A DNA stretch of 64,000 nt, from positions 20,150,001 to 20,214,000 of the forward strand of contig NC_135251.1 of assembly GCF_964204865.1 (NCBI RefSeq). Direction: 5' to 3'. The notes under the pieces are model-generated. The model saw nothing but the letters and a program-made list of their open reading frames with translations. It did not search any database and was not told where the DNA came from. The position numbers and the translations under genes were made by a program. Source of the stretch: Styela clava (Eukaryota). Shown in pieces: positions 1-64,000 of this stretch (its first letter is position 1; the number at the start of each line of letters is the position of its first letter).

Positions 1-140
1 GGCCCCAAGTCGAAACTATGAAATAAATTTAGACTGTCACAAACAATCTAAATAAATCTGTTATTCGAACACAGATAGATCTTAGAAATTAGCTGTGAAG
101 GCTGTTTTAACAAAGCTTTATATAGCAATTGATTCTTTAG

Positions 141-3100
141 ATAAAGAACAGAAGAAACATTGACCTAGTGTTTATAGGAGGAAGTACGCACAGTGGTACA
201 AGTTTGATTAGAGCAATGTTGGATTCTCACCAAGAAATTTATTGTGGATACGAAACATGGCTGATGAGAACTATATTAGGCGGATTGGAAAAGTGGAGAG
301 AGTGAGCGTCGTTATTTACTCTATGTGTCTGCGTATTTGATCACAAATTTACCTGTATCACTTGTTATTTTCAGATTTAATCAGAAGCACTTCTTGGTGA
401 ACGCTGGAGTCTACCCAGAGGCACTAGATGACGCAATTGCGCAATTCATGTTGGAAGTAATTCTCGGTCACTGTCCGACTTCTAAACTATGTTGCTACAA
501 GGACACGTATATCTTAACCTACGCAGAGTACGTATAAGTTTTATGCCTGTAAAGTGAGGAGCAACTGGGGGGCCCGTGGTCCCAAGGGAGACGCGGAGAA
601 GTTAGAGGGTGGCCACAATACTGGGAAAAGCAAAATTGATTTAATGCAATTTTGTTTGCATATTTTTCTTTCATAAGAATATTCCCCGTTTCCCTAGTTT
701 GATTACCTGATGAGATTATTTTGCAGGATGTTTTTATTTTATGGTATGAATTATTTGATCATAATGGGTTTTGAAATCAACAAATCAAAATAACATTATG
801 AAACCTTTTTGCTTCAGAAATTTCAACCTTTGTAGCTGGTTGGCAGACCCTCTGATCTGCAGATAACGGTCGAACCTAGTCAACTTGTAACTAGTGAACG
901 CCGAAAAATACATTAAAATTTCTAAGACACGTGAATGAGACACCATTTACCTTTAGGGTTGGCTTTCTCAAATAAATCCAGATGGCCTAGATGCCCTAAC
1001 TGGAATGTACGCAATGCGTGCATTGCTCCCATTTTTGTTAAAAGCCTTTGGAAGGGGGCCACGAGCCATAAAAGGTTGGGAATCACTGGTGTGCGGTCTA
1101 GAAAATATTATGGTCTGTATGCATTAGGAAAACTTTTAATATTCTTTTCGGGCAAGAGAAAAGTTTCAATCATTTCAACCAAGCTATTTATTGATTCATA
1201 AATATTTTATGTTTAGGTATATCCACAGATTGTTCAAAAATGCTAAATTCATTCACATGGTCAGAGATCCAAGAGCGGTCGTTTATTCAGAACTATCACA
1301 GAAAGATCCAAACAATGTCAATAATGTCACAAGTTATTGGTATGTACATACGCATCAAAAGAAAAAACGAGAATATCGGTCAGAGACCGAAGACTTATCG
1401 ATCGAAAATTAGGCGATCCCCCAAAACAGCGCTCTTACTCCATAGTGACACCTTGTGTCCCATCACTAATTAATTAATAACTCGCTAATTATACGACATA
1501 GATCATCTAAAATCAAAAGTCGTGAGATATCGCGTACATCTAACAGACAGACAGACAGACAAATAAATATCAACATACTTACCGATTAAAATCGATAAGT
1601 AATAATAAACAAAAGTAGAAAACCTGCGATTTTAATTTTGGTCAAAAGGGCTGGAGAGAAAACAAAAAGCACTGTCTTTCACATCTTGTCAAATGAATTG
1701 GTGAATATGCTCCAATTACTGTTAAATGTAGAATCCTTAATATCACGCGATGATTTGACTTCAAAGTCAATATCATGCAAAATACCTATGTTTTGTCAGA
1801 ATCTGGTGTTAGCATTACGATGTAAGCAAACTTATGAAAATATTTTCTTGGTTGTTCTCTACAATATATATATAAATAAATAATAAAATGCTTACTCAAG
1901 GAATGCAATCCTGGGATGAGCAAATGCAAGCAAAACATAGGGTACGACGTATATGAAACACTTTGTTTTGCGTATTTGAAAGTATGGCAAAACTAAATAA
2001 GTAGAACAAGTTCATGCATAATTACATATTATATTTATTTTTTCTTTATTATTTTCTTGATTTTATGATAATATTTTAACTCATCTTAACTTGCAGGATG
2101 AATTTTCAAAAATGGGATGAGGATAATTTAATAATATTGGACAAATGTGCGGATTTAGGGAAAAAATATTGTTTGTTAGTCAAATATGAACAATTGATAT
2201 TGAAACCCGTGGCGCAAACAAAACGAATATTCGAATTTCTTGGAATTCCATGGAGCGACGAAGTTTTACATCACGAAAGACATATCAACAAATCTTTAAT
2301 ATTAAGGTAAAAAATTGAAAATATAAATTAAAACTAGTTTTTTTTTGGCTAAAACAGTCATTTCAATCTCGCGTTGAGGTGAGTACGGTAAATATTTTCC
2401 TTGAATTGAATTTAGTAAATCCAGCGCAATGCAACAATAGATCTTATCTAAATTCATACCTTTACGACGTTAATCCTTATTCAATACACACTGTCTAATA
2501 GGATTGCCAGTGGTGGAACGGGTTCTCGTTTGCATCGAATTACCTAACAACGGGTTCCCTTATATCAGAAGATATATATATATGTGATTACTTATGCTAA
2601 ATTAACAAGACACGATTTAAATAAATCTAATACATGACTTTCGAAACGCCAAATATAACGTCGGTCTTCAGCTTCGGTGCACGTTGCTCAGTTGCTGCAG
2701 TCGCCGAACGTCTAAAAAAGAATGGGTTCGCAGATAGTTCGCACAAACCCTCTGATCGCCATCATTGAAAAAATTTAATTTAGGTACGCCCTGTCATCTT
2801 ATTAATACTTTTTTTATCATGAACAAAGGCATCGAAAAGGTCATACCTTTATTGAATTGTTTTAAATTTTTTTCCCTTAAGCAGGTTTCTTAGAAGAGGT
2901 ATAATCGGCACTGGTCATAAATCAAATTCATTGTTTATACAATTGATTGTTGTAAAGAATTGAATAACTTAATGGGCATGCTATTCTAGATCAGAAGAAT
3001 ATGTGAGTGAAGATTTATTCAAACCTTTACATTTGAATGGACTAAAGAGTTGGTTTGGGAATCTCCCGAAAGAAATTGAAGAAAATCTCGGACAGAATGG

Positions 3101-3197
3101 AATTGGTCAATTGGTGTATTTTGACTATGATCGAAAAGAGCATACTCCAAATTATGGCCGGCCTGATGAATTTATGATGAAAATGATAAATAAATAG
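141..3197 (+). CDS. TPST-like sulfotransferase, clade A copy 1 (5' partial; first TM-encoding exon lies upstream of the window)
   Basis: GT-AG exons 141-301, 375-527, 1217-1339, 2097-2306 and 2990-3197 splice in frame. Motifs: VFIGGSTHSGTSLIRAMLDSHQEIYCGYET (5'-PSB loop region), CCYKD, MVRDPRA (3'-PB), VKYEQLILKP...FLGIPWSDEVLHHE, KPLHLNGLKSW...PNYGRPD, all collinear with TPST1/2. Confidence 0.9.
1365..1602 (-). mobile_element. Helentron-associated non-autonomous element (DINE-1/HINE-like), internally deleted copy
   Basis: Same family as 35223-35515 and 51478-51789. Has a subterminal palindrome ACTTA(C)CGAT..ATCGATAAGT, a (CAGA)n microsatellite and a terminal stem-loop TCGGTCAGAGACCGA, and sits in an A/T run with no TSD. 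Absent from the equivalent intron of A2. Confidence 0.7.
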
Positions 3198-4762
3198 GAA
3201 TTATAGAAAAAACGATATTAAATGATTGCTTCCACCGCAAGTATTGATGAGTTTTTCTCGGAATTAGTCGAATTCTTTTGTGGGCATTGTCCAATTTCGT
3301 TGCATTTCGTGGTGAAAACTGTAAATTGCACCAAACCAACTAAAAAAAATTTGCATTATGTTACGTCATTGCTAAAATTACTAAACGAATAAAATTTAAT
3401 ATTGTAATATTTAATTTTCATTGGTTGATGAATGATAAATTTTGGTACAAGTGAATCAACGAACAATAAATATCGATAGTTGAATTATTTTCGTATATTT
3501 CCGAACGATTGATTATTCATCTAGCAAAATGTTGAATTCGATAGAGGCAAGGAAAGGGTTAATTTCCAATATATATTCTCTATATGGAAACGAACAGTTT
3601 TTACTCAATGTACATAAAAAACGATATTTGTTTGTTCAGCCATCAAATGGTACTCAGTACGATATTAGAGGGTAATTTTTGTCAGGATGAGAAATAAAAT
3701 ATGTAAGACTCAACAGCAGACAAGTATTTGAGAACGACGCATGTATTTTTGTTTGAAATTTTTTATGTATTTGTCACAGTATTGCAATAATTTAGAATTT
3801 TTTGTTATTGAAATAAATATTGGCTACTCAGAAACCATGCCCATGTAATCGACATAGAAAGTCTTTGTCTATTCAAGCTTATTTGTAGCATGCATGTATG
3901 TTTCAATGAAATCAGAATACCTGAGATAGCGTAGTACCAAATAAGCATAAGTGGACTTCATACGTGGAGAGATACTTGTGCTGCACCGTTCATTTTCATG
4001 CATCTGAATGTGCAAATTAATATTTAGGGCGCTAAAACAACTATATTGAAAGCAGTTAGTAAGGCAGTTGTTGGTTGATTGTAAGATATGAAAAAATAAC
4101 ATAAAAAACAGATTATCAAAAATTTAGCGACATGAATTTAAATGATCTACGGACTTCTAAGTCAGTCTAGGAGGCTTCACCGCTGTGTTTCAAAATATTT
4201 GAATGGCGATTTTTTCTATTCCAGTCTATGTGAGCGAGATATCAACAGAAATGAGAGTGGAAACCACGAAATCCCGATAAATTATGCCGAGTGTATCTGT
4301 TCGCAATAAACACAATAATATGCAATAATTACAAGCAGTTTTCAGTTATGACCGAAAATCTAGAGAACGAATATTATGTTGCCTGAGTTAGAAATATATT
4401 ATTATATAATTCTTATTTATCTTACCAAAGAAGGTAACTTTCTCTCTAACAGTAAAAAAAATATATATCATAGCTATCAATTTAATCACAAAAATATCAC
4501 GATTAAAAAAAATTGGCTCCATTTTGTAAAAATACTTCTAGCGTTTCAAACTGTTGGCGTCAGGAAGTTTATTCTGTTATTATTTCAAATTCTAAAGGTA
4601 CAGTTAGAGTTTAGATATATGTGTTATATATATACAACAATACTTTTTTTGTCGCAATAACTAAATATTTCTAAGCATTTCAGGGCTTCGGCAATAATAA
4701 TGATTAATATAGATTATTAATATGTTGCATTTCAGATCACTACTCTGTACGGAAAGCTGGGG

Positions 4763-7700
4763 ATGTTCAGAAGCGACCTAAAACAGTTATTCTTAATCTG
4801 TTTATGCGTGTGCTCCTCTGTGCTCTTTTATTATTTGTGTCGAACAATAAAGAAAAAGGATCCAGCGTTAGATATAAACGAAAGGGTAAAGTATTTGAAA
4901 AGTAATATATAATGTACAGGCTAATTGAATATTTCTACACTAGAAGACGACAGTATCCAAACATTGTAGAATTTATAGTTTTGCCACGAATCTGTACAAG
5001 TACCCAGTCTACATAAGATTAAACAAGATGCCAAATGGAAAGAAATGTACGACGAATATGAACAAAGCAATTTGAAATGTCACGGATAAAAGCATTTGTT
5101 TGGCGAAACCATTAGATTGAATAATTTTTAATCTCATTAGTAAACTCGTTGCTCCGCAGGCCTTACCGACCCATACGCGATGCGCTACCTTTGTATACAA
5201 TGTATACATTGCTCTCTTGTTTTAACGATCGTGAATTCCATTCCATCGAGATTCAGGACTAAAAATCGAAACTATTCCATTGGACTTATGAAATAAATTC
5301 AGACTGGCACAAACAATATAAATGAAATGAAACTGTTATTGGAACACAGATAGATCTTAAAAATTACCTGTGAGGGTTCTCTTAACGAATGTTTATATAG
5401 CAATTATTTCTTTAGATAAAAGACAGAAGAGACATTGACCTGGTGTTCATAGGAGGAAGTACGCACAGTGGTACAAGTTTGATTAGAGCAATGTTGGATT
5501 CTCATCAGGAAATTTATTGTGGATACGGAACATGGCTGATGAGAAATATCTTAGGCGGATTGAAAAATTGGAGAAAGTGAGCGTCGTTATTTTCTTTATG
5601 TGTCTGCATATCTAATCATGCATTCAACTATATCACTTGCTATTTTCAGATTTAATCGAAAGCAATTCTTGGTGAACGCTGGTGTGTACCCAGAAGCACT
5701 AGATGACGCAATCGCGCAATTCATGTTGGAAGTAATTCTCGGTCACTGTCCGACTTCTAAACTATGTTGCTACAAGGACAAGTATATCTTAACCCACGCA
5801 GAGTACGTATAAATTTTATAACTGTGAATAGTGTGGAGCAACCGGGGACCATGGTCATCAAAGAAAACCACAGAGCAGTTGGAAAATGGCCACACGACTA
5901 GGCGCAAAATTGATTTTAATGCAATTTCGTTTGCATATTCTTTCTTTATAAGAAGATGCCATGTCCTGCCCTGAGACGACAATACCTTTGGATCTACCCA
6001 AGTAATATCAGATGCCCTAGAATTCGGCCAATGCGTGCATTGCACCCCTCTTTTGAATGATTGACAGAGAAATCGTGAATGCTAAATGTATTCGGAAGGG
6101 TGCCACGAGTCATAAAAGTTGGAACCACTGGTGTGGAGTCTAAAATATATTATGACTTGGATACATTGAATACACTTTCAATGATATTAATATTCAGTTT
6201 GCTTGATCTTCGAGCAAGAAAAAGGTTTTAATCATTTTAAGCAAGCTATTTATTGATTTATATATTGAGTTCAGGTATATCCACAAATTGTTCAAAAATG
6301 CCAAATTCATTCACATGGTCAGAGATCCAAGAGCGGTCGTTTATTCAAGTCTATCACAGAATGATTCAAACAATGCCGCAAGTTATTGGTATGTACATAC
6401 GCATGTATCAGAAATTGGCGCTTCCGTAGTATGTGTATCAAAATGGCGCACAACCTGGTAATCCCAACCTGGTACCTATACTATGTTCAGGTTGTGCGCC
6501 ATCTTGGTACACATACTACGGGGAGTACCCAAAAAATCTACATAAAAGCAGGAAACCTGCTATTTTCGTTTTGATCAAAGAGCTGGAAAAGGCTGAAAAA
6601 TAAGTAGAAATTATCATGCATAACTACATATAATATTTTTATGTTCTTTTTTATTTTCTTGATTTTATGATATTATTTTAACTTATCTTAACTTGCAGGA
6701 TGAATTTTCGAAAATGGGATGAAGATAATATAATAATATTGAACAAATGTGAGGAATTAGGAAAAAAATATTGTTTGTTAGTTAAATATGAACAATTGAT
6801 ATTAAAACCCGTGACGCAAACAAAACGAATATTCAAATTTCTTGGAATTCCATGGAACGACGAAGTTTTGCATCACGAAAGACATATTAACAAATCTTTA
6901 ATATTAAGGTAAGAAAGTGAAAATACTAATTAAAACTTTTTGTTTGGTAAAACTGTCAATTCAATCTCACTGGTGAATATTCAACTTGAATTGAATTCAG
7001 TTAACCAGGCAACAATGAATCGGGTTCTTGTTCCAATGGAACTATACTAAAATAACAAGACATACCGTATTTGCTCGTTTTGTAGCCCGGGCCCTTTTTT
7101 TTCAACCAACTCGCTAACCGGGCCCTTATTCAAACCGGCCCTTATTCAAGCACGGGCGCTTGTTATTTTCGATCGTTACAATAATTAATATATTGTTATT
7201 TCCAGTTCTCAAGTATGGTTTAAACTAGAATACCGAAAATTTTGACTTTTTCTACGCACCGCAGGTACAATGCCGCAAAAGAAGAAAAGTTTTGCGACGC
7301 CCTATCAATATTGAAACGACGCACTTGGGCGTCGCGACGCCCAGTTTGAGAACCATGGTGTTACGTACTCAACGCTATCTGTTATGTACCTGGACGCCTA
7401 AGGCGTGAGTGTTATCTACCGGCGCTCAAAATTCAACAGCGTTGTGACAAAAGCGCTTCTTATTTCCTATTGTTCTCTACCAATGAAAAATCAGCTTTTA
7501 CATCGGGCGGGTATTCAAGCACCGGCCCTTATTTATTTTTATGTTCTGTTTACACGGGCGGCTATTCATGCGGGCCCTTAATGAAGATCGGGCGGTAAAA
7601 CGAGCATATACGGTAAATATAATAGCTAACTTTTGAAACGCCAATCACCAGCTGCGGTGCACGTTTCTCAATAGCTGCAGTCGCCAAACGTCTAAAAATG

Positions 7701-8200
7701 AAACCAGTTTGCTGATTATTACGACATTGCAACGGGGTTGCGTAACCCTCTTAATCCAACCACTGAAAATATTTGAATTCGGATACGCCCTGTTATCTTG
7801 TTAATGCCATTTTTATCATAAACAAAGGCATTTACAAGTTTATATATTTATTGCAATGTTTTAAATTTTTTCCCTGAGCGGGTGTCTTAGAAGTAAGTGG
7901 TATCAGCACAGGCCAAATGTATAAATATCACTCACTTTATGCAGTTGCCCTTAATACAGAATTTGGATAACTTAATGGGCATAATATTTTAGATCAGAAG
8001 AATATGTGAGTGAAGATTTATTCAAGCCTCTACATTTGAATGGACTAAAGAGTTGGTTCGGAAATCTCCCAAAAGAAATTGAAGAAAATCTCGGACACAA
8101 TGGAATTGGTCAATTGATGTATTTTGACTATAATCCAGAAGAGCATACCCCGATTTATGGCCGGCCTGATGAATTTATGATGAAAATGATAAATAAATAA
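4763..8200 (+). CDS. TPST-like sulfotransferase, clade A copy 2 (catalytic Glu replaced by Gly)
   Basis: Exons 4763-4885 (MFRSDLKQLFLICLCVCSSVLFYYLCRTIKKK, a type II signal-anchor), 5416-5576, 5650-5802, 6275-6388, 6699-6908 and 7993-8200. Open frame, highly similar to A1. Reads CGYGTW where A1 has CGYETW. Confidence 0.9.
7065..7613. mobile_element. pogo/Tigger-type MITE in intron 5 of A2
   Basis: TIRs CCGTATTTGCTCGTTTT / AAAACGAGCATATACGG flanked by TA on both sides. Absent from the homologous A1 intron. Confidence 0.75.
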
Positions 8201-8419
8201 ATAGGAATTGTAGAAATTATAGATAATTACCGTCCCCAACGTTAGTTTGATGATTTTTTTTTTCGAAGTTAGTCGACTTCTTTTTGTGGGTAATATACAC
8301 CAAATTATCGCAATCTGGTTTGTCAATTTGTGAGCTGTAGCTCAATGTCGCCGAATATATCATATTAGGAGAATATATTCTGACGTAAAGATTAGCGCCT
8401 CGCGCAGGCACGCATAAAA

Positions 8420-9110
8420 TACTTCTATTTACGGTAGACGTAAAGGTTTGTTTATATCGAATGGGAAAGTAATGCTCATTTTATATTTAATAATCATACA
8501 AGAAAAAAGACTTTTCGTTGACTTGAGTCTTCCGATACGAGCTAACATGATTTGATTCACGTAAAAAGAAGTTTTAAACAAGCCCAGGAAAATTCCTATT
8601 TTTACATGACTAGTTTCGTTGTATTTCGTAATGAAATTTGTAAATTGCACCAAACCACCTAAAATATTTTTTCATTATATTACGTTATTGCTAAAATTAC
8701 TAAACGAATAAAAGTTCTATAATATTTAATTTTTATTGGATGATAAGTGATCAATTTTGTTACATGTGAATCAACGAACAATAAATATGAATAGTTGAAT
8801 TGTTTCCATATATTTGCGAACGATTATTCCTCTAGCAAAATGAAGGGAAAGAAGATAAGGGAGAATAACTATACCAAACTCATGTGTTTCCCCATAGTTA
8901 GGACTAGGAGACTTGTCTACTCGATTGCATCGTAAAACACTTCGTTTTGGTGCAATTTTAAGCATAGCTTTTTCTACATCTTCCGGAATATTAGCGAACG
9001 ATTGTACGAGTCCAGTAAATACACAGGGGTTTTGATACTCGCTTTGTGGATACTTCGGTTCTGTCAAGTTAGAGTAGGTTGAAATCATAACTTTTAATAG
9101 ACAAGCACTT
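8420..9110 (-). pseudogene. Inverted relic of a clade-B TPST-like gene (penultimate exon 8875-9060 plus 3' UTR/flank)
   Basis: The minus strand reads ...GLVQSFANIPEDVEKAMLKIAPKRSVLRCNRVDKSPSPNYGETHEF, frameshifted relative to B exon 6, with its ttgacag acceptor at 9061-9067. 8420-8840 is the reverse complement of B-gene 3' flank sequence. Confidence 0.8.
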
Positions 9111-9519
9111 TTGGGTTGATTACACTGCCATGATTTCAGAGTGGGGCCAAAGTTATTTCGATAACAATAAAACTATTGCAATATTGTGACGAAAACATGA
9201 AGATTGTCGGACATATATATCTGAATATTAGACCATGCAATAAATAATGAGAATATCGCATTTACGATATATTCCGCAATATAACTTAATTATGCTTTCT
9301 TGGGTTCTAAAAAGTGTTCAAATCGATAGCGATGCCCAATAAAAAAGGGGTATTGCAGACAGTAGGAGAATCAAAATTTTAGAAACAGTTTCATTTTTGT
9401 ATCGAACTTACCAACAACAGGTTCCCGTCATTTCGAAAAATGTATGTATGTCACTGAGGAAGCTGTATTAACATGCCACGCCTTATATAACTTTCGAAAC
9501 GCCAAATAAAAACCTTAGG

Positions 9520-9928
9520 GTATAGGGTCCGCGGACATCTGGGGGTTCGCGACGATATGAAATGAGTCTGATCGATCTTTATTGATTAATTTCAGATCAT
9601 TGCATCTTTTTGGAAATTTGAAAAACATACATGTGTGAGGCAGCATTTTCAGCTCTTATCAATTTGATGACAAAATACAAGTCTCGACTTGCCGTAGAGT
9701 CGGACCGGGCGAGTTTGCTTGTCACAAATTGCTAGGAAAATTATTAGATTGTGCAGTCAAAAGCAATCTCATTCAACATATTATTATATTTTGTGTTGTT
9801 GCGATGTAAATGAAACATTGTTCCTCCTGGTTGGTTAGGCATAAGAATTGATACGGCATAGAGTTGGGTCCGTCAAAAATAAGATTCTAAAACATGGGTC
9901 CGCGGCCCAATAAGTTCGGGAAACACTG
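9520..9928 (+). mobile_element. hAT (Charlie/Buster-type) remnant carrying a transposase C-terminal dimerisation fragment
   Basis: 9625-9710 translates TYMCEAAFSALINLMTKYKSRLAVESD (the hAT TY.CE..FS motif). It ends in a Charlie-like terminus GGGAAACACTG. Confidence 0.7.
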
Positions 9929-12330
9929 GCCTAACATATAAAACAAATAAACGAAAACGAGTTCGCTGTATACCACCACATTCAGGGTTTTGTTTTTTAT
10001 CAATTCTAAAAAAACATCGTGTTTTAAAACAAGAGCTTGTTTTAAATCAATTTTTTTCTGTATGTTCTGTATTTTTTATTGAAATACCCCTTGCATCGCC
10101 GCGCAACTACGCCAAAACGTTGCGTTCTGGCAGCTGCACACGCAGCCAGAATTATAATTTCAAAAGTGTAAGTAAAATTTTTTTTTTTAATTTTTACTTC
10201 TATTGCGTACAATCATCGCCACGTTTGTATCTTGACCAAAGTCATAAGATTTTACCCGGAATATTTAGCCGAGATATCAGAGAGATGTTTTGAGTAAGAA
10301 AAATTGACATATTGACATTTTCCACATAAAATGACGGCATTATTATGGTTAATACTGTTCGGGTAAATTATGCTTAGCATACTTTGTTTTTGAGGTTGAA
10401 GTGATAGAGTTTTTCAAAGTTATACAAACAAATTTATTCGATCGCTTTTTAATTTTCGCAAGGTGGTGTCATCGCAGCAGGGTCGTTCACGTAATGGCTT
10501 ATCGGTTGCGTCCTACTGCGCCAACTACTGAACTACAGCTTGAGAAGGTGTGTATGAGCCTCTGTCGATATTTGTAGAGTTTTGAAAGATTTATTGCAAA
10601 TAAGAAGCGCTTGGCAAGTTTTTACATCCATTTTCCTTCAACCTATTTAATACAAAAAAATCAAATAGTACAGCCATTTTGAACAAAACAGGCAAAAAAA
10701 ACTTGATTTAAAACAATCGTTTTAAAACAATTCTTTTTGAACAAATCCCTAACCACATTCAAAAAACGGATCCGCGCGAATTGGGTTAATTCCAAATATT
10801 TATACGGTGCTAAGAGCAACTTCACTTGATGTACGTAAAAATCGATGTTTGTTTGTACAGCCATCAAATGGTACTCAGTACTATATTTGGGGCAATTTTC
10901 TGGATGAGAAATCAAAGGTCAGCAGACAGGGATTTGAAAACGCCGCATGTATTTCTGTTCGACATTTCACGTGTATTCATCACAGTAATATTGAGGTTTG
11001 GAACTTTTTGTTAATAAAATACCCTAGGTTATACTCAGAAATCATCCCACTGGAATTGACCTAGACATCTTTGCCAATTCAAGTTTACAATTTTCATGTA
11101 TGAATGTTCATTACTAAAGTGCTAGTAGAATCAAAATGATGCTAGCAAGAGGAAGGCGCAGATTCAAAAGTGTCGTTATTTTTGTAAAAAAGAAAAATAG
11201 TTTCAAGATAAATGGTGGTGCAGAGACCTAATCGGAGCAGCAATATGAGACTGGGATAGGTGCGTGTCCTCTTCTCGCTTATCTCCAAGCTTCCCACCCC
11301 AAAACTGATTGCTTAGCAATCTCAACGATTATGATTACCTTGATCACTGTAACTAACTGAACCGGAAAGACGTACCTCTTGAGTCGATTCCGATTGATAT
11401 AAGCACGAAATGCGGCCATCAGCCAAACTTTTGCGTATTTGTCACCCTGAAAATTTTCTATGTTTTTATAATCTGATCACGACAACCATTATGTCATATA
11501 TGCGTGCCTCGGAATCGTGCCTATTATCATTGTTGGCGCATTGTCAGAACTTTGTAAACCACCTTACAATACGAATTTTGCAGGTTGGTTTGAATCTATT
11601 ATTCTTTGCACTCTTTTCCAGTAAAAGTGATATTTTATTTACGTTTTCGCATATGACAAATGCAGTATGGTATATTAACGCCTCTCTCACAAAATAAAAT
11701 ATTAGATTTCAATCTAGATTACGGTTTTCCAGCTCTGAACTTCAAAAATACGAAAAAATCATAACCTGACTCAAAGTGCTGAAATGCCACTATGATCAAC
11801 ATTAAATCAGTTATTATCTAAAAAAAACGACAGAATTGGCGCAATCGTCGTCACTAAGTTAGCGGCAATCTGTAATTGAACTAAAATAAAAATTGAATAA
11901 CGGGGCATGATTCGAACAGTTATCACTATTATAAGTAATTACAAAATTATAACAATTATTAGTACATACCACTGAATAGGTTTTGTTCTGTTACAGTGGA
12001 TTTCAATGCAGAATAAAAAGGAATGCTCCCTTTCTATAACAAATTTATAATCCAACCATTGCTGATTCTATTCCCACATTGGTATTCACACTCGTTATGT
12101 ACTATTGAGTTAATATTTGAGATTGTATTCTCTCATATAAATTTGTAACGTGACTAGACTAGGCTAAACTTAGTTCCGAATCCTTGAATCCTAGTTCGAA
12201 CTATGAAAATGTTTTCTTTTTTCAGTAATTACCAAAGTTTTCGACTTCACTTCATAACTGTACGTTTTGCGAAATTTGTAAGATACAATTTTCAATGTAT
12301 TTTTTAACAGTTGTAAAAACTATCATCAAA

Positions 12331-15270
12331 ATGCCTAATACACTAACTAGTCATTTATTACCAATTTGTGTTTGTTCGTTTGTGTTTCCTTTTCTTCTCT
12401 TGAAAATAATGGACTATAATCCCGATACCGAACAATGGACACCATATTCAAGTGTTGATGTAAGTATACTGAATCAATAGTAACTCAATGCCCAACATGA
12501 GTGATCGTAGTAGAAGTAGATCATAAATAGACGACATATTTTCATAATTTCTTCCAAAAGGCAAGAGCGGAATAAAATTACTTGGAAAACAAACGTTTTT
12601 AGACCAAATCTTGTTCCGTTTTAATCATATCCCATATTTAACAGTAATAAACACCATTCCTTAGTTGATGGATATTTCAATAATAAGGAAACAAGTGATA
12701 AGTTGGTGATGTTGAGAGTTCTAAACGGTGCACCCAATCACCCTTTTTTCAACTTTTTTTGAGAGTTCCATTTTCGCTAGGATAGTTCAACTGAAATAAA
12801 TAGTCATCAATATATAATCATGGAATTACGAGTCGGTGATTTTATTAAATCTTTTTTTCTCAGTCTCAAAATCGAAGGCGAATGGAAATAATATTTATTG
12901 GGGGAATACATCGGAGTGGCACAACGTTACTAAGGACAATGCTTGATGCCCATGCTGATATTAGATGCGGCCCTGAGACTGTAGTGATCTGCGACGTACT
13001 GGGGGCGAGAGAGGCAATGGCAAAGTAAATAGTTGTTTGAGGGTTATAGCAATATGGCAAAATAAACCCCTGGAAACGTGTGAATATTATATAAACAAAG
13101 TAATATTTTTTAATTTTGTTGACGTCACCCCACACAAAACGTTAAATTCAAAAACGAATTCCCCCGAGCCCACAGAAAGTTTTGAAGAAATAAATAAAAG
13201 TAGCTTTCTAGCGACAACAACAATCATTAACCACTGACGATTTAAAAACAATTGAAAATTAACATTTTTTTTGTTGAGAAAAGCCATCTTGTCACAACAA
13301 CAAGAAACAATACAAAATGATCCATAAGTCCACTTCGTGTGCTTCGATATATATAGTTGATAAGTAGATAATGGCAAGCGCAACAAATTCAGTTTAATTG
13401 TAAAAATAATGCTATTACGAAAGAACGGATGGGGAAAGAATACAACATCTAATTGTGAAATATCTCCTTTTTCCACAGGACACCTATAACTGTTTCGTAC
13501 CTTTCCAAAATGGACCTATATCCTGAAATAACTGATAATGCTGTTGCACAATTTATTCTGGAAATAATAATTCGTCATGCGCCACCAGCTATTCATTATT
13601 GCAACAAGGACCCTCTACAAATGTTGCATTCAAAGTGAGAATCTTATAACGGTTAAATTACGAAAAAAAAAATATATATATATATCGAAGCCAGATCAGA
13701 ACTTCCCGAAATTTTGCAGTTAGTAAAAGAAGTTGATATTTTTCAACGGAAAATCTTTTCATTTCATAAAATGAATAATTAAGCATATTTGAATTAATGT
13801 TATCGCTCAAATTAGAGTAATCTAAATTCTAAAATATAGTGTTATGCATAATTAATATGCGCTCATTGCATTCGAATTATTATATCCTATTGATTTATAG
13901 TCTTCTATAACCGTTTTAGATATCTGCATTTTCTGTTTCCGAATGCAAAATTTGTTTTAATGATACGAGATGGAAGAGCAATGACCCATTCTATTATATC
14001 AAGGAAATTGAAATTATCTACATATAATATTGAGAGTTATAGGTATGTGAAATTGGTACGATAATTCTGATAACAAATCAGTTAGAGTGTAGAAATAACA
14101 GGATGAAAACTGCTTCTAAATGGGTAAAAATAACCTAAATATTGGAAAGATTTAAGCATTTCTAGCTAAGTGAAAACCAGATTGCGATCCAGAAATCCCT
14201 CCGTAAATATAAATTTAAATGAAATAGTTCATTTAGAGAAATCAGTTATAATTTCCCAGATCATCGTAGGTCTAGTTTAATCTTGCCTGTGATACCACAT
14301 TATTTATCAGTGTTTTACGGATCCTTTGTATATTTGATCCTAGGGAAACGTTATCGACGTGGAACAAGAATATAGAGAGAATGTATACGAAATGTATAGA
14401 ACTTGGAGAGACGATATGTCATTTGGTATATTACGAGCAATTAGTATTGCAGCCGGTGTCAACTACCAAGAACTTGTTTAAGTTTTTGGAAATACCTTGG
14501 AGTATCGCAGTTCTGCATCATGAAAAATATACAAACGAAAGTGATTTCTCAAAGCAAGTAAAATTAGAAAACAATATTAAGTACTAATGTGAAATTAAAT
14601 TAAATGCTTAGTGATCGTTTCTGATTGTTCATGTAATAGAGAAATCAACTGTATTATTTGTTATAAAAACAATAACGCTAGGAGTACTATGGTTTATTTT
14701 AATTTAAAACTATAAAAAAGTAAAACAAAATACTCTATTTTGACAGAACCGAAGTATCCACCGATCAAGTATCAAAACCTCTGTATTTGGCTGGACTCAC
14801 GCAATGGTTTGGTAACATTCCAGAAGATGTAGAAAGAGACATGATCAAAATTGCACCGATGCTAAGTGTTTTAGGATATAATCCAGAAGACAAGACTCCT
14901 AACTATGGAGAACCAGATGAGTTTGTCAAAGAAAAGGTTATAGTTATTATCTTCTTCCTCGTCACCATTCTCTTCCTTATCTTTTCTTTTTTTATTAAAT
15001 ATCATTCTCAGTAATTTATTTTTAATAAATAAGCAAATAACTTCAAATATCAAGGAAAATGGAAGACTAACATAACAAGATAAGGTCTGAATAATAAATG
15101 TTCTATTGTCAATTACGTTTGATAATAATTAGGTCACTTAAATTCTTTACTTCTCGCCTGCTTTCCATTTTTCTCATTTTCTAAACTGCTTTGTCAGTAA
15201 TAAATTAGTGATAACTGAATATATAACTTTACAGATTAAGAAAGAAAAGAAGAATACCATCACAAGTTGA
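12331..15270 (+). CDS. TPST-like sulfotransferase, clade B copy 1
   Basis: Exons 12331-12459 (TM anchor), 12864-13024 (IFIGGIHRSGTTLLRTMLDAHADIRCGPET), 13479-13634 (YCNKDP), 13920-14042 (MIRDGRA), 14344-14553 (GC donor), 14747-14936 (EVSTDQVSKP) and 15235-15270. All are in frame. Confidence 0.92.
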
Positions 15271-18200
15271 CGTTGTTATAATGGGCTGCACATTACTAAT
15301 AAACCTACATGTCAGTTATGAGAAGGAATCGGGCAAACCCCTTGTAATGATAAATCTTTTATGACGTGTTCAAAAGTTTTTTTTACGCAAAATAATTCAT
15401 GTTTATTGTTCTGGGAAGATCAATTCAAAGAACAGTCTTTTTTCTTGTAAGGATAATAAATAAAAAAGAAAGACTTTTGGCCGGGCGAAAAGAAAATCCG
15501 AGTAGGCCTTCAAAATTAAATATCAAATTAAATTTTATTATCGGAGGTTCGATTGACAGACATTAAGAATTCTACCTATAGGTGTATGGTGCCAGTACAT
15601 CACATACAATTCATTGATCAATTTATTTTGTTATTATTCTTGTTCTTAATTCTGATTTACTTATTTCATAATAAAAGCTATCATATACAGCAAATAAATT
15701 ATTAAAGAGATATTCGAATGATCATATGGTTGTCATATGAATGTAAGAAGCACTCATAGCTGAGTATGCTAAACTAATCATTAACGTATTTCATCACAAT
15801 TAAGTTCAGCTCTGAGGAGTTTAGTAAAATTTGGGTATTTGGTCAACGGCAAACAATTTGTTACACACTTATTAGTGTTACCATGTCTATTCCTCTGTTC
15901 ATTAATGAACAGAGTCAAAAATGGCTCAGTCTTGCTTCTATATTAAGAAATTCAACTAATTGATGCTCTGTGGTAAAGAAAATAAATTCTCTTTTGTGAA
16001 TATTGAAACTATTGCTTACTTAGATTTATGAATGAGGCATGTTTGATATAGGGGAGGGAAAAGAAATCTCAAATTTTAATTTCACGCTATGACAATGCTG
16101 TTGCGAATATTCAACTAGTTTAAGTAAATTTACGTTACTACCAACATTTTCAAGACATGTTTCAGGATGAATGCCTGTCACTTGCCCATCGAATCGTAGA
16201 CTTATTCACCGTCATTGATTTGTCAGAGTGCACAAGCTTAATAATGTTGGCAAAGCAATTAGGTATTTGATTAAATTTCAAAAAATATACAGTACATATA
16301 AATAATGATATATATAGACTTTTGTGCATAAATGGAAACTTGCAGAACCCTGACTGTACTGGCGAATTCCTAGGTTACCGTGTAGAGCCAATTGAAAATC
16401 ACTGTTTCATACAAACAAATAGCTGCTAAACTAAAAAAAATGAAAAACATAATAAAAAAATAGAAAGGATCAAATTGATGATCAGTTTTCCAGTCATAGT
16501 ATTCCCCAATGGCAGTCAGAAATTTGGTTTGCAGATTCAATCCTTTGAAGACGATAATTCAAGATGAACTCCTTCTATTTAGGCATGAATACACCTGCTT
16601 CAAATCAACGCTGTATGTTTAATGACTATTTGTAATTTATATGCTGCATGTGCACTTCCTTGGGCGCCGATTAGTTTTTGTGAATTTATTTTTCATTTAT
16701 TCCGGTACCTGCTACACTGTTTTATGCATAAATACCTAATATTTTAGATATTCTGTACAAGCTGAGACTAAACTACCGTTGTCAGGTAGCGGTAGCGAAC
16801 AAATGTCTTCATTTTCTAATTGTATAAATGTACAGTGTCAACTAGTTATCAATTATTTAGTGATGGGACACGCGGTGTCGCTATTGAATAGGAACGAATG
16901 AATCGAAACCACAGTTTCTGTTTTGAAGAATCCCTTATCTTTCGTCGCTGCGAACGATCGTTAAGTCGGCGGTCTCCGATCGTTATCTAGTTTAAGTTTT
17001 ATCAACTTTACATCCAATTCTAAATACTGTTCGTTCAACAATAATACACCTCGCTTTTTTTATTTCCAACTGAATAATATTTAGAACGTTGAAAAAAAAA
17101 TATCTAGATTTCATAGCAAACATCTAGACTTCAAATTTCACATCTAAATCTTAAATAAAACATCTGAAGTGGCAGCCCTGTTCAGGACACGCAGCAAAGC
17201 ATGTTTCTTCCGAGTAACCCAGTTGAAGCGGCAAATCACCCGTTCGTCTGCGTGTCGGTGCTCTATAATCGGATTTGATTCCCCGTGACTTCCCTTCCAC
17301 AGTAAAATTGTACGATTTCAGGGTTTAGAAAGTATATATTTTGACTCCTTGTCAGTTGGTTGTATGGTCGACGACAGCTTATCGTCTGTCGTTAAACGGC
17401 GACGAATAGCAACGATAGAGCCTCTATCCGACCCCTCAACACTTCAGACTCTTCAACGAGACCAACAATGTCTTTATTATCCAACGTACGATATAATACT
17501 TTACAATACAATATGATCGCAGTGGAATACGATTCTACACGATAGAAGAATACCTTATGATACGATAATTAATCACTGAATATTGAATTGCTTATACACT
17601 AATTACCAATGCATGAAAATGTTCTAATCTAGTGTGGAACTGTTCTCCACAGTTAGCAGTCTTTTCTGCTGAATTGCATCGTGAAACACTTAGCATTGGT
17701 GCAATTTTCAACAGATCTCTTACTACATATTCTGGAATATTACCGAATCATTACATTAGCCCACTCGATTACACAGGCATGGTTTTTGAGTGGCCAAAGT
17801 TATTCCAATAACAAAAAAATTAAATTATGGCATTACTGTAACAAAATCATGAAGAATGCCGAACAGAAATACATGCGTCGTTATCAAATACGTGTTTGCT
17901 GAAAAGTCTTACATCTTCCCATCTTGAAATTTTCCCTCCCAATTTGCAATATCGTTCATACCATTTGATGGCTGAACATACAAATATCGATTTTTTTTTG
18001 TACATTAAGTGAAATTTGTTCGTTGCTCTCAACAGATTATATATATTGGAAATTAACCCTCTCCTTCATCTATACTTTATCTAGAGAGAAACGTTGAAAT
18101 CACAAAAATAAAGAAACGTTTAATATTACCAATATACATTCAGTTGAATCTGAATACTATTTCATGCAATACATAGGTAAAATCAGGGTATTCACGATAT

Positions 18201-20888
18201 ATTTTGCAGTATAACTTAACTATTTTTTCTTAGGTTCCTAAAAACCTTTAAATCGGTCCCCAATGGAAAAAAAGTGGGACTGCAGACAGTGGTGGGATCC
18301 AATCTTTAAGAATTACGTTTCCTTTTTCTATGTGATTCAAGAGTCTTGCCGCATAATAACACAAATATATTCATGTAACCAAGGTCAGACTTCCTCAGAC
18401 ATGCACAGTTCTACTTAGTAGAATCTACTATAACAAGAACGCAGCTGCATGTATATTTAAACAATAAGTGTCAAACTATGGGAGTTTGCACGTTAATAGT
18501 CAATAACTGAAATGAAAGGTCATTGATGATATCTCTCTGTTTTAAATTTAATAGTTAAGGTCTAAACTAAACAATAGTGTTATGTGTTTCTCGACATTGG
18601 ATGATGCAGACCAGAAGGTCGTCTATGATGTGTTAGATATAATTCGGCGTATTTTCACTGTTGATGACTTACCTGGCCGTTCAATAAATAATTTAAACAA
18701 ATAATGAAAGGTTTTCAATTGCTCTAAACTTCCTTACTATTCATTGCTTGTGACTCATGTCCCATGGAGATGAATGAAATGTGATTCCTTGAGACTTAGT
18801 CCACTTTAACATGCCGAACCGCCAAATATAACACTGTTCGTTAACTGCGGCGCACGTTATACAACCATGTGCCGCAGTTGCCTAACGTCTAAAACAAAAC
18901 AAAAACGGATTCGCTGAATGCCCGATAACGGATTCGCGCCAACCCTCTGAATGCACCCTCGTTAGGTTTTGAATTTGATAGCGGCAAGGAGAGGGTTAAT
19001 TTTCAATATTTACTCTCTGTAAAGAGCAACTTCACTTAATGTACAAGAAAAAATCGATATTTGTTTTTTTCAGTCATCAAATGGTACTCAGTACGATATT
19101 TGGGGTAATTTCCAGGATGCGAAATCAAAGATGTTAGACTACAGACAGGAATTTGAGCAAGCCGCAACATGTATTTCTGATCGACATTTTTCATTTATTC
19201 GTCACAGTAATGCAATAGTTTGAGATTTTTTTGTTATTGTAATACCTTTGGCTACTCAGAGACCGCGCCGGTGTAATCGACCTAGCATATACTTTCCTAT
19301 TCAAGCTTATGAATTTCATGTATGAATGCCCAATACAAATATGCTAGTAGAGTCAATACCGCTCAGATTTAATAGTGTTGTATTTTGTAAAAAAGGGAAA
19401 ATGGCTTCACGATAAATGGTGAGGCAGAAACCTAATTAAAGCACCAATATTGAACTGCGATAGGTTATGTCTACTCGATTATCTCCAATATTTCTATACC
19501 ACGGAATCTAATTCTGATTGTGTGCGGTCGCTTAGTAACTTTGAAAATTTTGTTTTTGTTCATTGTTGACTAATGTAGCTAACTAACTAAAAGCGAGCTA
19601 CAATTTATTTATTCGCTGAACCGAGTTTGACGAACATAAGTGATTTTAGTATCTCAAAGAAAAATCAGGCAGAGATGAGGAAGAACAGCTGATATTGCCT
19701 TTATTCTTTTGCCTAAATTTATAAACATTTAAATGCATAAAGCACACATTAACGATCACAAAATTGAGTTGAAGGCAGGAATTTTTATTTGCGTGCGCCG
19801 TGAGTTTTTTCCCTGATTACTTGGCGGCACCCAATCAAAATGTTTGGGAACCGCTGCGCTTTTGAGTGTACTTCGCTTTCACATTATCCACATTTGTATC
19901 TACTTTTATCTGCTTTAACAATCTCATCACGACAACCATTATATCATGGATGGGCGCCCATTATCATTGCTCGCTCATTGTCAGCATTTGGTAACCCATA
20001 TTACAATAATAATTTCGCTAATTATTTGAATCTACTAACATTTGCACTCCTTTCAATGAAGACTAATATTTTATTTATGTCTTTGCATATGACGAATGCC
20101 ATATGGTTTCCTAAAACCTCTCTCATCAAATATGACAATCCAGATTCCGGTCTTTTCCGGTTTTGCAGAATCCGGTTTTAAGAATTGAATAATAAGCCTA
20201 ATTCGATTTTTGAATCCACATAATAATAATCACTAGAGAAAAAACTAATACCTTTGATACAGAATATATAAACTTTGAATGTTAGAAAATGATTACTGAT
20301 TTTATTTCTCTTTTTTTGAATAATCTGACTTAAAATGCTGAAACGCCACTAAGCTCAACACAAAATAGGTTATAAGTTGAAAAAAGTATGACACCTGGCA
20401 AAATTGGCGCACTCGTCGTCACTAAGTTAGTGACGATCTGCAATTAAACTAAAATAAAAATGATAGAAAGGGCATGATTTAAGCAGTTATCACTATTACA
20501 AATAGTAATAAAAATACCTTAGCGACAATTATTAGCACTTACCATTGAAGAGATTTTGTTTTGTTACAATGGATTTCAATGCAGAATTCTAAGAGGAATG
20601 CATTTTCTATACAACAAATTTATAATCCAACCATTGCTGATTCTATTCTCCCTTCGCGGTATTCACACTCGTTGATTAATATACGAGATTGTATTTACTC
20701 GGGTAAATTCGTAAATTGAATAGAACAGGCTAAATTTAGTTTTGAATCCTTGAATGGTTTAAACTTTAAACTATGAAAATTTTCCTCGTTTCAGTATTTT
20801 CAACGTTCTGGATTTGGCCGTAATCGGAGTAATTGCAAAATACAATTTTGAAAGAATTTTTCAACAGTTTTAAAAAATTATCATTGAA

Positions 20889-23800
20889 ATGCGTAATGCA
20901 CCAACTAGTCGGTTATTACTAATTTGTTTTTGTTCGTTTGTGCTTCCTTTTCTTCTTTTGCAAATATTGGATTATAATTCCGAGACCGAACAATGGACAT
21001 TATATTCAAGTGTTGATGTGAGTAAACTGAACTAGTAGTAACTCTTTTTTTTTCTCGTAAATCGGGGGTCGGCAACCTTTTGTCGCTCGCGGGCCAAAAT
21101 TACAGGTTGCAAGTCTTGAAGTGCCAGATGTTGAAATTAAAAAGACTGCGACAACTCGTGAACTCACCTTTTTCGTCTTACTAAATGAATTTATTGTGAC
21201 ACTTTTTGTTGCATTACGCTTGATAATAGCTTTTTTACATCAGGCGGCATGTTGGATGAAATAAAATTTGAAAAATTTCTAAATTGGCATCACTGATCCT
21301 GAGTTTGTAATGTTCATTTCAAAAATAATTGTTCGCACACACATTTACTTCCAAACTTTGATGGGAATTTTTTCGCATGGTTTGTCAAATTTGCACAGAG
21401 TTTTCCTTCAAAAAGATACTTTTTATAAAGATCAATCAGTGATACATCTCTCGAATAGAACATGGATTTTATTTCCACATTGCATTTATTTTTTTCTGCA
21501 CCATTGAACCCACTAAACCCACTAATTATAATTACACTGTGAGCTCATTAAACGAGTTCACTAAATTGATAGGTTATAATATAATCGTGAAAACAACCGT
21601 TTTGTCGCTATAATTTAGTGAAGTCTCGCGGGCCGGATTATATTACTCCGCGGGCCGCAGGTTGCCGACCCCCGTCGTAAATGTTTGCAACGGATCTTAT
21701 TTCTTCGCCAACGATGATAGCTGTCTACCTATGTTGAAATTTCTGTCTACGGTGAAGTATATGCTCATTTCAATTATTACAAAAAATGCCCAACAGAGGA
21801 GATCAAAGTAGATCATGTATAGACGACAAATCTTCGTAATTCCTTCCAATAAAATTGAGTAAGAACGGAATGGAATTCTTTGAAAAAAAAAACGTGTTTG
21901 GGTAAAATCTTGTTCCAATCTACCAAAGTGCCTACCCCTTCCACCAGAAACCGCACGTCGTTCGCACATTTTTTAGTCAACTCTTTTTATAATGATTTTT
22001 TTTTATTACATTCAAGCACGCGCCATATTTAGCATTAATAAGCACCATTCCTTAGTTGATGGATATTTCAATAATAAGGGCACGGTACAAAAAATAGTAC
22101 AAAATACCTTAGTTGATGGATATTTCAATAATAAGGGCACGGTACAAAAAATAGTACAAAAACGAACGCATCCTATTTTAATTGACGTATTGTCTGTCAG
22201 TTTGTGAGGATTGCGAGTATTTAACGGTGTACTCAATCACACTTTTTATCAAGATCTTTGAGAGGGTTGCGATTTCAGTGAGATAGAGCACTAAAAGTCA
22301 TTAATATTCAATCATGGAATAACGAGTCGGTGATTTTAATAATTCTTTTCTTGCAGCTTCGAAATCGAAGGCAAATGGAAATAATATTCATTGGAGGAAT
22401 GCATCGCAGTGGCACAACATTGCTAAGAACAATGCTTGATGCCCATGCTGATATTAGATGTGGCCCTGAGACTGCAGTGATCTGCGACGTACTGGGGGTG
22501 AGAGAGGCAATGGCAAAGTAAATAGTTGTTTACAAGTAATAGTAATTAGGCAAAATAAAACACTGAAAACGTGTGAATATCATATGAACAAGTGATTTTT
22601 TTAAATTTTGTTGACGTCACCACAAAAAAACGTGGAAAAACGATTCCCACATATCCCGTAGGAAGTAGCAAAAGTAATAGCCTTCTAGCGACAACAACAG
22701 TCTTTAACCGCTGAAGTTTCAAATCAATTGGTCCGGTAGTTAATGAGAAAACAATCCATAGGTCCGCTTCGTGTTCAAAAATTGATATAATTTTGATTGG
22801 CAAGGAACAACAAAATAAGTTTCTTCAAAAAATAATGCTATTACGAAAGAAAGAATGTGAAAAGAATAAGACATCCGATTGTGCAATATCTCTTTTACCA
22901 CAGGGATCCAATGATAGTTTCACGCCTTTCAAAGACGGACCTATATCCTGGAATTACTGATAATGCTGTTGCACAATTTATTCTGGAAATAATAATTCGT
23001 CATGCGCCACCAGCTATTCATTATTGCAACAAAGACCCTCTACAAATGTTATTCTCAAAGTGAGATTGTATCTTATAACGGTTAAATTATGAAAAAAAAA
23101 ACATATTGAAGCAAGATCGAAACTAAATGAGGTTATTATTTTTTCAACAAAAAAGCTTTCTCATTTTATGAAATTAATAATCAGGCCTATTTGGATAACT
23201 GTTATCGTTTAAATTAGAGTAATCCGAAATATAGTGATATGCATAATCATTATGCTCTTATTACATTCGCATTGTTATATTTTATTTATTTATAGACTTC
23301 TCTAACAATTCTAGATATCTACACCTTTTGTTTCCAAACGCAAAATTTGTTTTAATGATACGAGATGGAAGAGCAATGGCCCATTCTATCATATCAAGGA
23401 AATTACAAATATATACATATAGCATTGAGAGTTATAGGTATGTGAAATTGATACGCTTATGACAGTATCAAATAAGTTGGAATTAAAACGGCTTCTGATT
23501 GGTTGTGATATAAAGGCGCACTTAAATACTGGTACGAGGATAAGCATTTCCAGCTAAAGTGAAAACCTGATCGCGATAGAAATTCCTTCCCTACATATAA
23601 CTCCAAATCAAATAGTTTATTTTGAGAATTTATTTTAATTTCCCAGATCATCGTAGGTCTAGTTTAATCTTGCCTGTGATACCACATTATTTATCAGTGT
23701 TTTACGGATTCTTTGTATATTTGATTCTAGAGAAACGTTATCGACGTGGAACAAAAATATAGAGAGAATGTATACGCAATGTATAGAACTTGGAGAGACG

Positions 23801-24698
23801 ATATGTCATTTGGTATATTACGAGCAATTAGTATTGCAGCCGGTGTCAACTACCAAAAACTTGTTTAAGTTTTTGGAAATACCTTGGAGTATCGCAGTTC
23901 TGCATCATGAAAAATATACAAACGAAAGTGATTTCTCAAAGCAAGTAAAATTAGAAAACAATATTAAGTACTAATCTGTAAAATTAATTCTGATGCCTAT
24001 TGATCGTTTCTGGTTTAACAGAGCAATCAACTATATTATTGGTTACAAAAACAATGACTCTATAAAAGTACTTATAGTTTATTCTAATTTAAAACAATAA
24101 AAAAGTTGAAAAATAAACACTCTATTACTCTTACTCTATTTTGACAGAGCCGAGGCATCCACCGATCAAGTATCAAAACCTCTGTATTTGGCTGGACTCA
24201 CACAATGGTTTGGTAACATTCCAAAAGATGTAGAAAGAGATATGATCAAAATTGCACCGATGCTAAGTGTTTTAGGATATAATCCAGAAGACAAGACTCC
24301 TAACTATGGAGAACCAGATGAGTTTGTCAAAGAAAAGGTTATAGTTATTATCTTCCTCCTTCCTCGTCATCGTCACCTTTCTCTTCCTTATCTTTCCTTC
24401 TTTTTATTTAATATCATTCTCAAGAATTTATTTCTAATGAATGAGCAAATAAGTTCACATATATATCAAAGAATATGGAAGACCAACATTACAAGCTAAG
24501 ATCTGAATAATAAATGGGTTGCACATGTTCTATTATCAAATACGTTTGATAATAATTTTGTCACTTAAAATCTTTAGTTCTGTTCTCACTTGCCTTCCTT
24601 TCTTTTCATTTAACTTATTTTTTAGTAATAAATTATTGATAACAAAATGAATAACTTTACAGATTGAGAAAGAAAAGAAGAATAACATCACAAGTTAA
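20889..24698 (+). CDS. TPST-like sulfotransferase, clade B copy 2
   Basis: Exons 20889-21017, 22357-22517, 22904-23059, 23315-23437, 23731-23940 (GC donor), 24148-24337 and 24663-24698. Exon sizes and phases are the same as B1. Confidence 0.92.
21063..21674. mobile_element. hAT (Charlie-like) MITE in intron 1 of B2
   Basis: TIRs CGGGGGTCGGCAACCT / AGGTTGCCGACCCCCG with a perfect 8-bp TSD TCGTAAAT (21055-21062, 21675-21682). The empty site is visible in B3 intron 1 (about 34860). Confidence 0.9.
22050..22161 (+). repeat. 57-bp direct tandem duplication in B2 intron 1
   Basis: CCTTAGTTGATGGATATTTCAATAATAAGGGCACGGTACAAAAAATAGTACAAAA occurs at 22050 and at 22107. Confidence 0.9.
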
Positions 24699-27159
24699 CG
24701 TTGTTACAAAGGGTTGCACATTAGTAATCACAGTACTTTGTCGTTACTTCATGTCAGTGTGATGAAATATCTTGATATCTTTGCAATATGTTAAAACCTA
24801 AATGTTACCTATAAAAAATAATTATCTTTGGTCGAAAGGAGATTATAATTACCAATATTGTTGTTTCATATCAATATATTCGTGTTTCCCATTTTGCTAG
24901 AGGTATATATAATCGCTCGGAAAATATACGGAAATTATTTAACATTTGATATTTATTGTTCGTTTACTTCAAACGTAACAAAATTTATCGCATATTAACC
25001 AATATTAAATAAATAGTATAATAATTGCCATATATATAAATGTATTGGGCCCTCAAACCTGAGAAAGCTAAACTAATCATTTGGTCAGAAATTGAAAATG
25101 CTAATTTTGAGTAGTTTATTCTCGCCGTGAGTATGATGTCTTGTCCGCCCACTTCCGTGGACTGCGAGCGACTTTTCGGTAACATCCCCTTTACGGAACA
25201 GGCTTGTTCCAAGAAATGTAGGAATTTTAACATTTTTGTACGTTAATCTGAAAAAATTACAGTTCGAATACTGACATTGCATATATCATATATTTGGTGC
25301 AAACGTTTTTGTGGGATGTATCACTCTGCTGATTTGTTTCATTCTGTTTTGTGATGTGATTTCATTGAGAATATAAGCCGTCTGAATAAATAGTCGACAA
25401 GTTTTTATCTCCTGAAATGTCTTACCAAGCAAGCAAGACAGGCGATGAAGTTTCTTCGCTGCGTAGATAGTTGGATAAAAGAGAGAAATAGAGAGAGAAA
25501 ATCGGCTGGAAATTCTCGTGGCAAAACAGAACGAAAAAGTTGAATTTCTCGTCGAATGCGCTATCAGTCCGCGAGTCACCATCGCGTGACGTATAATCTC
25601 CTTGACTCGGGTAAAATCATCGGAGGCTCGGGCCGAATCCGCGTATCAAATTACGAGAGATTCGGCCACGAATGCGAGCACGATAAACAAATAGTTGCTA
25701 ACCTAAAGAAAAGAAAACATATTAAAAAGTTAGGAAGCATCATATTGATGATTCGTATTCCAGTCATATTATTCCCCCACTGACAGTCAAAAATTTGGTT
25801 TGCAGATTCAATCCTTCGAACACGATAATTCAAGATGAACGCCTTCTATTTAGGCATGAATACACCTGCTTCGAATCAACGCAGTATGTTTATGACTATT
25901 TATATGCTGTGCACCTGATTGGGCGCCGATTAATTTAATGTGAATTTATTTTCTATTCATTCTGGTACCTGCTACACTGTTTATGCATAAATACCGAATA
26001 TTTTAGATATTCTGTACAAGCTGATACTAGGCTACCGTTGCCATGTACCTGTAGCGAACAATTGTCTTCATTTCCTAATTGTACAGTCTCAACTGAATTA
26101 CTTTACCTGGTTTTCTTTATCACTGTGCATCGTTACTACTTCACACTGTAACCACATGGGTGGCTAGGTCACCCTTGGAATTCTCTAAAGGCCTAAACTA
26201 CTATTCAGGACACGCAGCAAAGCACGTTTGCTCCGAAGTAAATCCAGTCGAAACGGTGAATCCGCCATTTGTCTGCGGTCTGATGGCTTTCGTAGCTAAT
26301 CTCTAATAACCATCTATTTCTATCTTAGTTAAATAATTCGGCAAAACCATACGGTACTCACCGCCAATAACAGTAGTTCAATATTCAAATTATCCGATCT
26401 TTTCAACTAGATATTAGAACTTTTGGTGTCACTGTTCGATAACCAGATTTGGTTCTCAGCGGCTTCCTTCCACTTAGGCCGTGGGACGAGGCCCTAACAA
26501 CGACTATAAAGAGAGTTTCGTAGCGCACATCTGGTAACTATATAAATTTCTTAGTTTTGTATAAATATGAACATACTGAACACAAAACCCCGATGCAAAA
26601 ATTGGACATAAGGGGATTCTCCGGAAAATCAATACCCATAATAGGCTTACAAAACAACACATCATAAAAACTATGCAGTTGAAGAGTCTTGCTGCACACT
26701 AACACAAATGTATTTCTGTAACGTTTCGTATGACTAAAATCAGACTTCCTCAGACAGGCAGTTTACAACAAAGAACAGCATAAAAAGTGTCAATTAATTT
26801 AATTAAAGCTAGCAAACGCACTCATTTTATGCAATGAAGTCACAAATTAACATCGTGAGCAAAAAAAAACACAAATAAATCGGTTATTTATCACTGAGAA
26901 ATTTACACGGAAAAGTCAAGAAAATTAAAGGAATACAGTACATAACATAGTGAACAAAAATATTACAATCAGCCTTTTTTCAATTTATGTGGTTGTGTAT
27001 TTGAAACAAATGCAATGTTATTTATAGAAACAGGACTTTCGACACTAACAGATGTCTGAGAAAAAACTAATAAATAATATTTATTAAATTAACTTCAATA
27101 TCTAATTCCCTTTCTTCTGAATTGCTTCCGAAAATTGACTTTTCCTCTGCAAATGTACT

Positions 27160-27700
27160 GTGGTTTTTGCAGTCGGTACAAAAACAAAATATCGTGCAAT
27201 TTAGGTTGTTTTTGGCACACGTGCATAAATTATTTTGACACCTATTTTTCTAACACAGGCAGGTTGCCAACTCAAGAACTGATTTGGAGGCCGGAGGTAG
27301 ATCCATTAATTTAACCCGCAAAACACCATCATCAAGTACCCATCGAATAATTGGCTTTGTTTCTAGGCAACAGTGATGAATTTCTGTCTGGTAATTTCCC
27401 CTCAGAACATGCTTCTTTAGTGAATCATTGTTGGGTGAAGAGAATAATCCATATGCTTGTCAATTTTGAAACACGTGCCCTGGTATCATTTACATTCTTC
27501 ATATCCTCTCCATACAATGAACACACAAATTCCTCAGCTTTATTTAATAATGTCTCGTTAACCTCAAAAGATCTTCATAGTTGAGAAAAAAACTTAAAAT
27601 GAATTTCGAGTCCTCCAACATCAGTTTGATGGGCAGTTTCAAATGCAGAAGAATGCCAAAGTATTTCAATAAGCATATTTGGAACAACATGAGTGTTTTT
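27160..27700 (-). mobile_element. Degenerate DNA-transposon ORF remnant (Academ-like, Cys8 C-terminus)
   Basis: Minus-strand fragments AEEFVCSLYGEDMKNVNDTR, NDSLKKHVLRGNYQ and PPASKSVLELATCLC*KNRCQNNLCTCAKNNLNCTIFCFCTDCKN, interrupted by stops and frameshifts. Confidence 0.6.
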
Positions 27701-28453
27701 CGGCAAATAAACATACCACTAAATACTGACTAATACTTTTTATACATAATGCATTTTATCTGGTGTACTACAGTCCTGCAGTGTTTCTACATTGAATCTC
27801 GATAAATCACACAGTCTGAAATGCCCTGTATATTTTGAAACATCAACTGTCAGCCTACAACTTGATGCATGATTTCTCACCTCTCAATAGCTTCATCTCT
27901 TTCAACTCCTGCATAACTTATCATTGCTGATCAGGTTCTTGTCGACTTTATGAATTTAGACCAACTGACATCAATAAAATTGGTTACTTTCCCCTCTTTC
28001 TCACGAACGTGCATTACAGAAACGGTCATTAGTCTGCTGAATACTCGAGAATTTTCATTAAATTAATCATAAACCTTCCATACAAGCATGAAAATACCGT
28101 ATCGTTGTTTGTGGCATATCTTTCTAGGTCTAGCCTTCCTTGAAGTTACCGCACCGTACCGGTTTAACAACGTTATATGAGCTAGTGCTCGACTAAAATT
28201 GCTATTCATGGTAAGAATATACAAGTGTTTAATAGCTCACTTATACTCTTTAACGCCGTCTTAGCATAACTTAACTAATAATAACCAGAAAAGACGATAG
28301 AAAGGCTACCCAACTCAACGCAAGAGCGGGCAGTACAAACTGAGATTCATCCGCTCACAGCTGATAAAATTTAATTGTTACGTCATGCAGAAGTCTGCGT
28401 TCATTAACCAATGTTGCCGGAAAAACAGAGAATAGAGGACAGATGGTAGCACA

Positions 28454-28656
28454 GGTTCCATTACATTTGAACCCACGTACATTTGAACCCATGGCAATTG
28501 CACATGTATGCTATGGCACCTATGGAATTTTTTTTGTTCCACGGATAGTTAAACCCATACTAACCCTAACCCATGGGTTTTAGCACCCGCATATAGATTG
28601 AACCCGTGGATATACGCATGGGTTCAAATGTACGTGGGTTCAAATGTACGGTCACC
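28454..28656. mobile_element. Mutator-like MITE
   Basis: Long inverted repeats built from TACATTTGAACCC units, with a 9-bp TSD GGTAGCACA at 28445-28453 and 28657-28665. Confidence 0.75.
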
Positions 28657-29092
28657 GGTAGCACATATTCTTGTAGTAAAAGCGTTTTTTCCATAAAACG
28701 TGCAATTTTTGAAGATAGGAACAAGCTAATATTTATTACTAAATTTCTGAGGAACATTTTAAAATTATTTCCAACTAGTTCCCTTATGTGCGTTACGAAA
28801 CAGTAAAATTGTATGATTACCTCTTTTTGAACACTGTATGTAATTGTTTTATATCGGTTGGATAAAATTAACTTGACTTGACATATGGTTCTCCATAGTT
28901 AGCAGTCTTTTCTACTAAATTGCATCGTGAAACAATTAGCATTGGTGCAATTTTTCATCTGATTTCAATTTTTCAGATGCAATTTTTCATCATATTCTTT
29001 TACATCTTTCGGAATATTACCGAACCATTGCGTGAGTCCAGTAAATACGGGGGTTTTGATACTCGCTTTGTGGATACTTCGGTCCTTTCAAG

Positions 29093-31777
29093 TGTAGCGT
29101 ACCGGCAATGTATGAAATAATTATCCAGGTTCAGAATATCTTCTAATATGATCTGACGTCAAGTTTTCTCTCAATAGTCCAAGTCTTTATGCTATTTTAT
29201 GTCATTTATTTAACAACTCGAACAGTAAACGATCCAAAACAACCAAACACTCCCAAAGGAACGAAAAGCATAAAATAAAAATAACAGATACCAGGCAGTA
29301 AAATGCAAGAAAGACCACATACACAACAAAAACACTGACAAACCCTGAAATCCAAGACAGCTCTGAATAAAAACCAAATGACCCCTAGAATCTGGTACAA
29401 TAAACTAGCTACTGCAATTTACAAAACAGGCCGAAAGTAACTTATGACAGGCATTTAAAAAGACTATAAACAATTCTATAGGTGCACAACATTTGAACAA
29501 TACTGATGAAAGCTAATTCCACGATAAAACTGAAAATACAACACTACGGTAAATGAACTGTAATGGCACTGTACTGGTAAAAACAATAACATGGTCCCTA
29601 CGTCAGCCCACTGTCCAGCACAAAACATCCGACAGTCACACAACACAGACAAACATCCCTGAAGACCAGAGGCATTCGCACCGACATTCAAAACCCACCA
29701 ATCTAACCGAAACACTCAGACGACTGCCCTCTGTCACACACAGCATACACCAACAGACCACGCTGCCCCAGAGAACCGATCGACCGTGTCGCAGCGTCTA
29801 AACTGCTAGACTACCAAATATGGAAACGATATCACATGACGTCATTTAACAGATAAAACAAGGGTCCTAGAATACCAAATATGGAAACATATTACCTGAA
29901 GTCATTTAACAGGCAAAACAAGGGTCGTCACATTACCCCCCTCTTCTAGATGGAACATTATGAAAGAATGTTTTCATCTCTAAAAAAAATATTTGAAACA
30001 CGAAAAACAGTAGTCAAAACCAAAATATGTCCACGAATGTCTTTAAAATATGCAGGCCGTCTACCCTCACGCTTAAGCATCCGTAAAGTTTGTCATTCCG
30101 GATTGAGTCCACCAATGTCATCGAAACGACCAAATTGATGTGCATATCTCCATTGGCTCAACAACGGCTACTATGTTAGATCTCCGGACGGCCAAGGCTG
30201 TTGTAGCTGAACTAGAACAACCAGTCCCGAGCGGCCGGTATAACCACATCTTCAACTATAGTCCCATGACAGCAGGGAGAAGCTGTTTAGTGCTGTACCT
30301 TAACATCCTGTCCCTCAAGAACGAAACGATGCGACGAATTTGCCAAAATAGTCCATCCGTGACCCTAGATCGGCGACGGCAACGGTATGCTCCACAGGCC
30401 AGCTTTCAATCGTCAGGTTGACATCAAGTGCACCATGAGACACTAACGACTCGCTACTGGCAGTACGCAATGGTACTGGAAAAGAATACAGTTCTGAAAT
30501 GTCCGAATTTCCTGCAACGTCGAGTAAACAGCGGTGTCTATGAGCGAGACACCCGAACCGAATTTCCCGCAACGTCAAGTAAACAGCGGTGTCTATGAGC
30601 GAGACACCCGCACGTGACCCTGGATCGGCGACCACAACTGTATGCTCCACAGACCAGCTTCAATTGTCAGGTTGACATCAAGTACACCATGAGACACAAA
30701 TGACTCGCAACCGGCAGTACGGAGTGGCGCTGGAACAGGATGCAGCCCCGAAATGTTCGAATCTTCCTGCAACGTCGAGTAAACAGCGGTGTCAATGAGC
30801 CAGACACCCGCACCGGTATCAATCAAAAACAAAACAGGCACGTTATTGACCAGAGCCTTGACATATCATCCATTAGTCCAAGTAAGAGAAAAAAAATCAT
30901 AGTTCATAGAAAATATCCTGGCGTGCTCTCGCCAAAAATTGTAGCGTACCGGCAATGTATGAAATAATTATCCAGGTTCAGAATATCTTCTAATATGATC
31001 TGACGTCAAGTTCTCTCAATAGTCCAAGTCTTTATGCTATTTTATGTCATTTATTTAACAACTCGAACAGTAAACGATCCAAAACAACCAAACACTCCCA
31101 AAGGAACGAAAAGCATAAAATAAAAATAACAGATACCAGGCAGTAAAATGCAAGAAAGACCACATACACAACAAAAACACTGACAAACCCTGAAATCCAA
31201 GACAGCTCTGAATAAAAACCAAATGACCCCTAGAATCTGGTACAATAAACTGGCTACTGCAATTTACAAAACAGGCCGAAAGTAACTTATGACAGGCATT
31301 TAAAAAGACTATAAACAATTCTATAGGTGCACAACATTTGAACAATACTGATGAAAGCTAATTCCACGATAAAACTGAAAATACAACACTACGGTAAATG
31401 AACTGTAATGGCACTGTACTGGTAAAAACAATAACATGGTCCCTACGTCAGCCCACTGTCCAGCACAAAACATCCGACAGTCACACAACACAGACAAACA
31501 TCCCTGAAGACCAGAGGCATTCGCACCGACATTCAAAACCCACCAATCTAACCGAAACACTCAGACGACTGCCCTCTGTCACACACAGCATACACCAACA
31601 GACCACGCTGCCCCAGAGAACCGATCGACCGTGTCGCAGCGTCTAAACTGCTAGACTACCAAATATGGAAACGATATCACATGACGTCATTTAACAGATA
31701 AAACAAGGGTCCTAGAATACCAAATATGGAAACATATTACCTGAAGTCATTTAACAGGCAAAACAAGGGTCGTCACA
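29093..31777 (-). mobile_element. Non-autonomous LTR retrotransposon (Gypsy-like), 2685 bp
   Basis: Two TG...CA LTRs (29093-29932 and 30940-31777) differing by only one substitution and one 2-nt indel as far as I could see. 4-bp TSD CAAG. Minus-strand PPT AGAAGAGGGGGGTAA at 29933-29947 and PBS TGGCGAGAGCACGCCAGG at about 30917-30934. The 1-kb interior holds a degenerate, duplicated aspartic protease piece (FLIDTGA). Confidence 0.93.
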
Positions 31778-34695
31778 CAAGAAAGAGTAAGATAAAATCA
31801 TAGGTTCAGATAGGCAAACACTTCTATGTGATGTCGAATACACTGGCATGGTTTCTGAGTGGCCAAAGTTATTCCAATAACAGAAAAGTCAAGTAGTTGC
31901 ATTACTGTGACAAAAACAAGAAAAATGTATAACAGAATTATATGCGTCGTTCTCAAATACGTGTCTGCTGATAAGTATCACATCTTTGACATTAGGTCTT
32001 TGGCATTACTGTGACAAAAACAAGAAGAATGTTCAACATAATTACATGCGTCGTTCTCAAATACGTGTCTGCTGATAAGTATTACATCTTTGATTCCTCA
32101 TCCTGAAAATTGCCCCAAATATCATATGGTATCATTTGACGACTGAACATACAGATATATATCGATTTTCTATTGTATATACATTAAGTGGAATCTGTTC
32201 GTTGCTCTTAACCGAGTATATATATAGGAAATTAACTCTCTCCTTGTCGCTATTGAATTCAAAAATTAACGAGTCTGCAATCAATGGCGGCAATCAGTGT
32301 GTCGCACGAACCCGTCCTTGTATTTTGTTTTGTGTTTTAGACGTTTGCCTGTTCGGTAATGTACACCGCAGGTGTGCCGCAAACTTTATTTGGATAAAAC
32401 AGTTGGAATTATAAAAATAAGGAAACGTTCATTATTACTATTATACATTCAGTTATATCTGAACAATATTTTCATGCAATACATAATGAAAATATATAAC
32501 ATAACTTGATTATTACTCTTGGGTTCCAAAAAATGTTTAAATCGAGGCTGATTCTCTATGGAAAAAGTGAGGGTTGCAGACAGAGGTGAAATTCAAAATT
32601 TTAGAAACAGGTTCATTTTTGTATCTAACTCACCAACAACACGTTCCCTCATTTCGATAAATGTATGTATGTCACTGCGTAGGCTGCATTAACATGCCAC
32701 GCCTTATATAACTTTCGAAACGCCAAATATAACCTTAGGCGTCAGCTGCGGAACATGTTACCCAATCGCAATGTGCTGCAGTCTCCTAAATCTAAAACAA
32801 ACGAGAACGAGTTCGCTGACTAACACCATATTCAAGGAACGGAATCGCGCGAATTGGGTTAATTCCCAATATTTATACTCTGTTAAGAGCACCTTCACTT
32901 AATGTACAAGGAAAAAATCGATGTTTGTTTGTTCAGCCATCAAATGGTACTCAGTACGATATTTGAGGCAATCTTCAGGATGAGAAATCAAAGATCAGCA
33001 GCCAGGGATTCGAGAACGACGCATGTATTTATGTTTTACATGTATTCGTCACAGTAATGCAAAAGTTAGGAGTTTTGTTGTAATTGAAATAACTTTGAAC
33101 ATACTCAGAAACCATGCCGGTGTAATCGACCTAAAATTCTTTGCCTATTCTAGCTTATGGTTCTCATGTATGAATGCCCTTTACTAAAGTGCTAGTAGAG
33201 TCAATGTGATGACGCTAGCTAGAGGAAAGCGCAGATTCAAAAATGCCGTTATTTTGTAAGAAAAGGAAAAATAGCTTCGAGCGGCAGAAACCTTGAAGAA
33301 ATATTGGACTGAGATAGGTACGTTTTCTCTACTCGCTCAAAATTCTCCAAACTTTCTATTCCAAGAAATATAATATATATATATATATATATATGAATGC
33401 GTGCGGTCGCTTGGCAATATCAATAATCCGTTCATTCCGTGTTTCCGTTCATTATTGACAACTAGCTAACCAACTCAAACCGAAAAGTTTCTCAAGTCCA
33501 CTCCCACTGATATCTACGCGAAAATGTGACTATCGGCAACAGTTTTCCGTTATTCGCACCTTCCACATTTTTGTATTTCTGGTGATGCATAGAGTATTAA
33601 ATATGCATTGACATTTGTAGAATATTTTCCCTCAGAATTGCTTAAGCTTATCACAATTAAACGCTTTATGAGACTCCCCTATGGATAACGAATGCAAAGA
33701 AAATTCAGTGAAAAGATATTGTTTCGGTGCTCGATATTTCGGTTGGTTTGTTAGCAATCTATACTTTGTATCCTTGGATAAAACTTTGAACCGACTAAGA
33801 TTACGATGGGATGCGGAGATTTTTTAAACCATTTGTTCGCTAGAGCGTACATTGCTTTGCCCTCACATTCTCTGCGCTTCCACATTCTCATCACGACATT
33901 CATTAATTATATGATATTTGAGTGCCTCGGAATCGTGCCATTATCATTGTTGGCGCATTGTCAGAACGTTGTAAATCATCTTACAATAGGAATTTCGCAA
34001 ATTGATTTGAATCTACTAAATTTTGAACTCTTTTCCAGTAAGACTGATATTTTATTTACGTTTTCGCATATGACGGCAGTCTCTTACAAAATAAAATTTT
34101 AGATATCGATCCAGATTCCGATTTTCCAACTTACTACATAATTACTACGAAGATAAAAACCAATAGGTACCTTTGAATTTGATACACCATATTAAAACTT
34201 TGAATATTCAAAAACCATTACTGATTTTAAAATGCTGAAAAATATGATATAAACCAAGTTAGTGGCTATCTGCAATTAAGCTAAAATAAAAATGTGCATG
34301 CATATCATTATTGAAAATATTAATAAAAAGATTTTAGCCACAATTAATAGTAGTTGAGAGGGTTTCGTTTCATTACAATGTTTTTCAATACATAATTTTG
34401 GGAGGAATGCCTTTTTCTCCACAACAAAATATAATATAACCACAACTGATTCTATTCCCTGTTTGGTACTCACATTCGTTCATATAGTATTCAGATAATA
34501 TACGAGTTGTATTCAATCAGGTATCTTCGTAACGTGGATAAACCATGCTGGATTTAGTTTCGAATCCGTCGAATAGTTTGAACTACTTAAACTATGAAAA
34601 TTTTTCTCTTTTCAGTAATTTTCGATTTCGCTCCATAGTTGTAAGTTTTTCAAAATCGGTAAGATACAATTTTCCAACATCTGTAATTCATTGAG

Positions 34696-37600
34696 ATGCG
34701 TAATATACCAACTGGTAGTTTACTACTAATTTGTTTTTGTTCATTTGTGTTTCCTTTTCTTCTGTTGCAAATAATGGATTATAATTCTAAGACCGATCAA
34801 TGGACATTATATTCAAGTGTTGATGTAAGTATACTAAATTAGTAGTAACTCTGTTTTTCTCGTTAATGTTTGTAACGGATCTTGTTTCCTCACCAGCAAT
34901 GATAGCTGTCTGCCTACGTTGAAATTCTTTAATTTTTCTTCCAATAAAATTTATCAAGAACGGAATGAAATTACTTAAAAAAACGTGTCTGGGCAAAATC
35001 TCATTCGGTTTTAATCTACCAAATGCTTCACCCTCTCACCAGAAACCGTATGTCGTTCGCGCATTTTATCCAACTATTTTTATTAGGAATTTCATTTCTT
35101 TATTACAGTCAAGCATATGTCATATTTATCGTTAATAAGCAACAATCTTTCGTTGATGAATTATTCAATAAAATAAGGGAATAATAAAAAAATCAGTATA
35201 TGAAAAAGGAACAAAACCTTTTTTTACTTATCGATTTTAATCGGTAAGTATGTTGATAGGTACTTGTCTGTATGTCTGTTAGATGCACGCGATATCTCAC
35301 GAAAGCGAGATTGAATCTGCTCCAGATTTTGCATGTGCATTCATCTTATCTCGGGCCAGAAGCCTATTGATTTTGGCAAATTATGTCGTATAATTAGCGA
35401 GTTATTTTTTAATTAGTGATGGGACACAAGGTGTCACTATGGAGTAAGAGCGCTGTTTTGGGATCCCCTAACTTTCGATCGATAAGTCTTCGGTCTCTGA
35501 CCGATATTCTCGTTTAATTGTTTGTCAGTTCTGAAGGTTGCGAGTATTTAACGGTATACCCAATCGCACTTTTTATCAAGATCTTTGAGAGGTTGCGATT
35601 TCAGTGAGATAGAGGAACTGAAATAGATAGTCATCAATATACGAGTACAACCATGAAATTAAGAGTCGGCGATTTCAATAATCCTTTTCTTCCAGTCTCG
35701 AAATCGAAGGCAAATGGAAATAATATTCATTGGAGGAATGCATCGCAGTGGCACAACGTTGCTAAGGACAATGCTTGATGCCCATGCTGATATTAGATGC
35801 GGCCCTGAGACTGTAGTAATACTCAACGTACTGGGGGTGAGAGAGGCAATGGCAAAGTAAATAGTTGTTTATGAGTAATAGTAATTAAGCAAAATAAACC
35901 ACTGAAAACGTGTGAATATTATTTAAACAAGTATTTTTTTTCATTTTGTTGACGTCACCACACAAAGCGTTAAATAGAAAAATGAGCCACACAGCGCACA
36001 GGAAGTAATAGCCTTCTAGCGACAACAAATATCTTTAACAACCGACAATTTCTAAGTAATTGGTCCAGTAGTTAATGAGAAAACAATCCACATGTCGACA
36101 TCGTGTTCAAACATTGATATAATTTTGATTGGCAAGGAACAACAAATTCAGTTTGGGTAAAATCAAAGCTATTACGGAAGGATGTGGGAAGAATACAACT
36201 TTAATGGTGAAATATCTCTTTTACCACAGGGATCCAATGATAGTTTCACACATTTCCAAGACGAAACTATATCCTGAAGTTACTGATAATGCTGTTGCAC
36301 AATTTATTCTGGAAATAATAATTCGTCATGCGCCACCAGCTACTCATTATTGCAACAAGGACCCTCTACAAATGTTGTTTTCAAAGTGAGATTGTATCTT
36401 ATAACGGTTAAATTATGAAAAAAAAAATATCAAAGCAAGATCGAAACTAAATGAGGTTATTATTTTTTCAACAGAAGCTCTTTTTCATTTTATAAAATGA
36501 ATGATTAGGCATATATATTTGGGTAACTGTTATCGTTTAAATTAGAGTAATCCGAAGTATAGTGATATGCATAACCAATATGCTCTTATTACATTCGCAT
36601 TGTTATATTTTATTTATTTATAGACTTCTCTAACAATTCTAGATATCTACACTTTTTGTTTCCGAACGCAAAATTTGTTTTAATGATACGAGATGGCAGA
36701 GCAATGGCCCATTCTATCATATCAAGGAAATTGGAATTATATACATATGATATTGAGAGTTATAGGTATGTGAAATTGATATGATTGTGCTGATATCAAA
36801 TCAGTTAGAGTGTAATAATAACAGAATTAAAACTGCTTCTGGATGAATGTGATATAAAGGTGTACTTCAATATTGATATGATTTCTAACTTCCGTGAAAA
36901 CTTGATTGCGATCCAGAAATTCCAATTGTACATACAACTCCAAATCAAATAGTCTATTTTGAGAATTTATTAAAATTTCAAAGATAATTGTAAGTCTAGT
37001 TTATTTTTCCTGCGATACCACATTAACTATCCATGTTATACCGATCTTTCGCATATTTGGTTCTAGAGGAACGTTGTCGACGTGGAACAAAAATATAGAA
37101 AGAATGCATAAACAATGTATAAAACTTGGAGAGAAGATATGTCAGTTGGTATATTACGAACAATTAGTATTGCAACCGGTTTCAACTACAAAGAACTTGT
37201 TTAAGTTTTTGGAAATACCTTGGAGTATCGCAGTTCTGCACCATGAAAAATATACAAATCAAAGTGATTTCTCAAAGCAAGTAAAATTAGAAAACAATAT
37301 TGAGTATTTATCTGTGAAATTAATCATAATGCTTATTGAGCGTGACTGGGTGTATTGTTTAACAGGGCAATCAACTTTTTATTAGTAACAAATAACAATG
37401 AGCTAAGAGTACTTTTGGTCTATATTAATTTGAAACGATGAAAAAGTAAAAAAAATACTCTATCTTATTTTATTTCGACAGAGCCGAGGCATCCACCGAT
37501 CAGGTATCAAAACCTCTGTATTTGGATGGACTCACGCAATGGTTTGGTAACATTCCAGAAGATGTTGAAAAAGATATGTTGAAAATTGCACCGATGTTAA

Positions 37601-38046
37601 ATGTTTTAGGATATAATCCAAAAGACAGGACTCCTAACTACGGAGAACCGGATGAGTTTGTTAAAGAAAAGGTTATAGTTATTCCTTATCTTATCTTTTT
37701 CCTCGTTACCATTAGTGTAACTTTCAAATCTCGATTCTCTGATTAATTTCCTTATCTTTCCTTCTTTTCATTTAAAATAAATTTTAAAAATTTATTTCTA
37801 ATAAATGAGCAAATTATTTCACATATCATGATAAAAGGGAAGACATTGAAAGCTGAGAACTAAGTAATAAATTGGTTGTAGACTACGTGTTCTATCATCA
37901 CTCGCGCATGATAATAATTATGTTAATTCTTTACTTCGCACTTGTCTTTCTTTTCATTTCACTTCGTTGTCAGTAATGAACTAATGATAACAAAATACAT
38001 AACTTTACAGATTGAGAAAGAAAAGCACAATAACATCACAAGTTAA
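34696..38046 (+). CDS. TPST-like sulfotransferase, clade B copy 3
   Basis: Exons 34696-34824, 35696-35856, 36230-36385, 36643-36765, 37067-37276 (GC donor), 37482-37671 and 38011-38046. Same structure as B1/B2, open frame. Confidence 0.92.
35223..35515 (+). mobile_element. Helentron-associated non-autonomous element (DINE-1/HINE-like) in B3 intron 1
   Basis: 5' palindrome, GTCT-type microsatellite, 3' subterminal repeat CGATCGATAAGT, stem-loop TCGGTCTCTGACCGA. Inserted in a T run. B2 intron 1 shows the empty site. Confidence 0.75.
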
Positions 38047-38865
38047 TGTTGTTACAATGGGCTGCACAATATTAATCACGGCCCTTGTCATTTCTCTATG
38101 TCAGTTTGATGAGAAATTCAAATATGTAATCCAATATGTTGAAACCTATACATGTAAATTATATAAAATAACTATCTTTAGTTAGAAATATAACATAATT
38201 AAAATATTGTTTTATATTGTTATATTCATGTTGTCAATTTTTTTTTAAGAATAATTGTTCAGAAATATATGGAAATAATTTTACAATTGGTGTTTATTAT
38301 TTGTTAACTTCACTTGTAACAAAATTTATTGCATATTGACCAGTATAATTTAAATATAATACTAACTTAAATTAACGCCATAATTTTAGTAATGACGTAA
38401 TATAATGAAAAATTTCTTCTCATGGCTTGGTGCAATTTACAATTTTCACCACGAAATGCAACGGAATTGGGCAATCCTACTGTAAGGATAAACCTTTTAT
38501 GGCTAATTCAGAAGGTTTTTATGTAAATTAAACCATGTTTGTTGTTCTGAATACTCAATTCAAAGAACATCCTTCGTTCTTGTAAGAGTAATGAAAAAGA
38601 GAAAGACGTTTGTCCGTGCCAACAGAAAATCCGAGTAGGCCTGCTAATTTAAACAATCGAAACACAAGTTATTAGCTGAGGTTCAATCGCCAGATATCAA
38701 GAATCCTAACTAGATGTGGTACAACAAAAAGTTTTGATCCATTTGATTGTGTTATTTATTATTCTTCTCTTGTCAGATAATTGTCAGATAAAATGCGATC
38801 GGAACATGCTAAAATATTCGGCAACCTTTTCTCAAGTTCAGATCTAAGGAGTTTAGTACAATAGA

Positions 38866-39780
38866 TAGGCTTACCATACGTCCCGCTTTAGGCGGGACAG
38901 TCCCGCTTTCTCAGCGTTTTGTCCCGCCGTCCCGATAAGTCAGCCAAAAGTCCCGCTTTTCCAGCATAATATACAAACATGTTTTCGTTTCTGTTGTTTC
39001 TGTGTAGCGCAGCGCTAGCCTACTTACTGAAGGTGAATGCGTTCGTTTCCCGCTGATTCCCATTCATGGCAGACGTATCGCATGTAAAACCAATACTAAT
39101 TAGTCTAAATTCGAATTATTTGTACCGGTATCGTTAACGTCAATTCCTTCCTATTTTTCGAACTGAACCCGATATTTGGACAGAGAATATGCACATGAAA
39201 TTTCGATAACAATATGGTCAATAAAGACAGCCGAGACAGCTTTAAATGTAGGAATGTAGGCCTACGAGGTATGTAGTAAAATCGGAAAATGTGAAGTTAT
39301 AAAATCACAGCTAAGGGGTCGTTGTCTTTCGAGGCGTCCCGATTTGAAGTCACAAAAATATGGTAACCCTAACAATAGATAACCTTACCATACGCCCCCT
39401 TTTAGGCGGACAGTCCCACTTTTCAACGTCTTGTCCCGGCGTCCAGACCGGTCAGTCAAAAGTCCCACTTTGGCGTTAAGCCAGTCAGCGTAATACACGA
39501 TCATTACCAATTAACATGTTCTCGATACTGTCGTTGCTGTGTGGCGTACCGGTAGCCTACTTACTTTACTGAAGGTGAATGCGTGGTTTTGTTTCCGTTC
39601 TATTTTTCAAACTAAATCAGATATTTAGACAGACAGCGCATGAACTCTCGATGACAATGAAGACAGCCGTGATGGCTTTAAATGTAGGCCCCCAATGTAA
39701 AATCGGTAAATTCAAAGTTGAAAACAGCTAGGGTCCTTGGAGGTGTTCCTTTTTGTGATCACAAAAATATGGTAACCCTA
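38866..39780. mobile_element. Two tandem hAT-type MITEs (38866-39371 and 39380-39780)
   Basis: Termini TAGG(G/C)TTACCATA...TATGGTAACCCTA. The 8-bp ACAATAGA lies before the first copy and between the copies, with a degenerate TCAATAAA after the second. Confidence 0.8.
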
Positions 39781-39920
39781 TCAATAAATTATTTGGTAAC
39801 TTAGTGATCTGCAACAGATTTGTTGCCCACTCATCAGTATATTTCTGTCCACCCTTGTGTTCATTCACAAACGGAGACAAAAAGACTTATATCGTTCATA
39901 TATATAATTATAAATTTGAA

Positions 39921-40266
39921 GGATAGGATAGGATTTACATATTTATCCCGGGGGAGAGGAAAGCCGATAAGACGGCTTATCTATATGGCGAACCACGGCC
40001 TCTCGTCCGGTTACTATTCCAAGTCGGGTATGGGATTAGTTAGTTATACTGTATTGTTTGTTTTCGGAAGCATGGACTTGGTGGTGGAGGAAGCCGTAAC
40101 CGACCAGCGGTTACGTGAACCACCCAACGACGGCGAGGAGTCCAGCAATCCTCTCGCACATAACCATCCCTGCATGGGAATCGAACCTGCGAACCCACGC
40201 AGAGTAATTAGAGGTGCGGTGGCGAGCGTATTCCTAACGCTTAACCCGTTGAGCCACACCGCCGCG
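39921..40266 (-). mobile_element. tRNA-derived SINE
   Basis: The minus strand has a pol III A-box TGGCTCAACGG, a B-box GGTTCGATTCC, a GC-rich body and a (TCCTA)n tail. A diverged copy lies at 63596-63795. Confidence 0.8.
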
Positions 40267-40430
40267 CTTTGATGAAACAAATTCAACTATTTGACGCTCT
40301 GTGGAACAAAAAAGAAAATCCTCTCTGGAGTGATTAAAATCATTGCTTACTCAGGTTGTTGACTGAGGCATGTGTGATATAAGAGCAAGACAAAAAAAAT
40401 TCTCTCTCACCACAAAAGCCATTCTGTCGG

Positions 40431-40671
40431 AAGTTGTGTTGTGTTGGTGAATTACCGCTATATGTTGATCGAGAGCTATGACGTCATTGTCGAGCACGTT
40501 GCGGACATTCTTGAAGGACATTCTGATAGTGAAGCTGGTCGCGCTAACATGTCTCTCGCGGGATCTACTCTAACAGACTTTTCAGTTAACCTAAATAATT
40601 TGCGTGCTTGCTTTATTTATTCGTTATAAATAAACGCTACGAGTTGCTCTCCACGAAACATGACACAACTT
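40431..40671. mobile_element. Small MITE-like element
   Basis: Imperfect terminal inverted repeats AAGTTGTGTTGTGTTGGTG / CACGAAACATGACACAACTT. No clear TSD. Confidence 0.45.
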
Positions 40672-41839
40672 CTTATCATAGCCATTTTGATCTTCAGCAC
40701 ATGATACCAGTTACCAACAGGAATCTTTGTTCATGGCAAAAAGAAAAAATAGTGTGAACAGTGTGCAGAACAGCCACTAGTGCATAAAACACATAGACGC
40801 ACAGAAAAAGGAACTCTAGGTCAGTCTGATCTGTTCATGATATGGGAGTTTAATGCAACTACGTTGGCGATGCAGATTTGTGTTCAGCAGTCACTTGGAT
40901 ATTTTGAAACGTATAGTTACGTATGGGTAGATTCTTAGTTGTTCAAAGTTTTGTTCAGGAGATATGCAATATGGCAGCAACAACCCATCTACAAATATTA
41001 GCCCAAAACGAATGTGATCCTGCAACGTTTCTTGAGTTCCAATAAACTTTCACAAAATTATCAAAATTACTTTTATTTATTTCAAAACTTTCTGTGGGCT
41101 CTCTGGGATTCGTTTTTCACATTGAAGTTTTGTGTAATGACGTCATCGAAATAAAAACTAGCGCTTCGTGTGGTGGTTCGCAATATCATCCCAGCGATCG
41201 GGTGCTTGGCGAAATCGGAAGTTTTACTGTAAACGATTTGATACTCCATTTGTGACTTGAAATCTTTGGTATTTTGATCCATGTTTAGACTGGAAGCATG
41301 AATCATCATCGTCACAGGACCAGGAAAGCAGGTACAGTGCGGGTTGCGGCAGCTGTTCCACAGTTCCAGCTTTAATCAGGATATGATTTTGGAATGAATT
41401 GTTCGTAAAAAAAATTCTTGTTTTTTTTTTCATATCCATATATTTGAGCATAGTTCTCCTGTTTCATAAAAAGACATACGCTAAAATGAACGTAGGCAGT
41501 ATTACTATATAATGTTTCACATGAAGAGGTACTTGGCGCGGCATCGGTATATATTGTATGAATCAATATTCCGAGTGCTCACGCCAAATTATATCCGTTA
41601 CATAAAAACTCAGTAGGCGGTTATCAGTTAGTTGGCAAATAAATTTTAAAATAGCTAATATTTTACCAGACAGGCAAAATTGCCTTCAGTATTTATTTAG
41701 CTCAGGTTTATGGGTTTTATTTGGATACTAAAATTCGAGGTCTGAAATGTACATGAAAAAACTCATTTTCTCCGAGGGTCAAATATGTTATACAAAGTTG
41801 TTATTTTTATGAAGTGATCCATAGGTTCAAACATAATAT

Positions 41840-42650
41840 CGTCACGCTAATAACCAAATAACAAAAGTCATTTTTGGCGATTTTGAGTTTTTTATAAAAT
41901 AGATATTTATGTAATACTGCGCACCTGTCTGTTAACTCAGATTTTATTTTAAGAATTCCAAAACCCATAAAAATGGAGATTTAGTATGACATGCACATTT
42001 GTGCAATTGTTTCGTCATAATCAATTATCATGGTTACTGCAGGACTATTGTGACGTCACAAAGGCAAAATAACCTCGGCGAAGTATTTTCTTGTTTTTGC
42101 ATCTCGGATTCTAGCTTAGCGCGTATTAATTTGAATTTATACTACTGTATAGGAAGGCGTGCACTGTCCGAGTCCAATTCTCCTTGGTTGGCTTTTATAT
42201 AGGGTGCATTGCTGTTTTATTCTTTATATTTAATCTTAGTCGTATTTCGGTGGGTGTGCAGAACGTGTTATATTATTGAAATATATATTTTTACAAACAT
42301 AAAAAATAATGTAATTGAAACTTATTAGCTATTTCGGGAATTAGACATTGTAGATACTGAAAATGACATTCGTTTTTGGAATGTTTAGTTTTCAGGACTG
42401 GTGCATATAGTAAAGTTGCAAAACTGCGTATGTCCCCAAGTCATAGACATATTTCTGCCTAAGTCACAGTGCGCCATCATGACGTCACTTAACTGCGTCA
42501 TACAAATTAACTTAAATCCGGCTACGATCAAAAAATTGAACCAGGGCAAATTATTGACTCTCAATGGCGTAACAATATCATTAGGAAGTTTTTTACGTTT
42601 TTCTCAAAACTGCTAAAAATGACTTACGCAATTCGGTTATTAGCGTGACG
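41840..42650 (+). mobile_element. About 800-bp TIR element with 4-bp TSD (Sola1-like non-autonomous), copy 1
   Basis: TIRs CGTCACGCTAATAACC / GGTTATTAGCGTGACG, with TSD ATAT on both sides. Confidence 0.8.
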
Positions 42651-43088
42651 ATATGTGCTTTTTGTGATTAAATTTGTTGAGAAACTGTGAATTTTATGAA
42701 TCGAAACCGTGGTCCTTGTCGGAAATCAGATATCCAGCAATAACAACAAACAGTGTTTAGCATTCTTACTAATCAATATTGTTAGGGATGTTGTAAATAT
42801 TTTTCTTGTGATTGGATTAACATAGCAAAATACTTTTTTAATTCAAATTACAATATAATTATACCTCATTTGAAGAAGCTAATAGTAATGTATCGATAAA
42901 TTCCGAAACGTTAGTGCAATTCGTAATGCAGTTCACCTATCTATAATACCTTTATTTCCGGGCTATCTAGCTAAATTCTCTACAGACCATCGACGGAATA
43001 TAATTTTGTCACGACTTCGTTTTTTCAGCTAATTAGAAAGACAAATAATAAAAACAATACTTATCAATGTTTTCAGGCCAGAACTGTG

Positions 43089-46000
43089 ATGTGCCGAAAG
43101 TTGGAAATGTTAAAGAGCAGCCCAAAACAGTTGTATCTAATCTGTACATGTATGTGTTTCTCTGTGATGTTTCATTATTTGTGTCAAACGATGAATAAAA
43201 GGGAACCTTATTTAGATATAAACAAAACGGTAAGCAATAAGCATCGTGAAAAGTGTCGTCAAATGCAGCGGTATTGTAGGGTTATCTCAAATTCTACATA
43301 TACTTCACTTTTGGCCTCTTAGGTTACTGTATTACCTCTGTCAATCTGATTGTCGTATCAGCTGTTTTATGTATTTATTGTTCTATTTTTGTGCCAATGC
43401 TAAATATCCTACTTGTTGGGTCAATCTCACAGATATGTTACCCAGCGTAATTAGCATCGAAACCATTTAAGTAATGAATCATTGTAGTGAACATATTTTT
43501 ACAGTTATATTATGACCTTGGACACCTGCCTCAATAAAGCAGCTTATAACCCAATTGTTCCATCGGCACATGTTATAATAATGTATAACAGGGTTATGTC
43601 ACGATTCAAAAATGATTGTTGATAGTCCTTACTCTGATTGAATTTCAGTTATACTCCTGATAGAATGTCACACCGTGCAGGCACGTAAAAATGTACCTAA
43701 TTATCACTCATATGCTTTCTCGTACATTCGTAATATCCCCATTTGGGCACAATCATGCCCTAATTATTATACATACTTATAGCTTTAATTACTAGTTAAA
43801 TTCTTTCATATGGCCATTACTAAGATTATTCAGTAATCCATTTGTTATGATACTCTAGAATTCTGTAACTAAATCCATTTGTTAGTTTCCTTCTACCGAT
43901 TGCGATTAACACAATACAACAATAGCTTCCCAAAAACGAAACTTGTCAATGTTTTCCCAAGTAATTGAATTTCATGTATTGGTGTTTCATAAAGATCTTA
44001 ATATGTTTTCCAGTTACAAGACAAAAAAAATATTAATTTGGTGTTTATCGGAGGAAGTAATCACAGCGGCGCAAGTTTGACAAGGGCAATACTGGATTCC
44101 CATCAAGATATACATTGTAGGTGCGAAACATGGCTGATGGAATATATGCTAAGCGCAATGTCAAGGTGGACAAGGTGAAAGTTTATTTGTCTTTAGTTCT
44201 ATCTATCCATTTATTAGATCACCGATCTACAAGACTATCATTCTCAGTCGTTCTGTCTGTGTGTTGAGCTGCAGTGTCTAAACGGCAGGACCGATCGGGA
44301 TGAAATTCCCCATGTGGGTTATCCTGTCACCCTAGTAACGAGCGTTTCATAGAATGTCCGGATTGAATTTCGTTTCCATGACAACATCGAAAAAACTAGT
44401 CAACCAAGTCGAAATTGAAATTCCAAAAATGCTACCCAAAACACAGAAGAGAATACTCTTATTATGAACATAATTATTAGTTACCGCATGTCTATTTTGC
44501 AAAGATATCGACGAGACGCACAGCTCTAAAATGAACTGTACAATTGACGCGGTTCAATTGCCGGTTAGAAACCTGAAATAACGTGAGCCTCAAGCATCGG
44601 CGGAGATCCACACTGGGCGCCTACCAGCTTGTTTAATCAAGCATTTGTTTATAATAACATTTTTTTTTTAGATTTGAACAAAAGTTTTTCTTAGTGAACG
44701 CTGGAGTCTACCCAGAAGCGTTGGATGAAGCAATGGCCCAATTTATGTTGGAAATAATTCTTAGCTTTTGCCCAAATTCTAAACTATGTTGCTACAAAAG
44801 CACATTTATATTATCCTGGGCTAAGTAAGTATAATCTTCATGTTCAACTAGAAATATACTTGTCGAAGTGTATGTATGAAATACACATTATTCCGTTTTA
44901 GGTATGTTCACAAGTTGTTTCCAAATGCCAAATTTATTTATATGGTCAGAGATCCAAGAGCAACTGTTCATTCTGAAATGTCACAAAGGAATTCAAACAA
45001 CGTAACACACTATTGGTATGTATGTAAGATCAATTAACTACAAGACTATGCTACAACGAAAACTTTTCGAACAAGTACAGCACTTAGGCGTACTAAGATA
45101 TTATGGTCTGACACAAACGAAATTTAAAAGTACTATCTGTAGTTCTCTGTTTGATAAAATCATACGTTTCACCTTCATCAGACTCCACAATATAAATTCT
45201 AGGACAAAAACGATAGTTGAGATATGTCCCATTCTCAATGATCTCTCTACGTCAGACAAAATCCGTGTTTTTATACCTTTTTCTTGTTGTGCTGAAAACA
45301 ATGATATGCCGTCTGAAGAGTTTGTAAATGCGCTACGTTTAGGTTAACTATTAGGCATATCAGCAGGATCATAGTAAATACTTGTGACTTTCAAAACACA
45401 TTGAAAACACGCAGTAAAAAATATTTATATTCCTCATATACAAAAGAAAAGCTTCAATTGATGATCTCAACGACGCAAATTTAGAAATAATTATTATTTT
45501 GTCTTCATTATTTACTTGCTGACTTTACTCGTCTTAATTTTTAGGACGACTTTAAAAAAATGGAATGACAATAATTTATATTTCTACGATGAATGCGCGG
45601 ATTTAGGAAAAGAAATTTGTTTGATAGTTAAATATGAACAATTGGTATTAAAACCAGTTATGCAAACAAAACAAATTTTCAAATTTCTTGGAATTCCCTG
45701 GAACGACGAAGTTTTGCATCACGAAAGACATATCAATAAGTCTTCAATATTAAGGTAAAAAATTCAAAAAATACTCTTTAAAAATAAGTAATACTTCATT
45801 TTTATTGTGCTGATTTGACCAATCATCTTCATTCATAACCATTTTTAATTCAGTAATTTTATTCCTAGTTGTTCCTAGAGTTATTTGATATTTATTCCAA
45901 TGAGGGTAAACTATACACAATGGGTTTGTTATTTATCAAATATTACAATGAAAATAATATTTTAGATTAGAACCAGATGCGAGTGAAGAATTATTCAAAC

Positions 46001-46176
46001 CTTTGAACTTGGATGGACTAACAAAATGGGTTGGGAATCTCCCGAAAGAAGTCGAAGAACAATTGAAAATTTATAATGAAATGAAACTTTTTGGTTATGA
46101 CCCAGAAAAGACTACTCCGAAGTATGACCAACCCGATGATTTTATGATGAAAATGATGGCTGAACAAAAATTATAA
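43089..46176 (+). CDS. TPST-like sulfotransferase, clade A copy 3 (most divergent A copy)
   Basis: Exons 43089-43229 (TM anchor), 44014-44174 (VFIGGSNHSGASLTRAILDSHQDIHCRCET), 44672-44824, 44902-45015 (MVRDPRA), 45545-45754 and 45966-46176. Internal exon sizes of 161/153/114/210 match A2, and the frame is open. Confidence 0.9.
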
Positions 46177-46223
46177 TCTTTGAATTGCACGGGATCAAAG
46201 TCCGTTGTTGAAATACATAACAT

Positions 46224-47013
46224 CGTCACGCTACTAACCGAATTGCGTAAGTCATTTTTAGCAGTTTTGAGAAAAACGTAAAAAACTTCCTAATGATATT
46301 GCTATGCCATTAAGAGTCAATAATTTGCCATAATTCAATTTTTTGATCGTAGCTGGATTTAAGTTAATTTGTATGACGCATCATGTGACGTCATAATGGC
46401 GCACTGTGACTTAGGCAGAAATGTGTCTATGACTCGGGGACATACGCAATTTTGCAACTTGACTATATGTACCAGTCCTGAAAACCAAACAATCCAAAAA
46501 CGAATGTAATTCTTAGTATATACGATGTCTAATCCCAAAATAGCTAATCTGTTTCAATTACATTATTTTTTTTGTTTAGAAATAGATATTTCATCAATAC
46601 AACACGCTCTGCACATTCACAGACTAAAGTTAAATTTAAAGAATAAAACAGCAATCTACCTTATATAAAAGCCAACCAAGGTGAACTGGACTCAGACAGT
46701 GAATATCACAAGTTCACGCCTTCCTATACTGTAGTATAAATTGAAATTTATAAGCGGTAAGCTAGAATTTAAGATGCAAATATCCTTCGCCGAGGTTATT
46801 TTGCCTTTGTGACGTCACAATAGTCCTGCGGTAGCGATGATGATAATTCATTATGACGAAACAATTGAACAAATTTGCATATCATACAAATACTCTATTT
46901 TTATGGGTTAAAATAAGTTAACAGACAGGTGCGCAGCATTACATAAATACCTATTTTATGAAACACTCAAAGCCGCCAAAAATGACTTACGCAATTCGGT
47001 TATTAGCGTGACG
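46224..47013 (-). mobile_element. About 800-bp TIR element with 4-bp TSD (Sola1-like), copy 2, inverted relative to copy 1
   Basis: Same TIRs as 41840-42650. The body is the reverse complement of copy 1. TSD ACAT on both sides. It begins 47 bp after the A3 stop codon. Confidence 0.8.
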
Positions 47014-47788
47014 ACATATTGTTCGACTTTAAGTAATATAAGACTCGCATCGAGTCGCATGAAAACGATGGCAAGTTGACACACAATGTATTGATTTGGG
47101 GGCCACCCAATGGTTATATGCTATCTAGATTAGAGCACAAAATTGTTTTAAAGCTCTTCGGACTGACGCACATTATTTCGCAATTTTATCAGGCCCCGCC
47201 TCTTATCAAGGAAAAGTTCTTATTTGTGAAACGTCAAGAGTACTTTCGAACAGGATGCTGCTTTTAAGTGAAAAACGACAGAACGGCAGACAGTTGAAAG
47301 TATACTTAGAAAACTCTCGACATGTTTCTGTCATTTATATAGGAACAAATTTGCCAGGCTATAAAATCATACTTGAAAGTGACTAAAAACATATATGTGC
47401 TTTATGTATAGCTCATATTGTCAGCTGGCGTATCACTTTTCACCTAATATTACAGCTGTTGGTAAAGTAGGATAATCTCAAACAGTGAGGGTATTCAACT
47501 GTACACGTATATTCTGAAATCCAAAGTAATGCATTTTGCAACACTCATTATAATAATCTAAACCACGTTACACAATCACTTGCAATATGTAAGAAATATG
47601 ATATATTATACCATGCACACAGATGTTTCCGGGTACCTCGGTGTTTAGAAACTAACGGGCGCCTATATGTGAATAATTTTAAAAATCTGATATATATATT
47701 AACTCTATAAATTGAAATATCGTCATGTAATATAAAAATACTCCTGTATAAATATCGCATCTCTCAAATTAAGAACTAAATTCCATAT

Positions 47789-50755
47789 CTAGTACAGACT
47801 TGGAAATTTTTTCATGCGAGTGCAGCCGGACAGATACAAAGAAACACCCGCCCACTGTTCGCCCATTTCTTTTATGAAATTCGTTATCTTCAGAATGGTT
47901 TCAGCCGAGGGATGTGGATCATGGGAAAATATAAATATGTAATGGTCATCTGTCAATGAAGAATAAAAGAACATCAAAAACAAATTAATTAAATTAATTG
48001 AAAAGAAAATGGAAATATAAAGACAAATGTCCAGCTTTATAACAGAATCACCAATGCGATAGTGTGGCTATAATTTTTACGGAAACCGTTTGTTTTAATT
48101 TCTGAGTAATCGTGATACATGGGAATTCTATTAAAAAGAGTTTAAAATGGGATTCTATGATTTGAATTCTCTTACAATTTCAATGTCACCAATAAAATGA
48201 GTCCCTCACCTTCTTCTCCACATAGTGGTATAATAATGAAAGAACTGTAATCAGAGTAGTATCTTTCCGGGTGTTCGTAATGAGAATCAACTTCTGTAAA
48301 AATCAAACTAAAATAATTATTGTCGATGTAAACAACGGAAAAAGATGTTTGTTTGCCTTACACATCAAGCGGGCAATACTTTTAGTTGGAGGTACAAATC
48401 AATCCGAATGGGAAATGTTGGCAGAAATTGCATTAAAAAGTCTTCGGAATTACATCGAAATAAATTAGGCAAGATCAACCGAATATGCTGAAATAATTCC
48501 AAGTATAAGGACGTTCCAATAAAAATCAAATTAGTTAATTTTTATCAATTGGATTTTTACAAGACTAACTACCGTCTTCTATGCTTTCACGTTGGTGGAT
48601 CCGTATATGCATATAATGCAAGGTTACTGTAGCAGAAGTGAAGATAACTATCCTAAGTGATTCAATAGTCTTACTGCACACTAACACAGATATACATACT
48701 TCAACTATGTATTTCTGAGGAAGTCTGACCTGACCGAGATCAGACGAAACGTTACCAAAATATATTTGTGTTAATGTGCAGCAAGACTATTGAATCAATT
48801 AATTAATTTTTAAAATAGGTAATTTAATTTTTTTTGAAAACACATCAATAAAATGGAACCTATCTATATTTACTGTTAGTTTAATTGCTCTATTCATTAC
48901 ACATTACAGTATATTTACGGTACCGACCTTTCTTGGCTTCTTGAGAGTTTTGTAAGTGGTGATTTTCCAAGTCTATGTCCATTTCACGCAAGAAAACCTT
49001 GTCTGAATCGAATGAAATATGACTGGTTGATATGACTTTGAAAAAGCAACACTTTGTTAGATTCAATACAAACGAGATTACTAAGAAGAAACGTTATGAA
49101 CAACAATTGGTACATTATTGGTTCCATAATCTTTGCACCCGTAAATGGCACCCAAGATATTTACACCTGTATACATTTGCACCCACGGACATTTGCACTC
49201 ATGTACAATTGCACTCGTACGTACATATGCTCTTGCAGATTTTAGCACCAAGTTACAGATTGCATTCATAGACATTTGCACCCACGGATATTTGCACCTA
49301 TAGACATTTTCACCCATGGATTTTCGCACCCACTAACTTTGCAACCACGGACCTTTGCATCCATACATTTCAACCCATAGATTTTAGGACCTGCATATAG
49401 ACTGCACCCGTGGGTGTATGCACATGGGTACAAATGGACGTATCTGGAAATTTACATGGATAAAAATGTACGTGAGTGCAAATGTCACAACGCCGTCACC
49501 GAATTATTGAACACAAATTGGACCTTTGGATCGTTTTGTTAATATGTTGTCAGAATTTTTCTTCTAATTATTGGAAAAAAATCGATTTTCTCTTTAACTA
49601 CTGGACCAACTGCATTGAAATTTTTAGTAATCAATTGTTGCTGTCGCCGGAAGGCTATTACTCTCATTTATTCCAAAATGTTATATGAATCTTATGAGAT
49701 CTGATATTTCATCCAAAATTCCCTGTAATATGTTTTATTCGTGGGAATACGGCTATTAATCCGCCAATCGTGACGGCTGTCTTGCGTTTTGATTTTGCAA
49801 AATCTTGCGACGTGAAAGTCAGAAGTTTCTCGATATCGGTGCACTGTAGGTATCTGATGCACATTGTAAAAGGTAAAGTACTGTAAATAATTTAATACTA
49901 CAGTTGTTAGTGGAATCTTTCGGCATTTTAATTGACGCTTGCACAAGACGCATGAATGAATCAGCATTGTCACAGAGCCTGGTAAAGCTAGCAAAGTACG
50001 GTTACCGGACGAGTACGTCACGATGGTCGACAATTTCAGCTTCGTCCAGGATATGGTGTTAGGGGAAATTGTGAGTAAAATATTTCGTTTTTGTTTTCGT
50101 GTCCATATATTTAAGAATTTTTCTCTTGTTAAGCGATTGAGGTTCGTTTCCGTTCAAACTGTGCTTTTAGTATACACCAAAGTAAATTAAACTCACCTTC
50201 GGTTCGATTACGGAAATATATATTTAATCCACGATGAAAGTAGTGAAATGGCATTTCATAATATTTTGTACTCTCACTAAAATGTATAAGATTTCACGAT
50301 AAACACGGTTATATTTATGTTTAATTCACTATTTTGAGGTAGATTTAACTTTTATAACCTTACCAAGAGCCATTAAGCAATTATAAATACATATCATGTG
50401 TCAATGTTTAAAATAGTAATTTTGAAAAAAAAAACATGCAAATATCTTACTTTTCTCGTATCGCGAAAAAACGGAATTTTCCACCAGATTTTGTTGATTC
50501 AAATTCACTCGCTATAAAGCAGGAGACAACGCGGTCTAAAACGTCGCCAGCATTCAAAATTTGATACCAAACCCCTGATATCTGAAAAAAAGCATCAATT
50601 TAAAATATATATAATTTTTTTGTGTATTTATAGCGCTTTAGAAACATTACCTTGTCCCAATCGAAGTCATTCACAGGTTCGGGTAATCTACATTGTTTTG
50701 TTTTCACCCCAATAATAGTCAAAGTAAGCAGAAGAAATATTGAAATATTTATCAT
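47789..50755 (-). CDS. Secreted lipocalin-like (ApoD-like) protein 1, 6 coding exons
   Basis: Minus-strand exons 50755-50651 (MINISIFLLLTLTIIGVKTKQCRLPEPVNDFDWDK), 50581-50451 (ISGVWYQILNAG), 50276-50197, 49002-48928, 48293-48210 (YYSDYSSFIIIPLC) and 47949-47789. All GT-AG and phase-compatible. Has a signal peptide, GxWY, an SDY (TDY-like) motif and 4 Cys. Confidence 0.82.
48658..48796 (+). repeat. Penelope-like terminal fragment: inverted repeat enclosing a hammerhead-ribozyme-like core
   Basis: About 37-bp inverted arms. The core reads CTGAGGA-A-GTCTGA..TCAGAC-GAAACGTT. Related copies are at about 26683-26757 (-) and about 18335-18400 (-). Confidence 0.55.
49119..49495. mobile_element. MITE with internal ~15-bp tandem repeats (related to 28454-28656)
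   Basis: Many GACATTTGCACCCAC/TG units on the left and inverted GGGTGCAAATGT-like units on the right. Located in lipocalin-1 intron 3. Confidence 0.65.
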
Positions 50756-51477
50756 TGTAATTCACCTATTAATATATATAATTTAACTAGAAAAACCTAT
50801 AAGTCGTTATGATAGAAATAGGTAATGATAACAGGGTGTTAGCACAGAAACCTGTTCCTTAACATAACATAAGTAACTAGAAGCAAAAGTTTTTAACCTG
50901 CGTGAGGGTACGATCTATTGATACACAAAGGGAAAATGATGACAATGATTGTTGAGGCATCTTCCCAAGCGCAATAAATACGCTTGACAACGCCCTGTTA
51001 CCCTGCGTAGATTATTAAGATTGTGGACCGATATGGATAATTATAAATTATGAACAAGAAGCTTATAATATTCCCCGGTGCTCGGCAAACCCGTTCTTGA
51101 AATGTCGTGATGATCAGAGAAGATCAGATCTTGTTTTTCAGAACTATGAGATATACATAGTTTTCGAAAATGAGGCAACCTGTTTTTTGAAACCTATCAG
51201 CTTTCATTCCAGGCCTACACAAGCAACGGTAATTGATCAAGACTTTCACTTCTCGGATAAATATGAAAAACTTACTTTATCTGATGCTGAATGCAAACAT
51301 TGTACAAGTATCGTGAGTGCAGTTTTGTATACACTTTAATTTACACTCAAATTTCACTGAAGGAGAAGGAATACTAAAAATCAACATAAATCAATTACGT
51401 AAATAGGCCTACCAACATAAGCGAGTGTCTGGAACCCAATACTTTTTGAAGAAAAGTCAAATCAAGTTACAATATAT

Positions 51478-51789
51478 AAACGAGAATATCGGTCGGAGGC
51501 CGAAGACTTATCGATCGAAACTGCGGTTTCGATCCATGACTCTATAGTGACACCGCGTGTCTCATCACTAATTAATTAATAACTCGCTAATTATACGGAA
51601 TAATTCCAATCCAATAATCATCCAAAATCAATAGGCTTCTGGTCCGAGATATGATGAATGCACATGCAAAATTTGGAGAAGATTCAACCACGCCTTCATG
51701 AGATATTGCGTGCATCTAACAGACAAACAGACAGACAAACAGACATACACCTATCAACATACTTACCGATCTAAAGATCGATAAGTAAC
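51478..51789 (-). mobile_element. Helentron-associated non-autonomous element (DINE-1/HINE-like)
   Basis: Full-length relative of 35223-35515, in the opposite orientation. Confidence 0.75.
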
Positions 51790-53193
51790 AACTAATCAAA
51801 TATTATTGTTCTGCAATAGCCTAAACGTTGTAATTAAATACCTCAGAAAACGCATTCTATTTGCCTTATGCATGAGCGCAAAGTGATCACCTTTCGCTAA
51901 TCATTTTACACTAATGTATACATATCACGAAATATACATATTCAATAAACATGATAATCTGGGCTAGTTTACAATCTAAAACACACATATATATATATGT
52001 ACTATATCGTACAAGCTTGCCCTACCTTCAAACTAACAAAAATCTCATAATGTTCTCATATTTCTTCCAAGCAGTTATTTATTCTTACACGTATAAGATT
52101 GATGAATGAAGTTTCACATTTCAAATATTGATCTCCTCAAATCCTTTGCTTCAGACTTCCTCACTGTGTAACGTATACATCCAGTCAACACAAAATAATC
52201 TGAGTAGGGATTTAAAAAAATATTTTTGACGTAGAAATTTTAAGTATCAGTATTAACCATAGCTTGTCAATCTTCAAATATTCAGAGTAAATAGGTGAGA
52301 TGAACGAGTGACCACTTTATGTGGGTGAGTATTCTTGCTCGTGAACATAGATTTTATTTGCACAATATTTCTAGGTATTTTGTATTGTAACGTTCCTCAG
52401 AATCAATTTCATGTCTTCTTCCGTTTTGGGACTTTGAAGTAAGCAAACCGTCCATCTAGAAAACACATTATCATGAAGCAAGCCAGTATAAGTATAATTT
52501 GTTAGGACAGAAATTTCAAATATAATTCATTTATTTATCAGAGCTAACTTAAGTGGCCAACTAGCCAATATGCTTTTATTCTAAATATTCGCATTCGAGA
52601 CGAATGTACATGACTATTGATATCGGATGTGTTTATAAATAAACAAAGGATAAAATTATGTGTAAAATATGCATAAATGTGTCAAAAATGCTGAGAACTA
52701 TTTAATACAAAATACAAGATTTTGAAAAACATAAACTATAAATATTTAGCTAGAGTGATTCTGATTTCATTGAAGTGTACATGATTGAAAATTATAATAC
52801 AGAAAACGATTATCCCCCTCACGTATGTAGCGATGTTGGTCATCATAGATATAAAAATGTTGGTAATCAAATTAGCCGACTTTTGACTGCAACTATAGCC
52901 GAGTGTAATCGTTAAGTTAGACACTAAGTCTAAACACAATAAACTTCCACTCAGTAATGCGTTTTTACTGCAGTCATCTTAACCGTTGTTTTAACGTCTC
53001 CAATGCAAGCAGACGTTACTATACGTGCTTAGGTACAACAGTTTCCTTCTCGTCTTATCAATTCCATTTTACAAAGCCCGAACTGATAGCAGGTTAGCGT
53101 AAACTGAGGGACTACTACTGGCAAGCATGATCATTCAGTTGTGAGACGTATTTATTTAATTTTGATTCGCGCAGTCAGACATTTATTCACATA

Positions 53194-55990
53194 ATGCTGT
53201 TTGTCATATTTTATGTATACTCGATGATTGTCACTACAGAAGCTTCTTTGGCCAAAACGGCTTTATGTAAACTTCCACAATCAGAAAAGGATTTCGATTG
53301 GGAGAAGGTAAGATTTGGATATAATATAAACATATGTGTTGTATATAATATAAACATATAAAAAATGAGCTTAAAATGCCGGTGACAAGAATTATGGTGA
53401 TATAGATGATGGTGATGAACTGATGATGATATATATTTATAGGGAGAATAATGTACCCAAGAGTCTATACAGCTAGTGTAGAGATTTATTCTCGTCAACA
53501 AAATTTATACGCTGTATATTTTTCTCCAGATTTTCCAATTGGAAATTTCCAATTCCAACTCTCCTCTTCGTATAGAAATTTGAGCCTCGTGTCAATCGCT
53601 ATCTACTGGCATCTCTTTCAAAAATATGAATCTACAATACATATATATATTTGTATATATTACCGTGCAATTATAGTGAAATGCAATTCTTTTGTTGGGA
53701 CTTTTCTATGAGCAAACGTATAAAAAGAACACAGTGAAAAACACGCACGAAAACCAGTGCTCTGGCCCACTGAGTCTAACTAAATTACAATTTTTTACAA
53801 CAAAACAATCACCTCAAATGTAAGATGAAAAACGCACTTTATAAAATGTGTATTGTTTTTTTTTATGTAATGAGTTTCATGTAACAATGTAATAAAATGA
53901 TGGCATATCATATGATGGCACATACAATTCGATAAAGATTCGCAAAACCTTAAAGTTTGCCGAAGAAAGTTGAATGTAAAAGAATAGTACAACTTATAGG
54001 AGCCATGTAGAATTTGGTATTTATTTGCAGCTATTGTGGGATTTCCGACGATAAGGCGCCAAGCCAATGTCTTGTATACAGACTACAAAATATTTTCTTT
54101 CGTTTTCTCTGAAGGTTCCGAAAGATAATTGGTATCAAATACTAAACGTTGGCGACATTCTTGATGAAGCAGTATCGTGTTTTGTCGCAAAGAATTTTCG
54201 AAAAACGGATTTTGGCGGGATATACGACTTCGTTGTGGACGTGGGGTGAGTGGATGTTGCTAATGTTTCAAAAATGGTCTAAAAAGATTATTTATTATCA
54301 AATAATATTTAAGAGGTAAAATAATTGCTGCGTAAATTGTTTTACTTTTTGTTGGAAACAAACAGAGATGCAAAACAACATACTGTTGAGTTTAAATTCC
54401 ACCGTGAGGGACTGAATCGATATATCCGGTATCGTGATGAAGGTAAGATGTTTGTTTTCATAAATTGCGCTTCGTGAAAGTGATCGTATAACAAATTGAC
54501 TGTGTAAATCGATTTTTTTACCCAGTAACAGCTTCTTTTTACAGAAAGCGCCTTCAATTCGTTACTTTCGTCGTTCAGTTTTTATTCTCATTTGGATATC
54601 CACAAGTGTGAAAAATTAAACATCCGATAACAAGGATTCGTTACTACGTCTAAAAAATCATTATTCGTTTCATTTAGACCAGTCATTTATTTATGATATG
54701 ACAAATGCTAGGAAACAGCATCATCTGGAAGATAAAAGCATGGATTCTGACGGTAGAGCATAAAAATATTCAAATCATATTCATATATATACGAAGGAAA
54801 ATACAATCTGATATATATCATTGTTGGCAGATTGCTAGTTTAGTTTTTTTGAAGCAGAATAAGTTATTCCTATTTGTCTTCCCCTGGAAGATATTATTGT
54901 TCACATAGACAAATTATCAGGCTTGTTCATGGGACATTATTACTGTCCCATCCCATCCTATGGGATTACCATTGGAATACAGTTTGATAAAAATTAATAA
55001 ATTCATGAAAATTTAGGTTTAGTGCCTGCAAAACAACAGAATCCATTGAATTTGTTAACTTTCAAATTCAGAAGTATTGTCTAACTATGACAATCAGTAT
55101 CATTCTATTTCTGACTCACTCTGCTTATTCAGCAAATTACCAATGTCCTACTCATCGACTGTTTATAATAATTCAATTAATCGGGGTAATTACTGCACCA
55201 TTTCCTCAATTTTTATGTAACATGCAAATCTGATGTACAGAGCTCTATAAAAAGTTCAATAAACCCCCTTTCTTCGGCCCGATCGCGAATGACGTTTCTG
55301 ACTCTCTGATTGTCTATAGTATATATACGAACTATGGTGTTCCCACGTTACCTTACCATCATGTCAAAATCGCGCCGGAAAGGACATAATGTTAATTTTG
55401 TTGACGCATAAAACATAATCCTATATGAAATTGTCCCATTTGTCGTGTGTGTCCCATGAGAAATAGAGACGTTTGCTGTCCCATCATAGCTCGTTTCTCC
55501 TATCATTCAAAGCTTATTGCTCAGTTATTCATGTTATTTGTAATTTCAAAAATTTCAAACTTATTTTTGAAAAACCTTGCTTTTCTTTATTTACAGCAAA
55601 TATCTACTATAAATTTCCACAAAGTTATTACTCAGATTATAAATCTTACATCATTGTACCACAATGCGGATTTAAAGGTAACAATTATTGTATCCTGCCT
55701 TCTTCATTTTATAATATCTCAAAACGATAAATCAAGTGATCGTTTACGCACTTTGAAATTAATAATATTATTCGAAATAAAGTTTAGTGTAAATGAACTT
55801 TTTGCCGAATTTGTTTTCAATTTCAGGAAAACATTTCCTGTGGGTGTTGACTAGAACACCAAGTCCATCTGCAACAGATTTGATCAAAATAACGAACGTC
55901 ATCGAAAAGATGGGAAATGAGTGGGCTGAAGTACCTTTATACATGTCAGGGTGTCCGGCGTTAGATGGTAACAACTACATGGATGTGTGA
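53194..55990 (+). CDS. Secreted lipocalin-like (ApoD-like) protein 2, 6 coding exons
   Basis: Exons 53194-53307 (MLFVIFYVYSMIVTTEASLAKTALCKLPQSEKDFDWEK), 54115-54245 (DNWYQILNVGD), 54366-54442, 54678-54752, 55597-55677 (YYSDYKSYIIVPQC) and 55827-55990 (LWVLTRTP...SGCP). Intron phases (0,2,1,1,1) are the same as lipocalin 1. Confidence 0.82.
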
Positions 55991-56657
55991 AATATTTGAA
56001 ACATTTTTTCTCTTGTTAATTTAAATAACACATTAATTTAAATGCATCTTATACGAATGGACATTTGTGGACTAAATTTGAATGTTGATAAAATCGAAGA
56101 TTAATTTACACTCCTGTCCAATTCCTATTCAGCTAATACAATTTATATAACGTGTACGTCTTTTATCAGAACATGTATTTGTTTGGGAAATGGGGAAAGA
56201 TATAATCTCGGCATGTGCCGGAACAGGATTCAAATCAATACGTAGTGGATTTTAAAAAATTATTTCTAGACGGAAGTGCACACAGTGCATGAAATTTTAA
56301 TTTACGATGTTAAAGAATAAGAATACATAATATATATATGGTTATGGCCTCCCATAATTATAACTATGGTCTGTGGCATTAAGGTTATCTATTTCATTAA
56401 TCGAAGTTTGTGCTGTCGAATTCACATTGCTTATTGTTGCATAATTTCCATCAACCAGGACAACCAGCACGATGAAATGATATGAATTTATGTCATATAT
56501 TACGGATAAATTATAAATCAATATGACATCTCTCCTTCTTGAGTGGAATCCGGTATTGATCAATTTTTCATCAACACATGTGCAAACAAAATTGCACGTT
56601 AGGCTTAATGTACGACGGTGATAGCTTTCGAAACGAGGCTTTACAACAGCTTTCAAA

Positions 56658-57317
56658 ATGAAGTCAGTATATATTACCCTGCTGATCTCAATTTCTGTGT
56701 CTCTTGTTAGTAGTCAGTTGCAATGTCGACTTCCAGAGAAAAAAATGTTGGTGGACTGGCAACGACTCAGTGGCGAGTGGTATGAGATTCTAAATGCTAA
56801 CGTCACGGTAGATGAATTAAGCAGCAATTGCTATGGGATGAAGGAAATACAACAAACCGAGCTGGGCGGAGTGTTAAAAGAAATCGACTATCATTTAAGT
56901 GAAAAAACCTACGACGTCATTACTGTTCGATATATATTGAATCGGAATAGTGGATATTATTGGATTGGCTCAGAAGCCGATTACAAATGGACATTGGAAT
57001 TTGGAACTGATGTGTCTGGCCGTTCACGTCAGATCGGAGAAGTTGCAAAAAAGATAGCAAAAACGTTATCTAAAAATCTTTTATACATCTTCACTGATTA
57101 TGATAATGTAATAATTTTTGCGAGTTGCCTCGAAGAAAGTATTGAAGGACAAAATAGAGGAATTTGGGCATACGGAAGAAGCACAAATACTACAGCGAAC
57201 GACGTCTTACATGTTGTGAACCAACTCGTTCACATGGGAGATGAATGGAGTGCAACACCCTTATTTAGGACGGGATGCGTAGGGACTGAACTGGCCGTGT
57301 ATTGCAAAAATAAATGA
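56658..57317 (+). CDS. Secreted lipocalin-like (ApoD-like) protein 3, intronless, 219 aa
   Basis: Signal peptide, CRLP..VDWQRLSGEWYEI (SCR1), FTDYDNVIIFASC (SCR2), IWAYGR (SCR3), and a C-terminus MGDEWSATPLFRTGC that matches the two spliced paralogues. Confidence 0.88.
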   Translation: MKSVYITLLISISVSLVSSQLQCRLPEKKMLVDWQRLSGEWYEILNANVTVDELSSNCYGMKEIQQTELGGVLKEIDYHLSEKTYDVITVRYILNRNSGYYWIGSEADYKWTLEFGTDVSGRSRQIGEVAKKIAKTLSKNLLYIFTDYDNVIIFASCLEESIEGQNRGIWAYGRSTNTTANDVLHVVNQLVHMGDEWSATPLFRTGCVGTELAVYCKNK

Positions 57318-57374
57318 AAAGTAATCATTACGGACTTCGAGCGACCACTGACCACCAGCACGCAACCATCGTTA

Positions 57375-57855
57375 GCGGTGACGAAATACGGTCGCGGCGA
57401 TAAAACCTTAATGATTTGATTTCCGCATGTCAGAATAGTAGCATCACGTTTTGAACTGGACCTATATAATACCAAACATAGCGTATATTCAGGTTATTTT
57501 TTGGAAAAATATTTAAAAGTGGTTTTGTATTTGAACTTAATTTACATTATCTTTTTACTTTTTAGATAGATAATACAGCAATATTGGACGTCTAATACAT
57601 TTGAAGCAAGTATATGGGTGACGAAATGCGGTCGTTGTGTGTCAAAATGGGCGTGACGAAATAGGGTCGTCGAGTCAAGTTAGGGGTGGCGAAATACGGT
57701 CGGTGCGTGACAGATTGGGTTTGACGAAATACGGTCGTTGCGTGGTGTCAGGTTAGGGGTGACGAAATGCGGTAGGGGGAGGTGTCAGATTAGAGGTGAC
57801 GAAATACGGTCGAGACGTGTCAGAATGTAGATGGCAAAATATGACTGAGCGTGTC
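57375..57855 (+). repeat. Degenerate minisatellite, ~35-40-bp unit
   Basis: Repeated GTGACGAAATACGGTCG...GTGTCAGATTAGGG: about 7 copies in 57617-57855 plus one at about 57378. Confidence 0.8.
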
Positions 57856-58097
57856 AAATTACCGCAAATCTGGCAGTAGGGTGCCGGTACGTATACCATC
57901 ACATCTGTATTTAGGTATTTATGTATTTCTGTATTTATATGTAATAAACATATAAATAATTTTAAAATAATAATAAATTTTCATGTCCTCAAATAGTGTC
58001 AAACAATTTTTTTTTCTATATCTAACCTTTTATGTTACTTAATTATGCATTGAAATGACATGAAAAAATGTGTTTTTTGTCATCGTGCAAAGTGATT

Positions 58098-58212
58098 GTG
58101 ATTTAATTTAAATTTGACGTACGACTGGGATCACTCTGCATAGAGAGACTAAAATTAACGAAATCTCTCTATGCATATGGATCGAGTCGTATGACAAATT
58201 TTATTTAAATCA
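58098..58212. repeat. Short hairpin / MITE-like inverted repeat
   Basis: Arms AAATTTGACGTACGACT..GATC..TGCATAGAGAGA and TCTCTCTATGCA..GATC..AGTCGTATGACAAATTT. Confidence 0.65.
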
Positions 58213-59322
58213 AAATCAGCTAATTGAATTTAACTAGACATTGTAAATAATTCTTAAAGTTTTTATCAATTTTTTTTGATTATTAATTTGAATAAAATTT
58301 TGAATGTATAGGTATGTTTGATATATTATTACGTTTTGCTCTTTAAGTCTTGAACATCTCGAAATAGTAACAGATTTCTCATATTTTAAGTAGAGAGTTC
58401 ATTTGTTTTGTCAAACAGAAAACAATAACACGACAAAATATAATTGTAAGCAACAAATTCTCGGTATAGACCGTATAGCAACTGGTATCAATACGATCAT
58501 GTGGACATCGAGATCAGTTAACAGTACCACTCAATATTTATAACGTGAAAGACATTAGCTTTAGATGTGAAAAGACATCTAGGATGTGATGTTGTAGGTT
58601 TGTCCGAAACCATCAATAACTTTCAATGGAAGAATAATTTAGCTGACAAGCGTTTGGGATGATATAAGCATTAATTAAATATACCTAGATAAAAATTCAG
58701 ACAAATTACTTGCTCGATCAATTATGATATTAACGAATTTGACATTTTTGATTGATTACTATAATAATAAGAGAAGGGTTTCATGTGAGTGTATGGCATT
58801 GGTTACTTGAAATATGTAAATAGTGAATGACTCAAAGTAACGTCTATATAGGGGCATTGAAACGTCACTGCAATAGTCAAGTTGTTCGAGTATTAAAGTT
58901 CGAAGCGTATGAATAAGGTCTACAAGCATCATGTAAAATATCAGAAAGAATACCCAAGTTAGAATGTAATTTACACTGGTTTTTCATTCTTTTAGTTAGG
59001 AAACGAATTCTATGAGAATGTCTTTAACAACATGATGTCGGACTCAGACTCGAATCGAAGCTCGGATGATCTCGACTTGATTCGTGATTTGATAATTACC
59101 AAACAGTGAACTGCGCGGTATGGTTGAGATATCATACTGATTTTACCACTGAGATACTTGGCGATATGCATGTCTGTGACGTATGTGCATAGTGACACAA
59201 GGGGTAAAGACTGCCAGAGAAATTCCAAGTGGATGTCATTTTTCGCGTCCGGAAAGAATAATTTCAATAAAAAGTGACTAAGGATCAACAAGATATTAAA
59301 TGATGTTGGGTTAAAGGACATA

Positions 59323-59510
59323 TAGGGTGTCCACAAATCATACTGGACTTTTTTTAAATTGCAGAGGGAATTTATCAATGCCATTTATAGATTTTGCCCT
59401 CACAGATGTATAAAATACTTAAACAATTACTGATTAACAAACAACAAACCTGGTTAAGATATATTAAGAACTGACTTTATAACAAAATTGAAATTGTAAT
59501 GGACACCCTG
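59323..59510. mobile_element. Tc1/mariner-type MITE
   Basis: Termini (T/C)AGGGTGTCCA / TGGACACCCTG flanked by TA. Confidence 0.6.
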
Positions 59511-59948
59511 TATTGTTTCAATAGTTATGAGAAAAACAAAAAATACTGTTGCGTTTAAGTGTCAGGTCTGTATTGTGTGTACCTACTTAATTACAAACAT
59601 GAAGTGAAGTTCTGTAGAGTGTACATAATTTCAACAGACGTCGCATATGATCGTATAATTACCCAAAGGAATGGAGCCCCGTAAACGTCACTAATGCCCC
59701 ATTATGACTCCTAGAACATGTTTAGTCAAGACTGGGCTTATAACAAAACACAAATCGACAAACAACAAATAAACAGTTGTCTTGATAAAGTTTCCATGGA
59801 ATGTGGTTTAATCAGACAATCTTCTCAGTCACATCCCAAATAAATCTACGATCTTTATTTTCACAAATAAACAACAATCATTCATCATCATCAACAAAAA
59901 GTTTGGCAAGTTCCTGTCTATGTCTATCTCCATTACATCCCTTTAAGG

Positions 59949-60074
59949 CAGGGGTCGACAACCTACGGCCCGCGGAGTAATATAATCCGGCACGCAAATG
60001 GAATTCAAATGGTATTTGAATAACTTGCAACCTTTAATTTTGTCCCACGAGCGACAAAAGGTTGCCGACCACTG
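59949..60074. mobile_element. 126-bp minimal hAT MITE, same family as 21063-21674
   Basis: TIRs CAGGGGTCGACAACCT / AGGTTGCCGACCACTG, 8-bp TSD CTTTAAGG/CATTAAGG. Shares subterminal motifs with the B2-intron element. Confidence 0.75.
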
Positions 60075-60896
60075 CATTAAGGTTATGGAATCAATTGCAA
60101 TCAAATGCTGTAAATTTTTCGCTGTTATCAAATCCCAAGTGATGCTTTTTAAATTCAATCCCAAGCATATGGGTGTTTTACTTGTAATTTTAATTGCAGA
60201 TTATGGAATTGGTGATAGCAATTTTAGTCCAGAAATTATATTTTAATTAAGGTCATGGCGGTTTGTGAAATATTTCTTCCAACGCTGTTAAATTAGTTTT
60301 ATTTATTTCAGGTGCGTACTGGACGGAAGTAAAAGATGATTAATCTCACATGAAGCAGATGTAGAATAGCAGTTTTTCTTGATATAGATAAGACTGTAGT
60401 TTTAGAATTGTACCAATCGTATTTTCCACTTTATTTTAATCAGTTTTGTATCCGGGTTTTGGAGGAGGTCAACGCTTGCTTAGCCACCCCAAATCGTGGG
60501 TCATGATAGGTATTGATTGGGTTAGGGACACAGATTTCCTGATGTGTACATGTGAGGGCTGCCATCATATAACTATCAGCTCGTAGACTGCTATCATAGA
60601 TATAAACGACATTTATTCGAATACGGTATCTTGTAAGTTGGTAAGGTTTCTGTACTTTGTCACAAATTTTGTCGTTCTATGCCTAGAATCTTTGCAATTT
60701 TTGGTATTTTAATTAACATAATTTAGGAAGTTTTATCCCTTTTTGTTAATGGATATTAATAAATAAATATAACCGATGAGAAAATATTTCCATGCTTGCT
60801 CTGCTCCGAGTCTGAGATTGGTTTGTCAGGTTTCGAATAGTTGTCCGTGATAAACTAGCAATCATCGGAATGTAGAAAAGGGCGTGTGCAACATGC

Positions 60897-61765
60897 GTAT
60901 GACGTCACTAGGTTATGACGTCTCACCCTAACGAGCAGCGGTATTTTGGGGCAGGCCGGCTCTGGATCCGGGCCGAAACGACGCGATTTATTTTTATCTG
61001 TGGCCGACCATTGGCCGTAGATAAATCGAGTATACTTTCCGAAATTTATCCACAATCCTGCATAATCGGACTATACATTTTAAAAATCTTCATTTTCCAA
61101 TGGTTGACCCTTCGATTTTCTTCATTATCGTTTTGTAAGTCGGAGCTTCCTTCATGGTTTATATATCTGCGTAATCCAATTAATGACGACACGAAATTGA
61201 TACGGGACAGTAAGTTCGCGTGATTCAAACTTTGGTCACCATGAGCAAACTAAAGCATATCAACCGCCTTTACCAACTAGGCCAAGGAGGAACGTGAGGG
61301 CCGAGATCTGAGTTCTAATATCCATCCTTCATCTTAAATGACTTTATAATTTTTTTTTACAAGTATTTCGAGATTAAACATAAATATTAGACCTTAAACC
61401 TTTGTTTCTAAGTTCTTAATTGGCCTAGTTGGTTAAGGCGGTGGATAGACCATAAATTTGTTAACGGTGACTAACGTGACGAAGGAGAAATTCGAGCTGT
61501 GGACTACAGAAACCCCCAAAAAAAGAAAATATGAAGGAAATCTAAGGGTGAGAACCGCAAAAAATAGAAACTTTTGAATTTTCATCCGGATCATGTATGA
61601 TCAAGCATGGCCATGTATAAATTTCCGCAATCATACTCGATGTATCTATGGCCTATGATCGGCCAAAGATTGAAAAATGCATCGTTTCAGCCCGGATCCG
61701 GCGCCAGAGCGCCAAATAAAATCGCGGCTAGCCAGTGTGACGTCACAAAACCTTGTGACGTCATA
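60897..61765. mobile_element. Inverted-repeat element with a nested small MITE (about 61259-61446)
   Basis: Outer imperfect arms TGACGTCA..GGATCCGGGCCGAAACGA versus TCGTTTCAGCCCGGATCC..TGACGTCA. Inner TIRs TATCAACCGCCTTTACCAACTAGGCCAA / TTGGCCTAGTTGGTTAAGGCGGTGGATA. Confidence 0.6.
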
Positions 61766-63595
61766 GTGTAAAATCCGCAGAAACCAGTCTAAATGACGTT
61801 TTGAGACACTTCTTACACCTATGCCCCAACTCCCAATTCTTATCAGCCTTTAACAAAACCCAGTCCCCGACAACCAATGAGCAGGGAGAACAGATTTTGC
61901 TTCAATAATTTTATTATTCTTCAAGCAAGAGAATGAACAAAAATCTACATCTAGTCTTCGGAAAAAAAGTACGAGAAGAGGTGGACAAAGTTGAGATAAT
62001 AATGGAAATGCAGGGACGGATTGTTTAAAAGCGAGCAACATTGGGATACCAAGCTTTTCTGCCATGATCAAACACGAAATGAAGAATTGTGAATTTCTGG
62101 GTGATACCTGGGCTCAGTGGCATACATATAGCAAGAGGGCTACTGCCCCTTCCATGGGCACCATTTGGATGAGGGCGTAAATGTGCAAAACCTCATTTTT
62201 GATAAAAACTACCTAAATAACGTATAAAAGTACCCCAAAGCAACAACCCGTAGTTAAAAATTTCAGTGTAGAGAAAGAACGATCAAGAGGGCGCATTTTG
62301 GACATTTCCATAGGCGCCATTTCACGCAGATACGCCACTACTGGGGCAAGCTTTGATATCCGGTAAAATCTGGTAGAAAGATGGTTATATAAAAAATTAA
62401 AATACACTTGTTTATATAATCAAGATGGTACGACAAATCATTCCAATGTTCATTCAACATACGTGTCCGGTTGTGGACTGTCTTTTGATCTTTCCAACCA
62501 GAACGCAGCTGAAATATTAAAACAGATTCAACGTAGCACGGGGCGATTATGGATTACATTTCACACCACCTATGAAAAACAGATTCTAAAAATTCAAACA
62601 TTTGAGTTTCGTTTGAGGAATATTATATGCTTGGGTAATGAGTAACTATTGATTTGTAATTTAATTTCTCTAATCCATCTTGTGAATTAGTTATGAAATA
62701 AAAACTGAGGTTCTCAGTCTATACTCTCTAGTCTCTATAGGATAAAATTAGCCTCTATGGGTGAACAGGGTAAATTAGCAATCAAGGAATTTTAACGTCG
62801 AAAATTCGATTCAACCCACCGAGTAGCGAAAGAAAGCAGCGCTGGCAAAGAACTTATTTTGACAATCGTATATATTTTAGTTTCATACACGCTATCATCA
62901 AGTAATTTATTTGGTGGTAAAATCTGTCACCGCGGGCATTTCCGAGCTTTAGGATTTGTGTAATAAGAGTTATTATGCTCTCACTACGGAGGTAGACCAT
63001 GTTTGTTACAAACTAGCTAAGAGCCTTAATGTACCGGTAAACATTGCACATTTCTACATTTAATACATTCTGTCATTTGTAGCAAGTTTACAAAATTAGG
63101 AAAAAATAGGACTGAAATAGAAAATAAAGTTTTACAGCCCTTGAAATAAAGCATATAAATTCAAATCTACACAATAATATGGACCACTAACCGAATTTCG
63201 TCACGAGACTCACAAACGATAATACTCAAAATGAAGAACGCATTTGACTAAGAACGTGCTGGTAACTGATTGGCACTATAAATATTTTTCATTATTTTAT
63301 TGTTTTAGAGAAGGAAACTTCTATATGTGGATAGTACTTACTTTAAAATTTACTTATTTAGCGCTATTGTACGTGGTATTAAAGCACACAACTACTTAAA
63401 CCTTGAACGCTAAAGAGCGAGTTTGCGCAACTATCTGGTAAACCTGAAGAAAACTAAAACCAGAGTTGTTTACGCATAACAAGGAGAGGAAGTATTTGAT
63501 GATTGTGGACCTCAAACTGAAGCACGCGCGCGTCTCCAGCAAGGTTTTCAACATGATAACGAGTAAGTCATCGAAATGTTTAAATGCTCTGGTAT

Positions 63596-63795
63596 AGGTT
63601 TGAATCATGTGGGGTTAAATTATGTGGAAGGGGATTGTTGGTCTCCTGGTTTCCCTCTTGGACTCCTGGAGGTGATTTACGTACAACTGTTCGTCATACC
63701 TCCGCCATTAAGTGCATGCATCCAGAACTAACACTGATCACCGTCCACGTAATCAAGCCGTCTTACGGATTTCCTCTCCACTGTGATAAATATGG
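63596..63795 (+). mobile_element. Diverged, 5'-truncated copy of the tRNA-derived SINE
   Basis: Matches the 39921-40266 element at the B-box region, the core, and the 3' end AAGCCGTCTTA.CGG.TTTCCTCTCC...GATAAATATG. Confidence 0.6.
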
Positions 63796-64000
63796 AAAGA
63801 CAAAACTATCTACACTTACTTCAACAAACTCTCGATTCGTGAGATTCGCTTTCACCTTATTCGCTTTTCCTCGTAATCAGGACATAACCTGCATGATATA
63901 ATGATACATGCATGATATAACAAGAAAAAAAAACTATCGAATCCGAAATATTCCAGCCCAATTAAAAACGTCTTTATGATTTCAGCAAAAGCGAAATGAC

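What the first reader, a model, noticed from the sequence alone, without database searches (positions are those of the whole stretch)
141..46176. Clade A genes have a rebuilt active site yet remain intact: pseudo-enzymes or new chemistry
Seen: the PAPS loop is GGSTHSGTS (A1, A2) or GGSNHSGAS (A3) instead of the canonical GGVPRSGTT. The canonical ERSTDQVIKP segment is EYVSEDLFKP / PDASEELFKP, which puts Val/Ala at the catalytic Ser in an ungapped alignment. Known (human TPST2 numbering, from memory): Arg78, Glu99, Lys158 and Ser285 are catalytic, and TPSTs act as dimers. All three A genes keep open frames, splice sites, both disulfide pairs, the Lys and the RD.RA motif, despite clear A3 versus A1/A2 divergence. 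Inference: the fold is being selected with Arg-to-His in the active site, suggesting a regulatory heterodimer partner of clade B, a binding protein, or altered catalysis.
Basis: partly seen in the sequence, partly recalled or inferred. Interest (0 to 1): 0.72.

Follow-up and report, generated by a model that had tools for sequence, protein, structure and literature searches.

The report
Sea-squirt sulfotransferase copies with eroded sites
A sea squirt carries extra copies of the enzyme that puts sulfate on proteins; one group keeps an intact, selected fold but has lost several residues that bind the sulfate donor and the target, so it is likely a non-catalytic partner that would tune its working relatives.

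Summary
The window has six tandem TPST-like genes: three clade A, three clade B. Databases label these proteins Styela clava. A fourth A gene lies just past the window.

All A genes have His for catalytic Arg78 and Val/Ala at Ser285. A genes lose 5–8 of 16 site residues; B and the canonical gene lose none. They keep 30–31 of 32 structural positions.

dN/dS is 0.37 (below 1, p=4e-10; B 0.20). A1 is spliced in RNA-like contigs from three studies and folds as a TPST (pLDDT 90).

Best reading: a pseudo-sulfotransferase kept for its fold and dimer face (0.45). The partner need not be B. Main rival: an active His-type enzyme with a new acceptor (0.30); a widespread bacterial subfamily has His at the same place.

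His itself is not shown to be selected, and Arg-less TPST paralogs recur in other animals. No activity was tested.

The parts
141..3197 (+). A1, five catalytic-domain exons (141-301, 375-527, 1217-1339, 2097-2306, 2990-3197); signal-anchor exon lies about 0.5 kb upstream of the window. His78 at 189, Gln195 at 1299, Val285 at 3003; Glu99 and Lys158 kept
   Evidence: splice joints in RNA-like contigs; equals stored protein P0003
4736..8200 (+). A2: signal-anchor exon 4736-4885 plus five catalytic exons from 5416. Open frame; His78 at 5464, Glu99->Gly at 5527, Val285 at 8006; first in-exon ATG lost, second kept
8876..9067 (-). frameshifted dead fragment of a clade-B last catalytic exon
12331..15270 (+). 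B1: all 16 site residues kept (GGIHRSGTT, ETV, NKDP, STDQV); acceptor-site arginines lost; GC donor at intron 4
20889..24698 (+). B2 (stored protein P0177), all 16 site residues kept
28880..29090 (-). second frameshifted dead fragment of a clade-B last catalytic exon, next to an LTR insertion
34696..37674 (+). B3, all 16 site residues kept; last short coding exon not located
43077..46176 (+). A3: signal-anchor exon from 43077 (ATG 43089), catalytic exons 44014-44174, 44672-44824, 44902-45015, 45545-45754, 45966-46176. His78 at 44062, Thr81->Ala, Gly97->Arg, Asp159->Ser, Gln195 at 44984, Ala285 at 45979; N-H-S sequon inside the PAPS loop

Best explanation
Clade A encodes intact, selected TPST-fold proteins whose donor (PAPS) and peptide sites have eroded, likely inactive as tyrosine sulfotransferases and likely kept as dimer subunits that would pair with catalytically intact paralogs in the Golgi and tune what those sulfate. 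Shown: intact frames, signal anchor, splicing of A1, purifying selection, loss of 5-8 of 16 site residues with the structural core kept. Predicted: TPST fold and a compatible helix-2-4 dimer face. Inferred: no transfer activity, Golgi location, and a regulatory effect. In TPST dimers the other protomer helps form the peptide site; A keeps Trp113 but lacks the basic residues, so an A-containing dimer would have one dead site and one altered site. Which paralog is the partner (B, the two chromosome-16 paralogs, the canonical TPST, or A itself) is open.
For: Targeted erosion: A1 loses 5, A2 6, A3/A4 8 of 16 site residues, against 0 in B1-B4, C16a1 and canonical C16b. Among 37 Arg/Lys-keeping homologs at the same distance (30-45% identity), 32 lose 0 or 1. 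A keeps 30-31 of 32 structural positions (band mean 29.9). Different paralogs lose different site residues. Site segments evolve at dN/dS 0.30 [0.19-0.41] in A against 0.08 [0.03-0.14] in B. Whole-domain dN/dS is 0.37 (about 0.27-0.50), below 1 at p=4e-10; dimer helices 0.45, p=9e-7. Ala at the equivalent Arg, Glu or Lys cuts tick TPST activity strongly or below detection (PMC10951654). A1 is spliced in contigs from three studies. AF2 pLDDT 90.2; best fold match human TPST2, E 3e-24. A1:B2 model: score 0.78, best of 3 controls 0.00, contacts agree in at least 91%, partner pLDDT at least 83; the mark was reached by 51 of 78 solved and 2 of 108 mismatched microbial pairs (eukaryotes: 39 of 65 and 2 of 126). 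Human TPST1/TPST2 heterodimers are reported (cited in PMC5562738). A3/A4 carry an N-H-S sequon in the PAPS loop (use not shown).
Against: No activity or binding was measured. A1, A3 and A4 keep Glu99, Lys158, Arg183, Ser191 and Tyr238. The 9-codon PAPS loop is among the more conserved segments in A (dN/dS 0.14 [0.02-0.41]) and YEQL is invariant. His at this position is natural in bacterial Sulfotransfer_3 proteins (60 of 66 scanned). Arg195 loss is common in Arg78-keeping homologs. Arg->His, unlike Arg->Ala, has not been tested in any paper I read. The complex pass can come from memory of solved TPST dimers and does not say which family member binds. Twelve of the 16 site positions were chosen by me from conservation and recall, not from a paper.
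Confidence: 0.45

Rival explanations
1. Clade A is an active PAPS-dependent sulfotransferase with His replacing Arg as the acid in the mildly acidic Golgi and a re-shaped, non-basic pocket for a new acceptor (not acidic tyrosine peptides).
For: Glu99, Lys158, Arg183, Ser191 kept in A1/A3/A4. A degenerate scan of prokaryotic genomes for G-H-S-G-S-T-L-L-D/E gave 67 loci; 60 of the 66 with a usable ORF hit Sulfotransfer_3, and 23 aligned keep the Lys and mostly the Glu. In 2 of 2 neighbourhoods scanned they sit among glycosyltransferases. PAPS-loop dN/dS 0.14. Sister clade B also lost the acceptor arginines while keeping all catalytic residues, so new acceptors are a theme of this expansion.
Against: No His-type enzyme was seen among the aligned PDB hits or found in my paper search, so their activity is unproven; in both clusters they neighbour Arg-type sulfotransferases. 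A loses many further site residues, differently in each paralog. The His is not individually shown to be selected (p about 0.34). Site dN/dS in A is close to the rest of the protein (0.30 against 0.37), whereas in B it is 0.08 against 0.18.
Confidence: 0.3
2. Clade A genes are redundant duplicates drifting toward loss, with only weak selection against misfolding; A2 is furthest along.
For: dN/dS is higher than in B (0.37 against 0.20, p about 0.004). A2 has lost Glu99 and one start codon. Dead exon fragments and recent duplications show birth-and-death turnover.
Against: No stop or frameshift in four genes over dS about 0.7; dN/dS below 1 at p=4e-10; stored proteins from an earlier annotation version, presumably another haplotype, are also intact; A1 is spliced in three studies; two extra cysteines are fixed in all four A genes.
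Confidence: 0.12
3. Clade A is a non-catalytic binder working alone or as a homodimer (a Golgi chaperone, or a sink for a sulfated or phenolic ligand), as proposed for SULT4A1.
For: Same erosion data. The pocket gains aromatic residues (Trp at Arg101; Phe/Leu at Arg118). SULT4A1 does not bind PAP, was inactive in that study, is conserved and binds catecholamines (PMC1847840).
Against: No ligand is known; the A homodimer was not modelled; the acceptor strand evolves at dN/dS about 1.
Confidence: 0.09
4. Clade A is an ordinary TPST, with His and the adjacent Ser substituting.
For: Fold, Glu99, Lys158 and disulfides kept; databases name it TPST-like; the one-residue insertion leaves the Ser register slightly open.
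Against: The acceptor arginines (TPST1 R102, R106, R123, R285) and T199 named in PMC5562738 are all replaced. Ser at 286 is a normal variant beside Ser285 in insect TPSTs. A canonical TPST exists elsewhere in the genome.
Confidence: 0.04

Closest known systems
Animal tyrosylprotein sulfotransferases (human TPST1/TPST2, tick TPST; PDB 3AP1, 5WRI, 8W5Z; Pfam PF13469)
   Same: Fold (TM-score 0.84-0.91 by target length against the human structures, 37-38% identity), type II signal anchor, four Cys, Glu99, Lys158, RD.RA..S, dimer helices
   Different: Arg78->His, Ser285->Val/Ala, Arg195->Gln; acceptor arginines and the KVTIAGFD strand replaced; tandem lineage-restricted copies
SULT4A1 (orphan cytosolic sulfotransferase)
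   Same: Conserved sulfotransferase fold with an altered cofactor pocket; did not bind PAP and was inactive in PMC1847840 (passages)
   Different: Cytosolic SULT family, conserved across vertebrates; later papers in the listing discuss activity (listing only). Clade A is Golgi-type, young and faster evolving
Bacterial Sulfotransfer_3 proteins with a G-H-S-G-S-T loop
   Same: His at the PSB Arg/Lys position with Glu, Lys and the 3'-phosphate motif largely kept
   Different: Soluble, in polysaccharide clusters, invariant CxC...C motif, only distantly related; no characterised member found. Convergent, not ancestral (A nests among Arg-bearing Styela paralogs)
Arg-less TPST-like paralogs of other animals (trematodes Trichobilharzia, Dicrocoelium, Paragonimus; shrimp Halocaridina)
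   Same: TPST-like proteins without the PSB Arg (Ser/Gly instead); 24 of 148 homologs have neither Arg nor Lys
   Different: Separate places on the tree; none uses His; function not found in my searches

Membership tests
TPST (animal tyrosylprotein sulfotransferase) | Sulfotransfer_3 domain, TPST fold | tested here: met
   Pfam 121.5 bits; AF2 pLDDT 90.2, Foldseek E 3e-24 to TPST2
TPST (animal tyrosylprotein sulfotransferase) | N-terminal type II signal anchor | tested here: met
   Hydrophobic exon found for A1-A4; helix 19-42 in the model. Golgi location itself not tested
TPST (animal tyrosylprotein sulfotransferase) | Catalytic Arg78 in the 5'-PSB loop | tested here: not met
   His in all four A genes
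TPST (animal tyrosylprotein sulfotransferase) | Catalytic Glu99 and Lys158 | tested here: met
   Kept in A1, A3, A4; A2 has Glu99->Gly
TPST (animal tyrosylprotein sulfotransferase) | Catalytic Ser285 | tested here: not met
   Val/Ala in both alignments; a one-residue insertion leaves some doubt on register
TPST (animal tyrosylprotein sulfotransferase) | Basic acceptor site for acidic Tyr peptides (TPST1 R102, R106, R123, R285, T199) | tested here: not met
   All replaced in A; mostly replaced in B too
TPST (animal tyrosylprotein sulfotransferase) | Dimer through helices 2-4 | tested here: inconclusive
   A1:B2 model passes through these helices, but like complexes are solved; prediction only
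TPST (animal tyrosylprotein sulfotransferase) | PAPS-dependent tyrosine sulfation | not testable with these tools
   needs an assay
Pseudoenzyme (inactive homolog kept by selection) | Catalytic residues lost while fold is conserved and gene is expressed | tested here: met
   (A1 only)
Pseudoenzyme (inactive homolog kept by selection) | Measured absence of activity and a non-catalytic function | not testable with these tools
   needs assay and interaction data
Bacterial His-PSB Sulfotransfer_3 subfamily | GHSGSTLL loop with CxC...C and DSSK motifs | tested here: not met
   A shares only H-S-G; it derives from animal TPSTs

The most novel reading that the evidence does not exclude
Clade A is the first animal Golgi sulfotransferase with His in place of the near-universal PSB Lys/Arg, reached independently of a widespread, uncharacterised bacterial His-type subfamily. 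It uses different chemistry (His as a pH-tuned acid or transient sulfo-His) on a tunicate-specific acceptor, possibly inside mixed dimers with Arg-type paralogs.
Probability: 0.2. Interest if true: 0.72.

Novelty: new variant of a known kind. Interest (0 to 1): 0.45.

Why it matters
I found no description of a pseudo-TPST or a tunicate TPST expansion in the searched library (most subscription papers are not covered). If A is an inactive subunit, tyrosine sulfation would have a dimer-based control like pseudokinases give phosphorylation, and the Arg-less paralogs of flukes and crustaceans become candidates for the same. If A is active, the rule that the PAPS loop needs Lys/Arg is wrong, and a bacterial subfamily becomes testable. 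The limits: the clade was seen in one species only, and duplicates with eroded sites are common in tandem expansions.

Tried and rejected
A2 expression: its first catalytic exons had no cover in 4 of 4 runs laid. The runs were found with A1 and contigs show presence only, so this is no evidence of silence. No run is on record as RNA; splicing is read from intron-skipping joints. A3 and B3 expression was not obtained. One low-depth contig (3.7) shows Ser191->Thr in A1; ignored as a possible error.

A-like genes in other species: none found. Other ascidian proteomes may be missing, so 'Styela-only' means only 'in these libraries'.

dN/dS on the A stem could not be estimated (dS saturated). A3/A4 alone is not significantly below 1 (p=0.06).

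The original TPST2 structure paper was not held, so S285 mutant data and the roles of R195, Y238, Q288, T81 are recalled, not read. No supplements were read; those of PMC5562738 and PMC10951654 hold the active-site figures and alignments.

Earlier scan notes: nothing. The PDB search with the bacterial His profile showed no His-type loop in the four alignments printed. The A homodimer was not modelled (one job only). The atlas look-up for the ORF at 56655 gave no result.

Full report
Locus. A six-frame scan found six TPST-like genes on the + strand in the order A1, A2, B1, B2, B3, A3. Two searches of the own genome gave 11 and 10 exon matches. They add A4 about 10 kb past the window, B4 on contig C4, and three genes on C16: a canonical TPST (GGMPRSGTT, CGQETR, EKSTDQV) and two divergent Arg-keeping ones. 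I modelled 10 of these 11 genes. All have five open catalytic exons with phase-2 introns; B1-B3 use a GC donor at intron 4. The eleventh is represented by stored protein P0031. Databases name the matching proteins 'protein-tyrosine sulfotransferase-like, Styela clava'. Each A gene has a signal-anchor exon.

The observation. PMC5562738 (parts 2-3 of 5 read) names R78, E99, K158, S285 as the catalytic residues of TPST2. PMC10951654 (passages and section 6) reports that Ala at the tick Arg, Glu or Lys cuts activity strongly or below detection, with Arg as proposed general acid, and that the -3 substrate residue touches the other protomer. All A genes have His at Arg78. Of 163 homologs, 121 have Arg, 3 Lys, 24 another residue, 15 a gap, and none His. 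A has Val/Ala at Ser285 in both alignments, with one extra residue in that segment. A2 has also lost Glu99.

How far the site has changed. I scored 16 cofactor and catalytic positions: four from the papers, twelve chosen from conservation and recall. A1 lost 5, A2 6, A3 and A4 8; B1-B4, C16a1 and C16b lost none. I kept 84 of 163 homologs that cover all 16 positions; 45 lie at A's distance from canonical TPSTs. Of the 37 that keep Arg/Lys, 32 lost 0 or 1 other position; the other five lost 2, 3, 5, 7 and 9. Of 32 near-universal positions outside the site, A keeps 30-31 (band mean 29.9). So the loss is aimed at the site. The acceptor residues R101, R105, R118, R122, K164, T198, R284 are all replaced in A and mostly in B; A keeps W113, B does not. 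A3/A4 have an N-H-S sequon in the PAPS loop, and all A genes have two extra fixed cysteines.

Selection. With my own codon model (GY94-type, F3x4), pairwise dN/dS is 0.37 for A1/A3 (dS 0.67, p=3e-7), 0.38 for A1/A2, 0.44 for A3/A4 (p=0.06), and 0.13-0.16 for B1-3/B4. On four-gene trees A is 0.37 (about 0.27-0.50; against 1, p=4e-10) and B 0.20 (difference p about 0.004). Site segments run at 0.30 in A and 0.08 in B; the rest at 0.37 and 0.18.

Expression. Contigs of four runs were laid on 1-16000. X1 and X3 (one study) join all four catalytic introns of A1 at GT-AG. X5 (second study) lists three of these joints and one contig spans the first four exons. X9 (third study) shows one joint. B-type last exons are covered in X1, X3 and X5. 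A3 and A4 expression is untested.

Origin. In a FastTree tree of 126 of 173 sequences (coverage at least 78%), A nests with B, C16a1 and P0031 in a Styela-only clade (support 0.997), apart from canonical C16b, on a stem of 0.90 substitutions per site. The order inside that clade is unresolved (0.32, 0.56), so A is not shown to be B's sister. Arg-less TPST-like proteins occur at several other places on the tree, including trematodes and a shrimp. Loss of this Arg therefore recurs.

Structure. AF2 on an 83-row alignment gave pLDDT 90.2, pTM 0.83, and no strand where TPST's peptide-pairing strand (recalled) would lie. The ten best Foldseek hits are TPST structures. An A1:B2 complex scored 0.78 against a best control of 0.00 (contacts agree in at least 91%, partner pLDDT at least 83; mark reached by 51 of 78 solved and 2 of 108 mismatched microbial pairs, 39 of 65 and 2 of 126 for eukaryotes), through the helix-2-4 face. 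TPST dimers are solved and close cousins pass, so this shows that the face is compatible, not that B is the partner. At the 32 interface positions A1 matches C16b and C16a1 at 14, and B1-B4 at 10-13.

Is His compatible with activity? PMC11625862 (passages) gives Lys or Arg as the PSB residue. I scanned prokaryotic genomes for a His version and got 67 loci. One had no usable ORF; 60 of the other 66 hit Sulfotransfer_3 at E at most 1e-4. A 23-sequence alignment keeps the Lys equivalent in all and the Glu in at least 90%; a profile aligns the His with the Arg of CurM ST and TPST1. I fetched four neighbourhoods and Pfam-scanned two; both hold glycosyltransferases and Arg-type sulfotransferases. 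His is thus a natural variant, but I found no activity data, and the pattern forced His, so it gives no frequency.

Mechanism and odds. Erosion spread over the donor site, the loss of the acceptor site, different losses in different paralogs, and a kept core and dimer face fit a pseudo-sulfotransferase best. I put a non-catalytic dimer subunit at 0.45, an active His-type enzyme with a new acceptor at 0.30, slow decay at 0.12 (higher for A2), a stand-alone binder at 0.09 and a normal TPST at 0.04. The nearest precedent is SULT4A1, which did not bind PAP and was inactive in PMC1847840 (passages); PMC4079325 (passages) added only homodimer data. PMC6272617 (passages) mentions a proposed but unfound sulfo-histidine intermediate for TPST2. 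All other papers were seen as search listings only.

Verdict. A real, undescribed (in my ten searches) variant of the TPST family in one ascidian. Not a member in the catalytic sense, since Arg78, Ser285 and the acceptor site fail. Moderately interesting and cheap to test.

Noticed in passing
window 29093-31777: Two 99.5% identical direct repeats of about 840 bp (TG...CA) with a 4-bp target duplication around about 1 kb holding an aspartic-protease-like remnant (no Pfam hit at 1e-5): a recent, internally deleted LTR retroelement beside a dead B exon
   Followed up: partly
window 41297-60444 and G000:C2 about 20221820-20244000: Recent segmental duplication (92-98% identity) that produced A3/A4 and copies the neighbouring DNA
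   Followed up: partly
window 56625-57317 (-/+: + strand): Single 230-codon open frame with a signal-peptide-like start; looks lipocalin-like by eye, no Pfam hit at 1e-5
   Followed up: partly
window 12331-37674 (B1-B3) and L017/L018 (B4): Clade B keeps all catalytic residues but has Asp/Asn at Arg105, Val/Ala at Arg101 and no Trp113; its acceptor strand evolves at dN/dS about 0.9: a likely active sulfotransferase with a changed target
   Followed up: partly
window 14553, 23940, 37276: GC-AG intron shared by B1-B3; the GC donor is used in RNA-like contigs
   Followed up: yes
L024-L090, L091, L092: Widespread bacterial Sulfotransfer_3 subfamily with His in the PAPS loop and an invariant CxC...C motif; the two clusters scanned pair it with Arg-type sulfotransferases and glycosyltransferases; no characterised member found
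   Followed up: partly
proteins P0019, P0052, P0161, P0133: Arg-less TPST-like paralogs in trematodes (GGH.S.GTG) and a shrimp; the trematode ones P0052 and P0134 lose only 2-3 of 16 site residues
   Followed up: no
window 292-301: Alternative donor in A1 exon 1 removes three codons including Trp113 (annotated isoform X2; contig of run X5 fits it)
   Followed up: no

What the first reader, a model, noticed from the sequence alone, without database searches (positions are those of the whole stretch)
141..57317. Expanded, re-engineered TPST-like sulfotransferase array abutting a divergent lipocalin triplet: candidate sulfation-plus-carrier locus
Seen: six intact Golgi-type TPST-fold genes in two clades. 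The last ends about 1.6 kb from the first of three secreted lipocalin genes, with no other gene between them. Known: most animals have only one or two well-conserved TPST genes, lipocalins carry small hydrophobic ligands, and some marine invertebrates use sulfated small molecules and glycans (for example the sulfated sterol sperm attractant and sulfated tunic polysaccharides of ascidians). Inference: these paralogues have altered their peptide-recognition residues, so they may sulfate non-canonical substrates in the secretory pathway, and the neighbouring lipocalins may be carriers for the products or substrates themselves (lipocalins 1 and 2 are Tyr-rich). Adjacency alone does not prove coupling.
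Basis: partly seen in the sequence, partly recalled or inferred. Interest (0 to 1): 0.8.

Follow-up and report, generated by a model that had tools for sequence, protein, structure and literature searches.

The report
Sea-squirt TPST gene array beside lipocalins
The sea squirt Styela clava has multiplied its tyrosine-sulfating Golgi enzyme gene into a tandem array whose copies have altered active sites, but the lipocalin genes next to it look like chance neighbours from a very large family, not partners in one pathway.

Summary
The window (Styela clava, C2:20.15-20.21 Mb) carries six intact, co-oriented TPST-like genes in two clades. A seventh lies just past the window end, and the genome has 11 such loci in all.

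All share the same intron positions and an N-terminal signal-anchor exon. Within-cluster dN/dS is 0.23-0.31. In an ML tree the ten divergent copies form one clade, sister to a single canonical TPST on contig C16.
- **Clade A** keeps the catalytic R78/E99/K158/S285 but has lost the peptide-contact residues R101, R105 and T198.
- **Clade B** has R78H and S285A/V, and lacks the substrate strand. It has no relative above 41% identity outside S. clava.

Three lipocalin-like genes follow the array, and a fold prediction matches ApoD.

The "sulfation-plus-carrier" reading is not supported.
- The junction exists only beside g6, and beside g7 through a recent ~30-kb segmental duplication.
- None of the other TPST loci has a lipocalin neighbour.
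- The lipocalin family has at least 190 exon matches genome-wide.
- g6 and lipocalin 1 are tail-to-tail.
- Their transcripts do not always occur in the same runs.

RefSeq already names these genes "TPST-like". Earlier scan notes cover lipocalin arrays and other sulfotransferase arrays elsewhere in this genome, but none mentions TPST.

The parts
141..3197 (+). TPST-like g1 (clade B), exons e1-e5: 141-301, 375-527, 1217-1339, 2097-2306, 2990-3194 plus stop. Its signal-anchor exon lies upstream of the window (L007, window-equivalent -495..-340). RefSeq XP_039259446 (P0272), 336 aa.
4736..8200 (+). TPST-like g2 (clade B): e0 4736-4885, e1 5416-5576, e2 5650-5802, e3 6275-6388, e4 6699-6908, e5 7993-8197 plus stop. 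The catalytic Glu99 equivalent is Gly (CGYGTW). The RefSeq model XP_077976174 (P0153) reads e0 in another frame.
8840..9028 (-). Relic of a TPST last exon (clade-A-like, 48% identity), inverted orientation.
12331..15270 (+). TPST-like g3 (clade A): e0 12331-12459, e1 12864-13024, e2 13479-13634, e3 13920-14042, e4 14344-14553 (GC donor), e5 14747-~14936, e6 15235-15267 plus stop. RefSeq P0277, 334 aa.
17643..17783 (-). Second inverted relic of a TPST last exon.
20889..24698 (+). TPST-like g4 (clade A): e0 20889-21017, e1 22357-22517, e2 22904-23059, e3 23315-23437, e4 23731-23940 (AA|GCAAGT donor), e5 24148-~24337, e6 24663-24695 plus stop. RefSeq P0276, 334 aa.
28886..29092 (-). Third inverted relic of a TPST last exon.
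34696..38046 (+). TPST-like g5 (clade A): e0 34696-34824, e1 35696-35856, e2 36230-36385, e3 36643-36765, e4 37067-37276, e5 37482-~37671, e6 38011-38043 plus stop.
41297..64000 (.). First copy of a ~30-kb tandem segmental duplication (92-97% identical to window-equivalent 71820-~100500). It carries g6 plus lip1, lip2 and lip3. The second copy carries g7 plus lip1', lip2' and lip3'.
43107..46176 (+). TPST-like g6 (clade B): e0 43107-43229, e1 44014-44174, e2 44672-44824, e3 44902-45015, e4 45545-45754, e5 45966-46173 plus stop. RefSeq XP_039259451 (P0270), 329 aa. Spliced transcripts were seen.
47789..50755 (-). Lipocalin-like lip1, six exons: 50755-50651, 50581-50451, 50276-50197, 49002-48928, 48293-48210, 47949-47792 plus stop. 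211 aa, with a signal peptide and the NDFDWDK..G-x-W-Y motif. Convergent with g6.
53194..55990 (+). Lipocalin-like lip2, multi-exon. The exons found by similarity to lip1 are 53194-~53310, ~54118-54246, ~55590-55670 and ~55800-55987. The middle exons were not resolved.
56658..57317 (+). Lipocalin-like lip3, intronless, 219 aa. RefSeq LOC144432039 'uncharacterized'. The AF2 model matches ApoD and other lipocalins.

Best explanation
This is a lineage-specific birth-and-death tandem array of Golgi type-II TPST paralogues. Seven genes span about 76 kb on C2, and the genome has 11 TPST-like loci. They arose by DNA-level duplication from the single canonical ascidian TPST (C16a). Shown: identical intron positions in all ten loci modelled exon by exon, intact reading frames, N-terminal signal anchors, purifying selection, transcription of g6/g7, and monophyly of the divergent copies next to the canonical S. 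clava gene. Inferred: clade A (g3-g5 plus a dispersed C4 copy) are active PAPS-dependent sulfotransferases. They keep R78/E99/K158/S285 and both PAPS motifs, but their acceptor cleft no longer has the residues that canonical TPSTs use to hold acidic peptides (R101, R105, T198-A200), so they should prefer different protein or peptide acceptors in the secretory pathway. Clade B (g1, g2, g6, g7) sits on a very long branch. It keeps the 3'-PB motif, K158 and (except g2) E99, but has R78H and S285A/V and lacks the substrate beta-strand. I take it for a still-functional PAPS-binding protein with a remodelled acceptor pocket (about 0.5). The alternative is a catalytically weak or dead partner subunit (about 0.3). 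The three lipocalin-like genes are ordinary members of the very large S. clava lipocalin families. They happen to lie next to g6 and were copied along with it by a recent ~30-kb segmental duplication. No evidence links their function to the sulfotransferases.
For: PF13469 hits define the array and three other loci. tblastn and splice-site modelling give conserved exon structure with offset-0 acceptors and donors in 10 loci. Signal-anchor exons were found. RefSeq proteins match the models. Alignments to solved TPSTs run end to end: E 6e-92 for clade A and E 1e-63 for clade B. The site table is, and the catalytic role of R78/E99/K158 is from PMC10951654. dN/dS is 0.23-0.31, and dS is 0.076 for g6/g7, ~0.2 for g1/g2 and g3-5, and ~0.7-0.8 between sub-clades. 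In the ML tree the 10 divergent copies form one clade (UFB 98 / aLRT 95). It is sister to C16a (93/91) and lies inside the tunicates (99/96). The best non-Styela hit to clade B is at most 41% identical, against 63-64% within Styela. The clade-A profile score drops from 331-345 bits (Styela only) to 269 bits or less. g6 splice joints were seen in two runs. For the lipocalins: the fold, the family size, the segmental duplication, no lipocalin match near the C4 or C16 TPST loci, and lip1 joints in runs without g6 contigs.
Against: Enzyme activity, topology and substrates are untested. Clade B lacks two residues whose loss cripples human and tick TPST, so it may be inactive. The long clade-B branch could distort its position in the tree. 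Protein databases hold few stolidobranch ascidians, so 'Styela-specific' may really mean 'Styelidae-specific'. The expression evidence comes from assembled contigs, which show presence only, not level or absence. Under a naive random-placement estimate a lipocalin gene within 2 kb of one of four TPST loci is unlikely, so adjacency by chance is assumed, not proven.
Confidence: 0.72

Rival explanations
1. One reading: the divergent TPSTs sulfate non-canonical substrates, and the adjacent lipocalins carry those products or are themselves the sulfated substrates. Linkage would be kept because the genes work together.
For: The two gene types lie 1.6 kb apart. The whole g6-lip1-lip2-lip3 block was retained as a unit in a tandem duplicate. 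lip1 has Tyr residues in acidic contexts (exon peptides). g6 and lip1 transcripts both occur in run X1.
Against: Only 2 of the 11 TPST-like loci abut lipocalins, and they do so through one duplication event. The genes are convergent. lip3 belongs to a different, intronless subfamily and is 42% identical to an unlinked gene on C5, against 25-29% to lip1. Tyr-richness is family-wide. lip1 joints occur in X5 and X6, where no g6 contig was found. The segmental duplicate is young (dS 0.076), so its retention says little.
Confidence: 0.1
2. Clade B genes (g1, g2, g6, g7) are catalytically dead pseudoenzymes. They would be PAPS-binding or dimerising partners that modulate active TPSTs, not sulfotransferases in their own right.
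For: R78 is His, S285 is Ala or Val, the T198-A200 strand is replaced, and g2 also has E99G. Ala mutants of R78/E99/K158 lose most of their activity in human and tick TPST (PMC10951654). dN/dS of about 0.26 shows the proteins are still constrained. That TPSTs work as dimers is from my own knowledge of the TPST2 structure and was not tested here.
Against: E99, K158, R183, S191 and the G-x-x-H-S-G loop survive a stem branch of about 2 substitutions per site. That fits a working active site better than a scaffold. His could replace Arg as a cationic or proton-donating group in the acidic Golgi (inference).
Confidence: 0.3
3. The extra copies are decaying duplicates (unprocessed pseudogenes) with no function.
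For: Three inverted last-exon relics show that copies do die in this array. g2 has lost E99, and its RefSeq model is irregular.
Against: All seven copies have open frames across 6-7 exons with intact splice sites. dN/dS is 0.23-0.31 in every pair, including g1/g2. Correctly spliced g6 transcripts were found, with a second exon-5 variant (six differences) beside them.
Confidence: 0.05

Closest known systems
Human TPST1/TPST2 and tick TPST (PDB 5wri, 3ap1, 8w5z)
   Same: The sulfotransferase domain aligns end to end (E 1e-59 to 6e-92). The proteins share the type-II N-terminal anchor and the 3'-PB motif. Clade A keeps all four catalytic residues.
   Different: Both clades replace the acceptor-binding residues R101, R105 and T198-A200. 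Clade B also has R78H, S285A/V and a shortened polar loop in place of the substrate-pairing strand. The gene is present in 11 copies instead of one or two.
Canonical ascidian TPST (S. clava C16a = XP 'TPST 2-like' P0279; Halocynthia roretzi Q86R90; Ciona, Phallusia and Clavelina TPST)
   Same: It is the direct ancestor-like relative. Intron positions are identical, and it is sister to the divergent copies in the tree.
   Different: C16a keeps every canonical site, has long introns (about 11 kb in all) and lies alone on another chromosome. The array genes are compact, tandem and fast-evolving.
Apolipoprotein D / insect bilin-binding-type lipocalins
   Same: The lip3 model matches ApoD best (2hzq, E 2.6e-6, TM 0.52/0.65), and all top 50 hits are lipocalins. 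lip1 and lip3 share the N-terminal 'DW..L.G.WYEI' (G-x-W) motif, a signal peptide and flanking Cys residues.
   Different: Pfam PF00061 scores below its cut-off (17.8 against 23 bits). The model has two extra helices at residues 105-137. lip3 is intronless and belongs to a family of more than 100 loci in this genome.
S. clava lipocalin arrays noted earlier in this scan (s1-819797, s1-825803)
   Same: lip1 and lip2 have the same six-exon secreted lipocalin gene type, and the family is likewise expanded on a large scale.
   Different: Here there are only two six-exon genes plus one intronless gene, next to an unrelated enzyme array.

Membership tests
Tyrosylprotein sulfotransferase (TPST; Pfam PF13469) | Sulfotransferase domain homologous over its whole length to solved TPSTs | tested here: met
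   PF13469 hits over the cut-off on the exons. P0276 (clade A) scores E 6e-92 and P0270 (clade B) E 1e-63 against 8w5z, 5wri and 3ap1.
Tyrosylprotein sulfotransferase (TPST; Pfam PF13469) | Type-II topology: short N-terminal tail plus one signal-anchor helix | tested here: met
   A separate 5' exon with a hydrophobic stretch of 17 aa or more is present in all seven genes (g6). It is also present in the RefSeq proteins. This rests on sequence only; localisation was not tested.
Tyrosylprotein sulfotransferase (TPST; Pfam PF13469) | PAPS-binding motifs: 5'-PSB (G-x-P-R-S-G-T-T) and 3'-PB (R183...S191) | tested here: inconclusive
   Clade A has GGMHRSGTT plus RDGR..HS, so both are met. Clade B has GGST/NHSGT/AS plus RDPR..Y/HS. 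Its 3'-PB is kept and its 5'-PSB is altered.
Tyrosylprotein sulfotransferase (TPST; Pfam PF13469) | Catalytic residues R78, E99, K158, S285 (TPST2 numbering) | tested here: not met
   Met in clade A, C4, C16a and C16b. Not met in clade B: R78H and S285A/V in all four genes, and E99G in g2 (roles of R78/E99/K158 from PMC10951654). Clade B is therefore filed as a TPST-fold homologue, not as a TPST.
Tyrosylprotein sulfotransferase (TPST; Pfam PF13469) | Acceptor-peptide contacts R101, R105 and the T198-A200 strand | tested here: not met
   Only C16a keeps them. Clade A has A/V101, D/N105 and K/Q/E198. Clade B has W101 and T/N/Y105, and the strand is replaced (g3 residue 105 is read as D because of a merge artefact in the alignment row).
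Tyrosylprotein sulfotransferase (TPST; Pfam PF13469) | Tyrosine O-sulfation of proteins with PAPS | not testable with these tools
   This needs an enzyme assay.
Lipocalin | Eight-stranded antiparallel beta-barrel with a C-terminal helix | tested here: met
   lip3 AF2 model with a 12-sequence alignment: pLDDT 74.3, pTM 0.74. All top 50 Foldseek PDB hits are lipocalins, with ApoD first. lip1 and lip2 were not folded because spliced models were not joined.
Lipocalin | Sequence-family threshold (Pfam PF00061 / PF08212) | tested here: not met
   PF00061 gives E 0.0039 and 17.8 bits against a cut-off of 23. PF08212 gives 12.8 bits on the last exon of lip2.
Lipocalin | SCR1 G-x-W motif and secretion signal | tested here: met
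   Read directly from the sequences: lip1 ISGVWYQI, lip2 WYQILN, lip3 LSGEWYEI, with hydrophobic N-termini.
Functionally coupled gene cluster (enzyme plus carrier) | Linkage repeated at independent paralogous loci | tested here: not met
   No lipocalin-like match lies near the TPST loci at C4:4.62 Mb or C16:7.33 and 8.88 Mb; the nearest C16 match is about 300 kb away. The second junction (g7-lip1') comes from one segmental duplication.
Functionally coupled gene cluster (enzyme plus carrier) | Co-expression | tested here: inconclusive
   g6 joints were seen in X1 and X2 only. lip1 joints were seen in X5, X6 and partly X1. These are contigs, so they show presence only.
Functionally coupled gene cluster (enzyme plus carrier) | Conserved synteny in related species | not testable with these tools

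The most novel reading that the evidence does not exclude
Clade B (g1, g2, g6, g7) may be a new kind of Golgi sulfotransferase built on the TPST fold. In this reading His replaces the catalytic Arg and the peptide-pairing strand is gone. It would therefore act on something other than acidic tyrosine peptides, for example catechol/DOPA peptides, phenolic small molecules or glycans typical of ascidian blood cells and tunic. Clade A would then provide a set of TPSTs with shifted peptide specificity.
Probability: 0.25. Interest if true: 0.65.

Novelty: new variant of a known kind. Interest (0 to 1): 0.38.

Why it matters
Tyrosine sulfation is normally carried out by one or two highly conserved enzymes per animal. 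An 11-gene repertoire is unusual, especially with one clade that keeps catalysis but changes the acceptor cleft and another that rewires the catalytic site while staying under selection. It offers a natural experiment on how TPST specificity and mechanism can change, and a lead to lineage-specific sulfated products in ascidians. It also shows that gene adjacency in a genome full of expanded families is weak evidence of a shared pathway.

Tried and rejected
- **Clade-A C-terminal membrane helix: rejected.** Exon 5 stays open for about 20 hydrophobic codons after PDEFVKEK. RefSeq models and a conserved last exon with a canonical acceptor (IEKEKKNNITS) show that this stretch is intron read-through.
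- **Downstream GT donor (+27 nt) for clade-A exon 4: rejected.** RefSeq uses the GC donor at the position homologous to the other loci (DFSK|AEAS).
- **Single-sequence AF2 of lip3.** It gave pLDDT 41 and was useless. PDB sequence search with lip3 found nothing. The word search found only lip3 itself.
- **Handling of spliced models.** Exons were searched one by one or as separate rows of an alignment (A1, A3), and full-length comparisons used database proteins. For the tree, the exon fragments of six genes were placed in a common alignment locally. One small overlap artefact arose in the g3 row.
- **Exclusions.** No contig was taken for human, and the window has no N runs.
Full report
**Identity of the DNA.** The window has 34% G+C, no N runs and short ORFs broken by introns. 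The 219-aa ORF at 56658-57317 is 100% identical to RefSeq LOC144432039 "uncharacterized protein [Styela clava]". The window is C2:20150001-20214000 of a 377-Mb assembly.

**The sulfotransferase genes.**
- A six-frame search of the whole genome with Pfam PF13469 found exon-sized hits at six places in the window. It also found one place 10 kb past the window end and three other loci: C4:4.62 Mb, C16:7.33 Mb and C16:8.88 Mb.
- tblastn with the ORF pieces of one gene per clade mapped five homologous exons in each unit. It also found three inverted relics of the last exon, at 8840-9028, 17643-17783 and 28886-29092.
- I set exon borders on g4 and g6 by reading the DNA and projected them onto all loci.
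- In 10 loci the homologous acceptor and donor sit at offset 0 in nearly every case, with the same phases and no in-frame stop.
- Each gene has a further 5' exon with a Met and a hydrophobic stretch, the type-II signal anchor. For g1 this exon lies 340-495 bp upstream of the window.
- Clade A has a short seventh coding exon (IEKEKKNNITS) and a GC donor after exon 4.
- RefSeq already annotates the genes as "protein-tyrosine sulfotransferase-like / 1-like / A-like". My g1 and g6 models match those proteins at 278/278 and 275/275 aligned residues.
- An eleventh locus (P0004, C16:8883987-8888016) lies next to C16b.

**Expression.** Of 13 public runs that hold part of 43000-52999, eight look like RNA but are kept only as assembled contigs. 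I laid four of them on 44850-50849.
- The g6 joints 45015|45545 and 45754|45966 appeared in X1 and X2. A loose end matching the end of exon 2 appeared in the same runs.
- Two sequence variants of exon 5 were present in X1 and X2, one identical to g6 and one with six differences.
- Minus-strand joints defined six lip1 exons in X5 and X6, and partly in X1.
- No g6 contig was found in X5 or X6.
- Contigs show presence only.

**Relationships.**
- A profile of exon 4 searched against 1.84 billion cluster representatives gave 545 clusters at E <= 0.001. Only one scored below 1e-30, and that was the g7 protein itself.
- With the full g7 protein, only S. clava proteins exceed 60% identity. The next hits are ordinary TPSTs of all animals at 34-41%.
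- A profile of clade-A exons, entered as separate rows, scored 331-345 bits on three S. clava proteins. It then fell to 269 bits or less for the canonical S. clava, Ciona, Halocynthia and Phallusia TPSTs.
- In an ML tree (LG+C20, 30 rows, 326 columns) the ten divergent S. clava copies form one clade (UFB 98 / SH-aLRT 95).
- That clade is sister to S. clava C16a (93/91). It lies inside a tunicate clade with Clavelina (99/96), which is sister to vertebrate TPST1+2 (94/89).
- The clade-B stem is 2.0 substitutions per site and the clade-A stem is 0.58.

**Selection and age.** Nei-Gojobori counts were summed exon by exon.

| Comparison | dS |
|---|---|
| g6/g7 | 0.076 |
| g1/g2 | 0.20 |
| g3/g4/g5 | 0.19-0.23 |
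| clade A vs C4 | ~0.7 |
| g1 vs g6 | ~0.8 |

dN/dS is 0.23-0.31 for every within-cluster pair. These are constrained coding genes produced by repeated duplication.

**Active-site reading.** Columns were taken from the alignment with human TPST1 and are numbered as in TPST2. The numbering is mine, checked against motif identities. The roles of R78, E99 and K158 come from PMC10951654.
- C16a keeps every site.
- Clade A and C4 keep R78, E99, K158, S285, R183 and S191. They have H77, A/V101, D/N105, K/Q/E198 and W/S/Y200.
- Clade B has H78, W101 and T/N/Y105, and an Asn-rich loop (three residues shorter except in g1) in place of the 198-200 strand. It has Y-V or D-A in place of R284-S285, and g2 has G99.
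- Clade B still keeps K158, R183, S191 and, in three of its four genes, E99.
- Both clades align end to end with solved TPSTs.

**The lipocalins.**
- lip3 scores below the Pfam cut-off and has no PDB sequence match.
- With an alignment of 11 intronless paralogues from other chromosomes, AF2 gave pLDDT 74 and pTM 0.74.
- Foldseek then returned only lipocalins, with ApoD first.
- lip1 (six exons, 211 aa) and lip2 carry the same N-terminal G-x-W motif. They belong to the six-exon type.
- lip3 is 25-29% identical to lip1 but 42% identical to an unlinked gene on C5.

**Does adjacency mean anything?**
- lip3-type sequences give 142 matches, and lip1-type last exons give 53, spread over most chromosomes.
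- None lies near the C4 or C16 TPST loci.
- Inside the array, only g6 has lipocalin neighbours.
- A self-comparison shows that window 41297-64000 is repeated at 71820-~100500 with 92-97% identity. It carries g7 and a second lip1-lip2-lip3 set. The second junction is therefore a copy, not an independent event.
- g6 and lip1 are convergent, separated by a repeat whose inverted partner lies upstream of g6.
- The Tyr content of the linked lipocalins (5.7-5.9%) falls within the range of unlinked paralogues (4.1-8.4%).

**Verdict.** What is there is a lineage-specific TPST expansion with two kinds of active-site remodelling, already auto-annotated but not described in the literature I could search. 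The proposed sulfation-plus-carrier coupling has no support beyond one duplicated junction.

Noticed in passing
L022-L029, L031 (e.g. G000:C17:12770000-12771050, C16:15653900-15654950, C9:6162950-6164000): An intronless lipocalin-like ORF occurs in many copies on different chromosomes. The copies are 96-98% identical over the whole 1-kb stretch fetched, flanks included. It looks like cargo of a recently active repeat or transposable element.
   Followed up: partly
window 29090-31777: Two 843-bp direct repeats are 99.5% identical and lie 1.85 kb apart. They flank minus-strand ORFs with a retroviral-type aspartyl protease motif (PF13650, 24.2 bits). This is a small, young LTR-retroelement remnant between g4 and g5. 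I only observed it.
   Followed up: partly
window 41839-42652 and 46222-47014: Inverted copies of an ~800-bp repeat (84.6% identity) bracket g6. The downstream copy fills most of the g6-lip1 spacer and has very high contig depth in all four RNA-like runs.
   Followed up: no
window 63743-64000 onward (window-equivalent 63743-67970 and 67791-71821, L001): A ~4-kb tandem duplication (96-99% identical) lies between the two copies of the 30-kb segmental duplication.
   Followed up: no
window 23938-23945, 14551-14558, 37274-37281: In the three clade-A genes the conserved exon-4 donor is GC (AA|GCAAGT), where the other loci have GT. The RefSeq models splice there.
   Followed up: yes
G000:C16:8875392-8888016 (L004 and beyond): Two further divergent TPST-like genes (C16b on the minus strand, C16c = XP_039253145 on the plus strand) sit head to head about 6 kb apart. 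Both have H at the R101 position.
   Followed up: partly
window 4736-4885: The g2 signal-anchor exon is open in two frames. RefSeq XP_077976174 uses the frame not homologous to g1, with a donor 4 nt downstream, and also skips 7 residues of exon 2. The model may be wrong, or g2 may be spliced differently.
   Followed up: partly
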